Notes: generated by a model not told the origin, from the sequence alone. Shown: positions 1 through 64,000, counted from the first letter of the stretch. The stretch is DNA of 64,000 bases from Phoronis australis (GCA_002633005.1 NMRA01000001.1:963755-1027754), one strand, 5' to 3'. Translations and numbers: made by a program.

Positions 1-399
1 CCGGTCAAGTGTTACAGACAGATCGGGCAAAAGTGACAATTTAATAAAATGAAAAATAAGTGTCGGAGAGCAAATTAAGGCAATTCACACTCTAAACAAA
101 ATCACACCTGTTTGGAACCTTTATGCCGCATTCAATAGTAGACCTGATTGTCTGCCGCCTACGTTTAACAAATACTTGCAATCTGTCGTTTGTTTGCGCG
201 AGGTTTGTCATTCGAAATACATCTGCGTAATTGGCGCGCATTTATTTCATTGGTTGCAATTTGGTACTTCCGCGAATGTGTGGAGGGGATTTATCGTTTT
301 TGACAGTTAGCGGTCGAATGAAGTCGTTTGAAGCATTTGGTGACATTGTGCATTTAGACTGTTGCCTAGAAATTAGATATTTGGGGTAGGCCAGGTTTG

Positions 400-950
400 G
401 CGGCAGTTTTGAGGTAAGCGTTACAAGTAGGTTCAGCGAATCTAGTTTGTGTGTGTTCATGAACATGTTGGGAATGAGAAATAAAAGTCCTCCAGTTGCG
501 CTAAACTTTCTTCAAAATGACGACCCCTTGTAGCGTTGTTACATTGCTGTTCAGCGACCGAGGAATCTGCTGCGATTTCAGGTAGCCCTCGAACAATCCG
601 GAATTGTGCAAAATCGTATTGCGGGATGGTAGCATTTTTAGAGCACTCTTGTAGAATCTGTTGGAAATTTTCTTTCCGAATCCAGTGTCAACTCGTGTCG
701 AGCATTGGCAGGAAAGTATTGATTTGGGACTGAAAACTGTCAATGTTGCGTTTCTGCCACCCTTTTTCGGAACCTCGCTTGGTTTTCGGTGGGCGTGAAA
801 GGACCATAAAACCGAATGAAGTTTCTGTGGTCCTGTGTCGCGGTTTTGATGTGAAATGACTCGCAACCTTTCACATTGTTCATGGAGTTTTCGACAGAGT
901 GGAAGAAAAACTGCAAGTCCAGTGACGTGTGCAATGCCAAGCAAAGTCCA
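400..950 (-). mobile_element. Decayed transposase-like remnant (possibly hAT), dispersed repeat copy 1
   Basis: Translation IAHVTGLAVFLPLCRKLHEQ matches CAHITGIVAFLPLC*KLHEQ at ~37097 (+). The nucleotide match continues (gaaatcgcagc...ttttgaag). A degenerate LDT(R/S)W-like motif is present. Boundaries approximate. Confidence 0.45.
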
Positions 951-1027
951 CTGACTATACTGTGACTCCTTTACTTCGTAATCCTCATCTTACTTAGATC
1001 CGGTCAAATTATTAATGTAACCGGTTA

Positions 1028-1195
1028 CAGGGGCGGATCCAGGATTTTCAGAGTTGGGGGGGGGGGGGTGGAGCATGACATCGTATTAGCCAGGATTTTG
1101 CCCGTCAGACATTCGCACTCTTGAACTGCCAAATGGAATCTGGGAGAATTTTGGGGGGGCATGGTCCCCTTGGCCCCTCTCTAAATCCGCCACTG
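1028..1195 (+). mobile_element. Non-autonomous CAG...CTG MITE, family A, 5-bp TSD GGTTA
   Basis: Termini CAGGGGCGGATC / AATCCGCCACTG; GGTTA at 1023-1027 and 1196-1200; homologous copies at 17445, 46175 and ~52938. Confidence 0.85.
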
Positions 1196-2334
1196 GGTTA
1201 TTTGTTGACGAAAAAAGCATGGGCATCAAATGCGACCATTTTAGCTTTTGATAATTTCTTCTGCCCCCTTCCTCTTGCAATGGCTTTGCAGCGGACTGTG
1301 ATTCACCAAGTACGGCACTGAATACTTTAACATGGTTATTTAACATTAGTTAACCTCGTACGCTTTATTCACATTTTTATGTAGATATTTAAGGCCCATG
1401 TAAAAACGTGGAGGTAGCGTGACAAAAACATAATAGAGACTAGTGGACAATGACCAGATAAAGCAACAGAGATGACAATATTCTTGATTGCAAAGAAAAT
1501 CAAGCTGGAGTAATCACACGAAATGGAACAGTATTGAGTGTAATTAACTCTGTGTAATTGTAATTTGATTCGGTTATGAAGAGTCGGGTGCTATGAATAA
1601 GCAACAATATAAGAACAGCATAAAACAGCGTTTTAAAATTGATTGAGTACCGACCTAGCCTTTTCCTTACATCTTTTAAGTCCTGTCTGCGATCTTCGAA
1701 TTTTGGATCATTGTCTAGGCACTGCAATTACTAGTATGTGATAGCCGGTGATGAAGTCGAATGCAAAAAACCGGAGACAGCTACCATCCCTTCCACAGTC
1801 ACCATGCACCGCGTATACCGACTGAACTCGTCTGAAGCGCAACAAGTTGATCGGGTCAAAACATACATAAATATGTATAAATATCGTGTTCCACTACAGC
1901 ACCCAGCCACTAAGTCTACCGACTATACCTCCCTGTTGTTTTTTTAGTGTTTAATCTCTCGCTGATGCGAGAAAAGCTGCTCAGTTCGCCAAGCCATGTA
2001 CAACAATTGTGTCATGCAAACAAACATCTCAATGACTGTTCAGCGTCGTGAAATTTCTCATTGTCGATGTACTGGCAATCACTCCGTGAGAAACATATCG
2101 GCCAGGTGTTCGACCAATGGGACAACTACATTAACACCTGTTCGCAGTAAACACTTCCCACAAGTGGACACAATGCCGCTTTACAGCACCTAGAGGCAAT
2201 ATTATATCACGGAGTAAGATGAGGTTGGCACGCGCCACTCGTCAACGCGATTTCGGTAAAAAGGCTTGGCGTTGTCTATGTTATTATAGACACTCTAAAA
2301 AATGCGGCAGTACCATTATGTATTAAAACTGCAT

Positions 2335-2615
2335 TTCACCTTGTTCAGCGGGCTAAAAACGAAAATCAAATTAGCTGTTTTATCCTAGTTAAATTTGTCT
2401 CATAATAATCGTTACCGTCATAGGAATCTATTTTCGTTACTCGCACGCAATGCGTACATTTTCGAATTGGTAATTATTCTGAAGCGCTTTCCTGAGTCCC
2501 TGGTAGTTTCTATTCTTGTTGGTAACGGAAATAGAATTCACTAAAAATCCTTATGAGACCGATTTTATGAGAATGAAAGACTTAATTCGATTTTTAGCCA
2601 GCTAAACAGGGCGAA
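2335..2615. mobile_element. Putative MITE with imperfect ~30-bp terminal inverted repeats
   Basis: ttcaccttgttcagcgggctaaaaacgaa is an imperfect reverse complement of ttcgatttttagccagctaaacagggcgaa. Confidence 0.5.
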
Positions 2616-2811
2616 GTTCAATACAATGCAACACCAAATTTTGTTTAAGCGGTCGAATACATTGCCCTCATACTTGATTCATTGTCATCACGGAATAAAT
2701 CAATTAAAATTGCCGCATCGATTGTCATAGACTTTAAAATTAAAATTGCAAAGCCCTGTTGCGAAGGTTTGAATTAGCAAAATTATTAAATAATAACATA
2801 ATATAATTTTC

Positions 2812-2851
2812 CACACACACGCACAAACACACACACACACACACACACGCA

Positions 2852-2886
<35 letters not shown>

Positions 2887-2958
2887 GCGCGCACGTACAC
2901 ACACACACACACTCACACTCACACACGCGCGAGCGCGCACACGGGCGCGCGCACGTGC
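2812..2958. repeat. Compound (CA)n/(CG)n microsatellite
   Basis: Directly visible alternating purine-pyrimidine tract. Confidence 0.95.
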
Positions 2959-5800
2959 CCAAAATATATTACTTTTACTACAAAGTGCACAGTTACCGAG
3001 TCTCTTTCCCATGATTTCAGACAAATATTCACAAAACAAACTTTGGCAAACCAGTTTAGGCAAACCTCTTTTCAAATTACTAGTCTTCTCTTTCAACCTT
3101 TTTACTCAAAATAAACTGACAAGAATGTAGAAATTTAAGCTTTTTTTGTTTCTAATAATGGACCACAAATTGGCCATAGAATTTCAATAACACCGAAATT
3201 CTCTCACTTTAAACTAAAAATTTGATACTGTATATACGCTTGCCTATATCCGAAATAATGCGTTCCTTTTAAAGAAATAAAATACCCAATTTTTCCGCAT
3301 ATCAGCACATGCTCCTAAGTTTCATTAACAGACGCTGTCGTTGTATTTGTGCACACGTTAAAGATGTTATGTCGCATTAAACCATGAATATTTAAATTTG
3401 CAGCATGCGCCACCTTGTGACCTACTGGAAAACTGTGTGTACAAGTGTAATCAGGAAAAGAAACAACTACTTGTAAATAAATTGCGTTTTTAAAGAAAAC
3501 ACTATAATTGATGTAGAATAGTGTGAACCCTAGTAATTGCAAATATTACGCAGTCGATATTTGGTAGTGACATACAAATAATAAAATTGTGTCTTTTTCA
3601 TTAGGGTAACAATGAACTATTACCATACTCATTTACATAAAAATAGTCTCGCAAAACGAGACTTTTACGAGAATGTAATGGTAACTGGCTCTCGGACGGT
3701 TTCCCGAGCACTCAGGGTTATTTGTAAATTAGTACTTCATTTGCATATCCACAATTTAATGAGACTATGCATCCTTGAACTAGGTGTTTTGGTGTGTCTT
3801 TTGTTCATTTTTCGTTGAACAGTACTCGATCCGTTGAGGATTATGTCGAATATTCATAATACGTCAGCCGTTTTGCACACAGGTTTTCAATACACACCCG
3901 GCCGCTATCAGAGTCCAATCCCGTGAACCAATTTTACGCGGGACAGTACTCGAAAATTGACCAATCGGGTGACTGCTTCAAGAGAACTTTGAATTTCAAG
4001 CTTTGTGATTGGTCAATCGTGTCTGTGAAAGGATTATGCACCATGGTTTGTCCTTAATTTATAGAACGAGGTAACAACAAATTAATTCATAGGCTGTGCC
4101 ACAATAAGTTCAGGACAAAGGTTCAAATCAAGGCATTGGCGCAGAATCCCACACTTTGAGGTCTGCGTGTCGATCTCACGGGGCCACTTTTCCTCATGAG
4201 ATGGCGCTGAGACATAGGTAGAGTTTGTCTAAAATCAATAAAATCCAAGTCTTTCATTAGAAGCTTTGTGGTGTATCGGCTTTCTGAGGCTGTAGCTCTC
4301 TTACGGAATTCTGATTCTATCCACCCGTGTCTCCAATAGATGGCGAGACATGCATTTCTGCAAGCCGCGCCGGTGACCCTATCGACATGGTCGTTCCGTT
4401 AGGAAGAATTGTCCAACAAGAAACGTGGCCATCCAGTAGCATGTCGTTCCATATGCACGCAGTATCTAAAAGTCATATGCAAGTAGAAATTAGTTTCAGC
4501 GATCACATAATTATTTAGGTAACTTGAAATCATAGTGGCGCATCAGGCGGGTATGAAGGAGATTGAACAGTTGTCCCTCAGATTTGGGCACAATAGCGAG
4601 CAAGCTACGAAAATGGTGAACAAATTTACAAACATTTCGGGCAAAACTATCATTCCACCCATACAACAAATTTCAAATACGCTAATTCATCAATTGCTAG
4701 ATGCATTTCCATCATGGCATTGTATATTTAATTTTGAAAACTCTTTGAATGAATACTTCTCGCAAAAACATATCAACGTTTCGTACACACACACCAAAAC
4801 AAACGTAAACTCATCAATGCATAACAACTGTGCACTTTCGTGACAGCTATATCTGACAGTTTGTACCGTCCCCTTTAGGTGACGGTAAATTATACACAAC
4901 TGTTGAGCTGTAATCGCTCTTTCACGGCATATTAACTAACCATTAGTTGACATGTATCGATTTGTCGCTGTACTAGATCAGCGCCTGTGGGGTTTTTAAT
5001 TAATGCGGCTATTATTTCTGCTTTACACGAGCCAGGCTATTAGATATGAAAACAGGAATTTCAAAGCTAATATTTGTCCAGTTCGCGTATTATATTTAAA
5101 CATTTGTAGTATCCTAGCATTGCAAGCGATATCGATTGCTCAGGAATTTCCGAGATTGATTTTTGCACGTGTAAACACCGCTGTACAGGCATGTCTATTA
5201 GTGATAATGGGACTCAAATTGAACAAAGTTGATTTATAAAAAGATATCGATCTTCTGTGGTCGCAATTAACTTTCTCCCTTTATCAAATATTTAACTTCA
5301 TTCACACTGAGGCTGCTCTGAACACCGAAGTTAATAAAAATCAAATAGCCTTCTGGTCATTGAATATGGTATTTGTTATTATAACAAATTGTTCAACGAC
5401 ATTCACCCTTATTTTGCTCGTCGATTTGCCAGGGTCTGCACGTCTCTCTTATTTTGGTTACGATAACACAACCTGTTACGGTACGAGCACCCATATTTTC
5501 ATAGAATTTCTCAGTGAACACGACGAGAGTGTATAACGCAATTCAATGCTCGTTTTCCACAACAGTAGCACAAAACTCATCCAATTCATGGCAGAACAGT
5601 GAAAGCTTTAATTGTGATCACAGAATTTTATAATAAATCATTTGTGAAATTAATGGTAATAATCACTTTTATGAAAAATATGGCGATAGCACGAGGGAAT
5701 GTCCATCTTGTAACAAGATCGACAAGATGTTCTCTAAAAGATCTGTCAATGAATTCTCTGGAAATATAATGAATAAAATATGTAGAGGGGCGGGGTGTGG

Positions 5801-5890
5801 NNNNNNNNNNNNNNNNNNNNNNNNNNNNNNNNNNNNNNNNNNNNNNNNNNNNNNNNNNNNNNNNNNNNNNNNNNNNNNNNNNNNNNNNNN
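5801..5890. other. Assembly gap (90 N) flanked by G-runs
   Basis: Run of n characters. Confidence 1.
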
Positions 5891-8800
5891 GTGGGGGGGG
5901 GGGGTGTGGGGGGGGGGGTGTGGACTTACGATCACTTGAAACCACTCGGGATCCAGATTTTCTAAAGTTTAAGGACCCCAAGACTGAACGATGCGCATTT
6001 GTCGACAAACGTCTTGATCGGCGACCTAAGATTTTGTTGTGTGACTAAACCAAACAAGAACATAAGCTTCACGCCATACGGAAGACAAAAATTTAGGCTG
6101 TCTACACGACTTCATTTTCGTTTGAAAACACGCCTTTTTCTTTGGATCAAAACTGTGTTGTGGTTTTAGCCGCATGCAAAATATTGACATTACTGGCGCT
6201 GGGTACGTGACGGCGACCAATCTGAACACAATATGACCCCATTTCTCGTAATCTAATGGTGTAAACATTGATCTAGATAAACAAAGTAAGATTAACAAAT
6301 ATGTAAACGAAATTTTATTAAAATCTATGCGTTTCAGATTTTCTTGAGGCGTCGACGTAAGAACCAAAGGAGCGAAATTGATATTGACTTGCGCTTTCTC
6401 TTCCAGCGCTAGGCCTAAATTTCCTACAGATGCGATACGGCTTATTTTCGGGCCTGCAATTCTCCCACCACGAAAGCTGCCCCTTTAGTTACGTTTACAG
6501 GGGTTTTCAGAAAAATTGGGCTCAGGTGTGCCTCCTTGATGTTACAAAGTAACAAAGTAGACCCATTTCAATGTCCACGAATAATGAAAAAGTTACCTAT
6601 ATCAACATCAAAACTCTTATACGTCCATTTCAATATCTGGATAAACCCATTTCAAAGTTTATACATTATAATACCAATATTCCAAAACGAGACGAAACGA
6701 CGTCATTATTACACTATTGTCGTTGAGAACATGTTGCGATGTATCGGGTCAGTCATCATGTAAAAATCTATCTATAACCAGATACCTCGATAAAAAGTCG
6801 ACGCAATATCCGATTTGACAAAAATAGTTTCTAAAATAAATGGTTAAAAGCAGACCCATCTCGACACTACATCGACGAATACCATACCCATTTCGATACC
6901 AAAATAAGCTAAATCCCCACCCACTTCATTGTACCCACCCGTACTGTGGAAGAATCTTCAAGGAAAGCGCGGTACTGCAGCCTGTCACAGTTCACCATCG
7001 TTTTGCTTGGATGTAACAAGGCATTGAATCTTCCATTTCAGCTCACTGGTCTCCAACTGCAGCCTATTTCATCAAGAAAGATGTTACCCAGAGGCTCTCC
7101 TGATTACGGCGTCTGAATGAGGTGACTAATGGGTAACCCAGAAACGATCACGACGAAGCTGCATGGTCGACACTTCTTTTCTCAAAGTCCCACTGGCAGA
7201 TTTCTATAGAAGAAGGGTGTAAAGAGAAAACGCCATCCATGACCCTTGTGCGCAGTTACCACTTTCGGAGGGTACCATTTGACATTATGAAACTCCGTGG
7301 CCATGTTAAGAGAATGATGCCGGGCGCTGTTGGCAAGCTCCGAGGACACTGAGGAATATGTCGACGATTTGTTCTCCTTCCGAAAGTCCTCTGTGAGGAA
7401 CTTGATCCTGCAAGTAAGACAAGCAAGGTTTTCTTATACAACGCTGGTTATCATGTAGGGTAATTCCTTAGACATCGGATTGGAACAAATCAACAGCTAT
7501 GCATAACCAGAAGCTCATGCAGATCCAAAACTTACGAGTTACATCTACCACAGACCGAACGTTCTTTCCTACACGCAGAAGCTGGGCAAGTGGAAGAATG
7601 TTATGGACCAGCATTCTCGACCGGGTATTGGAAAGTTGAACCAAACATTTGGAACTAGTGCCATGTTAGCGAGTACCACACCATAATCAGACGGCATTCC
7701 TTCAACAGGACAGACATCCAACTATAATTTAAGAATTGTTGTGGAAAGGGCATCGACGATGCCAAGTTCTCTATCGCGTATGCCAACCTAAAACTGAAAT
7801 CCAGCGAGCGGCGGTACTTCATAAGTTGATATTTGGTGATAAAGCTCGCTGTTAAACGCTTCCAGTTTTTATCTCTACGGAACGAAATTCGTGGTGCAGA
7901 CTGCTTCAAGCCGTTGGTTTACGTTCAGTGCAGCAAGATTGAGAGCAACAGAGTTACGCGACGTGCAATGTCGCTGCAGATTTTTGAATTCCAGGTAGAA
8001 GAGTTGCCTGGAAGTCTAACGTCGGTGCAAACTACCCGAGTCGGCTAACACAGCCGAGCTAGGGGGGTCTTAGAAAAATACACAGATGAAGTAAAAGACC
8101 ATATTCATACCAGACGATTATGAGTAATTTTCTCTCTGATAGAGGTCTGTGTGTGACCAAGAATTGACTGATGTTGGTTTTAATTAGTCAACCGTTGTTT
8201 GTTCCACTTGTCTACTAGCGCTTAGCACTTGATTGATACGACCAACGTGAGCCCAGCCCAGGTTAATAATAATTGAGAACATTCTAGAAGGTTCCAGAAA
8301 TCATTAAAAATATAAAACTATAGTGCGTAACATTTTGGAACCCAATTACATGTTTGAAGAACGAGTGGGCAACGCCCAGTAAGTTCTAGATCGTGCTTGA
8401 ATTGGTGAAAAAAAACAGATTAAGGCAGAAACCAGTTCACGAGTCATTTAATGAGTAAACACTGCACCACTTATACAGTCATTAAGTTACTCAGTGAGAC
8501 AGATCAGCACTCAGCACACGAGGAAGGTTCGCAACGTTGGGTGAATTAAACCTTATGTTGGCCATGGGTTTCTGTACATTCGTTCGAGATTAATAAAGTG
8601 GTTTGAAACCAACCGGTCTTCAGTCTATTGTTGTACCGAAGACTATTAGCACCAGTTAGTGATGAGCTGTGCGTGTCTACAAGTACTCATCCACATGGTA
8701 TATAGTAGGCTTACGGCATCCTCTTAGTCAATCTACCAAATAATTCGCATGCATATAACTTTCACATGAACTGGGGTTTAACCGTTGCAAGCGTACTTGG

Positions 8801-9110
8801 AGTGAACTTCGAAATTACTTTTGACAGTTTTCTTTCCACTTTTGGGCTAAGTCAAAATCGGTATCTATTAGTCTGTGCTAGAACACATGATCATTGTTTA
8901 CGCAGACGTTTCTAGTTCTAGCACTCCGTCTAGATCTAAGCTACAAACTCTAGTGGAAACTCGTAATTTCAGGTTCAGACTAGAGCCTAAATGTTAAGAA
9001 CATCAGGAATAGACGTATACACGTAAGCCATCATGCACTCGAGTACAGATTAACAGGCACCGGCGTATCATGAGTTCCCACAAACGTAGACAAGAAAATG
9101 CTGATTTCGA

Positions 9111-11110
9111 GTACCCGGGCTCAGCAGATGATTGGGACGAATATATGTTGTGATGAGAATCTTACAATTATTCAATCATTTTGTTTGGCAAATCACCGTT
9201 CACGTCAAGTTAACATTCCCAGTCGAAACTGTTTGGGAAGAGTGAAAATCGGAGCTCGTGAGCTGACCCCTTTGGTAACGGTAGTGATCGCGCCTAGACG
9301 ACTGGACTATAATTCCTGACATGACCTGGAATGTGTTTTGGCACAACTGATTAAAAACACCGAGTAGGCCTACGTATTTTTTGATATTACATGGGCGAAT
9401 CACAAAGTAGTGCAACGTAGTAATCCATACGCCTTGCATTTTATCGTCTGAAAAACACTAAAAGAACCAAACGCGCGCCAGCCAAACAATGCTGAAATTC
9501 CTAGAAAGTGACAACGTTATGATTGACAAACCGGGTGTCGCAACTGTACGTACTCTCAGTCGGAAGCACATGCAAGCAACGAACATCTTAAACCAGACCC
9601 ATCTTCGGTGGCGAATTCCAGTTCCACATTCATTCAAACGGAGACGAACCCAGGTGAGACTGTCTGTGTCTCAAGGTCACATAGGCGGATTTAGGGGGAG
9701 GGGGGCCAGGGGCCCGCCCCCCCTTGACTGCCGCAAAAAAATAAAACAGCAAGAGCGTAGGGAAATGTAGAGTTTATTAATTAACCCCGGTAATTAAAAT
9801 TATACGGATGAAACAAGATTTAAATGCGTGCAGTTTTAGTGTTGGGGGATCCAATTTCAAGAGTCAAATTCGGAACACGCCGGGCTTATTCGTAACTGAA
9901 CTATGGCTAAGTATAGGCTCGGCCGCGATATCCCAGACGACCGCCAGTGGCGCTGCGCTCTACGACACCGTTTCCGTCGTCTGCTCCACTGTGCAATGAA
10001 GAAAATGTACTTCATTTTTTAAAGAAAATGGAACCGCGTGCCACTACGTGATACCTGCGTGCTGGCTGGGCTAAGCATGTAGGGAACCAGCGAGGCAATG
10101 GCACGCGCTTNTACCGGGGCTCAGCAGATGATTGGGACGAATATATGTTGTGATGAGAATCTTACAATTATTCAATCATTTTGTTTGGCAAATCACCATT
10201 CACGTCAAGTTAACATTCCCAGTCGAAACTGTTTGGGAAGAGTGAAAATCGGAGCTCGTGAGCTGACCCCTTTGGTAACGGTAGCGATCGCGCCTAGACG
10301 ACTGGATTATAATTCCTGACGTGACCTGGAATGTGTTTTGGCACAACTGATTAAAAACACCGAGTAGGCATACGTATTTATTGATATTACATGGGCGAAT
10401 CACAAAGTAGTGCAACGTAGTAATCCATACGCCTTGCATTTTATCGTCTGAAAAACACTAAAAGAACCAAACGCGCGCCAGCCAAACGATGCTGAAATTC
10501 CTAGAAAGTGACAACGTTATGATTGACAAACCGGGTGTCGCAACTGTACGTACTCTCAGTCGGAAGCACATGCAAGCAACGAACATCTTAAACCAGACCC
10601 ATCTTCGGTGGCGAATTCCAGTTCCACATTCATTCAAACGGAGACGAACCCAGGTGAGACTGTCTGTGTCTCAAGGTCACATAGGCAGATTTAGGGGGAG
10701 GGGGGCCAGGGGCCCGCCCCCCCCTTGACTGCCGCAAAAAATAAAACAGCAAGAGCGTAGGGAAATGTAGAGTTTATTAATTAACCCCGGTAATTAAAAT
10801 TATACGGATGAAACAAGATTTAAATGCGTGCAGTTTTAGTGTTGGGGGATCCAATTTCAAGAGTCAAATTCGGAATACGCCGGGCTTATTCGTAACTGAA
10901 CTATGGCTAAGTATAGGCTCGGCCGCGATATCCCAGACGACCGCCAGTGGCGCTGCGCTCTACGACTCCGTTTCCGTCGTCTGCTCCACTGTGCAATGAA
11001 GAAAATGTACTTCATTTTTTAAAGAAAATGGAACCGCGTGCCACTACGTGATACCTGCGTGCTGGCTGGGCTAAGCATGTAGGGAACCAGCGAGGCAATG
11101 GCACGCGCTT
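9111..11110 (+). repeat. ~1-kb near-identical tandem duplication joined at a single N (probable contig/haplotype overlap artefact)
   Basis: 9111-10110 repeats at 10112-11110 with only scattered substitutions; the junction is an N at 10111. Confidence 0.9.
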
Positions 11111-11762
11111 ATAGATTGTGAACGATTTTTAGCCTTGTCATGCAAGTGGCGTCGCAACGACTATTTCGTTTCTGCCTCAGTGATGTTTAATAGCCGGGTA
11201 AGTGCTTGAAGCACGCAGGCCTACATGTACAATAAACACATCATTACTAACTGGCCGATTTAACCAGTGTGTTGTTCATACTGTATGAATACAGGACATC
11301 GACAGTAGAAAGATGCACTCAGAAAAGGCACAACTACGATTTCTAGGTTTCACACTTCCTGAACATAAATCTTAAGCGCCGATTTGTCTGTAAAACAGAC
11401 CACTTTACACTTCACTGAGTCCATCAGCCATGCCAGTTTGCGTAAAGCGCTGCCTTTTGAGAATTCGACAAGCCAATTAGAAACGCCGGTGTAAAAAAAA
11501 ATTCCCGAGGAAAGTTAAGTGATACCTGCGTGCTGGCTACCGACCACCTAGCGGCACGCAGGGAACCAGCGAGACTTTACATTGCGCAAGACTCGGGATT
11601 TTGACGAAATTTCCAAGAGGTTTTGCCCATGTCATACAATCTGAGTTCGTGTAGGATTCTCTATTTACGAATTTCTCAAGAGTTTGCGTGTGAGTAGAAT
11701 TGTGAGTTATCACCAATTTCGGTATACTCACGCCCGTGGCTCCATTTAAAGACCACGTTCGT

Positions 11763-12390
11763 GGCAGAATGGTGAATGTTGGCCAATTCCCCTTTTGTCC
11801 ACTGACGTCACAAGCATACTGGCGCCCCCAGTGGAGGCCCTGAGAACTCGTAAACAAGCACGCTGGCGACTGTGGTTAAAGTATTTTTTATGATTTTTCC
11901 AGAGTCGCTATGTTTTAGTGTGTTTTTTAAATAATGTTGCATGTCATACCTCTCAGAAAATTAATATTGTTCCAATAAATTAAGAAAATTGGAATATTCA
12001 TTCTCGCGATCCTGCAACACCATCCAAATGTTCTTCTGTGTTACACACGGCAAAGCCAAAGTNTTAAACATAAATTTTTTTCCAATTTTGCTGAAACTTG
12101 GCCACGTTTTTAACAAAATACTTATCTATGTTATGTGCTATCGGCAAATGTGATTGATTCATAAACAAGACCCTCACGCTGTGTTTTCTGCGAATCCCAT
12201 GTATTCTGAAGGGGGCTAACTGAGTGATTTTCGCGCATGCGCAATTCACGGTTTCAATATTGCTGGTAATGTAGGCTGGATACTACCGGCTCGGTTTATT
12301 TACGAGTTCTCAGGGTCTCCACTGGGGGCGCCAGTATGCTTGTGACGTCAGTGGACAAAAGGGGAATTGGCCAACATTCACCATTCTGCC
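11763..12390. mobile_element. MITE with ~90-bp near-perfect terminal inverted repeats, ending 92 bp upstream of ADAM copy 1
   Basis: ggcagaatggtgaatgttggccaattcccc...gagaactcgtaaa (11763-~11854) is the near-exact reverse complement of ~12299-12390. An internal N at 12063 makes the true length uncertain. Confidence 0.8.
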
Positions 12391-12482
12391 GTATCGTGCG
12401 TACAGTGTCGTTTCTGGGTCACGTGCGTGTAGGTCGTGCAAGATGCTGCGTGCCAAGCTAAATTTGTGAAACTACAACGAGT

Positions 12483-14894
12483 ATGAGCATTCCATTGTTT
12501 GCTCTACTTATTCGTGTGGTGCTTGTATTGTTGGCCTTAGAAGTGTATCAGTGGGTCGTTGCTCGGGAATGCAATCCTCTTCCAAATTCCAGGATAGCCT
12601 GCTATGAACTATTCCGTATTCAAAGTTTAGATATTGTAAGAAAGATTAAACAGCCACCTGACGAGACACGAGCAAAGAGAAGCAACGACTTCGTGGAGAA
12701 AAAAGTCTCCATGCGTTTCCGTGCATTCAAGAAAGAGTTTAACGTTAAGCTTGAAAACAGCAAACACTTGTTTACCAAACAGTTCCACGTCGAGGTAGTG
12801 GATAGCATCAGGAGAAATTTAACTCATGATCTTCACTTAGACAGGTTTTACACTGGATTTTTGCAAGGCGACAATAATTCAATTGTTTATGGCTGGCTGG
12901 AAGGCACGAACAAAGAATTCGATGGCGTAATATTAACGGGAAATGAGAGTTTCTTCGTTGAGTCCGCCCTGAAATATTTTGTAGACAATGATGAAAATAA
13001 GCTACATTCGGTGATTTACAGAGGAAGGGATATACATTTCAATGAATCGAAGCAATATTTCTTTGGTACGAAAAATGCAACCACTATTGTCGATTCCAGT
13101 GGTTTTCAGAATATTAATGAAATTTTGCGCTATAGACGGAAAGTTGATATAATTTTATCGAAACACAAAATTTGTCAAATACACGTCATCGCTGATCACT
13201 TGTTTTTCAAGTACGTTGCAGGGAACAGTGTTGGAGTAGCAGTAAAGGAAATCGTTCTGCACATTGCCTACGCAAATATCATTTACAATTTCACTGAATT
13301 TGATAAACTGCTTGGTACAACAATTGGTTTGAAGCTGCACAAAATATCACTGTTTAAAGATGCAAGTGGCCCTGGTTACAGTTTGGCAGGGGAAGTAAGG
13401 AACGCCGAAGAATATTTATTCAAGTTCTCAGAGATAGGTGAACAAAACTTTCGGAGTTTCTGTCTTGGAGTTGGATTCACGTACAGGGATTTTTCTGGCG
13501 TGCTTGGTCTTGCATACATTGGAAAACCCCATGGTGCCGGAATTTGTGGTTACTGCAAATATCGAGAAGGGGGTAGGCGGTGCTACAATACTGCAATAGT
13601 CACCTTTCTTAACCTTGGTAAGAAGGTATCTCGCTTAACTGGAACAGTAACAGTTGCCCACGAAATAGGACACAGTTTTGGAAGTGAACACGACAAAGTT
13701 GACCACCGAGTGTGCTCCCCTGGAGGTGGTGCGGGAAACTATCTCATGCATCCAATCGCTGGTACAAGCCAATTTCCCAACAACAAACTGTTTTCTGTCT
13801 GTAGCATAACTCAAATGTGGCCTGTGATTGAGTCGAATGGGTACTGTATGCTCGACGATAATGAACCACTGTGTGGTAACGCTGTTCGGGAAGCAGGCGA
13901 GGAGTGTGACTGCGGAGACAAAGATCATTGCGACGACTGGGACCACTGCTGTGTTCCGCCGGGTGACACGGTTCACAAGCCCTGCACTATCAGACGTCAC
14001 CTTGGTTACACGTGCAGCGCGACATCATCGCTGTGCTGTGATTCAACATATTGTCAACCAGTTGGTAAGATGGAACACAAAGTCTGCTGGGAAGGCTTCG
14101 AATGCTCTGGGAGTTCTATGTGCGACGGATTTAGCGCCTCTTGTCCGTTACCAACGCCGTACCCGGACGGAACTCCTTGCAGAGATGGCACCCTTTTGTG
14201 CTCGCGCGGAGTCTGCAGCCTTAGCAGATGCGCAGAACGTTCCATGAATCAATGCCAATGCATGCACAAAGACTTCCGGTGTTTTTTATGCTGTCAGAAC
14301 ATTAGCGGTGTTTGCGCACCCTATGACGAGCATCCGGGTCAAAGATCGTTCATAATTCTACGCCGTGGTGAGTTGTGCAACAATTACCGTGGGATGTGTG
14401 ATCACCGTGGAAACTGTTTTGAAAAAGACGCTGGCGCCGAGCAGAGGTTTCTTTATTTGTTTACCAGCAATGGAATATCTAGGGTAAAGTCTTGGCTTCA
14501 GCAGTATTGGTACATAGTTGTTGCTTGTGTTGCATTTTTAACTGTAGCAGGTGTTGCGGCGAAAACAAAGTTTTACGGATTTCACGTTAATCTAAATTTG
14601 TTAGCTCACAGAACTGGAAGCTTTGCAAGAGTCTGGTTTGAAGCGAGGCGTGCTATGGGACTGACCCTAACAAAGGCCCGCCTAGTCTATCATTTGAAGT
14701 TTAAATACTCAAAATGGTCTACAGAAATGCCCGTTGCCCGTGCACGATTGCGCATACTCTTTCCATCGGTCCCAAGAAACGTGATACGAATGTCCGTTAA
14801 ACAAAGTTCAAATGAAGAATGGGCAGTCAAACGCTTGTTAATGGAAGGCTTTCCATTTCATAAGCTCGACTGTGAAAGGTCGTCCGCCGTGTAA
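12483..14894 (+). CDS. ADAM10: ADAM10/kuzbanian-like disintegrin metalloprotease, copy 1 (intronless, 803 aa)
   Basis: Signal peptide, prodomain, furin-like sites RAKR and RYRR, RDFSGVLGLAY, zinc motif HEIGHSFGSEHD, Met-turn YLMHP, disintegrin CGN..EECDCG, Cys-rich domain, TM segment after WY, cytoplasmic tail. The symbol is family-level; one-to-one orthology is not established. Confidence 0.93.
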   Translation: MSIPLFALLIRVVLVLLALEVYQWVVARECNPLPNSRIACYELFRIQSLDIVRKIKQPPDETRAKRSNDFVEKKVSMRFRAFKKEFNVKLENSKHLFTKQFHVEVVDSIRRNLTHDLHLDRFYTGFLQGDNNSIVYGWLEGTNKEFDGVILTGNESFFVESALKYFVDNDENKLHSVIYRGRDIHFNESKQYFFGTKNATTIVDSSGFQNINEILRYRRKVDIILSKHKICQIHVIADHLFFKYVAGNSVGVAVKEIVLHIAYANIIYNFTEFDKLLGTTIGLKLHKISLFKDASGPGYSLAGEVRNAEEYLFKFSEIGEQNFRSFCLGVGFTYRDFSGVLGLAYIGKPHGAGICGYCKYREGGRRCYNTAIVTFLNLGKKVSRLTGTVTVAHEIGHSFGSEHDKVDHRVCSPGGGAGNYLMHPIAGTSQFPNNKLFSVCSITQMWPVIESNGYCMLDDNEPLCGNAVREAGEECDCGDKDHCDDWDHCCVPPGDTVHKPCTIRRHLGYTCSATSSLCCDSTYCQPVGKMEHKVCWEGFECSGSSMCDGFSASCPLPTPYPDGTPCRDGTLLCSRGVCSLSRCAERSMNQCQCMHKDFRCFLCCQNISGVCAPYDEHPGQRSFIILRRGELCNNYRGMCDHRGNCFEKDAGAEQRFLYLFTSNGISRVKSWLQQYWYIVVACVAFLTVAGVAAKTKFYGFHVNLNLLAHRTGSFARVWFEARRAMGLTLTKARLVYHLKFKYSKWSTEMPVARARLRILFPSVPRNVIRMSVKQSSNEEWAVKRLLMEGFPFHKLDCERSSAV

Positions 14895-14945
14895 CTCACT
14901 AAGTGTGCGAATTTGGTTACTAGAGTAATTTTCAGACTATTTTCA

Positions 14946-14951
14946 AATAAA
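14946..14951 (+). promoter_or_regulatory. Candidate polyadenylation signal of ADAM copy 1
   Basis: AATAAA ~50 bp after the stop codon. Confidence 0.4.
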
Positions 14952-17444
14952 ACCCATGAGACACGTGATCTCTCCCCAAGTATGGCGGCTTCCTGGAATT
15001 TAAATATGGCCGTCACTATAGCATGAGTAACTATCGGGAGCTCAAAATGTGTAACATTACGGACGTTTTGACGGTGCTTAATGTTGTAATTGAGACATAT
15101 ATGATATCATGACACAAGACAGAAAATAATTGCCGGCAGCCAAATTGGAAGGGAGGGGGAGGGGAAGGGGAGAGGGGGGACTCAAAAGAGGGAGAGTACG
15201 TTAGCGTGAATGTACATAATTTCATATTTGTAATGTTTGCTTTATATTTTATACTCGTTTTCAATATACTCCATGTAACGTTGAAATACTTTTTAGTTAA
15301 CAGTTTGTTTTTTCAAACTGTATTTACTTTTGAAATTACAGTTTTGTCGGTTCTTCGCACTCTGCAATTCACTGAAGAGCAGACGAGACGATTACACTCT
15401 GCCGGCAACGACATTTGTAAGGTTGGTAGGTCTTTGATTTTGATTTGGTCGCGTTGTTTTTTTTTTCTGATTTTGGCTTTCAAACTTGCTGAATCGACTG
15501 CCTTAATTGCAAAAAAACAGGGAAAAGCCAGCCGAGCTCACGGCCCAACTCATTGGTTCTACGTAAAAGTCGGCGCTTGTTCTATGTTCAGCTTGTGTGG
15601 ACTGGGACTACGGGGTTCTGGGTTGTGGGTCGAGAGGGTCGTGGGTTGTGGGGGTCGAGGGGGTTACAGAACAATCCCCTGCTGATGCATCATTGACGCC
15701 GGTCAATCTTCCAAGTTCAAGGCGGGAATCAATTAAAAACTTGTGCTCCCCATGGTCCTTGGTGGGTGGTTTTATCCCACAGTTACCGTGTAATTTTCTA
15801 ATGGCGTAGCTAATGCTTGCCCGTTCCGCAGACTTCAAATTTTCCTCCAAACTTTTGAGGGTTATCGAGGGTTACAATGCCCTATTTTTTCAGAGAACTG
15901 GATGGGAAAGTCAATATTTGGTATCTGTTAATAGGCTAAAACCAGGTAATATATCCTTTTGAAGAAAAATGTTCATTTTTGAAGAAAATGTACGAACTTG
16001 GCTACCAGTGTATTTTTATGCTCTTCTCAAAAAGCCCGTGTAATGTGGTCACGGCGGTAATTTACTAGGGACAATATGGTGGAAACGTGATTATATAACT
16101 TTCTAATTTCTCAATTTCTAAAAATAGGTAAATAAAACAACAAGAATGGATCAACTGAAATTTTCAGATGTAATAACGTCCTTTGTCAACAGAAACAGAA
16201 ATAAAGTAACTATAAGTAGCAGTAATGAAATACATTAATTACTGTTTTAAGTTGTGAGTGACAGCTATCATTGGACAATGGTGGACAATTTGAAGCGTTT
16301 CAAATTTTAAAGTATTGTAGGAATTGTTATTTTTGTTAAAACTAATAAGATTTTACCATAATTGAAGGGCTGTGATGACGAAGGTACGACACTTTGACGT
16401 ACTTGTCTAGAGCTCGAAACTGGCGCCTGAGGACACAACTTGTTCTCAACTAGAAACCAATATTGTTCTGTGATTGGGTTTCAAGTAGATTCCGTGAAAA
16501 TATGGGTTTCTGGTAGAGAACTCGAGGGTCCAAGTTCAGACTCGAATTTATAACTTTAATGCCGATGTCAACAAGTACAAACTATTGATTAGACTGCCAT
16601 CCACTCAAAGCATAGAACACTCGAGGGCAAGATAACAGATACTCATACCTTGAGTTCGTCCAAAAGTAGAACAGAAAATTCAGAACACGTTTTCTAGTTC
16701 AATTTCGAACACTAAAATAGACCCCGAGCCTAGACTCTGGCAACAAACTAGAGTTCAAACTCTTCAACTTTTGAGTTAACACCTTTAACTTTTGACTTTA
16801 ATGCTGGGGTCATCAAGTGCAAAATATGTGTTCATATTTATCGCCGTAAATCATAATGTAATTGATCACAGAATAATGGACACTTATTAAGCTGACACTT
16901 AATTGAAACACCAATATCAAAAAGAAGTTTCGGAGATAAAAGCACATAATCACGAGACACCCTGCTGTGATGAACACATCACATCATATCAGACGCCTTT
17001 AAGACAAGGACGAAACGCCACGTTTTCCAGTAAAATGTAAGTTCCACCTCCGTCTTTGAACCTCTACTAGATGAGTCAAAACATTCATTCGTGTATGGTT
17101 AATTGTAACAAATAAAACCGACATTGCGTGATCGTTTTGATTAGAAAACCCATCATGAATTCAACAAAACTTTATGAAATTACTGCAAATCTTACCTATT
17201 ACCACAAAACTGTCACCGATTATTCTTGCGTAGTTCCACGCATTTTTCCGTGATAAAGTCGAAGATGTCTGACTCACTCAAAGGTGACCGGCTTATCTAC
17301 GTTTAAGTTTACCTACACTGAATCACGTGAACGGCTTTGGGCAACGCTCGTCAGGCTTCTGTGTTAAAATGCGTTAATTACTTCTTACTTATTTGATGAA
17401 TTTTGCAGTTTTTAAAAAACAAATAAACTAAAGACGGCCATTAC

Positions 17445-17592
17445 CACTGGCGGCCAAGGGGGCCAAGCCCCCCCCCCCTAAAATTCTCCCAGATTCCATT
17501 TGGTAGTTCGGGGATGCGAATGTCTGGCGGTCAAAATCCTGACTAATAATCTGCACTGGACCCCCTAACTCAAAATCCTGGATCCGCCCCTG
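17445..17592 (-). mobile_element. MITE family A copy, 5-bp TSD ATTAC
   Basis: Reverse-strand homolog of 1028-1195; ATTAC at 17440-17444 and 17593-17597. Confidence 0.85.
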
Positions 17593-18812
17593 ATTACAGC
17601 ACCTGTCGCGACCGTAAAGTATTGCTTGGAACAGAAATTGTGAACAAAACATTGAGTGTTCGACTGCTGACACAAAACTACGTTTTCTGGATTGCTGTTT
17701 GAGCACCGTAGCGACTCCAAACTTCGGAATTCGCTATCTCGAAAGAGTCCATCGATTTTCTGACTACACAGCGTCTTAAAGTGAAGGTTGTGTGTCTCAG
17801 AATTTTATTAGAATTTTCATTTTTTCTATGTCGTATTTTCATGTGAAAAGTACTAAACTCTGAACGTATTTTTGCGATTAAAAACGTCGGCGTTAATTGT
17901 GGACAATCCAAGACACTGCGTTTGAGCATATTGATCAATTAAAGCTTTAATGTAGAAAGTTTGGTGAATTCTGGTGAAAGGACGTTTTCCCTATCAGTGT
18001 GTCTTTCAAAAAATGTTTTGTTCCAAAAACGCTTGGTCACGTGACAACAAGAATGAACTAGTGCTGTGACAGACACGAATAGATGCGTATCAACTCCTAG
18101 TTTCAGCAAATATGTGAATACAACATTTCAACTTGGGATACGTAACCTTCATGCAGCTACAAATTCCCGTGATTAAGACCATCACCAAAATCTGATCCTC
18201 TTTGGTCCTAACTCAAACAAATGAGAAGGGGTATCTGGGCTAAGAGAAAAAAACAAACACAAAATGTCCGTTTACTATTGCTTAGACAAAGCTTGTCGTA
18301 TAAGATGGCACGCCATGACAAGCTAACTTGTGGTGCCTCAAAGTTCTCAATCATGAATGAACTGCTGGTTTATTCTAAGCCTAGAAATCACGTCTAATTT
18401 GGCTTAGGAACAACTTGAAACCAATTTTATGAGAGGAATTGTCAAAATCAACGGGCCTATTGAACACAAAACGTACCGAGAGTGGTTTAGATGAAATAAT
18501 ATCCCACGAGACATTATTCCGCGTGAGTTTCTTTCGTTTTCTTTCGGGATTTTACAAATACTTCTGTTTACGTGGCGAATCACAGCCTGTTGTGTATGTA
18601 CGTGCGCGCTATGTTGCTAACTTACTATAGTAAAAGAAAACAGTATTAAACGTAACGGTTTTTACTTGAAATTGATAAAAAGCGTGACAGTTATTGTAAA
18701 TTGAACTTGTACCATATTTCGAAAATAAATAAGAATATTTATAACATTGTAAAATCCTCACCGGGTAGCTGCACTCATTCATCAAACTAGGTCATTGGTC
18801 GAATCGCGTAGC

Positions 18813-20100
18813 CTACACGTCGTCTGTTTTCACGAAGATGTTAAAAGCGCCACTGTTGATGACAGCTCCAGCGAATTTGCCTGTTGTAGCGTTGTTGCAG
18901 GTACGTTGGCGCATTTCTACGGATTCTGTAGCATGGATAGGTTCACGTGTTGCTGGTACGGTCGTTGTTGCTGCTCGTGTAATACTGTCGCCGATAGTAT
19001 CGGGTGCTGTCATGGCCAATGACCCTTTGGCAATGTTGGATTTGAGCGTGATTTTTGCACTTGCAGTTGATGTGACCGTAGTTTGCAGAATGTTGGACAT
19101 TGCTCTCTGCTGTGTAGTGGACGCTGATGCATAGTTGTTCAAACTTGCTATATTTTTGTGTCCACTGAGATCACGATTGTGTTAGGTGGTATGCCTGCAT
19201 GACGAATTAGTTTTGCGCCCACGGTTCGCCTTACGCTCGGCTGTGGTTGGTTCTCTTACTGGCAGGAAGCCTGCTCCTTGTGTATTTTTCATGAAAAAAG
19301 CTATTGTGTTTTTGCCCATTGATTCTTGTACCATATTTCGGAGTCGAGGTTTCTGCAGTGGTTGATGTTGAGATAGAAATAGGTTAGTCAGGTGTGTGTT
19401 TGGTGGTCTTAAGTAGCAACGGGGCACCTTGACGGATCGGACGTATGAGCAAATGGTTATGGATTAGGCTAAATGGTCTAGCTAATGTCGATGCCAGTGC
19501 CGAACCTTGTTTTCGTTTCCCTTTCGTTGACGTCTAGGTATTGCATGGTTGCCAGATTTGTCATCAAGCAAATGCATGTCTGCCCACTGTAGATGGCGGC
19601 TTTCATGTGAATCCCGGAAACCAAACAGTTTGGTATTTAAGAACCATACTGTGTTGAAGAGTGCTTGTGGTGAATGTTTCCCAAGTTGACCCCACAACAA
19701 CAGTTCTTCCTCGTCATCTGTCAGTAATTCTGCCCTGTTTTTTCGGTTTCCTTTTCCTTGTTGTTTCAAGTCACATCGACGAGCAAAAAGCACGTCTTTG
19801 GAAAGCCGGAATGTGGTTGGGTTGTCTACCACAGTGACTGCATGGGCAGCCAATTTAAGTCTTTTATGTGTTGTTCAATGGCCCTGTGAAAAGATGTTAC
19901 AGTGTCCGGCTCATCGGGCTTCGCCAATGCCATTAGAAAGCCAGCTACGAGGGTGTCTAGCTGTTTCGGGGATATGTCCAGCAACTTTCTATTTTCATTG
20001 AGTTCAACTAGGCAAGCAGCAAATCTCTTGGTTGCACTTACAGTTTTCTTGACAGAGTTGATTTTTTCAGTCGATGAAATCTTTTGCTAAAATTTACTTG
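18813..20100 (-). mobile_element. Decayed Crypton-type tyrosine-recombinase element (DUF3504-like), frameshifted
   Basis: Minus-strand fragments in order: ...SPKQLDTLVAGFL..., LKQQGKGNRKNRAELLTDDEEELL..GQLGKHSPQALFNTVWFLNTKLFGFR...RHLQWAD, SMGKNTIAFFMK, and SGHKNIASLNNYA (catalytic H and Y region). These fit animal Crypton/DUF3504 motifs. Boundaries approximate. Confidence 0.8.
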
Positions 20101-20664
20101 CCATCACTTTGAGTTTCTCATTTTGCTTTTTCTGTTGCACTCCCTATTCTTTTAATTCAATCAACTCCTGAATTTCTGGATCCTCGTAGTTTAAATTGAA
20201 CATTCTAAGATTGAAATTCATTATTTTTGTGGTCGAGAGTTACAGACGCTGTATTTCAGCAAATGACGGGGACAAAAGTGTCATATAATGAACAGTTTTG
20301 TACCAAATGTTATATTTGGGACCTGCTTGCATGTTGAGTGTTATTTATACTGCTGCAGTTTCATTCCTTGAAACTATTTTGGGAAAGTTTGATGATAGAT
20401 CTCGTTACCGACGCCTTGTCCACATTAACCTGATTTTGTACTTTCCACTTTTGAGTATAGAGGGCACTGTTAAAAGTAGTGCAGGGGGTGCGGAAAACAT
20501 TATTACATGGCAGTATTTCCCTCGACTGATTCAACGCGTATGTGGTAAAAAAGACATACGAAATGTGCGACAATGAACATGAATTGTGTGCGAATATGTG
20601 TCTATGCGATTAACTTAAATATTTCATGAAAAAAATTGTGCATTCACATAAGATAGAGATAAAC

Positions 20665-23040
20665 ATGATACCAACGCTTGTGATATTATTCTTATTATCT
20701 CTCGGATTTTGCGTGGATGGAGACGGAAGCAACTGTAGACCTCTTCCAAATACAAAAATTAAGTGTTACGAATCATTTAGAATAAGTTCACTACGTGTAA
20801 TAAAAAGGAAAAGAGAAGACAACATCCGACAGAGATCACGTCGGTCTAAAAGAACAGATCGTGGCGCTGCGTACACAAATAACGTCTTGATGCATTTCAA
20901 AGCCTTCGGAAAAGAGTTTTACCTGGACTTAGAGCCGGACAGGGAGTTGTTTACAGACAACTTCCACATTGAAACAAAAGGCAAGGTAGTGTCGAAATTA
21001 ACTTTCAACTTGTTGAGGACAGGGGTGTTTTATGCTGGATTTGTTCGAGGTGACAATTATTCTCATGCTTACGGCTGGCTAGAAGAGCAAAATGCCGAGT
21101 TTGACGGCATCCTCACGACAAAAGACGAATGTTACTCGATTGAGCCCGCAAAAAGATATGGATTGAATCTGCAATCTGTCATTTATAGAGGGAATGATTT
21201 GAGCTCGGAATTTTCTTACTGTGGTTTGCAAAAATTACCTCGAGCATTTAATGACCATAGCAGACAATTTCGCCATAAACGACAGACGGAGACTGAAACG
21301 ATGAAAAGCAAAATTTGCCATTTGCATGTCGTCGCCGATCATTTGTTTTTTAGGCATGCTGCAGAGAGCAGCATCGGATCTACAGTCAAAGAAATAATAC
21401 TCTATGTTGCTTATGCAAATGCCATGTATCAGCATACCAAATTTGATACCATTCACAGAACACAAATTGGATTGAAATTGCACAGAATTTCGCTGTTTAG
21501 AGATGAAAATGATCCTGGCAACACTCTGTCTGACAAAATTAAAGTTGCCAAGACGTATTTAGAGACATTCGCTTCCTCAGATGTCAGTAATTTTCAGAGT
21601 TTTTGTTTGGGATTAGGTTTTACATACAGAGACTTCCCTGACGGCGTCTTAGGCCTTTCCTACCTCGGAAGCAATCACGGGACTGGAATCTGTGGCTTAT
21701 GCGTTAATATGGAACACACCCACAGATGCTTGAACTCTGCCATAGTATCATTTTTTAATTATGGGAAACGGGTTACGCGCTTGGTTGGAACTGTAGCCGT
21801 CGCTCACGAAATAGGTCATAGTTTCGGTTCAAAACATGACTTCATTGAACACAAAGCTTGTGCACCTGGCGGGGGCGCCGGGAACTTTTTAATGTATCCC
21901 CAAGCTGGCACTGGTCAAGATCCCAACAATAAAATTTTTTCAATCTGTAGCATTCATCAAATGTGGCCTGTAATTGAAAATTTTGGTTTTTGTATGCTGA
22001 ACAAGGATACGTCCGTGTGTGGTAACGCCGTTCAGGAACATGACGAGGAATGCGACTGTGGAGAGAAGGATACTTGCGACGACTGGGATCATTGCTGTGT
22101 GCCGCCAGGTGATAAGGAACATAAACCGTGCACTATCAGGCGTCACCTTGGTTACACGTGCAGCGCGACATCGAAGTTGTGCTGCGACGCAGAAACATGC
22201 CAACCAGTTGCAAAGGCTAAGCAAAAGGTTTGCGTGAAGGGCTTTGAATGCGTGCGGTCATCTACTTGCAACGGAGTCGATTCTACATGTCCCATTCCGT
22301 CAATTTTGCCTAATGGAACACCTTGCAGATCGGGAAGTCTTATATGTTCAGGGGGAGTGTGCAACACAACAATGTGTGCGCAATTAGGGTTTCAACAGTG
22401 TCAGTGCAAACACAAGGAGTTTCTGTGCGTGTTGTGTTGCCAAGATGCAAACGGCACGTGCGTGCCACATGGTCTTGATCAAGGAAAGGGAACGCTAATT
22501 CAACTCAACCGAGGTGAACTGTGCGGCGGAAATCAAGGAACTTGCAACATGCTTGGAAAATGTTTCTTTCGGGACTTAGACGCACATGGGTATTTTCTTT
22601 TTTTGTTCACCAAAGGAGGCTTGTCTTCAATAACAGCCTGGATAAAACAACATTGGTACGTTATTTTTGCAATTGTGGTTGTTTTGCTGGCAACTGGGAT
22701 CGTCTTGAAGTCCAAGCGCTATATGTACTCAGAGGAAGAAAACCCAAATTTTATGGCATATCAGATTGGCAACTTTGCGAGAATAATGTTTGAAGCAAAA
22801 CGCCTCTTCACTTTGTTTCGAACAAATCTTTTTCTTGTCCTGAGGTTAACAAATACATGTAGGTATAAAATTGCAGTTCCTGATGCTCTTGCAAGAATGA
22901 CAATCATATTTCCAACTGCTCCGAAGGAAACGATTCAGAAGACGGTGAGTGAATGCTCAACAGAAGATTGGGCAATAAGGCGTTTGCTGATGGCAGGTTT
23001 TCCTTTACAAAAGCATTCTTCCCCGAATGTCTCGTCTTAG
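20665..23040 (+). CDS. ADAM10: ADAM10/kuzbanian-like disintegrin metalloprotease, copy 2 (intronless)
   Basis: HEIGHSFGSKHD, FLMYP Met-turn, YCG cysteine switch, RSKR/RHKR furin sites, disintegrin, Cys-rich, TM, tail. Start placed at MIPT (20665) by homology to copies 3 and 4; an in-frame ATG at 20626 is the alternative. Symbol is family-level. Confidence 0.93.
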   Translation: MIPTLVILFLLSLGFCVDGDGSNCRPLPNTKIKCYESFRISSLRVIKRKREDNIRQRSRRSKRTDRGAAYTNNVLMHFKAFGKEFYLDLEPDRELFTDNFHIETKGKVVSKLTFNLLRTGVFYAGFVRGDNYSHAYGWLEEQNAEFDGILTTKDECYSIEPAKRYGLNLQSVIYRGNDLSSEFSYCGLQKLPRAFNDHSRQFRHKRQTETETMKSKICHLHVVADHLFFRHAAESSIGSTVKEIILYVAYANAMYQHTKFDTIHRTQIGLKLHRISLFRDENDPGNTLSDKIKVAKTYLETFASSDVSNFQSFCLGLGFTYRDFPDGVLGLSYLGSNHGTGICGLCVNMEHTHRCLNSAIVSFFNYGKRVTRLVGTVAVAHEIGHSFGSKHDFIEHKACAPGGGAGNFLMYPQAGTGQDPNNKIFSICSIHQMWPVIENFGFCMLNKDTSVCGNAVQEHDEECDCGEKDTCDDWDHCCVPPGDKEHKPCTIRRHLGYTCSATSKLCCDAETCQPVAKAKQKVCVKGFECVRSSTCNGVDSTCPIPSILPNGTPCRSGSLICSGGVCNTTMCAQLGFQQCQCKHKEFLCVLCCQDANGTCVPHGLDQGKGTLIQLNRGELCGGNQGTCNMLGKCFFRDLDAHGYFLFLFTKGGLSSITAWIKQHWYVIFAIVVVLLATGIVLKSKRYMYSEEENPNFMAYQIGNFARIMFEAKRLFTLFRTNLFLVLRLTNTCRYKIAVPDALARMTIIFPTAPKETIQKTVSECSTEDWAIRRLLMAGFPLQKHSSPNVSS

Positions 23041-23404
23041 CGCTTTTGCAAAAGAAAATTACAGTTCACCATCATCGCCAATATCAGTAAGAGTACTTGT
23101 GTTTCACTGCACGATGCCATTTCCCGTAACAAGAGTAGTCAACAACATCAGAATGAAAGTTGATCAGACAGCAGTCGCGGGAACTGTGTACTTTTCGCAA
23201 CACCTGCACAGCATAACGAAAGAGGTCAGAAAAGTACAATGTGCAGTGTAGTTTGTCGCTGTGAGCTAGACCATGGCAGCTGAAAAGATCAGAAAACGAT
23301 GGCCAATTCGGGCTCCTGAAGGGAGAATAAAACTCATAGCGATGGTGGAAATTGTTGACAATCGCAGCTAGGATTGGGGTCAGTCTTGATTTTTATGTCT
23401 TAAA

Positions 23405-23477
23405 CATGGGCGGCGCAGCACTGAAAAAAGTGGGGGGGGACTATAGCCCCCCAGCCCCCAATGGTGCGCCGCCCATG
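23405..23477 (+). mobile_element. 73-bp micro-MITE, CATGGGCGGCGCA termini, 5-bp TSD TTAAA
   Basis: Perfect 13-bp TIR catgggcggcgca / tgcgccgcccatg; TTAAA on both sides; a diverged second copy lies at ~25496-25581. Confidence 0.75.
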
Positions 23478-23827
23478 TTAAACATTGAATTCACTCTTTC
23501 GGTATTCCGCGAGCAATTTTGTCTATATAGTGTACACTTATACAATTAACAAATAGACAATACAAGGATGTTTGAAATATCACTATTTTGTTTGTAATGA
23601 CAGGTAAGTGCCAGGAATCACTGAGGCAACTAAAATCCATAGAACAAAGACTTATTGTCAAAATGGCCTGCATAGCTGAGCCTGCCGAGGTCATATTTTG
23701 CGGCCAGTCAGGGACAAGAAAACCAATCTTACTACGAATAGTAATGGCTAACAGTTGCTGATAATTCTTGCACAACAATCTCAATTCACAGTGTCATATT
23801 AGTCTGTTGTTGTAACGGTACAAACTG

Positions 23828-24140
23828 GGGTGTGCTTCATGAAAGTGGCTAAACAAGATTTACGACACAAATTTGGTCTGGCTCCCATTTCACCATTGCG
23901 CATCACAGTATAGAAATAATTAAACTTGTCTCTGTAATTAGCTGTAGGGTTTAGCGCATCACAGTATAGAAATAATTAAACTTGTCTCTGTAATTAGCAG
24001 TTTTAATTTATATTCTCAAAGTAAATTTTGCATTGTTGCTCCAATGAGTTTTAATTATTTTTTCAGAAACAATTATGATAGAGCGTAATACACCAATTTT
24101 TTGTCTTAAGTCCTACGTCACTTTTTATGAGGAAGACTCC
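23828..24140. mobile_element. Putative MITE with an internal 45-bp tandem duplication; relative at ~37866-38113
   Basis: Imperfect inverted ends (cttcatgaaagtggcta / tacgtcactttttatgagg). gcgcatcacagtatagaaataattaaacttgtctctgtaattagc occurs twice within ~23898-23998. Confidence 0.45.
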
Positions 24141-25495
24141 AGAGCACAAATGCCATTTCGCGTAAATAACGTCCTAGGCTATCGTGTATTGAAAAGAGAC
24201 CTCGAAAATATTTTTCGTTCCACTAATTCGCTCACTACGCTTTTACAGCAGTTTCTGGGACCTTAAACATTGCCTCAAAATTTCTCCACGTACTCCTGCG
24301 AGTCCATAGCAAGGGCGTGTCAAATGGGTCTCCTAGTGTCAAATAGTGAAAATGTGCCATTAATTTTTCAGTTTTGGAGTAGAAAAAAGAACACTTGACT
24401 TGTCATTTGATATTTAGGTTGCCAGAGATATGAAGAATTTAAGATCCTGATGAATGATTTTAACAGTGCATCTGTTTCACCTCCTGCAAAGTATGCACAC
24501 CTATGGCGAAGGTGGAGTGAAATTGGCAACGATCAGGGGGAAGGAAGTGCTGGTGTTAGTTGAATTAGTCTGTGCCCCCCCCCCAGGAATGCACACCTTC
24601 CCTTCTAAAGCCACCAAGAGAAGATGGAGGTAAAGCAGATGTCTAGGTATAATTGGTGTCGTCAGGGGGAAGGGGTGTAAGTGGTCGACTGGGAAAAGAA
24701 GGATGTTAAACTGGTGTCGACCTTGGGGTGAATCTAGGTGGTAGTGGAGGCGAAACTGAAGTCGACAGCGGTTAACGTTGCACTCACATTTGTTTCGCCA
24801 TTCTGCGCCGATATGCATGTTATAATTTTTGGTCCAAACAAAATAGAGCCGTGACGTCGATAATTTCTTTAATTTTTCAAGCTTGTCGGACACGCAGCTT
24901 CGACTTGTTTCGACAAATCTTTCTTAAAATTGGCAGTTCAAGAGCTATCTCGAGTGTGGCGCTACGACTTTCCATTTTGAGTTATTCAAGATGAATGACT
25001 GTGGTCCGATAGTGGGATGTTTCTCATGCCTCAGTGTTGGAGTCGTCGCATGGGTTTGGCCGTTTTCTATTACTAGCACAACATTTTGTGTGATTGACAT
25101 CAAAGTTAGCCACAACTTTGCATGATCTCAAGAATGTGTGTTTGGAGACTGCACATCTCACAGACCCCAGAAAATGTTGACCTAGCGGACGACTGTGCAA
25201 GTACCGATACGCTATGATTTTACGCACGCTTCCCAGTGTTAAATATGGGCAACTCAATTCACAGGCAATGCGTACTTTCGAAATGCTTTGCAACTTTTGG
25301 GTTGCTAAACTGTAATCTGAAGCGGTTTTTTGAGTCTCTGGTGGTTTCGACGTTAATGTTGTTAGCAGAAATAAAATGTTATCGCGGTAAGAAGCATTAT
25401 GGGACAGATTTTATGAAAGTCAAACGTCTAATTCTTCTTGTCCTTTTTATTCAGCTAAACAGGGACGGGGAAACAGCCTCACATTCTTGGATTCC

Positions 25496-25581
25496 CGTGA
25501 GCGTTGCAGCACTGAAGTAAGTGAGGGGGCTATAGCCCCTACCCCCCCCCCTCCCCGGCCACCTATGGTGCGCCGCCCATG
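25496..25581 (+). mobile_element. Diverged copy of the 73-bp micro-MITE
   Basis: gcagcactgaa...gctatagcccc...atggtgcgccgcccatg is shared with 23405-23477. Confidence 0.65.
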
Positions 25582-26233
25582 ACTGTCAGGCCTGATAACG
25601 TTAGAGTAATCGCCGCTCGGCTCGGGAAGACGATAAGTGTTCCGCCGCACTGTGAGTGGCCGTCACAATTTTTGCCTCGCTGCTCGTTTGCACTCCGTCC
25701 CCTATCGCTACCATCCCCTTGTCGAGATCAGGGTCGACTGAGAGTGGTTGCTCCCCGTACCTAGCCACGCTACTTTATTTTAGAAAATATTCACGAAATA
25801 TGGGAAAGAGATATTCCTAGAGATGAATGCTTCACTGTAGTTATAAGAAAATTTCTTTAGTGAAGAAACAGGCGAACTAAACTGAGCACTTATGCAAACA
25901 CTTAATCAAAAACGTACGCAAAGCGATCGCGTTGTGGAACGTTCGACAGCATGAACTTATGCAAGACGCCCTTACCCAAAAACCTAAAAATTTGATGGAA
26001 TGGGCCCGATCTTCAACTACTGCAAATTGCTACTTTCTGTAAGGATTTATATCCGATGCCAGTGATTCGTATTTAGGCTCGAGTTTTACTCGAAAGCGAA
26101 GGTTTTTTGGTGCAGTAAAAAATGCTCACGCACACGTGATGAACATGCATCAGTACAAATGATTCATTGCTTAGATGCAGTTGTGATCATTTTGGAAACT
26201 GACAATGAGAGTCACCAAGAAGTTTTTGAAAGG

Positions 26234-28705
26234 ATGATTCCAACGTTTGTGATATCGTCAGTGATTGTAGTCTCATCGTCTCTTGGATTTTTTGTACAAG
26301 GAGACAGAAGAACTTGTAGACCTCTTCCCAATTCGAAAATAAGATGTTACGAACCATTTCACATAACATCATTGCGCAAAATAGACAAAGCAAAACAAAA
26401 TGCACAACCGGGATCACGTCGGCCTAAAAGAAATGACCGAGAAGCATTGTATACTAATGCCGTCATCATCAATTTCAGAGCCTTCAAAAAAGACTTTTAC
26501 CTAGAATTGAAACAGGGCAGAGAGTTGTTTACGGACAATTTCCACGTTGAAGCTAAAGGTCACACAGGATCAAAATTTAACTTTGACCTTTTGAAGACAG
26601 GCGCGTTTTATACAGGATTTGTTCGAGGTGACATGTACTCCCTTGCTTATGGCTGGCTTGACGAGCACATTGCCGAGTTCGACGGCATCTTCAATACAAA
26701 AGATGAATGTTACTTGATTGAACCCGCAAAGAGACATGGATTGAATTTGCGCTCTGTTATTTATAGAGCGAGTGATTTGGAACTCGAAGGCTCTGTTTTT
26801 CATTACTGTGGATTACAGAAAATGAAAAGACGATTCGAATCTGGTATTTTTCATGACCATAATAGACAATTTCGCAAAAAACGGCAATCAGGGACTCGTA
26901 AGGTGAAAAACAAAATTTGTCATTTGCACATCATCGCGGATCATTTATATTTTAAGCATGTTGCAGACAGCAGCATTGGAATAGCAGTCAAAGACATTGT
27001 ACTTTATGTCGCACATTCAAATGCTTTGTATCAGTATACCCCATTTGACAAGATTCACAACACGGAGATCGGTTTAAAATTGCACAAAATAACATTGTTC
27101 ATGAATGAACACGACCCGGGCAACACACGGATCGGCAGAGTGGAACAGGCAAGCGCATATTTACACAAATTCGCGTCCACGGACAGCAAGTATTTTAAAG
27201 ACTTTTGCTTGGGATTAGGTCTTACTTACATAGATTTTTCTGGAGGTGTGCTAGGTCTAGCTTACATCGGGAACCACCGTGGGGCAGGAATCTGTGGCTC
27301 ATGTGTGCTACGGAAAACAGGACGCAGATGCTTGAATGCCGCCATAACAACCTTTCTTAACTATGGGAAAAGGGTCACGCGCTTGGTTGGAACTATTACC
27401 ATCGCCCATGAAATAGGTCACTCTTTTGGGTCACTACACGACCCTGTCTTACACAAATCTTGTGCACCTGGCGGGGGCATAGGAAACTTCTTAATGTATC
27501 CCTACGCTGGCACTGGACAATATCCAAACAACAAATTTTTTTCAGTTTGTAGCATTAACCATATGTGGCCAATAATCGAAAATAGGGGATTTTGTATGTT
27601 AAACGAGGATAAGTCCGTGTGTGGTAACGCTGTTAAGGAACATGACGAGGAATGCGACTGTGGAGAGAAGGACACTTGCGACGACTGGGATCATTGCTGT
27701 GTACCGCCAGATGACGGGGAACATAAACCGTGCACTATCAGGCGTCACCTTGGTTACACGTGCAGCGCGACGTCGAACTTGTGCTGCGACGCAATAACCT
27801 GCCAACCAGTTCCAAAGGCCAAACAGAAGGCATGTTTGAGGGGGTTTGAATGTTTGCGTTCGGCTACCTGCAACGGAGTCGATTCTACATGTCCCATTCC
27901 GTCAATCTTGCCTAATGGAACACCTTGCAGATCGGGAAGTCTTATATGTTCAGGGGGAGTGTGCAACACAACCAGATGTGCGCAATTAGGGTTTCAACAG
28001 TGTCAGTGTAAACACAAGGAGTTTCTGTGCGTGTTGTGTTGCCAAGATGCAAATGGCTTGTGCATACCGTATGACCAAGATCCAGGAAACGGAGCGTTCA
28101 TTGAACTGACCCAGGGTGAAGATTGCGACGGAAATCTTGGAGCATGTGACATGTTTGGAAAATGTTTTATCAAGACCTTAGAAGCACACGAAACTTTTCT
28201 GATGTTGTTCACAGAAGAAGGTCTCTCTTCGGTGACAGACTGGATTAAACAAAAGTGGTACGTAATTTTTGCCGTTCTGGTTGTATTACTGGGAGCTGGA
28301 GTAGTCATAAAGTTCAAACGTTTGTTGAACAGCGTAGACCCTGGCTTGATGGCATATAGAACAGGAAATTTTGCAAGGATAATGTTTGAAGTAAAACGTA
28401 TCCTCGGCATGTTTCTAGTAAAGCATCACCTCCTCTCCAAGTTGAAATTTAACTCTGGCATTCAAGTCCCTGATGCCTTTGCAAGATTAGAGACAATGTT
28501 TCCGACTGTTCCAAAAGATACGATACGAAAGACAGTGCGTGAATGCTCAACAGAAGATTGGGCGGTGAAGCGTTTGCTGGTAATAGGATTTCCTTTAAAG
28601 AAGTACTATGATCCGCGTTTCTCATCTTTGGGTTCCTCAACAGCGGATGATAGCTTGCAAACATTACATTACGGAAGTCCCGAAACCACTTCCACTGATC
28701 ACTAA
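26234..28705 (+). CDS. ADAM10: ADAM10/kuzbanian-like disintegrin metalloprotease, copy 3 (intronless)
   Basis: HEIGHSFGSLHD, FLMYP, YCG switch, RPKR/RKKR, disintegrin, Cys-rich, TM, tail. Start placed at MIPT (26234); the upstream in-frame ATG at 26159 corresponds to an out-of-frame ATG in copy 4. Symbol is family-level. Confidence 0.93.
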   Translation: MIPTFVISSVIVVSSSLGFFVQGDRRTCRPLPNSKIRCYEPFHITSLRKIDKAKQNAQPGSRRPKRNDREALYTNAVIINFRAFKKDFYLELKQGRELFTDNFHVEAKGHTGSKFNFDLLKTGAFYTGFVRGDMYSLAYGWLDEHIAEFDGIFNTKDECYLIEPAKRHGLNLRSVIYRASDLELEGSVFHYCGLQKMKRRFESGIFHDHNRQFRKKRQSGTRKVKNKICHLHIIADHLYFKHVADSSIGIAVKDIVLYVAHSNALYQYTPFDKIHNTEIGLKLHKITLFMNEHDPGNTRIGRVEQASAYLHKFASTDSKYFKDFCLGLGLTYIDFSGGVLGLAYIGNHRGAGICGSCVLRKTGRRCLNAAITTFLNYGKRVTRLVGTITIAHEIGHSFGSLHDPVLHKSCAPGGGIGNFLMYPYAGTGQYPNNKFFSVCSINHMWPIIENRGFCMLNEDKSVCGNAVKEHDEECDCGEKDTCDDWDHCCVPPDDGEHKPCTIRRHLGYTCSATSNLCCDAITCQPVPKAKQKACLRGFECLRSATCNGVDSTCPIPSILPNGTPCRSGSLICSGGVCNTTRCAQLGFQQCQCKHKEFLCVLCCQDANGLCIPYDQDPGNGAFIELTQGEDCDGNLGACDMFGKCFIKTLEAHETFLMLFTEEGLSSVTDWIKQKWYVIFAVLVVLLGAGVVIKFKRLLNSVDPGLMAYRTGNFARIMFEVKRILGMFLVKHHLLSKLKFNSGIQVPDAFARLETMFPTVPKDTIRKTVRECSTEDWAVKRLLVIGFPLKKYYDPRFSSLGSSTADDSLQTLHYGSPETTSTDH

Positions 28706-30070
28706 ATGATGTCACTCACAGCAGGTCAAGCAACTACAGACCTGGGCCTAAGACTGGACTCGAACTCAGACTCTAAGCATGATTCGAGTACAGATTTGTA
28801 CGTTCACTGGAAGCGTCCTGCGAAAATGGTGTTAACTTAGGACAAATTTTCGTCTTCAGCCACTTTTCTTGGAATGAGGTTAGACCACGGTCCACTGGTA
28901 GGAACAATGGCATCTGTCTTCTAATGATCAGAACGGACTTTCCGATGAGAATGCCGGATGAAAAATGACACCAATGGACAAGAAATGTATATGACCAAGC
29001 TTTTGAGAGTAGAGTCATTTTAATGTACATGTATAAACAGTCGCCGCTAAATCTTGAGGCAAATTTTAGCTTTTGAACTGGTTATCATTTGTAGTACTAC
29101 AGCAACAGTGTCGAATGAGAGTCGATTCATACAGTTTCAGAGCTGTTTTTATATGCTTACCTTTACCTTAAGTTGTCGCACTGTGGCGGCAAAAGTGGAA
29201 AAAATGTTAGTGTGCGACACATGGCGCGGCAGTGGCATTAATTAACAATAATCGTGATTTGGGAATGCACAACTGATTGATTCGTCCTGCCCATTACAAC
29301 CCCTGTTTTTCCCATTTCACACTTTTTTGTATCCGTCCTTCCATCCGAATGCACGTCATTCCCGATTCCAGTCTGTCCTTACCATCGGAAATTTGAGTTT
29401 CATTTTGGATGATAAAAACTTGTTTTTGGCGACGTTGTAGTAGCATATATTGTCGCACGCGACCTATGTTGTCGTCCGCGTGGCAACTGATGCCTAGCAC
29501 AATGCGACAGTATGTGCTCAGTTCCACCATCGACACATGTTCACGGCATAAATTTTCGCACCCGGCAAATGTTGTATTACAGGGCGCGGCAATATGTGCC
29601 GAGTGCGACAATATTTACACTTACAATGTGATGACACATTTTGTCAACTCCTAAAAGCATGTACTTTTCGTGAAATTACATGTATGTGACATGTAAGCCT
29701 ACGTGATATTGCGTGTAGACCTAAGAAAAGTCACTCGCCAATACAAAGTTTGACGAGACAGTGACCGAAAGTTAGAAGGTGTAAACGGGTTTTTAGAATG
29801 TCAAGGTCCCTATTTGTAAGATCTACGCTCTCTCAAACGAGGCTGGCAACATCGTGGTTATTGTCACCACCAATCATCTTTTGCATTTTTACACCGTTTA
29901 ACTACATGCTTGTTTTGGTCTTTTTGCTATTTCTTGGCCTCCCTTTGCCTTTGGATCCACCCATGTGCCAAAACTCTGCTAAGAAAATTAAATTTTAACA
30001 AGTTGGGGAAGACGATATTTTGTATCCGCCGTCACGTACCGTTGGCCAGGCGACAATATGTGCTGATATT

Positions 30071-30334
30071 CATGCGCGCACCTAGCCTTCAATATGGGGG
30101 GCTCGAATTCCTGACTTTGTGGACCTTATGGTAACAAAAAAGCGGGCGGATTAAAACAAAAAAAAACGGGAGCACCACCGTAGATTGCGCGTTTGGGCAT
30201 GTTTAGTGGACTTTTGCCTCATTTTCTCGGACTTTTTGTCTCTCAGAGGCGGACGTTTTTGCCCACTTCACCAAATGGAGGGGGGGGGGGCTCGTTCGAG
30301 CCCCACGAACCCCTCCCCCCTGGGTGCGCGCATG
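30071..30334 (+). mobile_element. MITE with CATGCGCGCACC termini; relative at ~31534-31820
   Basis: TIR catgcgcgcacc / ggtgcgcgcatg; flanks gatatt / aatatt (imperfect 6-bp TSD). Confidence 0.7.
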
Positions 30335-30689
30335 AATATTGAAACCATATATTGTTGAAGTCGGCGTATATAGGAGCGTGTACGTTCCGTAAGATTTTAC
30401 TGTTGCGACACTCAGAATTAGTGAAGCGTGTCGTTAGTTTGACATCTTAAACAAATAAACAATTGAACTAAAACGTTGCATTAAATTTTCCCGAGCCGTA
30501 GTGAGTACACGTGCATCGATGTTAACCTAGCCGCTTACATGTAGATCTGACATAACTACGACCAGGCAACCGGCAATACACCAAGGGCTGAAGGCACCTC
30601 CGCATGGGCACTTCAGTAATGAGTACGTTGGGCATTTTGTGTATTTCTTTAACTGTATGGATAAATTAACCCATGAATGTAAAGTGGAA

Positions 30690-31440
30690 ATCCCTTATTG
30701 AGTGAGGAAACCCGTCTAGAACATCGAAGCACATATCGGGAAGACCGAGGCGTCCGAATGCGGCTATGACACTTGTCAGGCTGGAGACAAGTTACTGAGA
30801 AGTTGTCTTGAAAGAGCTGACGGTTCTGGTCTTTGATGGCTGTGATAGGTCGCTAATCTGCGATTGCGATGACTATTTAGTCTCGTAGCAAGTTGTCGTC
30901 TAGTGTCACTTATGTAGTTCTCAGGGCAATCTCCATACCGGCATTCAGAATAACTCCGCATTTCTCAAGAAGAGGGTATACATCCTTAGCAGGCGAAAGG
31001 ATGGCTCGGATGGTGTTGAAAGGTTTGCAATAGGATTTGAAGTTATGCTTGCGGTAGATAGCCTGTAAACATTCCGAGGTCCCTCTCACGTAGGTGATGC
31101 ACACTGGAAACTTCATAACAGAATCTTCACGGGGTTTGTTTTGACCGTCTTCATCACGCACGTGAAATCTATTCTTGATGCAATAGCACGCACAGCACGT
31201 TTAACGCTGTTTACTTCCTGTCCTTCCTCGTTGATATCACGTGATAGTTTCTCAGCTCAGTTGAAAAGAGTCCTCACGACCAATCTCTTGACTGTGGGAA
31301 AAGTGATGATTGTAGTCGAAACTGAGATATTGGTTCGTATGAGTAGGTTTTTGATAAATCGAAGTGGAGATGGAACCATCATCGTGAAGGCGAGCGAGAA
31401 TATCTACGAAAGAAAGTGTTGCATTTTGTTCAAGTTCTCT
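30690..31440 (-). mobile_element. Penelope-like retroelement 3' fragment (RT thumb + GIY-YIG region), decayed
   Basis: YQKPTHTNQYLSFD.NHH, ITYVRGTSECLQAIYRKH...KPFNTIRAIL, C..NYISDTRRQLATR. Confidence 0.8.
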
Positions 31441-31533
31441 AGCAGGCCCGTAGCGGGGGGGTTCGATCTAAGCCCCCGCGGAAAAGGTCCAGCCCCAGTA
31501 AATACAGGGTATTCGTGGACAACAACAACTACT

Positions 31534-31820
31534 CATGCGCGCACCCAGCCTAAAATACAGGGGGGTGGGGCTCGAATTTTTCGGTATGCGGACCTTTCAC
31601 TGACAAAAATCGACGACTAAAAAAACAAAAAAAAACAGGACCACAAGGTTCAGGCCTACGGATTGTGCACCCGCGCCGAATTCTTGTGGGCTTTGTGGAC
31701 TTTTGTCTCCTTTACTCGGACTTTTTGTTTTGCTGAGGCGGACCTCTTTGCCCAATTCGCCAAATTGCAGGGGGGGGGGGGCTCGAACGCCAAAAATGAA
31801 ACAGGAAGACAGCAAGCGCG
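31534..31820 (+). mobile_element. MITE related to 30071-30334
   Basis: Shares the catgcgcgcacc start, gggggctcgaatt, ctcggactttttgt and gaggcggac motifs. Confidence 0.6.
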
Positions 31821-32044
31821 TGAGGAAATATTGAGTGTACTAATTACCTTGGTAATGACGAAAAGTCGAAACACGGTGTAGGAAGCGTCTCCCCGTTTTT
31901 TCTTTTTTAGTCGCGCGGTTGCATTTTAGCACGGAGGTCCACATTCTCAGAAGTCCAAGTCCTCCTTCATTTTAGGCTGCTGGTGCTTTACGCGATTGCC
32001 CGAGACAAAGTGTTGCACCTCCTTCCTTATGTTATCGTTGATTC

Positions 32045-32860
32045 ACCACTGACTCCGAAGATTCACTACTCCGAAAGTTCACTACTTCGAAGGTTCGGTA
32101 CCTTGGGAATTTCACGGTTTCGAATCAGTGTCCACAAATCCGGAACCAGAACTAAAGAGTCGAAACTTACGAGCTGATTTAATAACCATTTAAAAGGTGT
32201 GGAAGAGCTGAGTTCTTAAACACTGATTACTTTGTTTACAACTGAGCTCAGTTCCAATCACTGTCAATCGTGATTCTTGAATATAACTAACGACTCATTC
32301 TCAAGCAGGGACAACATCTGGGGCACGGTTCAGAGCTGCGGCGACCAATAGCAGTTTTGAATTTAAGAAGATTGAATGGGACTCTTTGACTGGAAGGAAC
32401 AAGACAAGCTTCATGTACTAGCTACGTTTAGTTTCGACACGTCCGTGAGTGCGCGTTGTTCCAGTGGGTGAGGTTTAGCGAAGCGGCCCCAAACTTTTCA
32501 TTCGCACTGTGAAATGATGCGATATTGTCATGGATTTGAGGAATGAATCGTGATTGATGATTCATCGCCATTTCCTTTTCATTTATTTTAAAAACGCAAG
32601 TACGTACTCATTTTTCCAGTATTAAGATATGCAGGCAATTCCGCATGCGCATAAATCAAAAAGTGTTTTAGTATCCGGGTGCTGCTTTCGGTATAGGTAC
32701 ACCACTCAGTGCATCTAATAACCGAATTATCGTTTATTTTTACATGTAAATGTATGAAAATTACACCCGAAATTTTAGATATTTTCCTAGTAAACCTTCG
32801 GAGTTATAGTGAACCTTCTGAATACTGAACCTTCGGTGTAGTGAACCTACGGAATAGTGG
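32045..32860. mobile_element. MITE with inverted arrays of ~17-bp subterminal repeats
   Basis: About three (tccgaa.gttcactac) units on the left, and 3-4 reverse-complement units (gtgaaccttcgg) on the right. Confidence 0.6.
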
Positions 32861-33609
32861 TCTGTTCCAGTTTCCAGCGATGTAATCAATCTTAAGTAAC
32901 ACGAAGAAATACAACCAAATAAAAATTTCGTCTAGTCATTCTCCGGCTTAACGTTTCAGTCCGAGTATCTAATGAGGTGTAATCACTCTAGCACGTCTGA
33001 TTTGAGAATTTGACAGGATATAACGCGAGAACACCTATAAAAATAATACTTCAAGGTGTAAGCCTTTCTAGTCTCGCAAAAGAACACAATAGATAAGTGG
33101 CCAATTTCCAGCGTTATGTTCAGACATAATATTTACAAAATTTCCTTGATTTACAAGCCTTGGAAAAATACCGTACTTTGCTCTCAAATCAGCGTATGGA
33201 GGACAATCAAGTAAAGAACGAATTTCATCTTCAATTAGTTCTTTAAAATATACTGTACAAAAGCGCTCTTCTCTTGGGGTTTCTAAACATCTTTAACTTT
33301 CAATTGTCAACGAATGATTTACACATCTAAACTTAGGAACAGCAGACACACTCTTCTATTACAAGGTAATTTTTATAAAGCTTGTAACAATCAAGTTTAC
33401 CAGAAGATGACTTTTTTATGTCACAGCTGGGAATCAATATCTGAAGATCCATCACTAAAGCTAACTCGTCACCACCACCCTGACAATCTCGTATTGAAAC
33501 CAAACCCCATTCTGCATAACATGTTATGGACACCTAATCCCCAAGAACTTTATCCTTTTTCTGCAAGATAAACCTGAAAAACATAGCAAAATTTTATCTA
33601 TAGCGGTTA

Positions 33610-34185
33610 TCAAGCAGTGCAAGACAGTATTTTTGACTGATAATCAGCTCTGTTAAGAATGACAGCAGCCCTACCTTTAACAGCATCTTAGAATGTCAAT
33701 GGAGTTGTCCTCTTTCAAGCGAATTCAATGGTCTATATTCTTCCTTGATACTGTGTGGCAAGGGACCTTTGTAATTCTTGGCGATCTTTGTCACTTCAGC
33801 ACGAATCGCGTCAGGTGTATTTTTCATCCCATAGTAATTTAGCTGACGACACACGTGTTCGTTGTTCGTGATGACCTCTTTAACTGGAGTGTTCTTGGTG
33901 ACCTCATGGAAGTTCAGTCCCCGTTCCATATCATGTTAATTCTCCGCTGGCGCGAGTACAAGGACCGACAAACTGACCACCCATCGCTCTTTGATCGAAA
34001 TTCGGCGGGACTGCATGGTGTTGAAGCCTAAAATCTGTTTGTAGTCGACCAAACTTTTCCTGACCCTTGGTTTCAATGGAATACAACTCACGGTTACGTG
34101 TTGTTTTGATGTGACGATTTACGGCAGCCTGCATGTCGTTATCACGAACAATGAAGCAAAAGGATGACTTGAAGAAGTTGAATTC
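33610..34185 (-). mobile_element. Penelope-like retroelement N-terminal ORF fragment, inverted
   Basis: ERGLNF...PVKEVIT..., AIRAEV, then AVKGRAAVILNRADYQSKILS (ADKG motif typical of Penelope-like elements) after a frameshift. Confidence 0.7.
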
Positions 34186-35430
34186 CGCAACAGCGAGGAT
34201 TTCATTGACGAAATGCATAACCTCTAGATACCTCCTGAACGGAAAATGTCAACTTATGACATGAATGTATTGTTCACAAGTGTGCCCACCGTCTGGAGAA
34301 CAAGGAATTAGACAAGCGCACAAATTTACCCAGAGAATGCATCCTACAGCGACTGCAGTTTTGTTAAAGCATCCTACAGCGACTGCAGTTTTGTTTAGAC
34401 ACCACTTACTTTGTGTATAATGGAATCTACTATCACCAGATTAGAGGAGCCCCTGTAGGCTTACCCGATCTCACCGATTATCGTCAATATCTGCATGAGG
34501 GACTTTGAAATGAGAGCTATAGCGACAGCTCCGACTTCACCCTCACATTGGAGTCGTTACCAAGAGGATACTTTCATTGTTATACATGAAGCATGCATCG
34601 ATGAGTTCACAGAACATCTAAACAACATTAACCCAGCGATTCAGTTCACTAAAGAATTTGAACAAAATGGAACACTTTCTTCTTTCCATCTCCACTTCGA
34701 TTTATCAAAAACCTACTGTACGCATACGAACCAATATCCCAGTTTCGACTCCAATCATCATTTGTCGCACAAGAGATCTGTTGTGGGGACTCCTTTCAAC
34801 AGAGCTGAGATGAAACCGTAGTGTCTGATGTCAACGAGAACGCACAGGAAGTCAACCACGTTACACTAATGGGTGTCAAGAATGGATGTTGACGTGTGTG
34901 ATAAAGACGGTCAAAATGAACCCCGTGAAGAGTGTTTCGTTACGTTTCCTCTGTGCATCCCCCCTACGTGACGGGGATCTCGGAAACTTTACAGGCTATC
35001 TACAACAAGCATAACAGTGAATCGTATCATAAACCTTTCAACACCGTCCGAGTCATCCTTCCGTCTGGCAAGGCTATATCCCCTCTTCGTCATAGAAGCG
35101 GAGTTATTTATGAGTACAATACAAGTGCGAGAATTGCATGGGTGACACTGGGCGACAACTTGCAACAAGAGTGAAGGATCACCGCAAGCGCAAATTTGCG
35201 ACCTATCACAGTCATCCAAGAACATGTGGAAGACCAGAACAAACAGCTTTCTGAAGACAATTTCTCAGTAATTTGTTCCCACCCTGATGAGTGGAAATGA
35301 CGCATTCGGGAAGCCATAGAAATCCAAATCAGCAAACCAAGTCTCAACAGAGTTCCTGGCCTCGATATTCCCGCTGTTTACTCTGACGTACTAAAGGGGT
35401 TTCTCCTATAAGGGAACCCTATGTTGCTGA
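34185..35430 (+). mobile_element. Penelope-like retroelement RT + GIY-YIG region, decayed
   Basis: NSEDFID...YDMNVLFTSVP, GAPVG.P, WSRYQEDTF (decayed RYVDD), HLNNINPAIQFTKE, THTNQY.SFDSNHH.SHKRSVV, PYVTGISE, SGVIY, REAIEI...LNR. Internal 30-bp tandem duplication at ~34339-34396. Confidence 0.88.
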
Positions 35431-37089
35431 TTTTAACTAGACCACGGAGGACGCGCCTGGTAGTGAAACAACTCCTTGAGATATGGACGGAACGACGTAC
35501 ACCGATAGCAGTGCTGTAGTGGGGCGTAGGCGCACGTAGGCGCAGCCAACCACATGTTGACATTTAAACGTAGCGCCTACGTTCAGTGCTCAAGGTGATG
35601 CGGTGGGCTTTGGGGGCCTACTTACCTCTAATTTTACCACTACAACACTGGCCAACAGCAGAATATGTATGTTGTTATCTGCTCCACAAGGAATCCTTTC
35701 CACCTCTTCTCATTTCTACAAATTGATGTCTATTTAAATGACAATTATTCGGGTGAAAAGAATTTCGTTCTTGAGAAATGAAAAGAGGTCAATGTGAAAA
35801 GAACTGAGTTAATGAGAACAATATTGCGATTGACCGGAAAATAACTATAGCTGGTAAGAAAAGAATTGCGTTATTGAGAAAAGACCCTTGCGGACCGTTT
35901 TTGATTCAACGAGGTCTCACATATGGCGTTAGAATTTCCACAGGTTTGCTAACTATGGTGTCATAAGGATACCCAGAGGCGTCCGTGGTCACCATGCGAA
36001 TCAAAAGTTGAGTTGGTCGCAGAAATATTGAAAACTGCAGATTTTACTATCGAAGTTGTAAGAGTATTCAGAAAATATCTTCAACTCTCAATGTTGTTCA
36101 TATTGAATACAAGACACAATCCAGGGGTTGATTATTCAATTTTCCATTGTAAGATGCAGAAGTTCTTCGTAAAAATCCGGCACTTTACAAGGCCAGCCAC
36201 GTTTTCAGTTCACCGCAGTATCTATCTTGTTAGTTAGGCCTCGATAAAGAAAAAGTGCAAGAATTCAAATCATAACTAAAGCCTTAATACCATTGCAGCT
36301 ACCATTACGATCACCAATCACTCCGGTGTCGGTTGACCAGCGAAGCGGAGAACTGAGAGATAAGAATTAATTGCATAAATAATCAGAAAGTTTCTTTGTT
36401 CAAACAACTCCGCTGCATTCACGTACTGATAGCTTAAATGTATTACCAAGCTCTGTTTTCGTCATTTACTTTAGTTTTAAAGCAAACCGGCATTTATATT
36501 GTCTGCTCTTCATAGAGCGTAACGTAATAATACGCTTGTTTACTCTGCGTAGTTCTCTAACAATCTACTGTGTGAACGTTAGGAATGACCAACTCGAAAC
36601 CGTAGACTCGTGTATCAAGATGTGCAGGGCCACAGCAATAAGTACAAATACTGGTCCTTAGCGTTTTGGGAAAGAAGGCTCATTAAGAATCTCAGTGTAT
36701 GCAACAGTGAGACACATAACAATTTTCAATTCAAATTTGAATTAACAATCAAAACAATTTGGTTATTCCCTCATCTATATTTATTACAAGACGTATTCTG
36801 CACATTCTTGTGTGAATTGAATGGTGACGACTCGAGGTGTTACTCAACAATTTTTGTTGGTTTTGGACTTGAAAAAGTACATGTCTTTGCGACTTCACCA
36901 CTTTGTTCCACAGGGTGTACAAACCTGAAGCACGAAACTCGAAATGGCCAGCCACCCAAACAGTCGCCAATTTTAAATAAAACTGTGGAGACAAAATTCA
37001 AACGTGGCTCGAAAATGATAGAGCGACCCATTTAGTGTCGCGCCTGTAAATTGAAAAAAGGCACTGCGCAGTTCTCACTGGGTTTTGTG

Positions 37090-37500
37090 TCTGACTGTGC
37101 ACACATCACTGGGATTGTAGCCTTTCTTCCACTGTGTTGAAAACTCCATGAACAAAATGAAACTTGATTGTGGCTCATATTTTTGGTCCTTTGAGCACTC
37201 ACTACAAAGGAACTCAGGCTCAGACAAAAGTGCCAAAAACGCAAAATTGACACTTTTCAGCCACAAACCACCACTTCCTTGCCAACTCTCGACACGAGCT
37301 TAAATGGATTATGAATGAAAGTTCACGGACTATTGTGCAAATGTGGTCCAAGAGACTTGCCACCCAAAGCAGATTTTTGAAAACTCTTGAGAGATATAGA
37401 AAATCGCAGCCAATTCTTCTGTCACTGCATTGCAATGCAGCCAGTACTGCAACAGGAAGATGCCATTTTGAAGTAAATAAAATTCGCAGCCGTATAGTGG
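37090..37500 (+). mobile_element. Decayed transposase-like remnant, dispersed repeat copy 2
   Basis: Homologous to 400-950 (-); see that entry. Confidence 0.45.
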
Positions 37501-39010
37501 GCTTTTCTGATTCACATCTTCACGAGCAAAAGTGAACCAGATTCATTGAATCTTCTTGCAATGCATACCTCACAACTGCCGCCAAACCCAATCTATACAA
37601 CTACTGTTTAACTGAAGCATGGGAAAATCACATATCTGCAGAAACTGATATACATGTACGTCCACTACAGAGAATAATCGGTGATGTAGGACTGAACTTT
37701 CCAGGATTACGACAATCAGATGGTTTACAACTTTGGGTTTAGGGAGTATAATTACTTCATTACAATTGGTGACATACGTTATAATTATCGTTCTCTTTAA
37801 AGTATAAGATTCTTCACACAATCATTAATTTATGTCCGTGTTCTTTGTAAGAAATATCATCTCTACGGTCCCTTTCACGAAAAATGACTTAGGACTTAGA
37901 TAGATCTTATTTCGTCTTATTTCACAGTTGCTGAAAAAGGTTTAGCCATGTAATTGGAGCGCAATACATTCTAGGAATAATTCATAAATGTCTCAAAAAT
38001 GTCACTCTTTTCTCAAATGAGATTTGATTATTTTTCATAAATAATTGTGAGGGGCGCCAAAACTAAATTTCTGACTTAAGTCTTTAGTAGTCACTTTTCA
38101 TAAAACAGACCCTTGATCAGACTAATTTACTGTTTGTAAATATCAGATGCATTTACCTACAAGAATAAATATGGAGACGGCCATCTTGAGATAGTTCTAC
38201 TCCTTCCACATTGGTGAGCTTGTGATTGGCGAAAGAGGCAGAATACAACGCCATCTCTTGATCAATAACGTTGTCTCAGCAAAAATGTGCAACATTCTTT
38301 ACTGGACAAGTCCACACGTTTTAAAAAATACGGGACTTTTCAAACTAAATAATGTTTGAGGGAGTATCTAGTCACCAACAATAAAGTTGCGCTCCTGAAG
38401 ATCGCAGGATGAAAAGACGAGATAGGCTCATGTGCTGTTATGTTGTCAGAGCAGCCCGAGCATAGCAGACAATACAGTCAACGTGGCTCTGACGTCACGC
38501 ATGCGCTGTTTTTAACCAGTACTTTAGACCACAGGCAGACGTATTTCCCGATGACTCATAACTACATAAGAAACATTAAAGATGTTATGTCTCAATAAGT
38601 TGTGAATATGCAACAAACCACGCCGGGTCTTTCGGTGTGCCGGAAACTATTCGAACTAGAACCAGTTAGCATCAAAATCTCGCGAAAGTCTCGTTTTGCG
38701 AGGCAAAGGTTATGTAAATGAGTATGGTCAAAGGCATTAACGGTCTCTGGTATCGTAATATGTCATCGTCACCCTAATGAAACAAGGCACAGTTTTTATT
38801 ATTAGCTCATTTCACTATGCGTAGTATTTGGAATTACTAAGGTTCTCTTGTTTCTAAGTGTATCAGTTAGAGTGTTTTCTTTAAAACTGCAATTTATTTA
38901 CAGATTGTTTCGTTTACTGATTATACTTGTGCACACAGTTCTCCAGGAAGTCACGAGGTGGCGCTTGTTACAAATTTAAATATTCACGGTTTGAATGAGC
39001 ATCTTTAATG

Positions 39011-40590
39011 TTGGACACCACAGGCGCTTGGGTTTATCGCAAATGACGTCACTCAAGAAAACATAAAGGTTGGACACTTAAACTTTGCCAAGCCGAGGCT
39101 CCCAACTTCAACCGTCCAAAATCCAAATAAAATCTGCGTGCACCTCCCTTAGCCTGGTACTGCATAAACATTCAGAGCCTTATCTTTCCTAGATCCCATT
39201 AACTGTCTTCGTGAGTGGTGAAATGGCGATGGAATTTCCAAAACAATCTCAAAACTCTGAATTCAAGGACCTGAAATAGTAAACATGGCGGATTTCAATT
39301 GTGCTTCAACTTGTACGCCTGTCGTAGGTGAAACTTCGAGTTTGAGCAAGCAACCTATATTTCAAATTCAATAATTCTAATCCAAAACTCAACTATTGAG
39401 AATGTTAAAGTTAGTATTTTAATGATTATTTGTAACTTTATTCCACTGACGGCTCATTTTAGCCCTTAACTTAGAAATTTATTACATAAACTGGTGTATC
39501 TTGTTTCTCATCTTGACATAACGCACTTTTTTGATTGAAGCACAACACACTCGTCCAGGAAACGCAGTCCCTGCAAGTGTTACAATGCGCGTGGCCGACC
39601 AGTTAACTCAATAGTTTTGGCCAAAAGTAAAACCTTCATAAGAAATCACAGTACACAAAAACTTCGCATATCAATACAGTATCAGGATAATTTATATTTG
39701 ACACAAATATGTGAGTAATTACATTTATTTGGCAATAAAGTGCTCTCCGCTTCTCATGATCAAGCAGTCGAGGGATTGACGATGAAAGCCGCGCGAAATT
39801 AGACTTTCGGATTTAGCTCGGGAGCGTCCGTCAAAAACCCGGATGTGCGAAGACCGTCTGCCATGACATCACGGAATCAGGTCCTTGAATTTGTGATTTT
39901 GGCATTCTTTTGGCATTGTTGTCGCCAAATCACCACTCGAAGGCAATTTGAAGAGATCAAATGAAAGAAGGTATTCTAAGAGTTGTTCGATGCTAGTTTC
40001 GTGGAGTTCCATGCACATTTGAGTAGAAAATTTTTAGGAAACAGATTTCGAGTGTCCAACCTTTATGTTTTCTTATATATATATATATAAATATATATAT
40101 ATTATTGAGTGACGTCATTTGCGATAAACCCAAGCGCCTGTGTTGGACACTAAAGCTTTGCCGAGTCTAGGCTCCCAACTGCAACTGTCCCAAATCCAAA
40201 TAAAATCTGCGTGCATCTCCCTCAGACTGGTATTACATAAACCTCCGAACCCTTATTTTTCTATGAGTGGTGAATTGGCGACGGAATTTCCAAAACAAAT
40301 GCAAAAGTGAATTCATGACTGATAAATAGTTAACGTAGCAGATTTCAGTTGTGCTTTAACTTGTACGCCTATCGAAGATGAAATTTCAAGTTTCATCAAG
40401 CAACCTCTATGTCAAAGTCAAGAAATTTGACCCTAATTTAAATGATTGAAGTTACTAAAATTAGCCTTCCATTTATGACTATTTGCTTTTTCAGATAGCT
40501 CTCAATTTAGAATTTAGTTGCAAGAACTGACGTATCTTGTGGCTTGATCTTGACATTATGCGTTACGCTTAGTTGAAGCACAACAAACAC
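39011..40590. repeat. Local ~500-bp diverged duplication (39070-39560 vs 40143-40590) with a foldback arm and a (TA)n tract
   Basis: ttggacact..ctttgcc..aggctcccaact..aatccaaataaaatctgcgtgca occurs twice. A more diverged inverted arm lies at ~39870-40059. (TA)n at ~40073-40104. Confidence 0.75.
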
Positions 40591-40983
40591 TCGGCTTTTG
40601 GGGGAAATTTCCGATGTCTCACCGCATGTTTAGTGGCGGGAAATCACCTTTCGGCAGCTGCTGGATTTCGCAGTAGGCCTACATGTACGTTAGCAGCCAT
40701 CAACCCGTGGTTCTTCGGTTATAAACAACGTTATTTTACAAAACCAAAGTTTAAAAACATTCAAACTTATACTAAATTATGTGAAAGGCACTCAAATAAC
40801 ATTCGTGGGCGCATGGAAACAGAGCTTCGGAATTGCTTCAGGAGCGTCCTTGATATTCTAAATTAATTAGCTAATCCTCCTGGGTTCTTCCTGCAACGGA
40901 AAAGTCGTGAAAACCAGTCGCACTAATGCAAAAATATTTGACTCTAAAGTTTTAAATTAGAGAGGTACAATTTACATGACAAC

Positions 40984-41076
40984 TTACGCAAGTCGCCCTG
41001 TGGAACACACTTAAAGGTTTACGTGAGTTACAGAATAAACTTAATTATGCAAAAACTTACGCAAGAACTTACGCAA
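40984..41076 (+). promoter_or_regulatory. Cluster of C/EBP-type bZIP sites (TTAYGCAA x4) upstream of ADAM copy 4
   Basis: TTACGCAA at 40984, 41057, 41069; TTATGCAA at 41045; the homologous region of copy 3 has TTATGCAA at 25890 and 25957. Confidence 0.5.
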
Positions 41077-41364
41077 AAACTTATAAGAATTTCAATGTAG
41101 CAGGTCCTATCAATACAAATTGTTTCTCTGCTCTCGAAACAGCGGTATGTTTTTTGTTCGAAGAGTTTGTATCCAATGCCATTAATTCGTATTTAGGCTC
41201 GAGTTTTACTCAAAAGCGACGTATTTTTTTGACACAATAAATGTAAATTCTCACTCACACGTGATGGCCATGGTTAGTACAAATGATTCATCATTTGCAC
41301 GCAGTTGTGATCTTTTTAGGAAAATGACAATGGCAAAGAGCGTCACCAAGAAGTTACTGAAAGT

Positions 41365-43938
41365 ATGATACCAACGCTTGTGATGTCGTCAGCGATCGTT
41401 TTTGCCTTGCTATCTCTTGGATTTTTTGTAGGTGGATACAGAAGAACTTGTAGACCTCTTCCCAATTCAAAAATAAGATGCTACGAACCATTTCACATAA
41501 CATCTTTGCGCAAAATTGTGAAAGGAAAACAAAATGCACAACCGGGATCACGTCGGACTAAAAGAGACGATCATGGCGTATTGTACACGAATGATGTCTT
41601 CATGAATTTCAAAGCTTTCGAAAAAGAATTCTACCTAGAATTGGAACAGAGTAGAGAATTGTTTACTGACAATTTTCACGTTGAAACAAAGGACCAGGGA
41701 GGAACAAAATTTAATCTGGATCTATTGATAATGGGCGCGTTTTATACAGGATTTGTTGGAGGTGACAATTATTCCTTTGCTTGCGGCTGGCTAGAAGAAC
41801 AAACTGATGAGTTCGACGGAATCTTCAGAACAAGAGACGAATGTTACTTTATTGAGCCCGCGAAAAGATATGGATTAAATTTGAGGTCTATCATTTATAG
41901 AGCGAGTGATTTGGAGCTCAACGGCTCTGAATTTCATTACTGTGGATTACAAAAATTAGCAAGAAAATTTGCATTTAGCGTTTCTCATGACCTTAATAGA
42001 CAATTTCGCCGAAAACGGCAAACGGGGACCAAAACTATAAAAACCAAAGTTTGCCATTTACATGTTATCGCGGATCATTTATTTTTTAAGCATGTTGCTG
42101 GTAGCAGCATTGGAACAGCAGTTAAAGAAATTGTGCTTTACGTCGCCCACACTAATGTTATGTATAAGAATACTCAATTTGACACGCAGATAAGTTTAAA
42201 ATTGCATAAAATCTCGTTGTTCAAGAGTGAACATGATCCGGGCAACTCTCTGATCGGTAAAATAGAAAGTGCAGTTGCGTACTTAAAGAAGTTTGCGTCC
42301 ACGGGCACCAAGCATTTTAAGGGCTTTTGCTTGGGATTAGGTCTTACTTATAGAGATTTCCCTCGCGGCGTCTTAGGCCTTGCTTTCGTCGGGAATCATC
42401 GCGGAGCTGGAATTTGCGGTAGATGCTTGCACCGGCGAGAAGGACCCAGATGCTTGAATTCCGCCATAGTAAGCTTCCTTAACTTTGGAAAACCAGTCAC
42501 GCGATTGGTTGGAATCATAACCATCGCCCATGAAATAGGTCACTCTTTTGGGTCACCGCATGACCTTCCAGAACACAAAACCTGTGCACCCGGCGGGAGT
42601 GTCGGAAATTTTTTGATGTATGCCTTCGCTGGAACCGGTCAATATCCAAATAACAAACTGTTTTCGGTTTGTAGTACCTCTCACATGTGGCCAATAATCG
42701 AAAATAGGGGATTTTGTATGTTAAACGAGGATAGGTCCGTGTGTGGTAACGCTGTTAAGGAACATGACGAGGAATGCGACTGTGGAGAGAAGGACACTTG
42801 CGACGACTGGGATCATTGCTGTGTGCCGCCAGGTGATAGGAAACATAAACCGTGCACTATCAGGCGTCACCTTGGTTACACGTGCAGCGCGACGTCGAAA
42901 TTGTGCTGCGACGCAGAAACATGCCAACCAGTTGCAAAGGCCAAGCAAAAGGTCTGCGTGAAGAGCTTTGAATGTGTGCATTCGTCCATCTGCAGCGGAG
43001 TTGATTCTACATGTCCCATTCCGTCAATTTTGCCCAATGGAACACCGTGCAGATCGGGAAGCCTTGTATGCTCAGGGGGAGTGTGCAACACAACCAGATG
43101 TGCGGAAGTTGGGCTTCAACAGTGTCAGTGCAAACACAAGGAGTTTCTGTGCGTGTTGTGTTGCCAAGATGCAAAGGGCGCGTGCATACCGTTTGACCAA
43201 GATCCAGGAAACGGGGCGTTCATTCAACTCAACCAAGGTGAACTGTGCGGCGGAAATCTTGGAACATGCGACATACTTGGAAAATGTTTCACCGAGAACT
43301 TAGACGCACACTTAAATTTTCTGGTGCTGTTTACAGAAGAAGGTCTCTCTTCGGTGACAGACTGGATTAAACAAAAGTGGTACGTAATTTTTGCTGTTCT
43401 GGTTGTATTACTGGCAGCTGGAGTCGTCATAAAGTTCAAAGGTTCATTGAACACATCGAGCGAAAACCCAGGCGTGATGGCATATAGAGTAGGCAACATT
43501 GCAAGGGTGATGTTTGAAGTAAAACGCATCCTCGGTATGCTTCTAGTAAAACTTCACCTTGTCGTCGGGATGAAATTTATCTCTAGCTTAGAAGTACCAG
43601 TTGCCTTTGCAAGATTGGAGACGATTTTTCCTACTGCTCCGCAAGAAATCATTCGAAAAACGGTGCGTAAGTGTTCAACGGAAGAATGGGCAGTGATGCG
43701 TTTGCTGATAGCAGGATTTCCTTTACGAAAGCATGCTGTCCCGCATGCCCCCTCATTGTATTTTTTAAAAGAAAAGAATCTACTGACGGAATCGACTTCA
43801 TACATACGAGACTCTGGAAGCTCTGAGTCCAGTTTGAGTTCCAGATATTCTCTAAATAGTGACACTTCAAGTAAGTTTGAGAATAACCCGACGAAAGCTG
43901 ACAAAACCAATAGCATGTCAAGAGGCTATAGACCTTGA
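41365..43938 (+). CDS. ADAM10: ADAM10/kuzbanian-like disintegrin metalloprotease, copy 4 (intronless, 857 aa)
   Basis: HEIGHSFGSPHD, FLMYA, YCG switch, RTKR/RRKR, RDFPRGVLGLAFVG, disintegrin, Cys-rich, TM, tail with a Ser-rich extension. Symbol is family-level. Confidence 0.94.
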   Translation: MIPTLVMSSAIVFALLSLGFFVGGYRRTCRPLPNSKIRCYEPFHITSLRKIVKGKQNAQPGSRRTKRDDHGVLYTNDVFMNFKAFEKEFYLELEQSRELFTDNFHVETKDQGGTKFNLDLLIMGAFYTGFVGGDNYSFACGWLEEQTDEFDGIFRTRDECYFIEPAKRYGLNLRSIIYRASDLELNGSEFHYCGLQKLARKFAFSVSHDLNRQFRRKRQTGTKTIKTKVCHLHVIADHLFFKHVAGSSIGTAVKEIVLYVAHTNVMYKNTQFDTQISLKLHKISLFKSEHDPGNSLIGKIESAVAYLKKFASTGTKHFKGFCLGLGLTYRDFPRGVLGLAFVGNHRGAGICGRCLHRREGPRCLNSAIVSFLNFGKPVTRLVGIITIAHEIGHSFGSPHDLPEHKTCAPGGSVGNFLMYAFAGTGQYPNNKLFSVCSTSHMWPIIENRGFCMLNEDRSVCGNAVKEHDEECDCGEKDTCDDWDHCCVPPGDRKHKPCTIRRHLGYTCSATSKLCCDAETCQPVAKAKQKVCVKSFECVHSSICSGVDSTCPIPSILPNGTPCRSGSLVCSGGVCNTTRCAEVGLQQCQCKHKEFLCVLCCQDAKGACIPFDQDPGNGAFIQLNQGELCGGNLGTCDILGKCFTENLDAHLNFLVLFTEEGLSSVTDWIKQKWYVIFAVLVVLLAAGVVIKFKGSLNTSSENPGVMAYRVGNIARVMFEVKRILGMLLVKLHLVVGMKFISSLEVPVAFARLETIFPTAPQEIIRKTVRKCSTEEWAVMRLLIAGFPLRKHAVPHAPSLYFLKEKNLLTESTSYIRDSGSSESSLSSRYSLNSDTSSKFENNPTKADKTNSMSRGYRP

Positions 43939-45419
43939 TCTTGGATACAATCTTCGAAACCACACTAAACGCAGACTTAGAAACCAAGCAAGTACGGCGA
44001 GTGGAGGTTCTTTTATGGGAATCTATTTTGCATGGTTTGTGCTACGAGCTATGTTGCAGAGTTAAACGAGTGGTGAGCAGGCGAAAAATGGCTTTCATTA
44101 TGAGGAAAGTACTGCGAAAACTCTCTGTAGTTCTTCCGATAGTCCTTTGGCATACGGCAAACACAGAGATGTCAATGGACCGTGTTTAGATCTCTTAGAT
44201 TACCGACGTTGACGAAAGACTTTGTTAATTGCCCATTTGGTATTACCACACACACCGATTCCCTGGTCCAAACATGTGCGTTCAGATTCCTTGTTGCAGC
44301 CATCTGGACCAAGTTACCACCCAAAACTCGGGAGTTCCTTGCTTGTGGCGCTGCCTATACTCCCGACAATTTCGGTATGTTGAACCCCGCACACTCGATT
44401 GTTGTTCGGTCCCCTAATGTGACCTGGAATTGTCGGCAGCAAGTTTTGTATATTTAGCACCACCAATGAAACGCAATGCACGCGTTTCCCAAGCTTCTCC
44501 ATGCCGGTTCTAAACGATCAACTTACACCAATCCTCTCTTCGGCCACGCGATTTCGCAGTCCAGAAGATCTTGGTCACTTCCACTGAGACTTGGTTAGGT
44601 TTAACCCAGATGGTGGCTTGAATGCTGCCACTTGCAACGCATTTACTGTGAGTACCACGGCGTTTTTGTTACCAACACAGTAGGTTACAACGTTGCCGGA
44701 CACTACCACGTACCAAAGTAGATGTTCCAGCCCTGCATGCAGTCCGGAGTCCGACGACAGTAAAGAGAAAAAGATTTTTTTGTCTACCAGATATTCCATC
44801 TCCATGTAACTCTCCCGTGACGAAGCTGTTCGATCCCCCAGAGACTTTGCCTACAAGTATATGTCCAGAACGCACTGTGATTTTCCTGGCATCAGTTGAT
44901 ATCCTGTGTCCGGCATATCTGTCCTCCGATTCACCTGAACTGCTTTGCGTTCCTGCAGACGATGACCACATAACAGCTGTTCTGAGTATGGATCATACTG
45001 ATTCTTCACGACCCTGGCAGCAACGTAATCCACCAACGTATATGCAGGAATACGTAGATTTTTGTTGTTCACGTCGAGGTTTACTATTATTAGTGCGACG
45101 GAATTTGGTATAGCTATCGATTACTTGTACCTCTGACGGACTCAAGTTTGGATGGCCGTCTCTGTCAGCTTGAATTATAGTCAGTGCCTACAATATTGAG
45201 GTGCGTAAAGAAGCCAAATGCCAGTGAAGTCAATTCATTACTGTTAGGCAACACGGCGTTGAACGAACGACCTCTTGGCTGTCGCAGGTTGTATAGCGAA
45301 CAACGTGATTTTATGTTGCCAAATATATATGCAGTGAGATCTTTTCGCTGTGTCTTGATGTTTTTGTAACTATAAGTGTCGCAAAACGATAATGAGCTGA
45401 TCGACCGTGTTTATGGGTG

Positions 45420-46538
45420 CTACTCTACTGATACCTCACTAGTAAGTTGTGTACAGGAAGCGATTACTTAACCGAAATTTTGCTTTTTATCCTCTTGATC
45501 ACTATATACTTTTAGATGAACTGTCGGTTTACAGGACTGGCAAGGTTTTACTGGACTGGTTTGGCTCACACCTCTCAGAGATGTGCACGGTTTTATCCCT
45601 TGGTGGACGTCTGGCTAAGTTACGAGGTATCACACACGGTGTCCCCCAGGGATCCATCCTGGGATCTCTGCTGTTTTGCTTTTGATAATTGATCTCTCTT
45701 TGGTCTGATATAACGCGGTTGACATGTATGCAGACGGTTCTACTTTGTCTGCTATGGCAAACTCACTGGTGTCTGTCAGTCTGGTTTGGATAAAGTTGCT
45801 ACCTGGGTCCAGTCTCTAATCTTTGTACTCGAAACGAACTCGACATTATTTTTGGCAGTTTCTCTGCTTCTTTTGTGCTAACTCAAGATAAGTGGTTATC
45901 TGACTGTGCTCGAATACATTATAGTTTATGCCTATGAGTTTCTAGTCCAAGTTTGCACTTGAAGACCCTTATATTCGTGCTACACACTCGAGTAAAAACT
46001 CGAAATTTCGAATTCAAACTCGAACTTTTAGCCTTAATGTTGGGTTTATCAACTGCAAACTGGGACCAATAACTTACCCATGTAAGACAATATGTACTAG
46101 AGCATAAGATAATAGAAACTGATCGTTAGTTCCCACAAAAGTAGAGTTGAAAATGCCAAACAAAATTTCGAGTTCAGTGGCGGGTATAGAGGGGGGCCTA
46201 GGGGTCATGCCCCCCCTAAAATTCTCCCAGATTGCATTTGGCAGTTCGGAGGTGCGAATGTCAAAATGGCAAAATCCTGACTAATACTCTGCCCGGCCCC
46301 CCTAACTCAAAATACTGGATCCGTGCCTGGAGTTCCATTTCGAGTAAAAAGATTAGAGACCGGGCCCTGGTGTGTTGATAACAAAATGATAATTAATACT
46401 AAAAAAATGTATGAGTATTGTTTCAGAGCAACGTCATAGTAGAAGTGACCTTGAACTTAATCTGGCTATTTCGGGTGTGCAGTGAAAAGATATTGGCTGT
46501 TGACTAGACCCTCAACTGGTCTAATAATATTAGACAGT
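45420..46538 (+). mobile_element. CR1/L2-type LINE reverse transcriptase remnant, left part (interrupted)
   Basis: AF..LDH.ILL..L...LDWF.SHLS...ITHGVPQGSILG.LLF, NDL, MYADG (decayed YADD), then ...TLNW. Interrupted by ~45935-46365 and by the Academ element. Confidence 0.8.
46175..46329 (-). mobile_element. MITE family A copy, 5-bp TSD GAGTT
   Basis: GAGTT at 46170-46174 and 46330-46334; homologous to 1028-1195. Confidence 0.85.
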
Positions 46539-49500
46539 TAGTTGGAGAGCCAGCACGAGTTTATTCACACTTTTGAGTGCAAAAGGTTTGAGTGCCTAAT
46601 TCTATTGCAAATCACTTACCACTGGAAAGGGACGTCTTTAGTTGCGCAATCCTGGGCTTTGGTCCCTGTGGGGTTCAAAAGAGGGCCCAAAAATCCATTT
46701 AATTAAAATTTCGAGTGCAACATTCGTTTCACGTTTATTTCATTCTAATCACCGCCCAAATTAAAATGATACAACTTAAGACGCGAAAATGCCTGGGGTT
46801 ATTAATTAAGACGCCTACTAATTAACGGCCAATTAACCATTTATTTAAACTTTTAAGTGCAACAAAATTCTTTTACAAAAGATAGTTTAGTAACTCTAGA
46901 CACCATATCCACAACTTAAGCGACTTTTCCTGGGGTTTGCAGATAAGACGGGGGGGGGGGGGGTATTTTAACCCCAGGGGATAAGAGGACCCCAAAATGA
47001 ACTTGCATAAAAGAGGAAATGCCAAAATTTTGAATACCACTAGGATAAAACATTATTTCAAATGAAAAAAAAAATACCAGTTATGACATGCAAAACCTTT
47101 GTGTTTTTAATTAAGACACTTATTAATTAATGTCTAATTAATGATTTATTAAAACTTTTTAAGTGCAACAAAAATTCTTTTTCCAAAAGATAACTTAATA
47201 ACTCTGGACACCATATCCACAACTTAAGAGGCAACTTTTCTTGGGGTTTGCAGATGAGACGGTGGTGTTTGGACCCCGAGGGAAAAGAAGACCTAAAATG
47301 AACTTGTATGTAAGAGGAAATACAATTTTGTTTACTACTATCGACAAAATGCAACTTAAGACATGAAACATTCGGGAGTTATTAATAACAAATCTTACTA
47401 ATGAACTACCAATTAATGACTTACTCTCAAATACAATGAAAATGTACAAAAACGGGATTTAAGGCACACCTGGGGTCACTAACTAAGCTGGCTTCAAATT
47501 AAAGGTGAACTACTTGAATCACATCTTGTGGCAGTGCACGGGATTGTGATGCATGACACAGTCTATTGGTTCATTTGATTAAACCGAAATCCAAAAGGTA
47601 ATTCACTCTGTTGCAATGTAACTGTAACCATCTAATTCGTGATCGTCACTTTCTTTGCCAGATGATTCCATTTTTGTTGGTAGTAGATCATGGTCTTTGT
47701 CCACATCACTTCATACCATCATGTCTGAGCATCGCTACCATTGTCATCGAGCTCTGTTTCGACTTGAACCTGTGGATGATCGCAGGATGCATTTGTTCTC
47801 CACTGAACTAAATGATGCGAAAGTCGCCGTCAACATTTTCCTATCCATTGGTGGGCGTTTTGTCCAAGATTTGGAGATGAGCGCTGCCCCAAATGCATTT
47901 CTATTCACGTGAAGTGCCATTTCCGCTTCACAAGGTGGAATACTGCTGCCCTCGATGCTTCTAGGCTTCTCAAATGGGTGCTTAGCATTTCACTTTCTTG
48001 TGTAGGTTTTGTCAACCACGTTGAACTGGTGCTTGTTGAGTGAGACAAGCTTCCGTGCTCCGTACAACGCACAGACAAAATCTTGTAAGATTTTGATGAC
48101 TTCTGTCGGGATGTTGTGGGTCAGTGAAGCAAAAGCTCTCTAGAACTTGTTACTTTTTGCCACGATTGCATATGGTCTGTTCTTTCCTTTCCTCAAAAAT
48201 GCAGAGGTATAGTCACAACCAGTGAACGCGAGTAGGCCGGGGTGTGCACCACACATAGCTCGGCCTATCGCAGTACCAATCTTAGTTACGTTTACATAAC
48301 AAAGATCGCCTTGTCCTCTAGTCCCAACCTCAATCCACACCGTAGATGTAACTCAATGGACATGGTGTAGGGACAACACTAGAATGTCCATGTCAGAAAC
48401 CCTTGTGGTGATGTCGCCAGGTGTGGACTTGTCTGCCTCAATCATATGAATGACATTGGTGTGAGCTTCCAAGTGATTACAGCTTAGAGGTGGAACTGAT
48501 TGTGTGCATACTTCTCCATCTTCAACGAAGTACCGAGTGCACTCTCCCATCACTACCAGATACACTTGTCTTCCATCTAGAAGTGGATTGTAGAAGTTGC
48601 TCGACCAGTCCTTGGTGAGAAAGACGGGTAGCTCTCGTTTAAACGCTTCCTTCTCGAGTTGTTTTTGAAGCTCGAGTCTTCTGTTCAGGTCTTTCTGTAA
48701 CAAGTTCTCTTCCTACAACAATTTCTCTCCGTTCTTGCTCACTGTCCTTGGTGGATAGCCGTTCATATGTATCAAATTTGATGTCGACTCTTCGTGACGT
48801 ATACGCCAAGTTGTAACAGCTCCACATGCGTTGCAGGCTGATTTGGCGACAGGCAGTGGAATTAGAGATTGCCGTCGACAATATGAATGCCTACACAAGA
48901 TCGGCTGCCATGGTCACTGACAGTGCTTTCCAGAAATTGGAACAATTTGCAATTTGCTTTTATCCGTGTGAGCCATCATCCCATCATTGTTACACAATGA
49001 CAGTGGCACCTGTGTCAGAGGAAATGAGAATACATGCTCAAGATCAATGTGACTTGTTGCTGCAGTGAAGGCAATGTGGCCAAGAAATGCACTAGTACAT
49101 CTTGGCTGTGCCTCCTTTGCGTTTTCGTTTGATTTTTGATTGGTCACACACTCACTTACGAAGGTGCGAAGAAGATTTTTGCGAATTGGTTTTTCGAAAC
49201 GCTCTACACTTTCGAGGCATTCTTGGACAAAGCTTTCATGTCTGTTTTTGCCGTCTTCTGGAATGATTAACACTGATGTACTGGTGGCATCTGTTACACC
49301 CTTTCCAGTGCTGATGTTTATGAGATGCAAGCTTGGATCACTGAGTGTGAAAGGATTGGTACTAGACTCGATCTGCTTGATGATCTTCTAGAACCTCTCA
49401 AAAGCTTCAAATAGCTCTTAGAATAGTGTTGAGCTACATGTACCATCAACATATTCCCTCTTTTCTAGGGACACATTCTGCAATTCCAGAAGAACCAACC

Positions 49501-50996
49501 TTGCGTTATCATATTCCTTCATGAACCGTCGTAAAAGTAATGTTTTCAACGTAAGGGCAAGCATTGGGAGCAGTCGCTTACACCCACTGTAGTTTAAGCA
49601 TTCTATGAAGCCTCTCAGAGATCCCGGTGCTAATACACCCGAGTCTGTTAACATCGCTGGTCCACCCGATTCTGGGATAAACTTTCCAATGGCTCTAAAG
49701 TAACACATAAGAATGTGGAATGCCCCAAACATTATTAAGACCTTGTTGAACTCTGGCTGACCGGTGGCTTGGATTCAATGTGCAGTCTTTGTAACATCAA
49801 GATCATATGTAACCAGACCATGCATCTGGCAACATTCCTGTGCACACGTCGGCAGAGCTGTGCGCATGTGTCCACAATAACGTCATTTTTGTAATGGGTT
49901 GGCTCAGTTTCGGCATATAATGAACAACTTGTTTCGGCAACGTACATGTATCTTGGTGAAAACGCCCGTTAACTTCAACCAACATTGGCGTAGTTTCTGA
50001 ATTGAGGTTGTGGCGTACGAAGAACAGTGTTTCCAGTTTCCGTGCGCGACCAGAAATTTCAGAAAGCTTGCTAAACTCGGTATCAGGCTATTGAAACTGG
50101 TTCATCCGTGGCTTCTTGCGATTAATTATTGGTTCTTAATTAAAACCCCCAGAATTTTTCATGTCTTAAGTTGCGAATGAGTTTGTTGTTCCTTTGGATT
50201 AAAATTTCATTTATAGCACCAATCAAGCTGTTTGCACTTCCCTTTTTTGCAAGTTCAGTATTGTCCCTCGGGGTCCAGCCACCCCTGTCGTATCTGAAAA
50301 CCCCAGGAATAATGCGTCTTAAGTTGTATATATGGTGTCCAGAGTTACTAAACTGTCTTTTGGAAAAAGAATTTTTTGTTGCACTTGAAAGTTTAAATAA
50401 ATCGTTAATTAATAAGTGTCTTAATTAACAACACATAACTGGTATTTTTTCATTTGAAATAATGTTTTGTCCATGGTGGTAATCAAAATTTTTGCATTTC
50501 CTCATTTATACAGGTTCATTTTCGGGTCCTCTTATCTCCTGGGGTCAAAACACCTCACGTCTTTTCTGCAAACCCCAGGAAAAATCGCCGTCTTAAGTTG
50601 TGGACATGGTGTTTGGAGTAACTAAACTATCTGTTGGAAAAAGAAAAAAAAATGTTGCACATAAAAGTTTAAATAAATCGTTCATTTGTCGTTAATTAGT
50701 TTGCGTCTTAATTAATAACCCCAGGCATTTTCGCGTCTTTTAACACGCGAAACAAATTAAAATGATGCAAATAAAAGTTGCATCATTTTAATTTGGGTGG
50801 TGATTAGAATGAAATAAACGTGAAATGGATGTTGCACTCGAAATTTTAATTGAATGGACCCCACAGGGACCAAAGCCCAGGATTGCGCAACTTAAGACGC
50901 CCCTTTCTTTCAAAGGTTGGTGATTTACAATAGAATTGCGCACTCAAACCTTTTGCACTCAAAAGTGTGAATAAATTCCTGCTGGCTCTCCAGCTA
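46539..50996 (-). mobile_element. AcademX-like DNA transposon (XPG/FEN1-type nuclease remnant), 4458 bp, long TIRs, 3-bp TSD AGT
   Basis: Termini TAGTTGGAGAGCCAGCA / TGCTGGCTCTCCAGCTA; AGT at 46536-46538 and 50997-50999; imperfect TIRs of several hundred bp. Internal minus-strand fragments FGAFHILMCYFRAIGK, PLTQVPLSL, HLEAHT...DMDILVL, AFTGCDYTSAFLRKGK and PPC...LH..R, with stops and frameshifts. Confidence 0.88.
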
Positions 50997-51763
50997 AGTG
51001 TTTGGTCTTCTCCGGCGCATATCACCATTTCTTCTCACAGAATGGCGTCTGAAATATTTCAGCGCCTGTGTATTTCCTCTCTTCATTTATTGTAGTACTG
51101 TGTGGCCAGGATGCAATGCAAAATTGGTTTCCTGTCTATTGAAGGCTCAGAAGTAGGCGGCCAGACTTATTCTCGGTGTGCCTTTTGACACTCTTTCAAC
51201 TCATATGTTTAACAGACTGGGATGACTGTTGACAAATATTTTATATATAGGCGTTTGTGTATGGTGTATACGTGTTTTAACAATACCAGCTTATTTATCT
51301 CGTAACTCATTACTCGTTCGCAACATCCAACAAATTAAGATCAGATTTTCTTCCTCAAACAATTTTGTTGTAACCAGACACAGAACTTCGTTATACTCTA
51401 AGTCCTTTTCTATTCAAGCCATTCGACAATGGAACGATTTACCAAATAGCCTGAAAGGGGCTGATGGTTAGGAGGGTTTCAGCCACAAACGCATCAATTA
51501 CCTGTGAATGCAGTCGTCATAGCTGTCCCTCCTTTCGTTTTCAGTCATTTGCCCTCCCTAAAATTCATTGTACATACCATATAAAAGTTTTTATTTGATT
51601 TTAATTCAATTTGTAAATTTAATTTGTAAATATCCATTTAATTTAATCTAACTTAAATTATTTAATTTATTGCTGTGAGAGGACTATGCTGTATATAAGC
51701 CTTTGGATAAAGCATGTTTTTAAATCTATTGTATTTTATCCTTTATAAATAAAGTTTATTATT
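50997..51763 (+). mobile_element. CR1/L2-type LINE, right part (ORF2 C-terminus and AT-rich 3' end)
   Basis: GLLRRISPFL....YFSACVFPLFIYCSTVW, then KSFSIQAIRQWNDLPNSLK; ends near aataaagtttattatt. Confidence 0.75.
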
Positions 51764-52876
51764 GTAAGTCGGTCTCTGGATGAGACAACAGAGGTCAATC
51801 TAAGCAGTTCATGTAAAACTGTGATCAGGAATAAGTGAATAATGATTAAAACGTTGTATTCGGACGATGTTCATAGTTCCGTTTGGGTGAACTGTGCTGA
51901 GAAACGCCTATGTTCTCAGCTTGAAGCTGCGAGTTGCCTGCATGTATTTGTTGCAACTACGACAACTGGGATAAAGCAACGTCTCGTATTATTCATATCT
52001 TTTTATTACGTAACCAAAACTATGCATACGCCCGCATCCAAGTATGGTGGCACTCAACAGTTTTTGCTCGTTTGTGGTCTTAGTGAAAAATCAGGTGCAG
52101 CCAGCTTCGTCTCTCAATTCCGCATGGTGTACAAACCTGAAAATATGAACAATATACTTGGCCAATGACTTCAAAACCGTACATTAAGTCCAATAAAACA
52201 GATTTTAAGATGAATTTTCGATATTCTACGACTTCCGTAAATGCTGTCGACTATTCACACGTAAAACAACAAGCAGACAATACCAAATCAGCAGTTTTCA
52301 CTTCCTAAAGCCACAATTCGCATGCGATTACTGTGAACTGAGAAACAGCTTATACAAACTGCCAAAACCCTCTACACTATAGAAAGAAAATGACAGGTGA
52401 GTGCCGACCATACAGACTTTTTGCAAATCCAAAATATCCGAAACGTAACTGGATTTCCTGCTAACTTCTGTTTGCTGCTGGTAAACTTAAAAAAGGCAAG
52501 GTTGGTCAGGTGTCAACAACTACCATTCTTTAAATCAGAACAGACTCAAGTCATGTCATTCGTGGCCTTCAAATGCAGCACAAAACTCAAAATGCCTAGC
52601 CGTCACAAATTTTGATTGAAAATAAGGGTGGATTCAACCGTTGATCAAAAAACTATTGAGTGCCTAGTCTATCCATCATGCCTTGTTCAGTCGAACGCAC
52701 GGGGGTGGAACGTGTGACGTCATCGTACTGGGATAGTGCGCCATCTTGATTCTAAACCTTGACACTTCTCTGTAGCAAATCACAGTGAGACGAAAGTTGT
52801 GACTGGACACACTTGATTTAGGCCAGAACAGAAGCACGAACTTTAAAATTAGCGTGTAATTAAATAACGACATATC

Positions 52877-52920
52877 TATCCAACGTTTCGGTTTATTACT
52901 CTAAACCTTTGTCAAGGAAA
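52877..52920 (-). ncRNA. Minimal type I hammerhead-ribozyme-like motif (U3-A8 variant)
   Basis: Minus strand reads TTTCC-TTGACAA-A-GGTTTA-GAGTAA-TAAACC-GAAA-CG-TT-GGATA: core, 6-bp stem II, palindromic mini stem III, short stem I. Confidence 0.55.
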
Positions 52921-52937
52921 CAGTTCACAGACTCAAA

Positions 52938-53034
52938 ACATTTGGCAGTTCGGGGTGCAAATGTCTGACTGGCAAAATACTTGCCAATACTCTGCCATGC
53001 CCCCCCCAAACTCAAAATCCTGGATCCGCCCCTG
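52938..53034 (-). mobile_element. Truncated MITE family A copy
   Basis: catttggcagttcgggg...aactcaaaatcctggatccgcccctg. Confidence 0.8.
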
Positions 53035-53804
53035 CTGGCGGTGTATTTATACCCAATATCTTATCAAAACATTGTTTGGTAGATACATTAGTCCATCAAT
53101 TAAAAGGTAAATCGGTTGAGCAGTCCCATTACAGGGTCATCTCTTATTCGTCCTCGGCGTTCACAAACCTACTCTAGAAGCAGAGCCAGCTTGGGACACA
53201 ACTTACTTCGTCTGGAATAATGCGGTATATCATGTGTAGAGATCAAGTCATTGTTCAAGAGTTTGTTTATGGACGCAGTGGACATTTACCACTATCGCTT
53301 GCCTTCAGAGTAGACTCCTGTGTGTATGTTATTCAATTGCGACAGAAGTTAGTATTCGCATCCAAAGCGACTAATTGTTTTCCCTGGATACGTAATGCTC
53401 ATCGATACTCGTGGAGGTAAGCTTACCACAATTAGCGGCGAAATTGGCTATATGGAGATCTGTAAATGAACCGTTTTTGTTTAGAATAGAACCACGTGTA
53501 GGATGGTCTAATCAAACCCCTGGAGAACGTAATTATATCTAATCAGTATGTCACGCGTGTTAGACAATTACTATCTGTGTCAAAGACACATGCACCCACG
53601 GATTACGCGAATGAAAAAGATAATGACTAAGCATAGCACACGTGCTGCATCAACAAGGTGAGAATGACAAACACAAACGCGCGTGCAACATCATGGGGTC
53701 CTAACGGGGGGGGGGGGGNCGATATAAATATCTTGCCTAAAGCTGGGTAGTTTAGTTAAAAATCACGTCATATCAAATATCAGAAGACTTGAATTTATCA
53801 TTTA

Positions 53805-54047
53805 TCATCCTCATCCTCATCATCATCCTCATCCTCCTCATCATCATCCTCATCATCATCCTCATCATCATCCTCATCATCCTCATCATCCTCATCACCA
53901 TCATCATAATCATCATCATTATCATCATCATCATCATCATCATTATCATCATCATCATCATCACCATCATCATCATCCTCATCATCATCATCCTCATCCT
54001 CATCATCATCACCATCACCATCACCATCATCATCATCATCATCGTCA
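53805..54047. repeat. (ATC)n/(CTC)n trinucleotide microsatellite
   Basis: Directly visible; explains the poly-Ile and poly-Met ORFs. Confidence 0.95.
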
Positions 54048-57000
54048 TATTAAAATCGTCACTATGCGGAGCAACTATCACTATTGAGATCCACAGGCAG
54101 CCCTGGAGGTGTCGCTTGTGAATAAATGCCATTTTCCATGCTGTGTAGTGCTCACCTACTCTCTACACCTCTCGTCCCGCTTCGGATGTCCCCGTTTCTT
54201 TCCGTCTCCGCCTGTCGCCGAAAATACATACAGTTATGGGTCGTTTTGAAACAAAAAATGGCTTCCCGAAGCTGATTCAAATTACCTGAAAGGATGCGTT
54301 CCCATCCGTTGCACCCTAGAGTTTAGTAACCCTGACGCAAGTTCTGGCAGGAGAGGAATAACGTCGTAAATACTGACGTCGCCGCAAAATTGATGATTTT
54401 CTGTAATTTACGTATGCAAATCAAGCGGAAGTGAGTTTCCGCCGAAACGGTACAGGAGTACAGCAGTACTTTGCGCATTCTATTTTCAGGACTGTTCCTG
54501 CTTCAATAAAAAATTAAGCATTTCACTGGACTTCTTTCACACATTCCTAATATTAAACTTTGTTTAGTAAGGTCAAATAGCTTATTATTTCAAATGTCAT
54601 CTTTTTAAATGACGTAGGTACAAAATCAATTTGGGCATAAAAAGTGGGGCCCCTATCCTAATATAATTATGGACCGTCTCACCCTGCGGTGGCTCCTACC
54701 ATATTAATGTAGGAGGTCCCACTATACAGTGGATTTCGGGAGATATGGGCCCTCTATATTGATATATTATTGCCTACACCGCATAACTCACTGAAGTTTA
54801 TTGAAGTAAGTTTATTCCGAGAAATGTGAGATCGCGAATTAGTCTTTGAGAGATATCGCCATGAATTGCAAGAAAAGCGCACGTGAGTCCGTGCGTTGTG
54901 GATTTTTTATCTGTCTACAAATTGTTGTTGTCCCCCGCCAGCCCGCACATCCGGCGTCATTGTTGTCGTTACTTGTCATTTCCATAATTTCCACCGATTA
55001 CCTTAACATAACCCACGACAGTAGTTACAGAACTTGCTATATACATGTATTATAATTACGACACATCAAAAGAATTAATAGTCAATTCAACGTGCGTTGT
55101 ATTACTGTAAACATGTAGAAAATTAGCAAATTAAGGTTTGGGGTTGGATTAATTTCCACAAATGTAATTAAAATATCGGAATGTGCCAGAGCGAGTGATA
55201 TCATTGTTTAAATTAGATTTAGCGACATGCTAATAATCTCTTCTCATTATAGTTGAAGAGCTAAAGACGTGATTCAATAAAGGCAGACGAACAGGCTAGA
55301 AACCATGGGATAATATGATTGTCATGTAGAGCGCAGACGGCTGGCAGGTTATTAGACACTTTTTGTTTTTCTGAAATCATTGACCGTTTTCTGATGAGTC
55401 ATTAATGGAAATTTGGTGCCTAGAAGCGAGCGGCATGCCACGCCAACAGGATTCGGCTGGTGCAGAATCCGTTCGGATTTTCAGTGAAGGATGGTCAGCA
55501 AACAGCCTCTGTAAATTTCGGTTCTCTAACAAGTAAGCGTCTTGCTCCACAGGATCTGAACTGCATTGCTCTACTTAGTTCTAGGGATAAGATTTTGTGA
55601 AAAGGTTTGAAGAAGCATTTCGTCTATAGATACATAAACTCGCGTTTGTCATACAAACAAACTTTTGATTTAGACTGCTTGCCAATTTAAAGAGGTCTGG
55701 AACGCGATAAATTGACTAAATTGCAATATTGAAAGTGGTTCTCTGCCACTGAAACAGAATTCAACATGGTCATTTTTAGGGTTCGCTCGTAAAGATTTTT
55801 AATTTCTGTTGATATCAAAGCATTTTCTTTTAGTTTCAATTTAAAAAAACCTCCCAACTGCTCTCCACTTAGTCGATTTTTCTCCTGTAATGCAAATTTC
55901 AAAAATCGTGAATTTTGTGATTTTTTTCTGGAAATTTTCTCACAGGGGAAAGTGAATTACTTGTACTAGACGTTGCGAGATGGTACTTTCGTCAGGAATT
56001 ATTTGAACGATATTTTTGACGAGCTTTCGCGTTCCATACCTTTTGGTCATGACTTGAGCTTCGAATAAATGATAGTTAATTGTTGCTTCCGACTATGTTC
56101 GACTCATAAAAGTACACGCCCTGAAAAGCCAACTTTTAGAGCTTGGTATCAAGAAATCGCCTCCATTTTGACAAAAGTCAATTTGAAACCAATTCCATGA
56201 CTATTAATAATCCAATCAAAAGTTAGTCATGGCGAAAGGCGGATTAATATAGCCTCCTTATTAATATCACATGCAACGATTGCGTTTTAAGTGCATTTAG
56301 GAACGTTCAATAGACGTAGGCTATACTGAATACAACAACCAACCAATGGTATATCGAAAGTTACCCGTTATTTATCGGAAGACATAGAGAACAACACAAG
56401 CTTTATAGTGGGTTAGATAAATACAGAAAACGCTGGTTAAACTGAAAATTGAATATTGTCGAAATTTCATGTACAAAAAAGTGTGTGTACACTCGGCATC
56501 TGCAAAAACAAAAGTACATTTTCATTTTTTTCTCAAAAATAAGCACATGTAAGCTATGCAAGAGACTTTTTAGTCTCGGAAACAAAACACTTATTATGAG
56601 CCCATGTTGGTTAATACCCAATAAAATGCATGAACTTTCATTGCGTTTTTTGTTTTAGGCATGGTTCAAAGATTGCACGGGTTAGGACTGGTTGATTTTG
56701 CGATGGACTTTTTCATACTGATTTGTGTTCTTGACGTCACTGCGCACGATAGGCCGTATTTCCATTGTGCAGTCACGTGTCCGTACTTGGACGTGAGTGT
56801 ACTTTTTGAACTCGTAGGTCTACTATGCATTTGGTGCAAAAACTAACCAAATAAACATTTATTCAACAGCAGGCCACGCAATAACTACACCGCGCAATCG
56901 ATAATACCAGTTATGAGTGAAAATGTTTGGTTTTTTGATTTAGTTTCCCACACTGCTATATTTTGACTTCCAGGTGTATAAACAATCAGTGGGCAAAGGT

Positions 57001-60000
57001 AACAGGTAAAAGGCAAAAGACAAAAAATCAAGCCTGAAGAGGTGTATCGCTTCAATATTTATATTAGGTCAATATCACGGGCCCCGGTGCACGCAATAAT
57101 TCCTCTTAAACTCTTAAGGTCCGGGGTTAATGCTGAGCTTTATCGAGGGGTTAAAGAGCTAAGTCGAATTTTATTTTAAAATTCTTCGTTAAAAGTTCAT
57201 TGCTATCAAGGAAGTGTACGAAAGTTGTGCCACGCAGATCCGAGGTTTTCTCCCGTGGTGTTTTCTTAATTGTTTCTGTTGCGAATCAAAATATTCTGCA
57301 ACTGAATTCATTATCGCTTTGTATTGATGAACGGGAACAACTGATTTGATTTTCATCTCATTTGTAGAACATTTGACAACAAGAGATGTAATGTCACCTC
57401 CCGTATTCAAGTGGTATGTGCTGGATATACAGGCGGCAACTATTATTACTCTTCTTAGAACAGCAATCAGCGCCGCCATGATTGCGTGTCCACCCTCGAG
57501 CACACGTGCGCGGGAATGGAGCTAATGGGGAGCGTAGGTAATTGGATTTATAAATAATGACGTAAATAAGGTAAATAAATTCAAATCATGACATCTTTTG
57601 CAAAGTAACTGAAGTGTCCTGTCAGAAAAATGATTTGAAATGTTTGGGAATTAGGTCGGGTAGATTTGTTTTTGATCTCTTTTTCGGATTCAAATTGTGA
57701 TGAATGTATCCCTGGGCCATATTCGAGTGACATCCGCATTCTACGGTGATTTCCCCCGGAGAAGAGCGCGTCGCCTACACCTCGATCGTGTTCAGCTACA
57801 GGTGATGCATAATTGTAGTTGCTCACCTGTTCGTTAAGAATAAAACGTTAGTCTTATACACGTTTATGTTTTAGGTGCGCAAAAAATCGATAGTGTTTAT
57901 TTGCCTAAGTTCGCACTCGAATAACACGACGAATTTTAAGCGGATCGCGCTTGAACTCCTAGACTCGCTTATTGAGACGAGTGGATCTCGGAACTTGAAA
58001 TTGATCTCAACGAGAACCTGACCAATTCCTGTGAAAACAAGATTCTTTTAAAGAATTTGTATGAAATGAAGAAACGTTTTTGCACATGAACACCGTCGGA
58101 GCAGAGATACAGGACATCTCGCAACATTTTAGAAATATTGCAAGTGCAACTAAGAGATCGCATAAGTTGGCAATCTTAAAACCGATAGCGATTATCCCTT
58201 CGACGTAGCCAGCAGTAATATTTCTGGGCATAATTGAACAAATCAAATCAAATCAAAATCCCGACTTGTTGCTGTACGATGTCGCAAGTAATGAGAGCGT
58301 TGTTTAATCAATAAAGTTCATCTGACAGGCTATTAGTAGAAGGAATCAAATAAGGTAAGTGATTTCGTGAGGGGCCATGTTAAACATTTTTTTCTGGGAT
58401 TTCTTGCTAAACCTCTTTCTTTGACTTGTTCATTATTTTCAAAGCGGAGGTAGAAAATAGTAGTTTAGACACACGTTTCAATTTTCAAGCAGATCAATTA
58501 GAAATTCATGCGTTACAAAAGCAATCGTTTCATCACTCCTTTTTGTACATTTAGAGAAAAATTGGTATTGTATTTCAGACATTCTCGTTTCATCAAAAAG
58601 TTTTAATAAAGACTTTCTCTTGTTATTTACAACCCAAACATGAGAAGCATGTTTAAATCTGACAAGTCTCAAAATTTTGCTTGATATGAGAGCAGTAGTT
58701 GACCCCGTCAAAGGCGACGGTAATTAAACTCTGCTTGCTTGATGATGGCCTGAAGAGTCTCTCAGAAAATCATTTGTATCCATTTATGGAAACTTGAGAC
58801 ATATTTCATGTAGTTGAGTATGTAAGTTCATAGTCTGTGTTTCAAGCGATGTGAAAGATGTAAGTGGTCTTTTGAGGACAAGTTACATTCGTATCGTTGA
58901 TCTGGGCCCGAAGTCATCGCTGTATACTCAAAACTCGACTGGAAATTACCAAGTGCATAACACGCTTCGAGTAAACCTACATTAAGTTTTTAAATCCAAT
59001 CCTACAGAACGATTGTGCAAGTTTCAAGTCTGAACCCGAGTTCGGAGATAAAGGCACGTGACCCCCAAGTCTCGTTATGGTTCACGAATACATGTAGTTA
59101 CTTCTTCACTCTGAAATTGTATTCTGCATACATGTAGGTAATATCTTGTTGAATCAGCTGTGAAAACGAAAGCTCTGCAGATTTTGAACTGGCACAAGTC
59201 AAATTGTTTTTGCAATAAACAATGTTTTGAGTGAAACAGTTTCTGAATCCCGAGACGACCATTTTAGTTTCAACGTGGCCGTTTCTGGTAGGGAAATAAC
59301 CCTCGTAGGTTACTAGCCTTAAAAATTACATATTATCTACCATTTGTCAACGGGCCATAAATTCTTTCGATGTACAGATTTGTTATAGATATTTACCATA
59401 ATCATTGTTTGTGCATTTTACAATTTTCTTGCGGGCAGTAATCCTGTGTTATTCTGATTAATTTGGACAATTCTTCAGTGCTTATTCCACTGTCTGTTGA
59501 CATAAAATGGCCAATGTCTTCTGATTGTGTATTACGTCATGACTCGACAATCAACCTCGGGGACTGAACAACTGAGACAGATAACACTTGAGATGAATTA
59601 ATATAGTCCATTGCTGTACGGGGATTGTTTACAATAGACACTGCGGACAGATGTAAAGTGCGTTCATGTCGCTGAATACACAATAGAACGGGCAATCCTT
59701 TCAGAGTTAAATTGGCTATTGACTTACCAGGAACAAAAAGATCCAGGTGGTTTTATTTGAGAATGCTTGATTTTAAAGCAGAGTAGGGTATAAACTGAAC
59801 AATTAATCGGCAGAAATAAATTGATTTTGCTGATAGTAGGAAATAATACGTAAAGTTAGCAACAAAAACAACCGAATAGAATAACGATAAAAACTAAACA
59901 TACAACGAAAAAAAACTTTTGTAACCTTAGCCAGAGTTGGGCACTATTCTTCGCAAACCAACATTTGGTAATAAATAAAACAAACTTAGATATGCTAAAC

Positions 60001-60596
60001 AGAACAACAGACCCTTGAATACAAGCTACTCTACACAGAGAACATTAAATTATAAAGTATATGAAGATAACGAATAAGTGAAATAAAAATCTAGCACACA
60101 GAAATAACAACAACTTAGTAACAATCAGAATATTGCATATGACGCAAATAAAAGGCTGTAAAAGGAAAACATACAGCACTAAGAATAGGTAAACTTAAAG
60201 AACAATTGAGATTGCACACCGTTTTAACTATATTGCACGTCTGGACGATTGAAAACAATGTTTCATTGCACACAAAAAATCAACCGATGAAGAAAATGCG
60301 CCTCAATTGTAAAACATATTTAGTAAAATTGCCTGCTGAGATACAAGCGATATGAATAGATCCCCATCTCCACCACTACGACTACTAGTGCATATAATCT
60401 TTAGACAGTATCGTGCACCTGTCATATCGTAATAAATACCTGAGCTTAGGTATTACTGAGCACGCGTAAGCATAAAACGTGGCGTGTGAAATTGCAATAA
60501 AGGGTTTCAAATATTACTAATAATACCGCCATGATCGCCTAGGTGATCATTCACACTCTGAGTGTTAAAACATAGAAAAATGAACTGGATAGACTT

Positions 60597-61865
60597 TTAA
60601 GCAGTTCTCATCACGTCTGGTAATATGACGACTCGAGTGCTTTCACTTGTATGACAGCTGTTGATATGATGCTCGAGAGCAGCTGACGTGAAGAAATGTT
60701 CCGAACAAAACCGACAATTGTAGACGGGGTTTTCCGACATATGCTGGAGTCGGTGGTGACTCTCGAGACTTTGTCCATCTGAGAAAGTCAAATTACACAT
60801 TTTGCAACTGGGATTGTTCAGTAAATTGTAGTATTTCGATAATGAATTTGATGAGTTGGCTAAGGATACTGGTGCGGTAGTCTTTCCAATAGTTGACGAC
60901 GATGGCGGTGACGGTGAGGCTTTCCTAGTAGCGTGCTTGATTTTGTGTTTCCGTAGATAGGCGCGGCGTTTGAATTTCCGTCCACAAGTGTCACATTCGA
61001 AACAAGCTTCAGATGAGTTCGGCGATGCAGGAAGGTCGTTTTCTTTTTTGTTTCCTGCTGGCAGAATCGGTCGATTCGTCGACAACTTGTTGCCATTCAC
61101 GCGCGGTTTGTGCCATCTCCGATGGGAGGCCAAATTCGCTGGACAATTGAAGACCTTGTCACACTCCGGACACCTGTATTCTACATAAGCGATGCGTGAG
61201 CATTTATGCTGGGCTAGCATGAACGCGTCGTCGTAGAGTTCTTTGCACAACATGCAAACGTAGTCGCCAATTTTGTTTTCAATTTTCGCCAGTTCTGAAC
61301 GCGCTTCGGGCGACACGTCAACCCAGTTCAAACTGCTGTCTATATCGCCACTAACGTGACCTTCGTCCTCGCTATCCCCAGAAGGGAGGGGTCGGATGAC
61401 TGTTCCAGACACGGGCGACGTTAAGTCTTCCTCGAATGTTAATTTACGCACAGCTTTTGATTTCTTGTACGAACGAGACTTCTCCATTTCATGGCTTTCT
61501 CGCCTTTTCAAACTCGTTGACAATGCTGTTGGGGAGGTTATCGTGGAACCGTCAGGTGAAGACAGCGTTAGACGATCGAATGTTGAGAAAATAGGCGAAC
61601 CATAAACGGGGGTGACTGAACCTGAACTCGGTGACGACGGTGAGCTGGCCGAAGGTGATGATGCTGATGATGAAGAGTCGCCGTCGAAAACAATGTCCCG
61701 AAACGTTAACGAAGTGGGGCTCATTCCCAAGCCCGAATCAGGTGAGCCTGGATTACGGATTGAAAAGTCATAATCTGAACCGCAATCATTGTGCTCCTCT
61801 TCCGAATTTTTCCGATACGAGTAAGGTACATAATCTCTACGCTTCACCAAGAACCCTCGCGGCAT
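60597..61865 (-). CDS. INSM1: Insulinoma-associated protein 1 (INSM1/nerfin/EGL-46 family) zinc-finger transcription factor, intronless, 422 aa
   Basis: N-terminal SNAG motif MPRGFLVKR (ATG at 61863-61865), KAVRKLTF.ED.TSPVSG, IGDYVCMLCKE.Y.DAF.LAQHKC.RI, EYRCPECDKVFNCPANLASHRRWHKP, plus three further C2H2 fingers. Confidence 0.97.
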   Translation of the reverse strand: MPRGFLVKRRDYVPYSYRKNSEEEHNDCGSDYDFSIRNPGSPDSGLGMSPTSLTFRDIVFDGDSSSSASSPSASSPSSPSSGSVTPVYGSPIFSTFDRLTLSSPDGSTITSPTALSTSLKRRESHEMEKSRSYKKSKAVRKLTFEEDLTSPVSGTVIRPLPSGDSEDEGHVSGDIDSSLNWVDVSPEARSELAKIENKIGDYVCMLCKELYDDAFMLAQHKCSRIAYVEYRCPECDKVFNCPANLASHRRWHKPRVNGNKLSTNRPILPAGNKKENDLPASPNSSEACFECDTCGRKFKRRAYLRKHKIKHATRKASPSPPSSSTIGKTTAPVSLANSSNSLSKYYNLLNNPSCKMCNLTFSDGQSLESHHRLQHMSENPVYNCRFCSEHFFTSAALEHHINSCHTSESTRVVILPDVMRTA

Positions 61866-61990
61866 TTCTGTACAACAGATACGGCTGCTTCTCAAAATGC
61901 TATAAAATCACAGCCGCACAGTGCAATGTGCGCTTGCAGTGTCGAGTAAACATACACACACACTGCGTATCCACAAGTTAATACATGTGC

Positions 61991-62139
61991 TTTTATACCT
62001 GTGACAGATTGTTATTATTAATAATCTGCTTGCATTTAATTTATGCAGGCTCCGCCTCCAGCACGTGCGTCACCTTTGTGTGGCCTGTAACAGCCCGTGA
62101 CTCAGCTGCCGGCGAATGGCTTTGTGTGACGTGACGTCA
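61991..62139 (-). promoter_or_regulatory. Probable INSM1 core/proximal promoter
   Basis: TATAAAA (minus strand, 61991-61997) ~125 bp upstream of the ATG; E-boxes CACGTG (62062) and CAGCTG (62103); AP-1 TGACTCA (62098); CRE TGACGTCA (62132). Confidence 0.6.
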
Positions 62140-64000
62140 CAATAAGGGCACACTCCTGCCATTGATTGATAGCTTGAATATGCCGTGGCGATCGCTGGAG
62201 ATGTGCGCTAGAGAAATAACTTTAGACAAAGCCGTGTTAGATTTACTCACATGTTTAAGGTGTGTGCGGTTAATGATCGTGGTGTTTACCTTCAGAAAAA
62301 CAAAACAAATACTTAAACAAAGACTAACATAGTCGGCTTAAATCAGAGCACACGCGTGCAACAAATGCGAATTAGTTCGAGTGTATATAGTCCACGTGTG
62401 TCGATATTTTCATTACTAGAATAATACGATGACAAAAGAAATGGGGGTATTTCTATTAAGTAGCACATGCATCGTATCAGGAAAATACATTATTATTCAG
62501 CCATTATTTATGTTAACTTTCAATAGAGCTCTATCGGACAAGTGTCGTCGTGTGTTTCAGTCTATAATAGAATTTCCGTAAATCGAAGCTTTTGAATCGT
62601 TGCATTTCTATGGACTTAACGGCTGGCGACAAAATAAAGAAAACTGGTTTCACTTATTATCCCGCCTGACTAGTTTCTCGTGCCGTGCACTTTGGCAGGA
62701 AATTCCACATTGATTTTTACGATGGAAGTCGTTTTTCATTAAGAGCAGTCACCATAATTTTATTATAAAGTTTACAAAATTCCACAGATAAGCTTTAATT
62801 TTAAGAAAATTATGATAAAATATGTTTACTTAGGTGCTCACACGTGATTTTAAAATTTCCAATACATACATTTAGTTGTAATGGAACGCCAGTACGTAAA
62901 TCAGTTCCGCTAGTATCGTAACAACAATGAGCTATAACGGTTACAGTTCATTGCTAAAATTAGCAACTCTAAAAAGTTTCAAAAACTTCCACCGAATTCA
63001 ATTTATTATAACGTTACATATCATAATTCCTTTCGTCCTTTCTGAATGAATTGATTGCCACTGGAATCGCGTGTTAATAGTGATTTATCAAAAACGGATG
63101 GAGGTTTGTAAATACTGCTTTTGAATTATTCCCGTATGGCGGCTGCTGCCAAAGTCCTCGACACCCTGTATGGTTTCACCTCCAGTTTATTACATCGGCC
63201 CTTTTCGCAGGGTCTGTAACACGCCCCCTTCAATTGTCCGTCCGTATGAACAGGACATTTTACCAGCCTTTATTAGCATACAGCTGGCAGCGCACCTTTC
63301 ATTGGCCTGTCTTAGTACTGAGAACGACAAACATTAAGTAACCCAGGGCACGGAATTAATATACACAGTGAATACACGATCGTCCATTAGCAGTTGAAAA
63401 TCTCATGCGAGGTGTTTCTACATAGATGATTACTAATGTTTTAATATTCGCACCGATGATCAGGTTACAGGCCTAATAGGCAACGTGTACCACTTGAGCA
63501 TTCTACTTTGTTTTACCACATTCATTATTAATCACTAGAACCACGCAATGAATGGCGATAATACTAGTAATGCATTGGATCATGCGTATTTTTGTTACTG
63601 ATGAATGACACGGATGTAAGCTACTATAGAGGTCACAAAATGCTGATTAGACTTGCCGTTTTGAAACAATGTGTGCTAGAATTTGTGTCTTGTCTCTATG
63701 AATATTTCAGTGTTTTCAGTAACAGAGTATATTAACTTTTTCAATTTAAATGTTTGTAGTGGCCCTGTTTTAAAGGTTTGTTATCATCAAATAAAACTAA
63801 ATGTGTATTCCTTTTGTCATTCTCAGGTCAAAGTTGAAATTGAAGACTTCCGAGCAATCAAGAGAAAGGGACCTAATCGGTTTTACGGCAGAAAAAACAT
63901 ATTTTGGAATCTTTGTTGGATGGGATCGTCTTGTACTTTGTAGCGTTGACTGGAAACCGCAACAAAATAACAAATTCCGTTTTGTTTTTGTGATTCTGCA

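Follow-up and report, generated by a model that had tools for sequence, protein, structure and literature searches.

Tandem ADAM10/17-type protease genes of Phoronis australis carry a conserved CUE-like tail domain shared with choanoflagellate ADAMs

Four single-ORF genes for ADAM10/17-type proteases lie in tandem in a 64,000-nucleotide stretch of the Phoronis australis genome (GCA_002633005.1 NMRA01000001.1:963755-1027754), here called the window. Positions are counted from its first letter. The four genes and the mapped parts of their products are as follows.

12483..14894, + strand: gene 1, single-ORF ADAM10/17-type protease of 803 aa (intact ORF, one terminal stop, Pfam)
13659..13694, + strand: zinc-binding motif HExxHxxGxxHD of gene 1 (motif in translation)
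14508..14573, + strand: predicted transmembrane helix of gene 1, residues 676-697 (AF2 full-length model)
14592..14759, + strand: predicted long cytoplasmic helix of gene 1, residues 704-759, continuing into helix 1 of the CUE-like domain (AF2)
14727..14855, + strand: CUE-like three-helix domain and G[YF]P extension of gene 1 (translation, tail alignment, profile, AF2)
20665..23040, + strand: gene 2, single-ORF ADAM10/17-type protease of 791 aa (intact ORF, one terminal stop, Pfam)
22876..23004, + strand: CUE-like domain of gene 2 (translation, tail alignment)
26234..28705, + strand: gene 3, single-ORF ADAM10/17-type protease of 823 aa (intact ORF, one terminal stop, Pfam)
28466..28594, + strand: CUE-like domain of gene 3, the copy folded in isolation (AF2, Foldseek, sub-threshold Pfam CUE match at E=0.064)
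41365..43938, + strand: gene 4, single-ORF ADAM10/17-type protease of 857 aa with a Ser-rich extension beyond the domain (intact ORF, one terminal stop, Pfam)
43594..43722, + strand: CUE-like domain of gene 4 (translation, tail alignment, RNA depth)

Gene 1 encodes a signal, prodomain, reprolysin domain, disintegrin, membrane-proximal domain, transmembrane (TM) segment and a helical tail with the CUE-like domain. Pfam identified a prodomain, reprolysin domain, disintegrin and ADAM17-type membrane-proximal domain in all four window proteins. ADAM17_MPD matched each of them and exceeded its cut-off in three; the disintegrin matches were correctly placed but scored 20-27 bits, below the cut-off of 35.1. 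The zinc motif HEIGHSFGSxHD is intact in all four translations, and each protein has a furin-type basic site. The layout is that of ADAM10/17-type (M12B) proteases: prodomain, HExxHxxGxxH(D) reprolysin domain, disintegrin, membrane-proximal domain and TM segment. Genes 2-4 are 75-82% identical in DNA. Judged by sequence, the window genes are tandem paralogs of an old ADAM10/17-type protease subfamily. Ectodomain shedding would be expected of these proteases from their ADAM family membership and intact zinc motif.

Two repeats were observed upstream of gene 1. A 1-kb tandem duplication (9112-11113, 98.6% identical, N at the junction at 10111) probably arose either in assembly or by duplication in the very recent past. 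A 95-bp inverted repeat (11763-11857 and 12296-12390, 98% identical) stops some 90 bases short of the gene 1 start codon; the bin overlapping it has high DNA read depth, and it is likely a small non-autonomous transposon. Near the far end of the window, a single-ORF C2H2 zinc-finger gene on the - strand (60600-61865, start MPRGFLVKR, zf-C2H2 E=1e-12) is consistent with an animal genome and, we presume, resembles INSM/IA-1-type SNAG transcription factors.

Transcription was assessed in three raw RNA runs (X5, X6 and X7) of one study carrying the same species label, using about 18-19% of each run's reads. Genes 1 and 4 are transcribed through the tail block in two of the three runs. Gene 1 has one-strand depth of 3.6-7.4 over the whole ORF in X5 and X6 and 0 in X7. 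Gene 4 is covered on one strand from about 41346, just before the ATG, through the tail and past the stop in X5 and X6, without joints (151 and 181 reads, against 1 in X7). Depth over its CUE-like domain (bin 43602-43742) is 5.1 and 6.6 in X5 and X6. With mapping at 92% likeness, a few of the gene 4 reads stem from paralogs. Depth does not exceed about 1.3 on gene 2 and about 2.3 on gene 3. Read direction agrees with + strand RNA, assuming the usual stranded library.

An earlier note on this sequence had claimed that the four tails share one block, each followed by xxGFP, within otherwise divergent tail sequence. Translation of the + strand (table 1) returned the quoted blocks at all four places; the 43-codon coordinates open 6 residues ahead of the quoted text and close with GFP. 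Of the 42 columns of the block, 19 (45%) are invariant across the four paralogs; the catalytic domain reaches 49%, the adjoining upstream linker 4% and the downstream C-terminus 8%. Divergence of the surroundings therefore holds for the linker and the C-terminus and fails for the juxtamembrane segment, which is 26% invariant and has an AYxxG-type motif. The spacing of 23 residues from the motif proline to the dileucine was verified in all four tails; in the Tollip CUE domain it is 24, counted from the alignment. The tryptophan of the block named in the note is specific to the lineage of the Phoronis window.

Spread of the domain was surveyed with a profile built from 11 tails and scored against 1.84 billion representative sequences (clusters at 50% identity). 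The upstream part of the tail alignment was misaligned, and only the domain columns were used. The profile returned 130 matches at E<=0.001, including 39 at 1e-10. Sorted with a local ectodomain profile, 74 are ADAMs, 18 have only a TM segment upstream, 34 have fewer than 130 residues upstream and 4 are other proteins, one of which (P0160) is a multi-CUE protein (Pfam CUE E=4.4e-13). These matches show the domain, as profiled here, to be nearly restricted to ADAM10/17-type ADAMs. The subfamily extends well beyond the four window genes and is much older than they are. A full-length search with a window protein returned 41 homologs, 7 of which carry the block. It is absent from the sampled canonical ADAM10s, in agreement with the claim that canonical ADAM10 tails have no such domain. 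A word-index homolog search with the tail region alone gave none among 40 candidates.

Organisms were looked up for 27 carriers and obtained for 14; two more were named from precomputed Pfam lists. Choanoflagellate carriers come from five species: Monosiga brevicollis, Salpingoeca kvevrii (two proteins), S. macrocollata, S. urceolata and Didymoeca costata. Animal carriers are the brachiopod Lingula, the annelid Owenia, the amphioxus Branchiostoma lanceolatum, the hemichordates Saccoglossus and Glandiceps, and the molluscs Mercenaria, Nucella, Batillaria, Pinctada and Potamilus. The named carriers include no vertebrate, insect, nematode, echinoderm or cnidarian, most of the 130 being unnamed. 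PF02845 is listed for none of the 13 carriers with precomputed Pfam lists. Because choanoflagellates carry it, an ADAM with the CUE-like tail likely predates animals.

Unrooted ectodomain trees were built from rows with >=70% cover and the zinc motif, using FastTree (95 rows) and a quick IQ-TREE run (49-row subset), with no ADAM17 included. The window's four genes form one recent cluster within a 26-row bilaterian branch (SH-aLRT 99 in IQ-TREE; FastTree agrees) that also holds carriers of annelid, brachiopod, mollusc, hemichordate and amphioxus origin. Those from choanoflagellates make up a separate branch (SH-aLRT 97) that includes one tail-less EukProt row. A third branch (SH-aLRT 91), without the block, contains canonical ADAM10/Kuzbanian rows from an annelid, a moth, echinoderms, lamprey and turtle. 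In the unrooted 49-row tree the window proteins stand apart from this branch and do not group as ADAM10/Kuzbanian orthologs. Four tail-less rows on long branches (P0006, P0009 and P0016 from Centruroides, and P0014) nest among carriers, which suggests secondary loss of the domain there, possibly in scorpions.

The closest known proteases are ADAM10 and ADAM17. Human ADAM10 (PDB 8esv, 6be6) is the best PDB sequence match of gene 3 (E=8e-64), and the two share a prodomain, a reprolysin domain with intact zinc motif, a disintegrin, a cysteine-rich membrane-proximal domain and one TM helix. Carriers are labelled 'ADAM10-like' in databases, yet they have only about 30% identity to canonical ADAM10, form a separate branch and possess a tail domain that it lacks. 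The note's 'ADAM10-like sheddase subfamily' is supported as an ADAM10/17-type subfamily outside the canonical ADAM10 branch. ADAM17/TACE (PDB 8snl) matches gene 3 at E=1.7e-54 and shares ADAM17_MPD with the window proteins; full-length human ADAM17 (824 aa, PDB set) is unmatched by the tail profile at E<=10. Scores over matched regions favour ADAM10 over ADAM17. With an unrooted tree that omits ADAM17, two histories are left: an ancestral tail lost by canonical ADAM10, or carriers as an old paralog. An extended form of the first, which we consider rather unlikely, would give the last common ancestor of choanoflagellates and animals an ADAM10/17-type sheddase whose ubiquitin-reading CUE tail tied intracellular ubiquitination to shedding. 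Many invertebrates and amphioxus would then have kept the tail in a third, so far unrecognised ADAM10/17 lineage, and canonical ADAM10 and ADAM17 would have lost it.

The fold was predicted with AF2 from the 53-residue gene 3 domain and a 114-row alignment. The model has helices at 5-15, 21-30 and 34-44 (pLDDT 86.9). In the full-length gene 1 model (mean pLDDT 85) the CUE-like domain scores 88-94 and the long helix at 704-759 about 56-91 by blocks of ten. The predicted tail is a long post-membrane helix continuing into a three-helix bundle. A helix-like linker of similar length with an AYxxG-type start occurs in most bilaterian carriers; some basal carriers (P0008, P0075 and P0156) have a shorter or low-complexity linker in its place.

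The predicted bundle has the three-helix, roughly 42-residue geometry of CUE/UBA domains, with CUE domains among the top Foldseek rows. Rows 1-2 are chains C and S of 7z36 (prob 1.00, rmsd 0.7-0.8 over 39; chains of 46-47 residues), presumably SMARCAD1 CUE1. The titles of rows 3-6 name CUE domains (CUEDC1, Tollip, RUH-075 and SMARCAD1 CUE1). No row reached E<=0.001 for the gene 3 domain model. CUEDC1 and gp78 superpose on this model with rmsd 1.1-1.3 over 39-40 columns. A wide VIA structure search gave Z 7.0 for a clamp-loader helical subdomain, 6.9 for 7z36_S and 6.1 for Tollip, a background level for small helical bundles. An ESM Atlas structure search with the Saccoglossus tail placed first two clusters (TM 0.88 and 0.80) whose members contain CUE in 56% and 22% of cases, below the tool's naming bar; Atlas feature searches yielded no usable match. 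The top cluster is mainly arthropod WW-plus-CUE, and its TM of 0.88 extends over 57 residues of the Saccoglossus tail, including the C-terminal extension; by this model comparison it is a candidate for the closest CUE relative.

Sequence comparison gave a similar picture. The tail profile's best match among 177,635 PDB sequences is the Tollip CUE domain (E=0.89), and the multi-CUE protein P0160 was retrieved at E=1.4e-5 from the 1.84 billion sequences (hhalign probability 85%). The Pfam CUE gathering cut-off of 21.1 bits was not reached by the 11 aligned tails, the best score being 13.4 bits in one of them; among the window tails, one of four gave a sub-cut-off match of 12 bits. The domain is accordingly filed as CUE-like and not as PF02845. 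The earlier assignment to a CUE-like domain stands as a predicted bundle with CUE domains among its top structural rows, and falls short in Pfam score and Foldseek significance. A sub-cut-off Cac1_C match (Pfam E=2e-4, two of 11 members), which scored above CUE on the CUE-matching member, covers only 22 residues and was rejected as a local resemblance. Matches of the tail to AcrIIA14, RuvA domain III and Arp2 had E above 1 and were taken as noise.

Residue counts were made on 129 carriers, namely the tail-profile matches minus P0160. CUE domains are defined by an MFP or hFP motif and a dileucine motif (PMC6688830). In the carriers an hFP motif follows helix 1 in 127/129, a dileucine-type pair ends helix 3 in 124/129 (strict LL in 104/129), and both occur in 122/129. 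The MFP-type motif previously proposed is borne out in its hFP form; the motif is mostly FFP or LFP, with M in only 5/129. Cue2 contacts ubiquitin through M19, I43 and L47 (PMC13232801). The equivalent positions are hydrophobic in 128/129, 128/128 and 125/126 carriers, and the D40 equivalent is acidic in 92/128. The residue ahead of hFP, equivalent to Cue2 D18 and Asp in both Cue2 and Tollip, is acidic in 1/128. The two positions before LL are basic in 77/128 and 64/128, and the domain is net basic (median +2). In UBAh an equivalent helix-3 Ser or Asp contacts ubiquitin Arg42 (PMC13232801). Beyond the two CUE motifs, the most invariant residues are an R (126/129), an E (128/129) and the G[YF]P[ML] extension. 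The pattern is that of a domain surface under strong selection but no textbook ubiquitin reader. Carriers share with CUE domains (Tollip, Cue2, CUEDC1, gp78; PF02845) three helices, the hFP and dileucine motifs and the hydrophobic triad. They differ in a loop one residue shorter, F or L rather than M before FP, no acidic residue ahead of the motif, a basic helix 3, the invariant R and E, the G[YF]P extension and the setting in the tail of a type I membrane protease.

Similarity of four recent paralogs is weak evidence by itself, and the 75-82% DNA identity of genes 2-4 would suit recent tandem duplication with no selected domain. This reading is refuted to near certainty: chance does not account for the block, which the 1.84-billion library contains in 130 proteins at E<=0.001, these being clusters at 50% identity that include five choanoflagellate species, and within the window it is far more invariant than its flanks. 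The bundle could also have evolved independently, its FP and LL packing the core and its CUE resemblance being convergent. All structural scores in Foldseek and VIA are sub-significant, AAA+ helical subdomains, clamp-loader subdomains and EF-Ts score as high as CUE in VIA, a search that fails to tell CUE apart from small helical bundles of other kinds, and the tails stay below the Pfam CUE cut-off. Sequence and structure nevertheless indicate CUE separately, with both motifs in register and a loop differing by one residue, and convergence appears improbable. Since sequence and structure agree, though no single test is significant against the curated CUE set, the tail domain very probably descends from CUE.

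What a CUE-derived domain would bind is a closer matter. The reading we favour, tentatively and at somewhat under even chances, is that the CUE-type fold serves as a ubiquitin docking site. After removal of the prodomain at the furin-type site, the enzyme would cut membrane-protein ectodomains as ADAM10/17 do; both steps are expected from what ADAMs in general do. Carried beneath the membrane by the long helix, the CUE-like bundle would be placed where its hFP / V / LL surface could weakly engage the Ile44 patch of ubiquitin on ubiquitinated receptors or sorting adaptors. Such engagement might steer the protease to its substrates, or control its own endocytosis and so its surface level and lifetime. 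Predicted complexes of the gene 3 domain with ubiquitin, run without alignments or control folds, scored 0.18 and 0.17 against a mark of 0.34 and weigh neither for nor against binding. A partner other than ubiquitin is nearly as likely because of the charge pattern, the similarity to SMARCAD1 CUE1 and the family-specific R, E and G[YF]P. Candidates are a dedicated regulator and the long helix from the tail of another ADAM molecule, in dimerisation or autoinhibition. The top Foldseek rows (7z36, presumably SMARCAD1 CUE1) belong to KAP1-bound CUE chains, the family has invariant residues of its own and a basic surface, the domain is almost confined to one protein family, and a long helix of conserved length precedes it in bilaterian carriers. 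The helix is, however, replaced by shorter or low-complexity linkers in P0008, P0075 and P0156, and the canonical ubiquitin-contact triad is kept from choanoflagellates to amphioxus. Precedent exists on both sides in PMC6688830: almost every CUE domain characterised so far binds ubiquitin, but SMARCAD1 CUE1, which has both motifs, binds the KAP1 coiled coil at ~158 nM and ubiquitin at ~952 uM, and according to the authors the motifs do not allow the ligand to be predicted. SMARCAD1 CUE1 (PDB 6h3a, 6qu1) is among the best structural rows and has an LFP-type motif. It differs in its nuclear remodeller context and in having 16-17% identity (6h3a), and nothing in the carriers suggests KAP1 as partner.

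Notch, cadherins, TNF and growth factors are among the proteins released by ADAM10 and ADAM17, and it has long been asked how the cytoplasmic tails of these enzymes control activity and the choice of substrate. The conserved, folded domain in the tails of a sister lineage reaching back to choanoflagellates provides a concrete, testable handle on such control. Were the domain to read ubiquitin, receptor ubiquitination would be linked directly to shedding by a connection older than animals; were it to bind another partner, it would add one more non-ubiquitin ligand for CUE. Many invertebrate database 'ADAM10' entries (Lingula, Branchiostoma, Saccoglossus, Mercenaria) belong to a subfamily of their own, a point that matters when Notch-pathway genes are surveyed across genomes. 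The ADAM subfamily with a CUE-like tail is real and apparently undescribed, as the earlier note had supposed. The accessible open-access literature yielded no description of an ADAM-plus-CUE architecture; subscription papers on ADAM evolution, InterPro/CDD/SMART and supplementary tables may already record the clade or domain. In their available text, PMC9334734 mentions ADAM and CUE in unrelated passages with no ADAM-CUE architecture, and PMC12166595 describes none.

Several carriers have unusual architectures. P0025, P0060, P0068 (Nucella), P0063, P0069 and P0072 have 300-660 additional residues beyond the domain; the one extension examined in full, that of P0025, is Ser-rich and of low complexity. 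P0161 (564 aa) has the tail domain after a TM-like segment, with no ADAM ectodomain match and no Pfam match, and may be a non-ADAM protein that bears the domain. P0090 (Salpingoeca urceolata, 1407 aa; a single record) is an ADAM with CUE-like tail followed at residues ~1008-1275 by Exo_endo_phos2 (PF22669, E=1.7e-56), which we assume to be inositol 5-phosphatase-like; the record reflects either a fusion of sheddase and phosphatase or a chimeric transcript. P0049 (Pinctada, 1387 aa) has weak fn3 and TM-type matches upstream of a complete ADAM and is likely a fused gene model.
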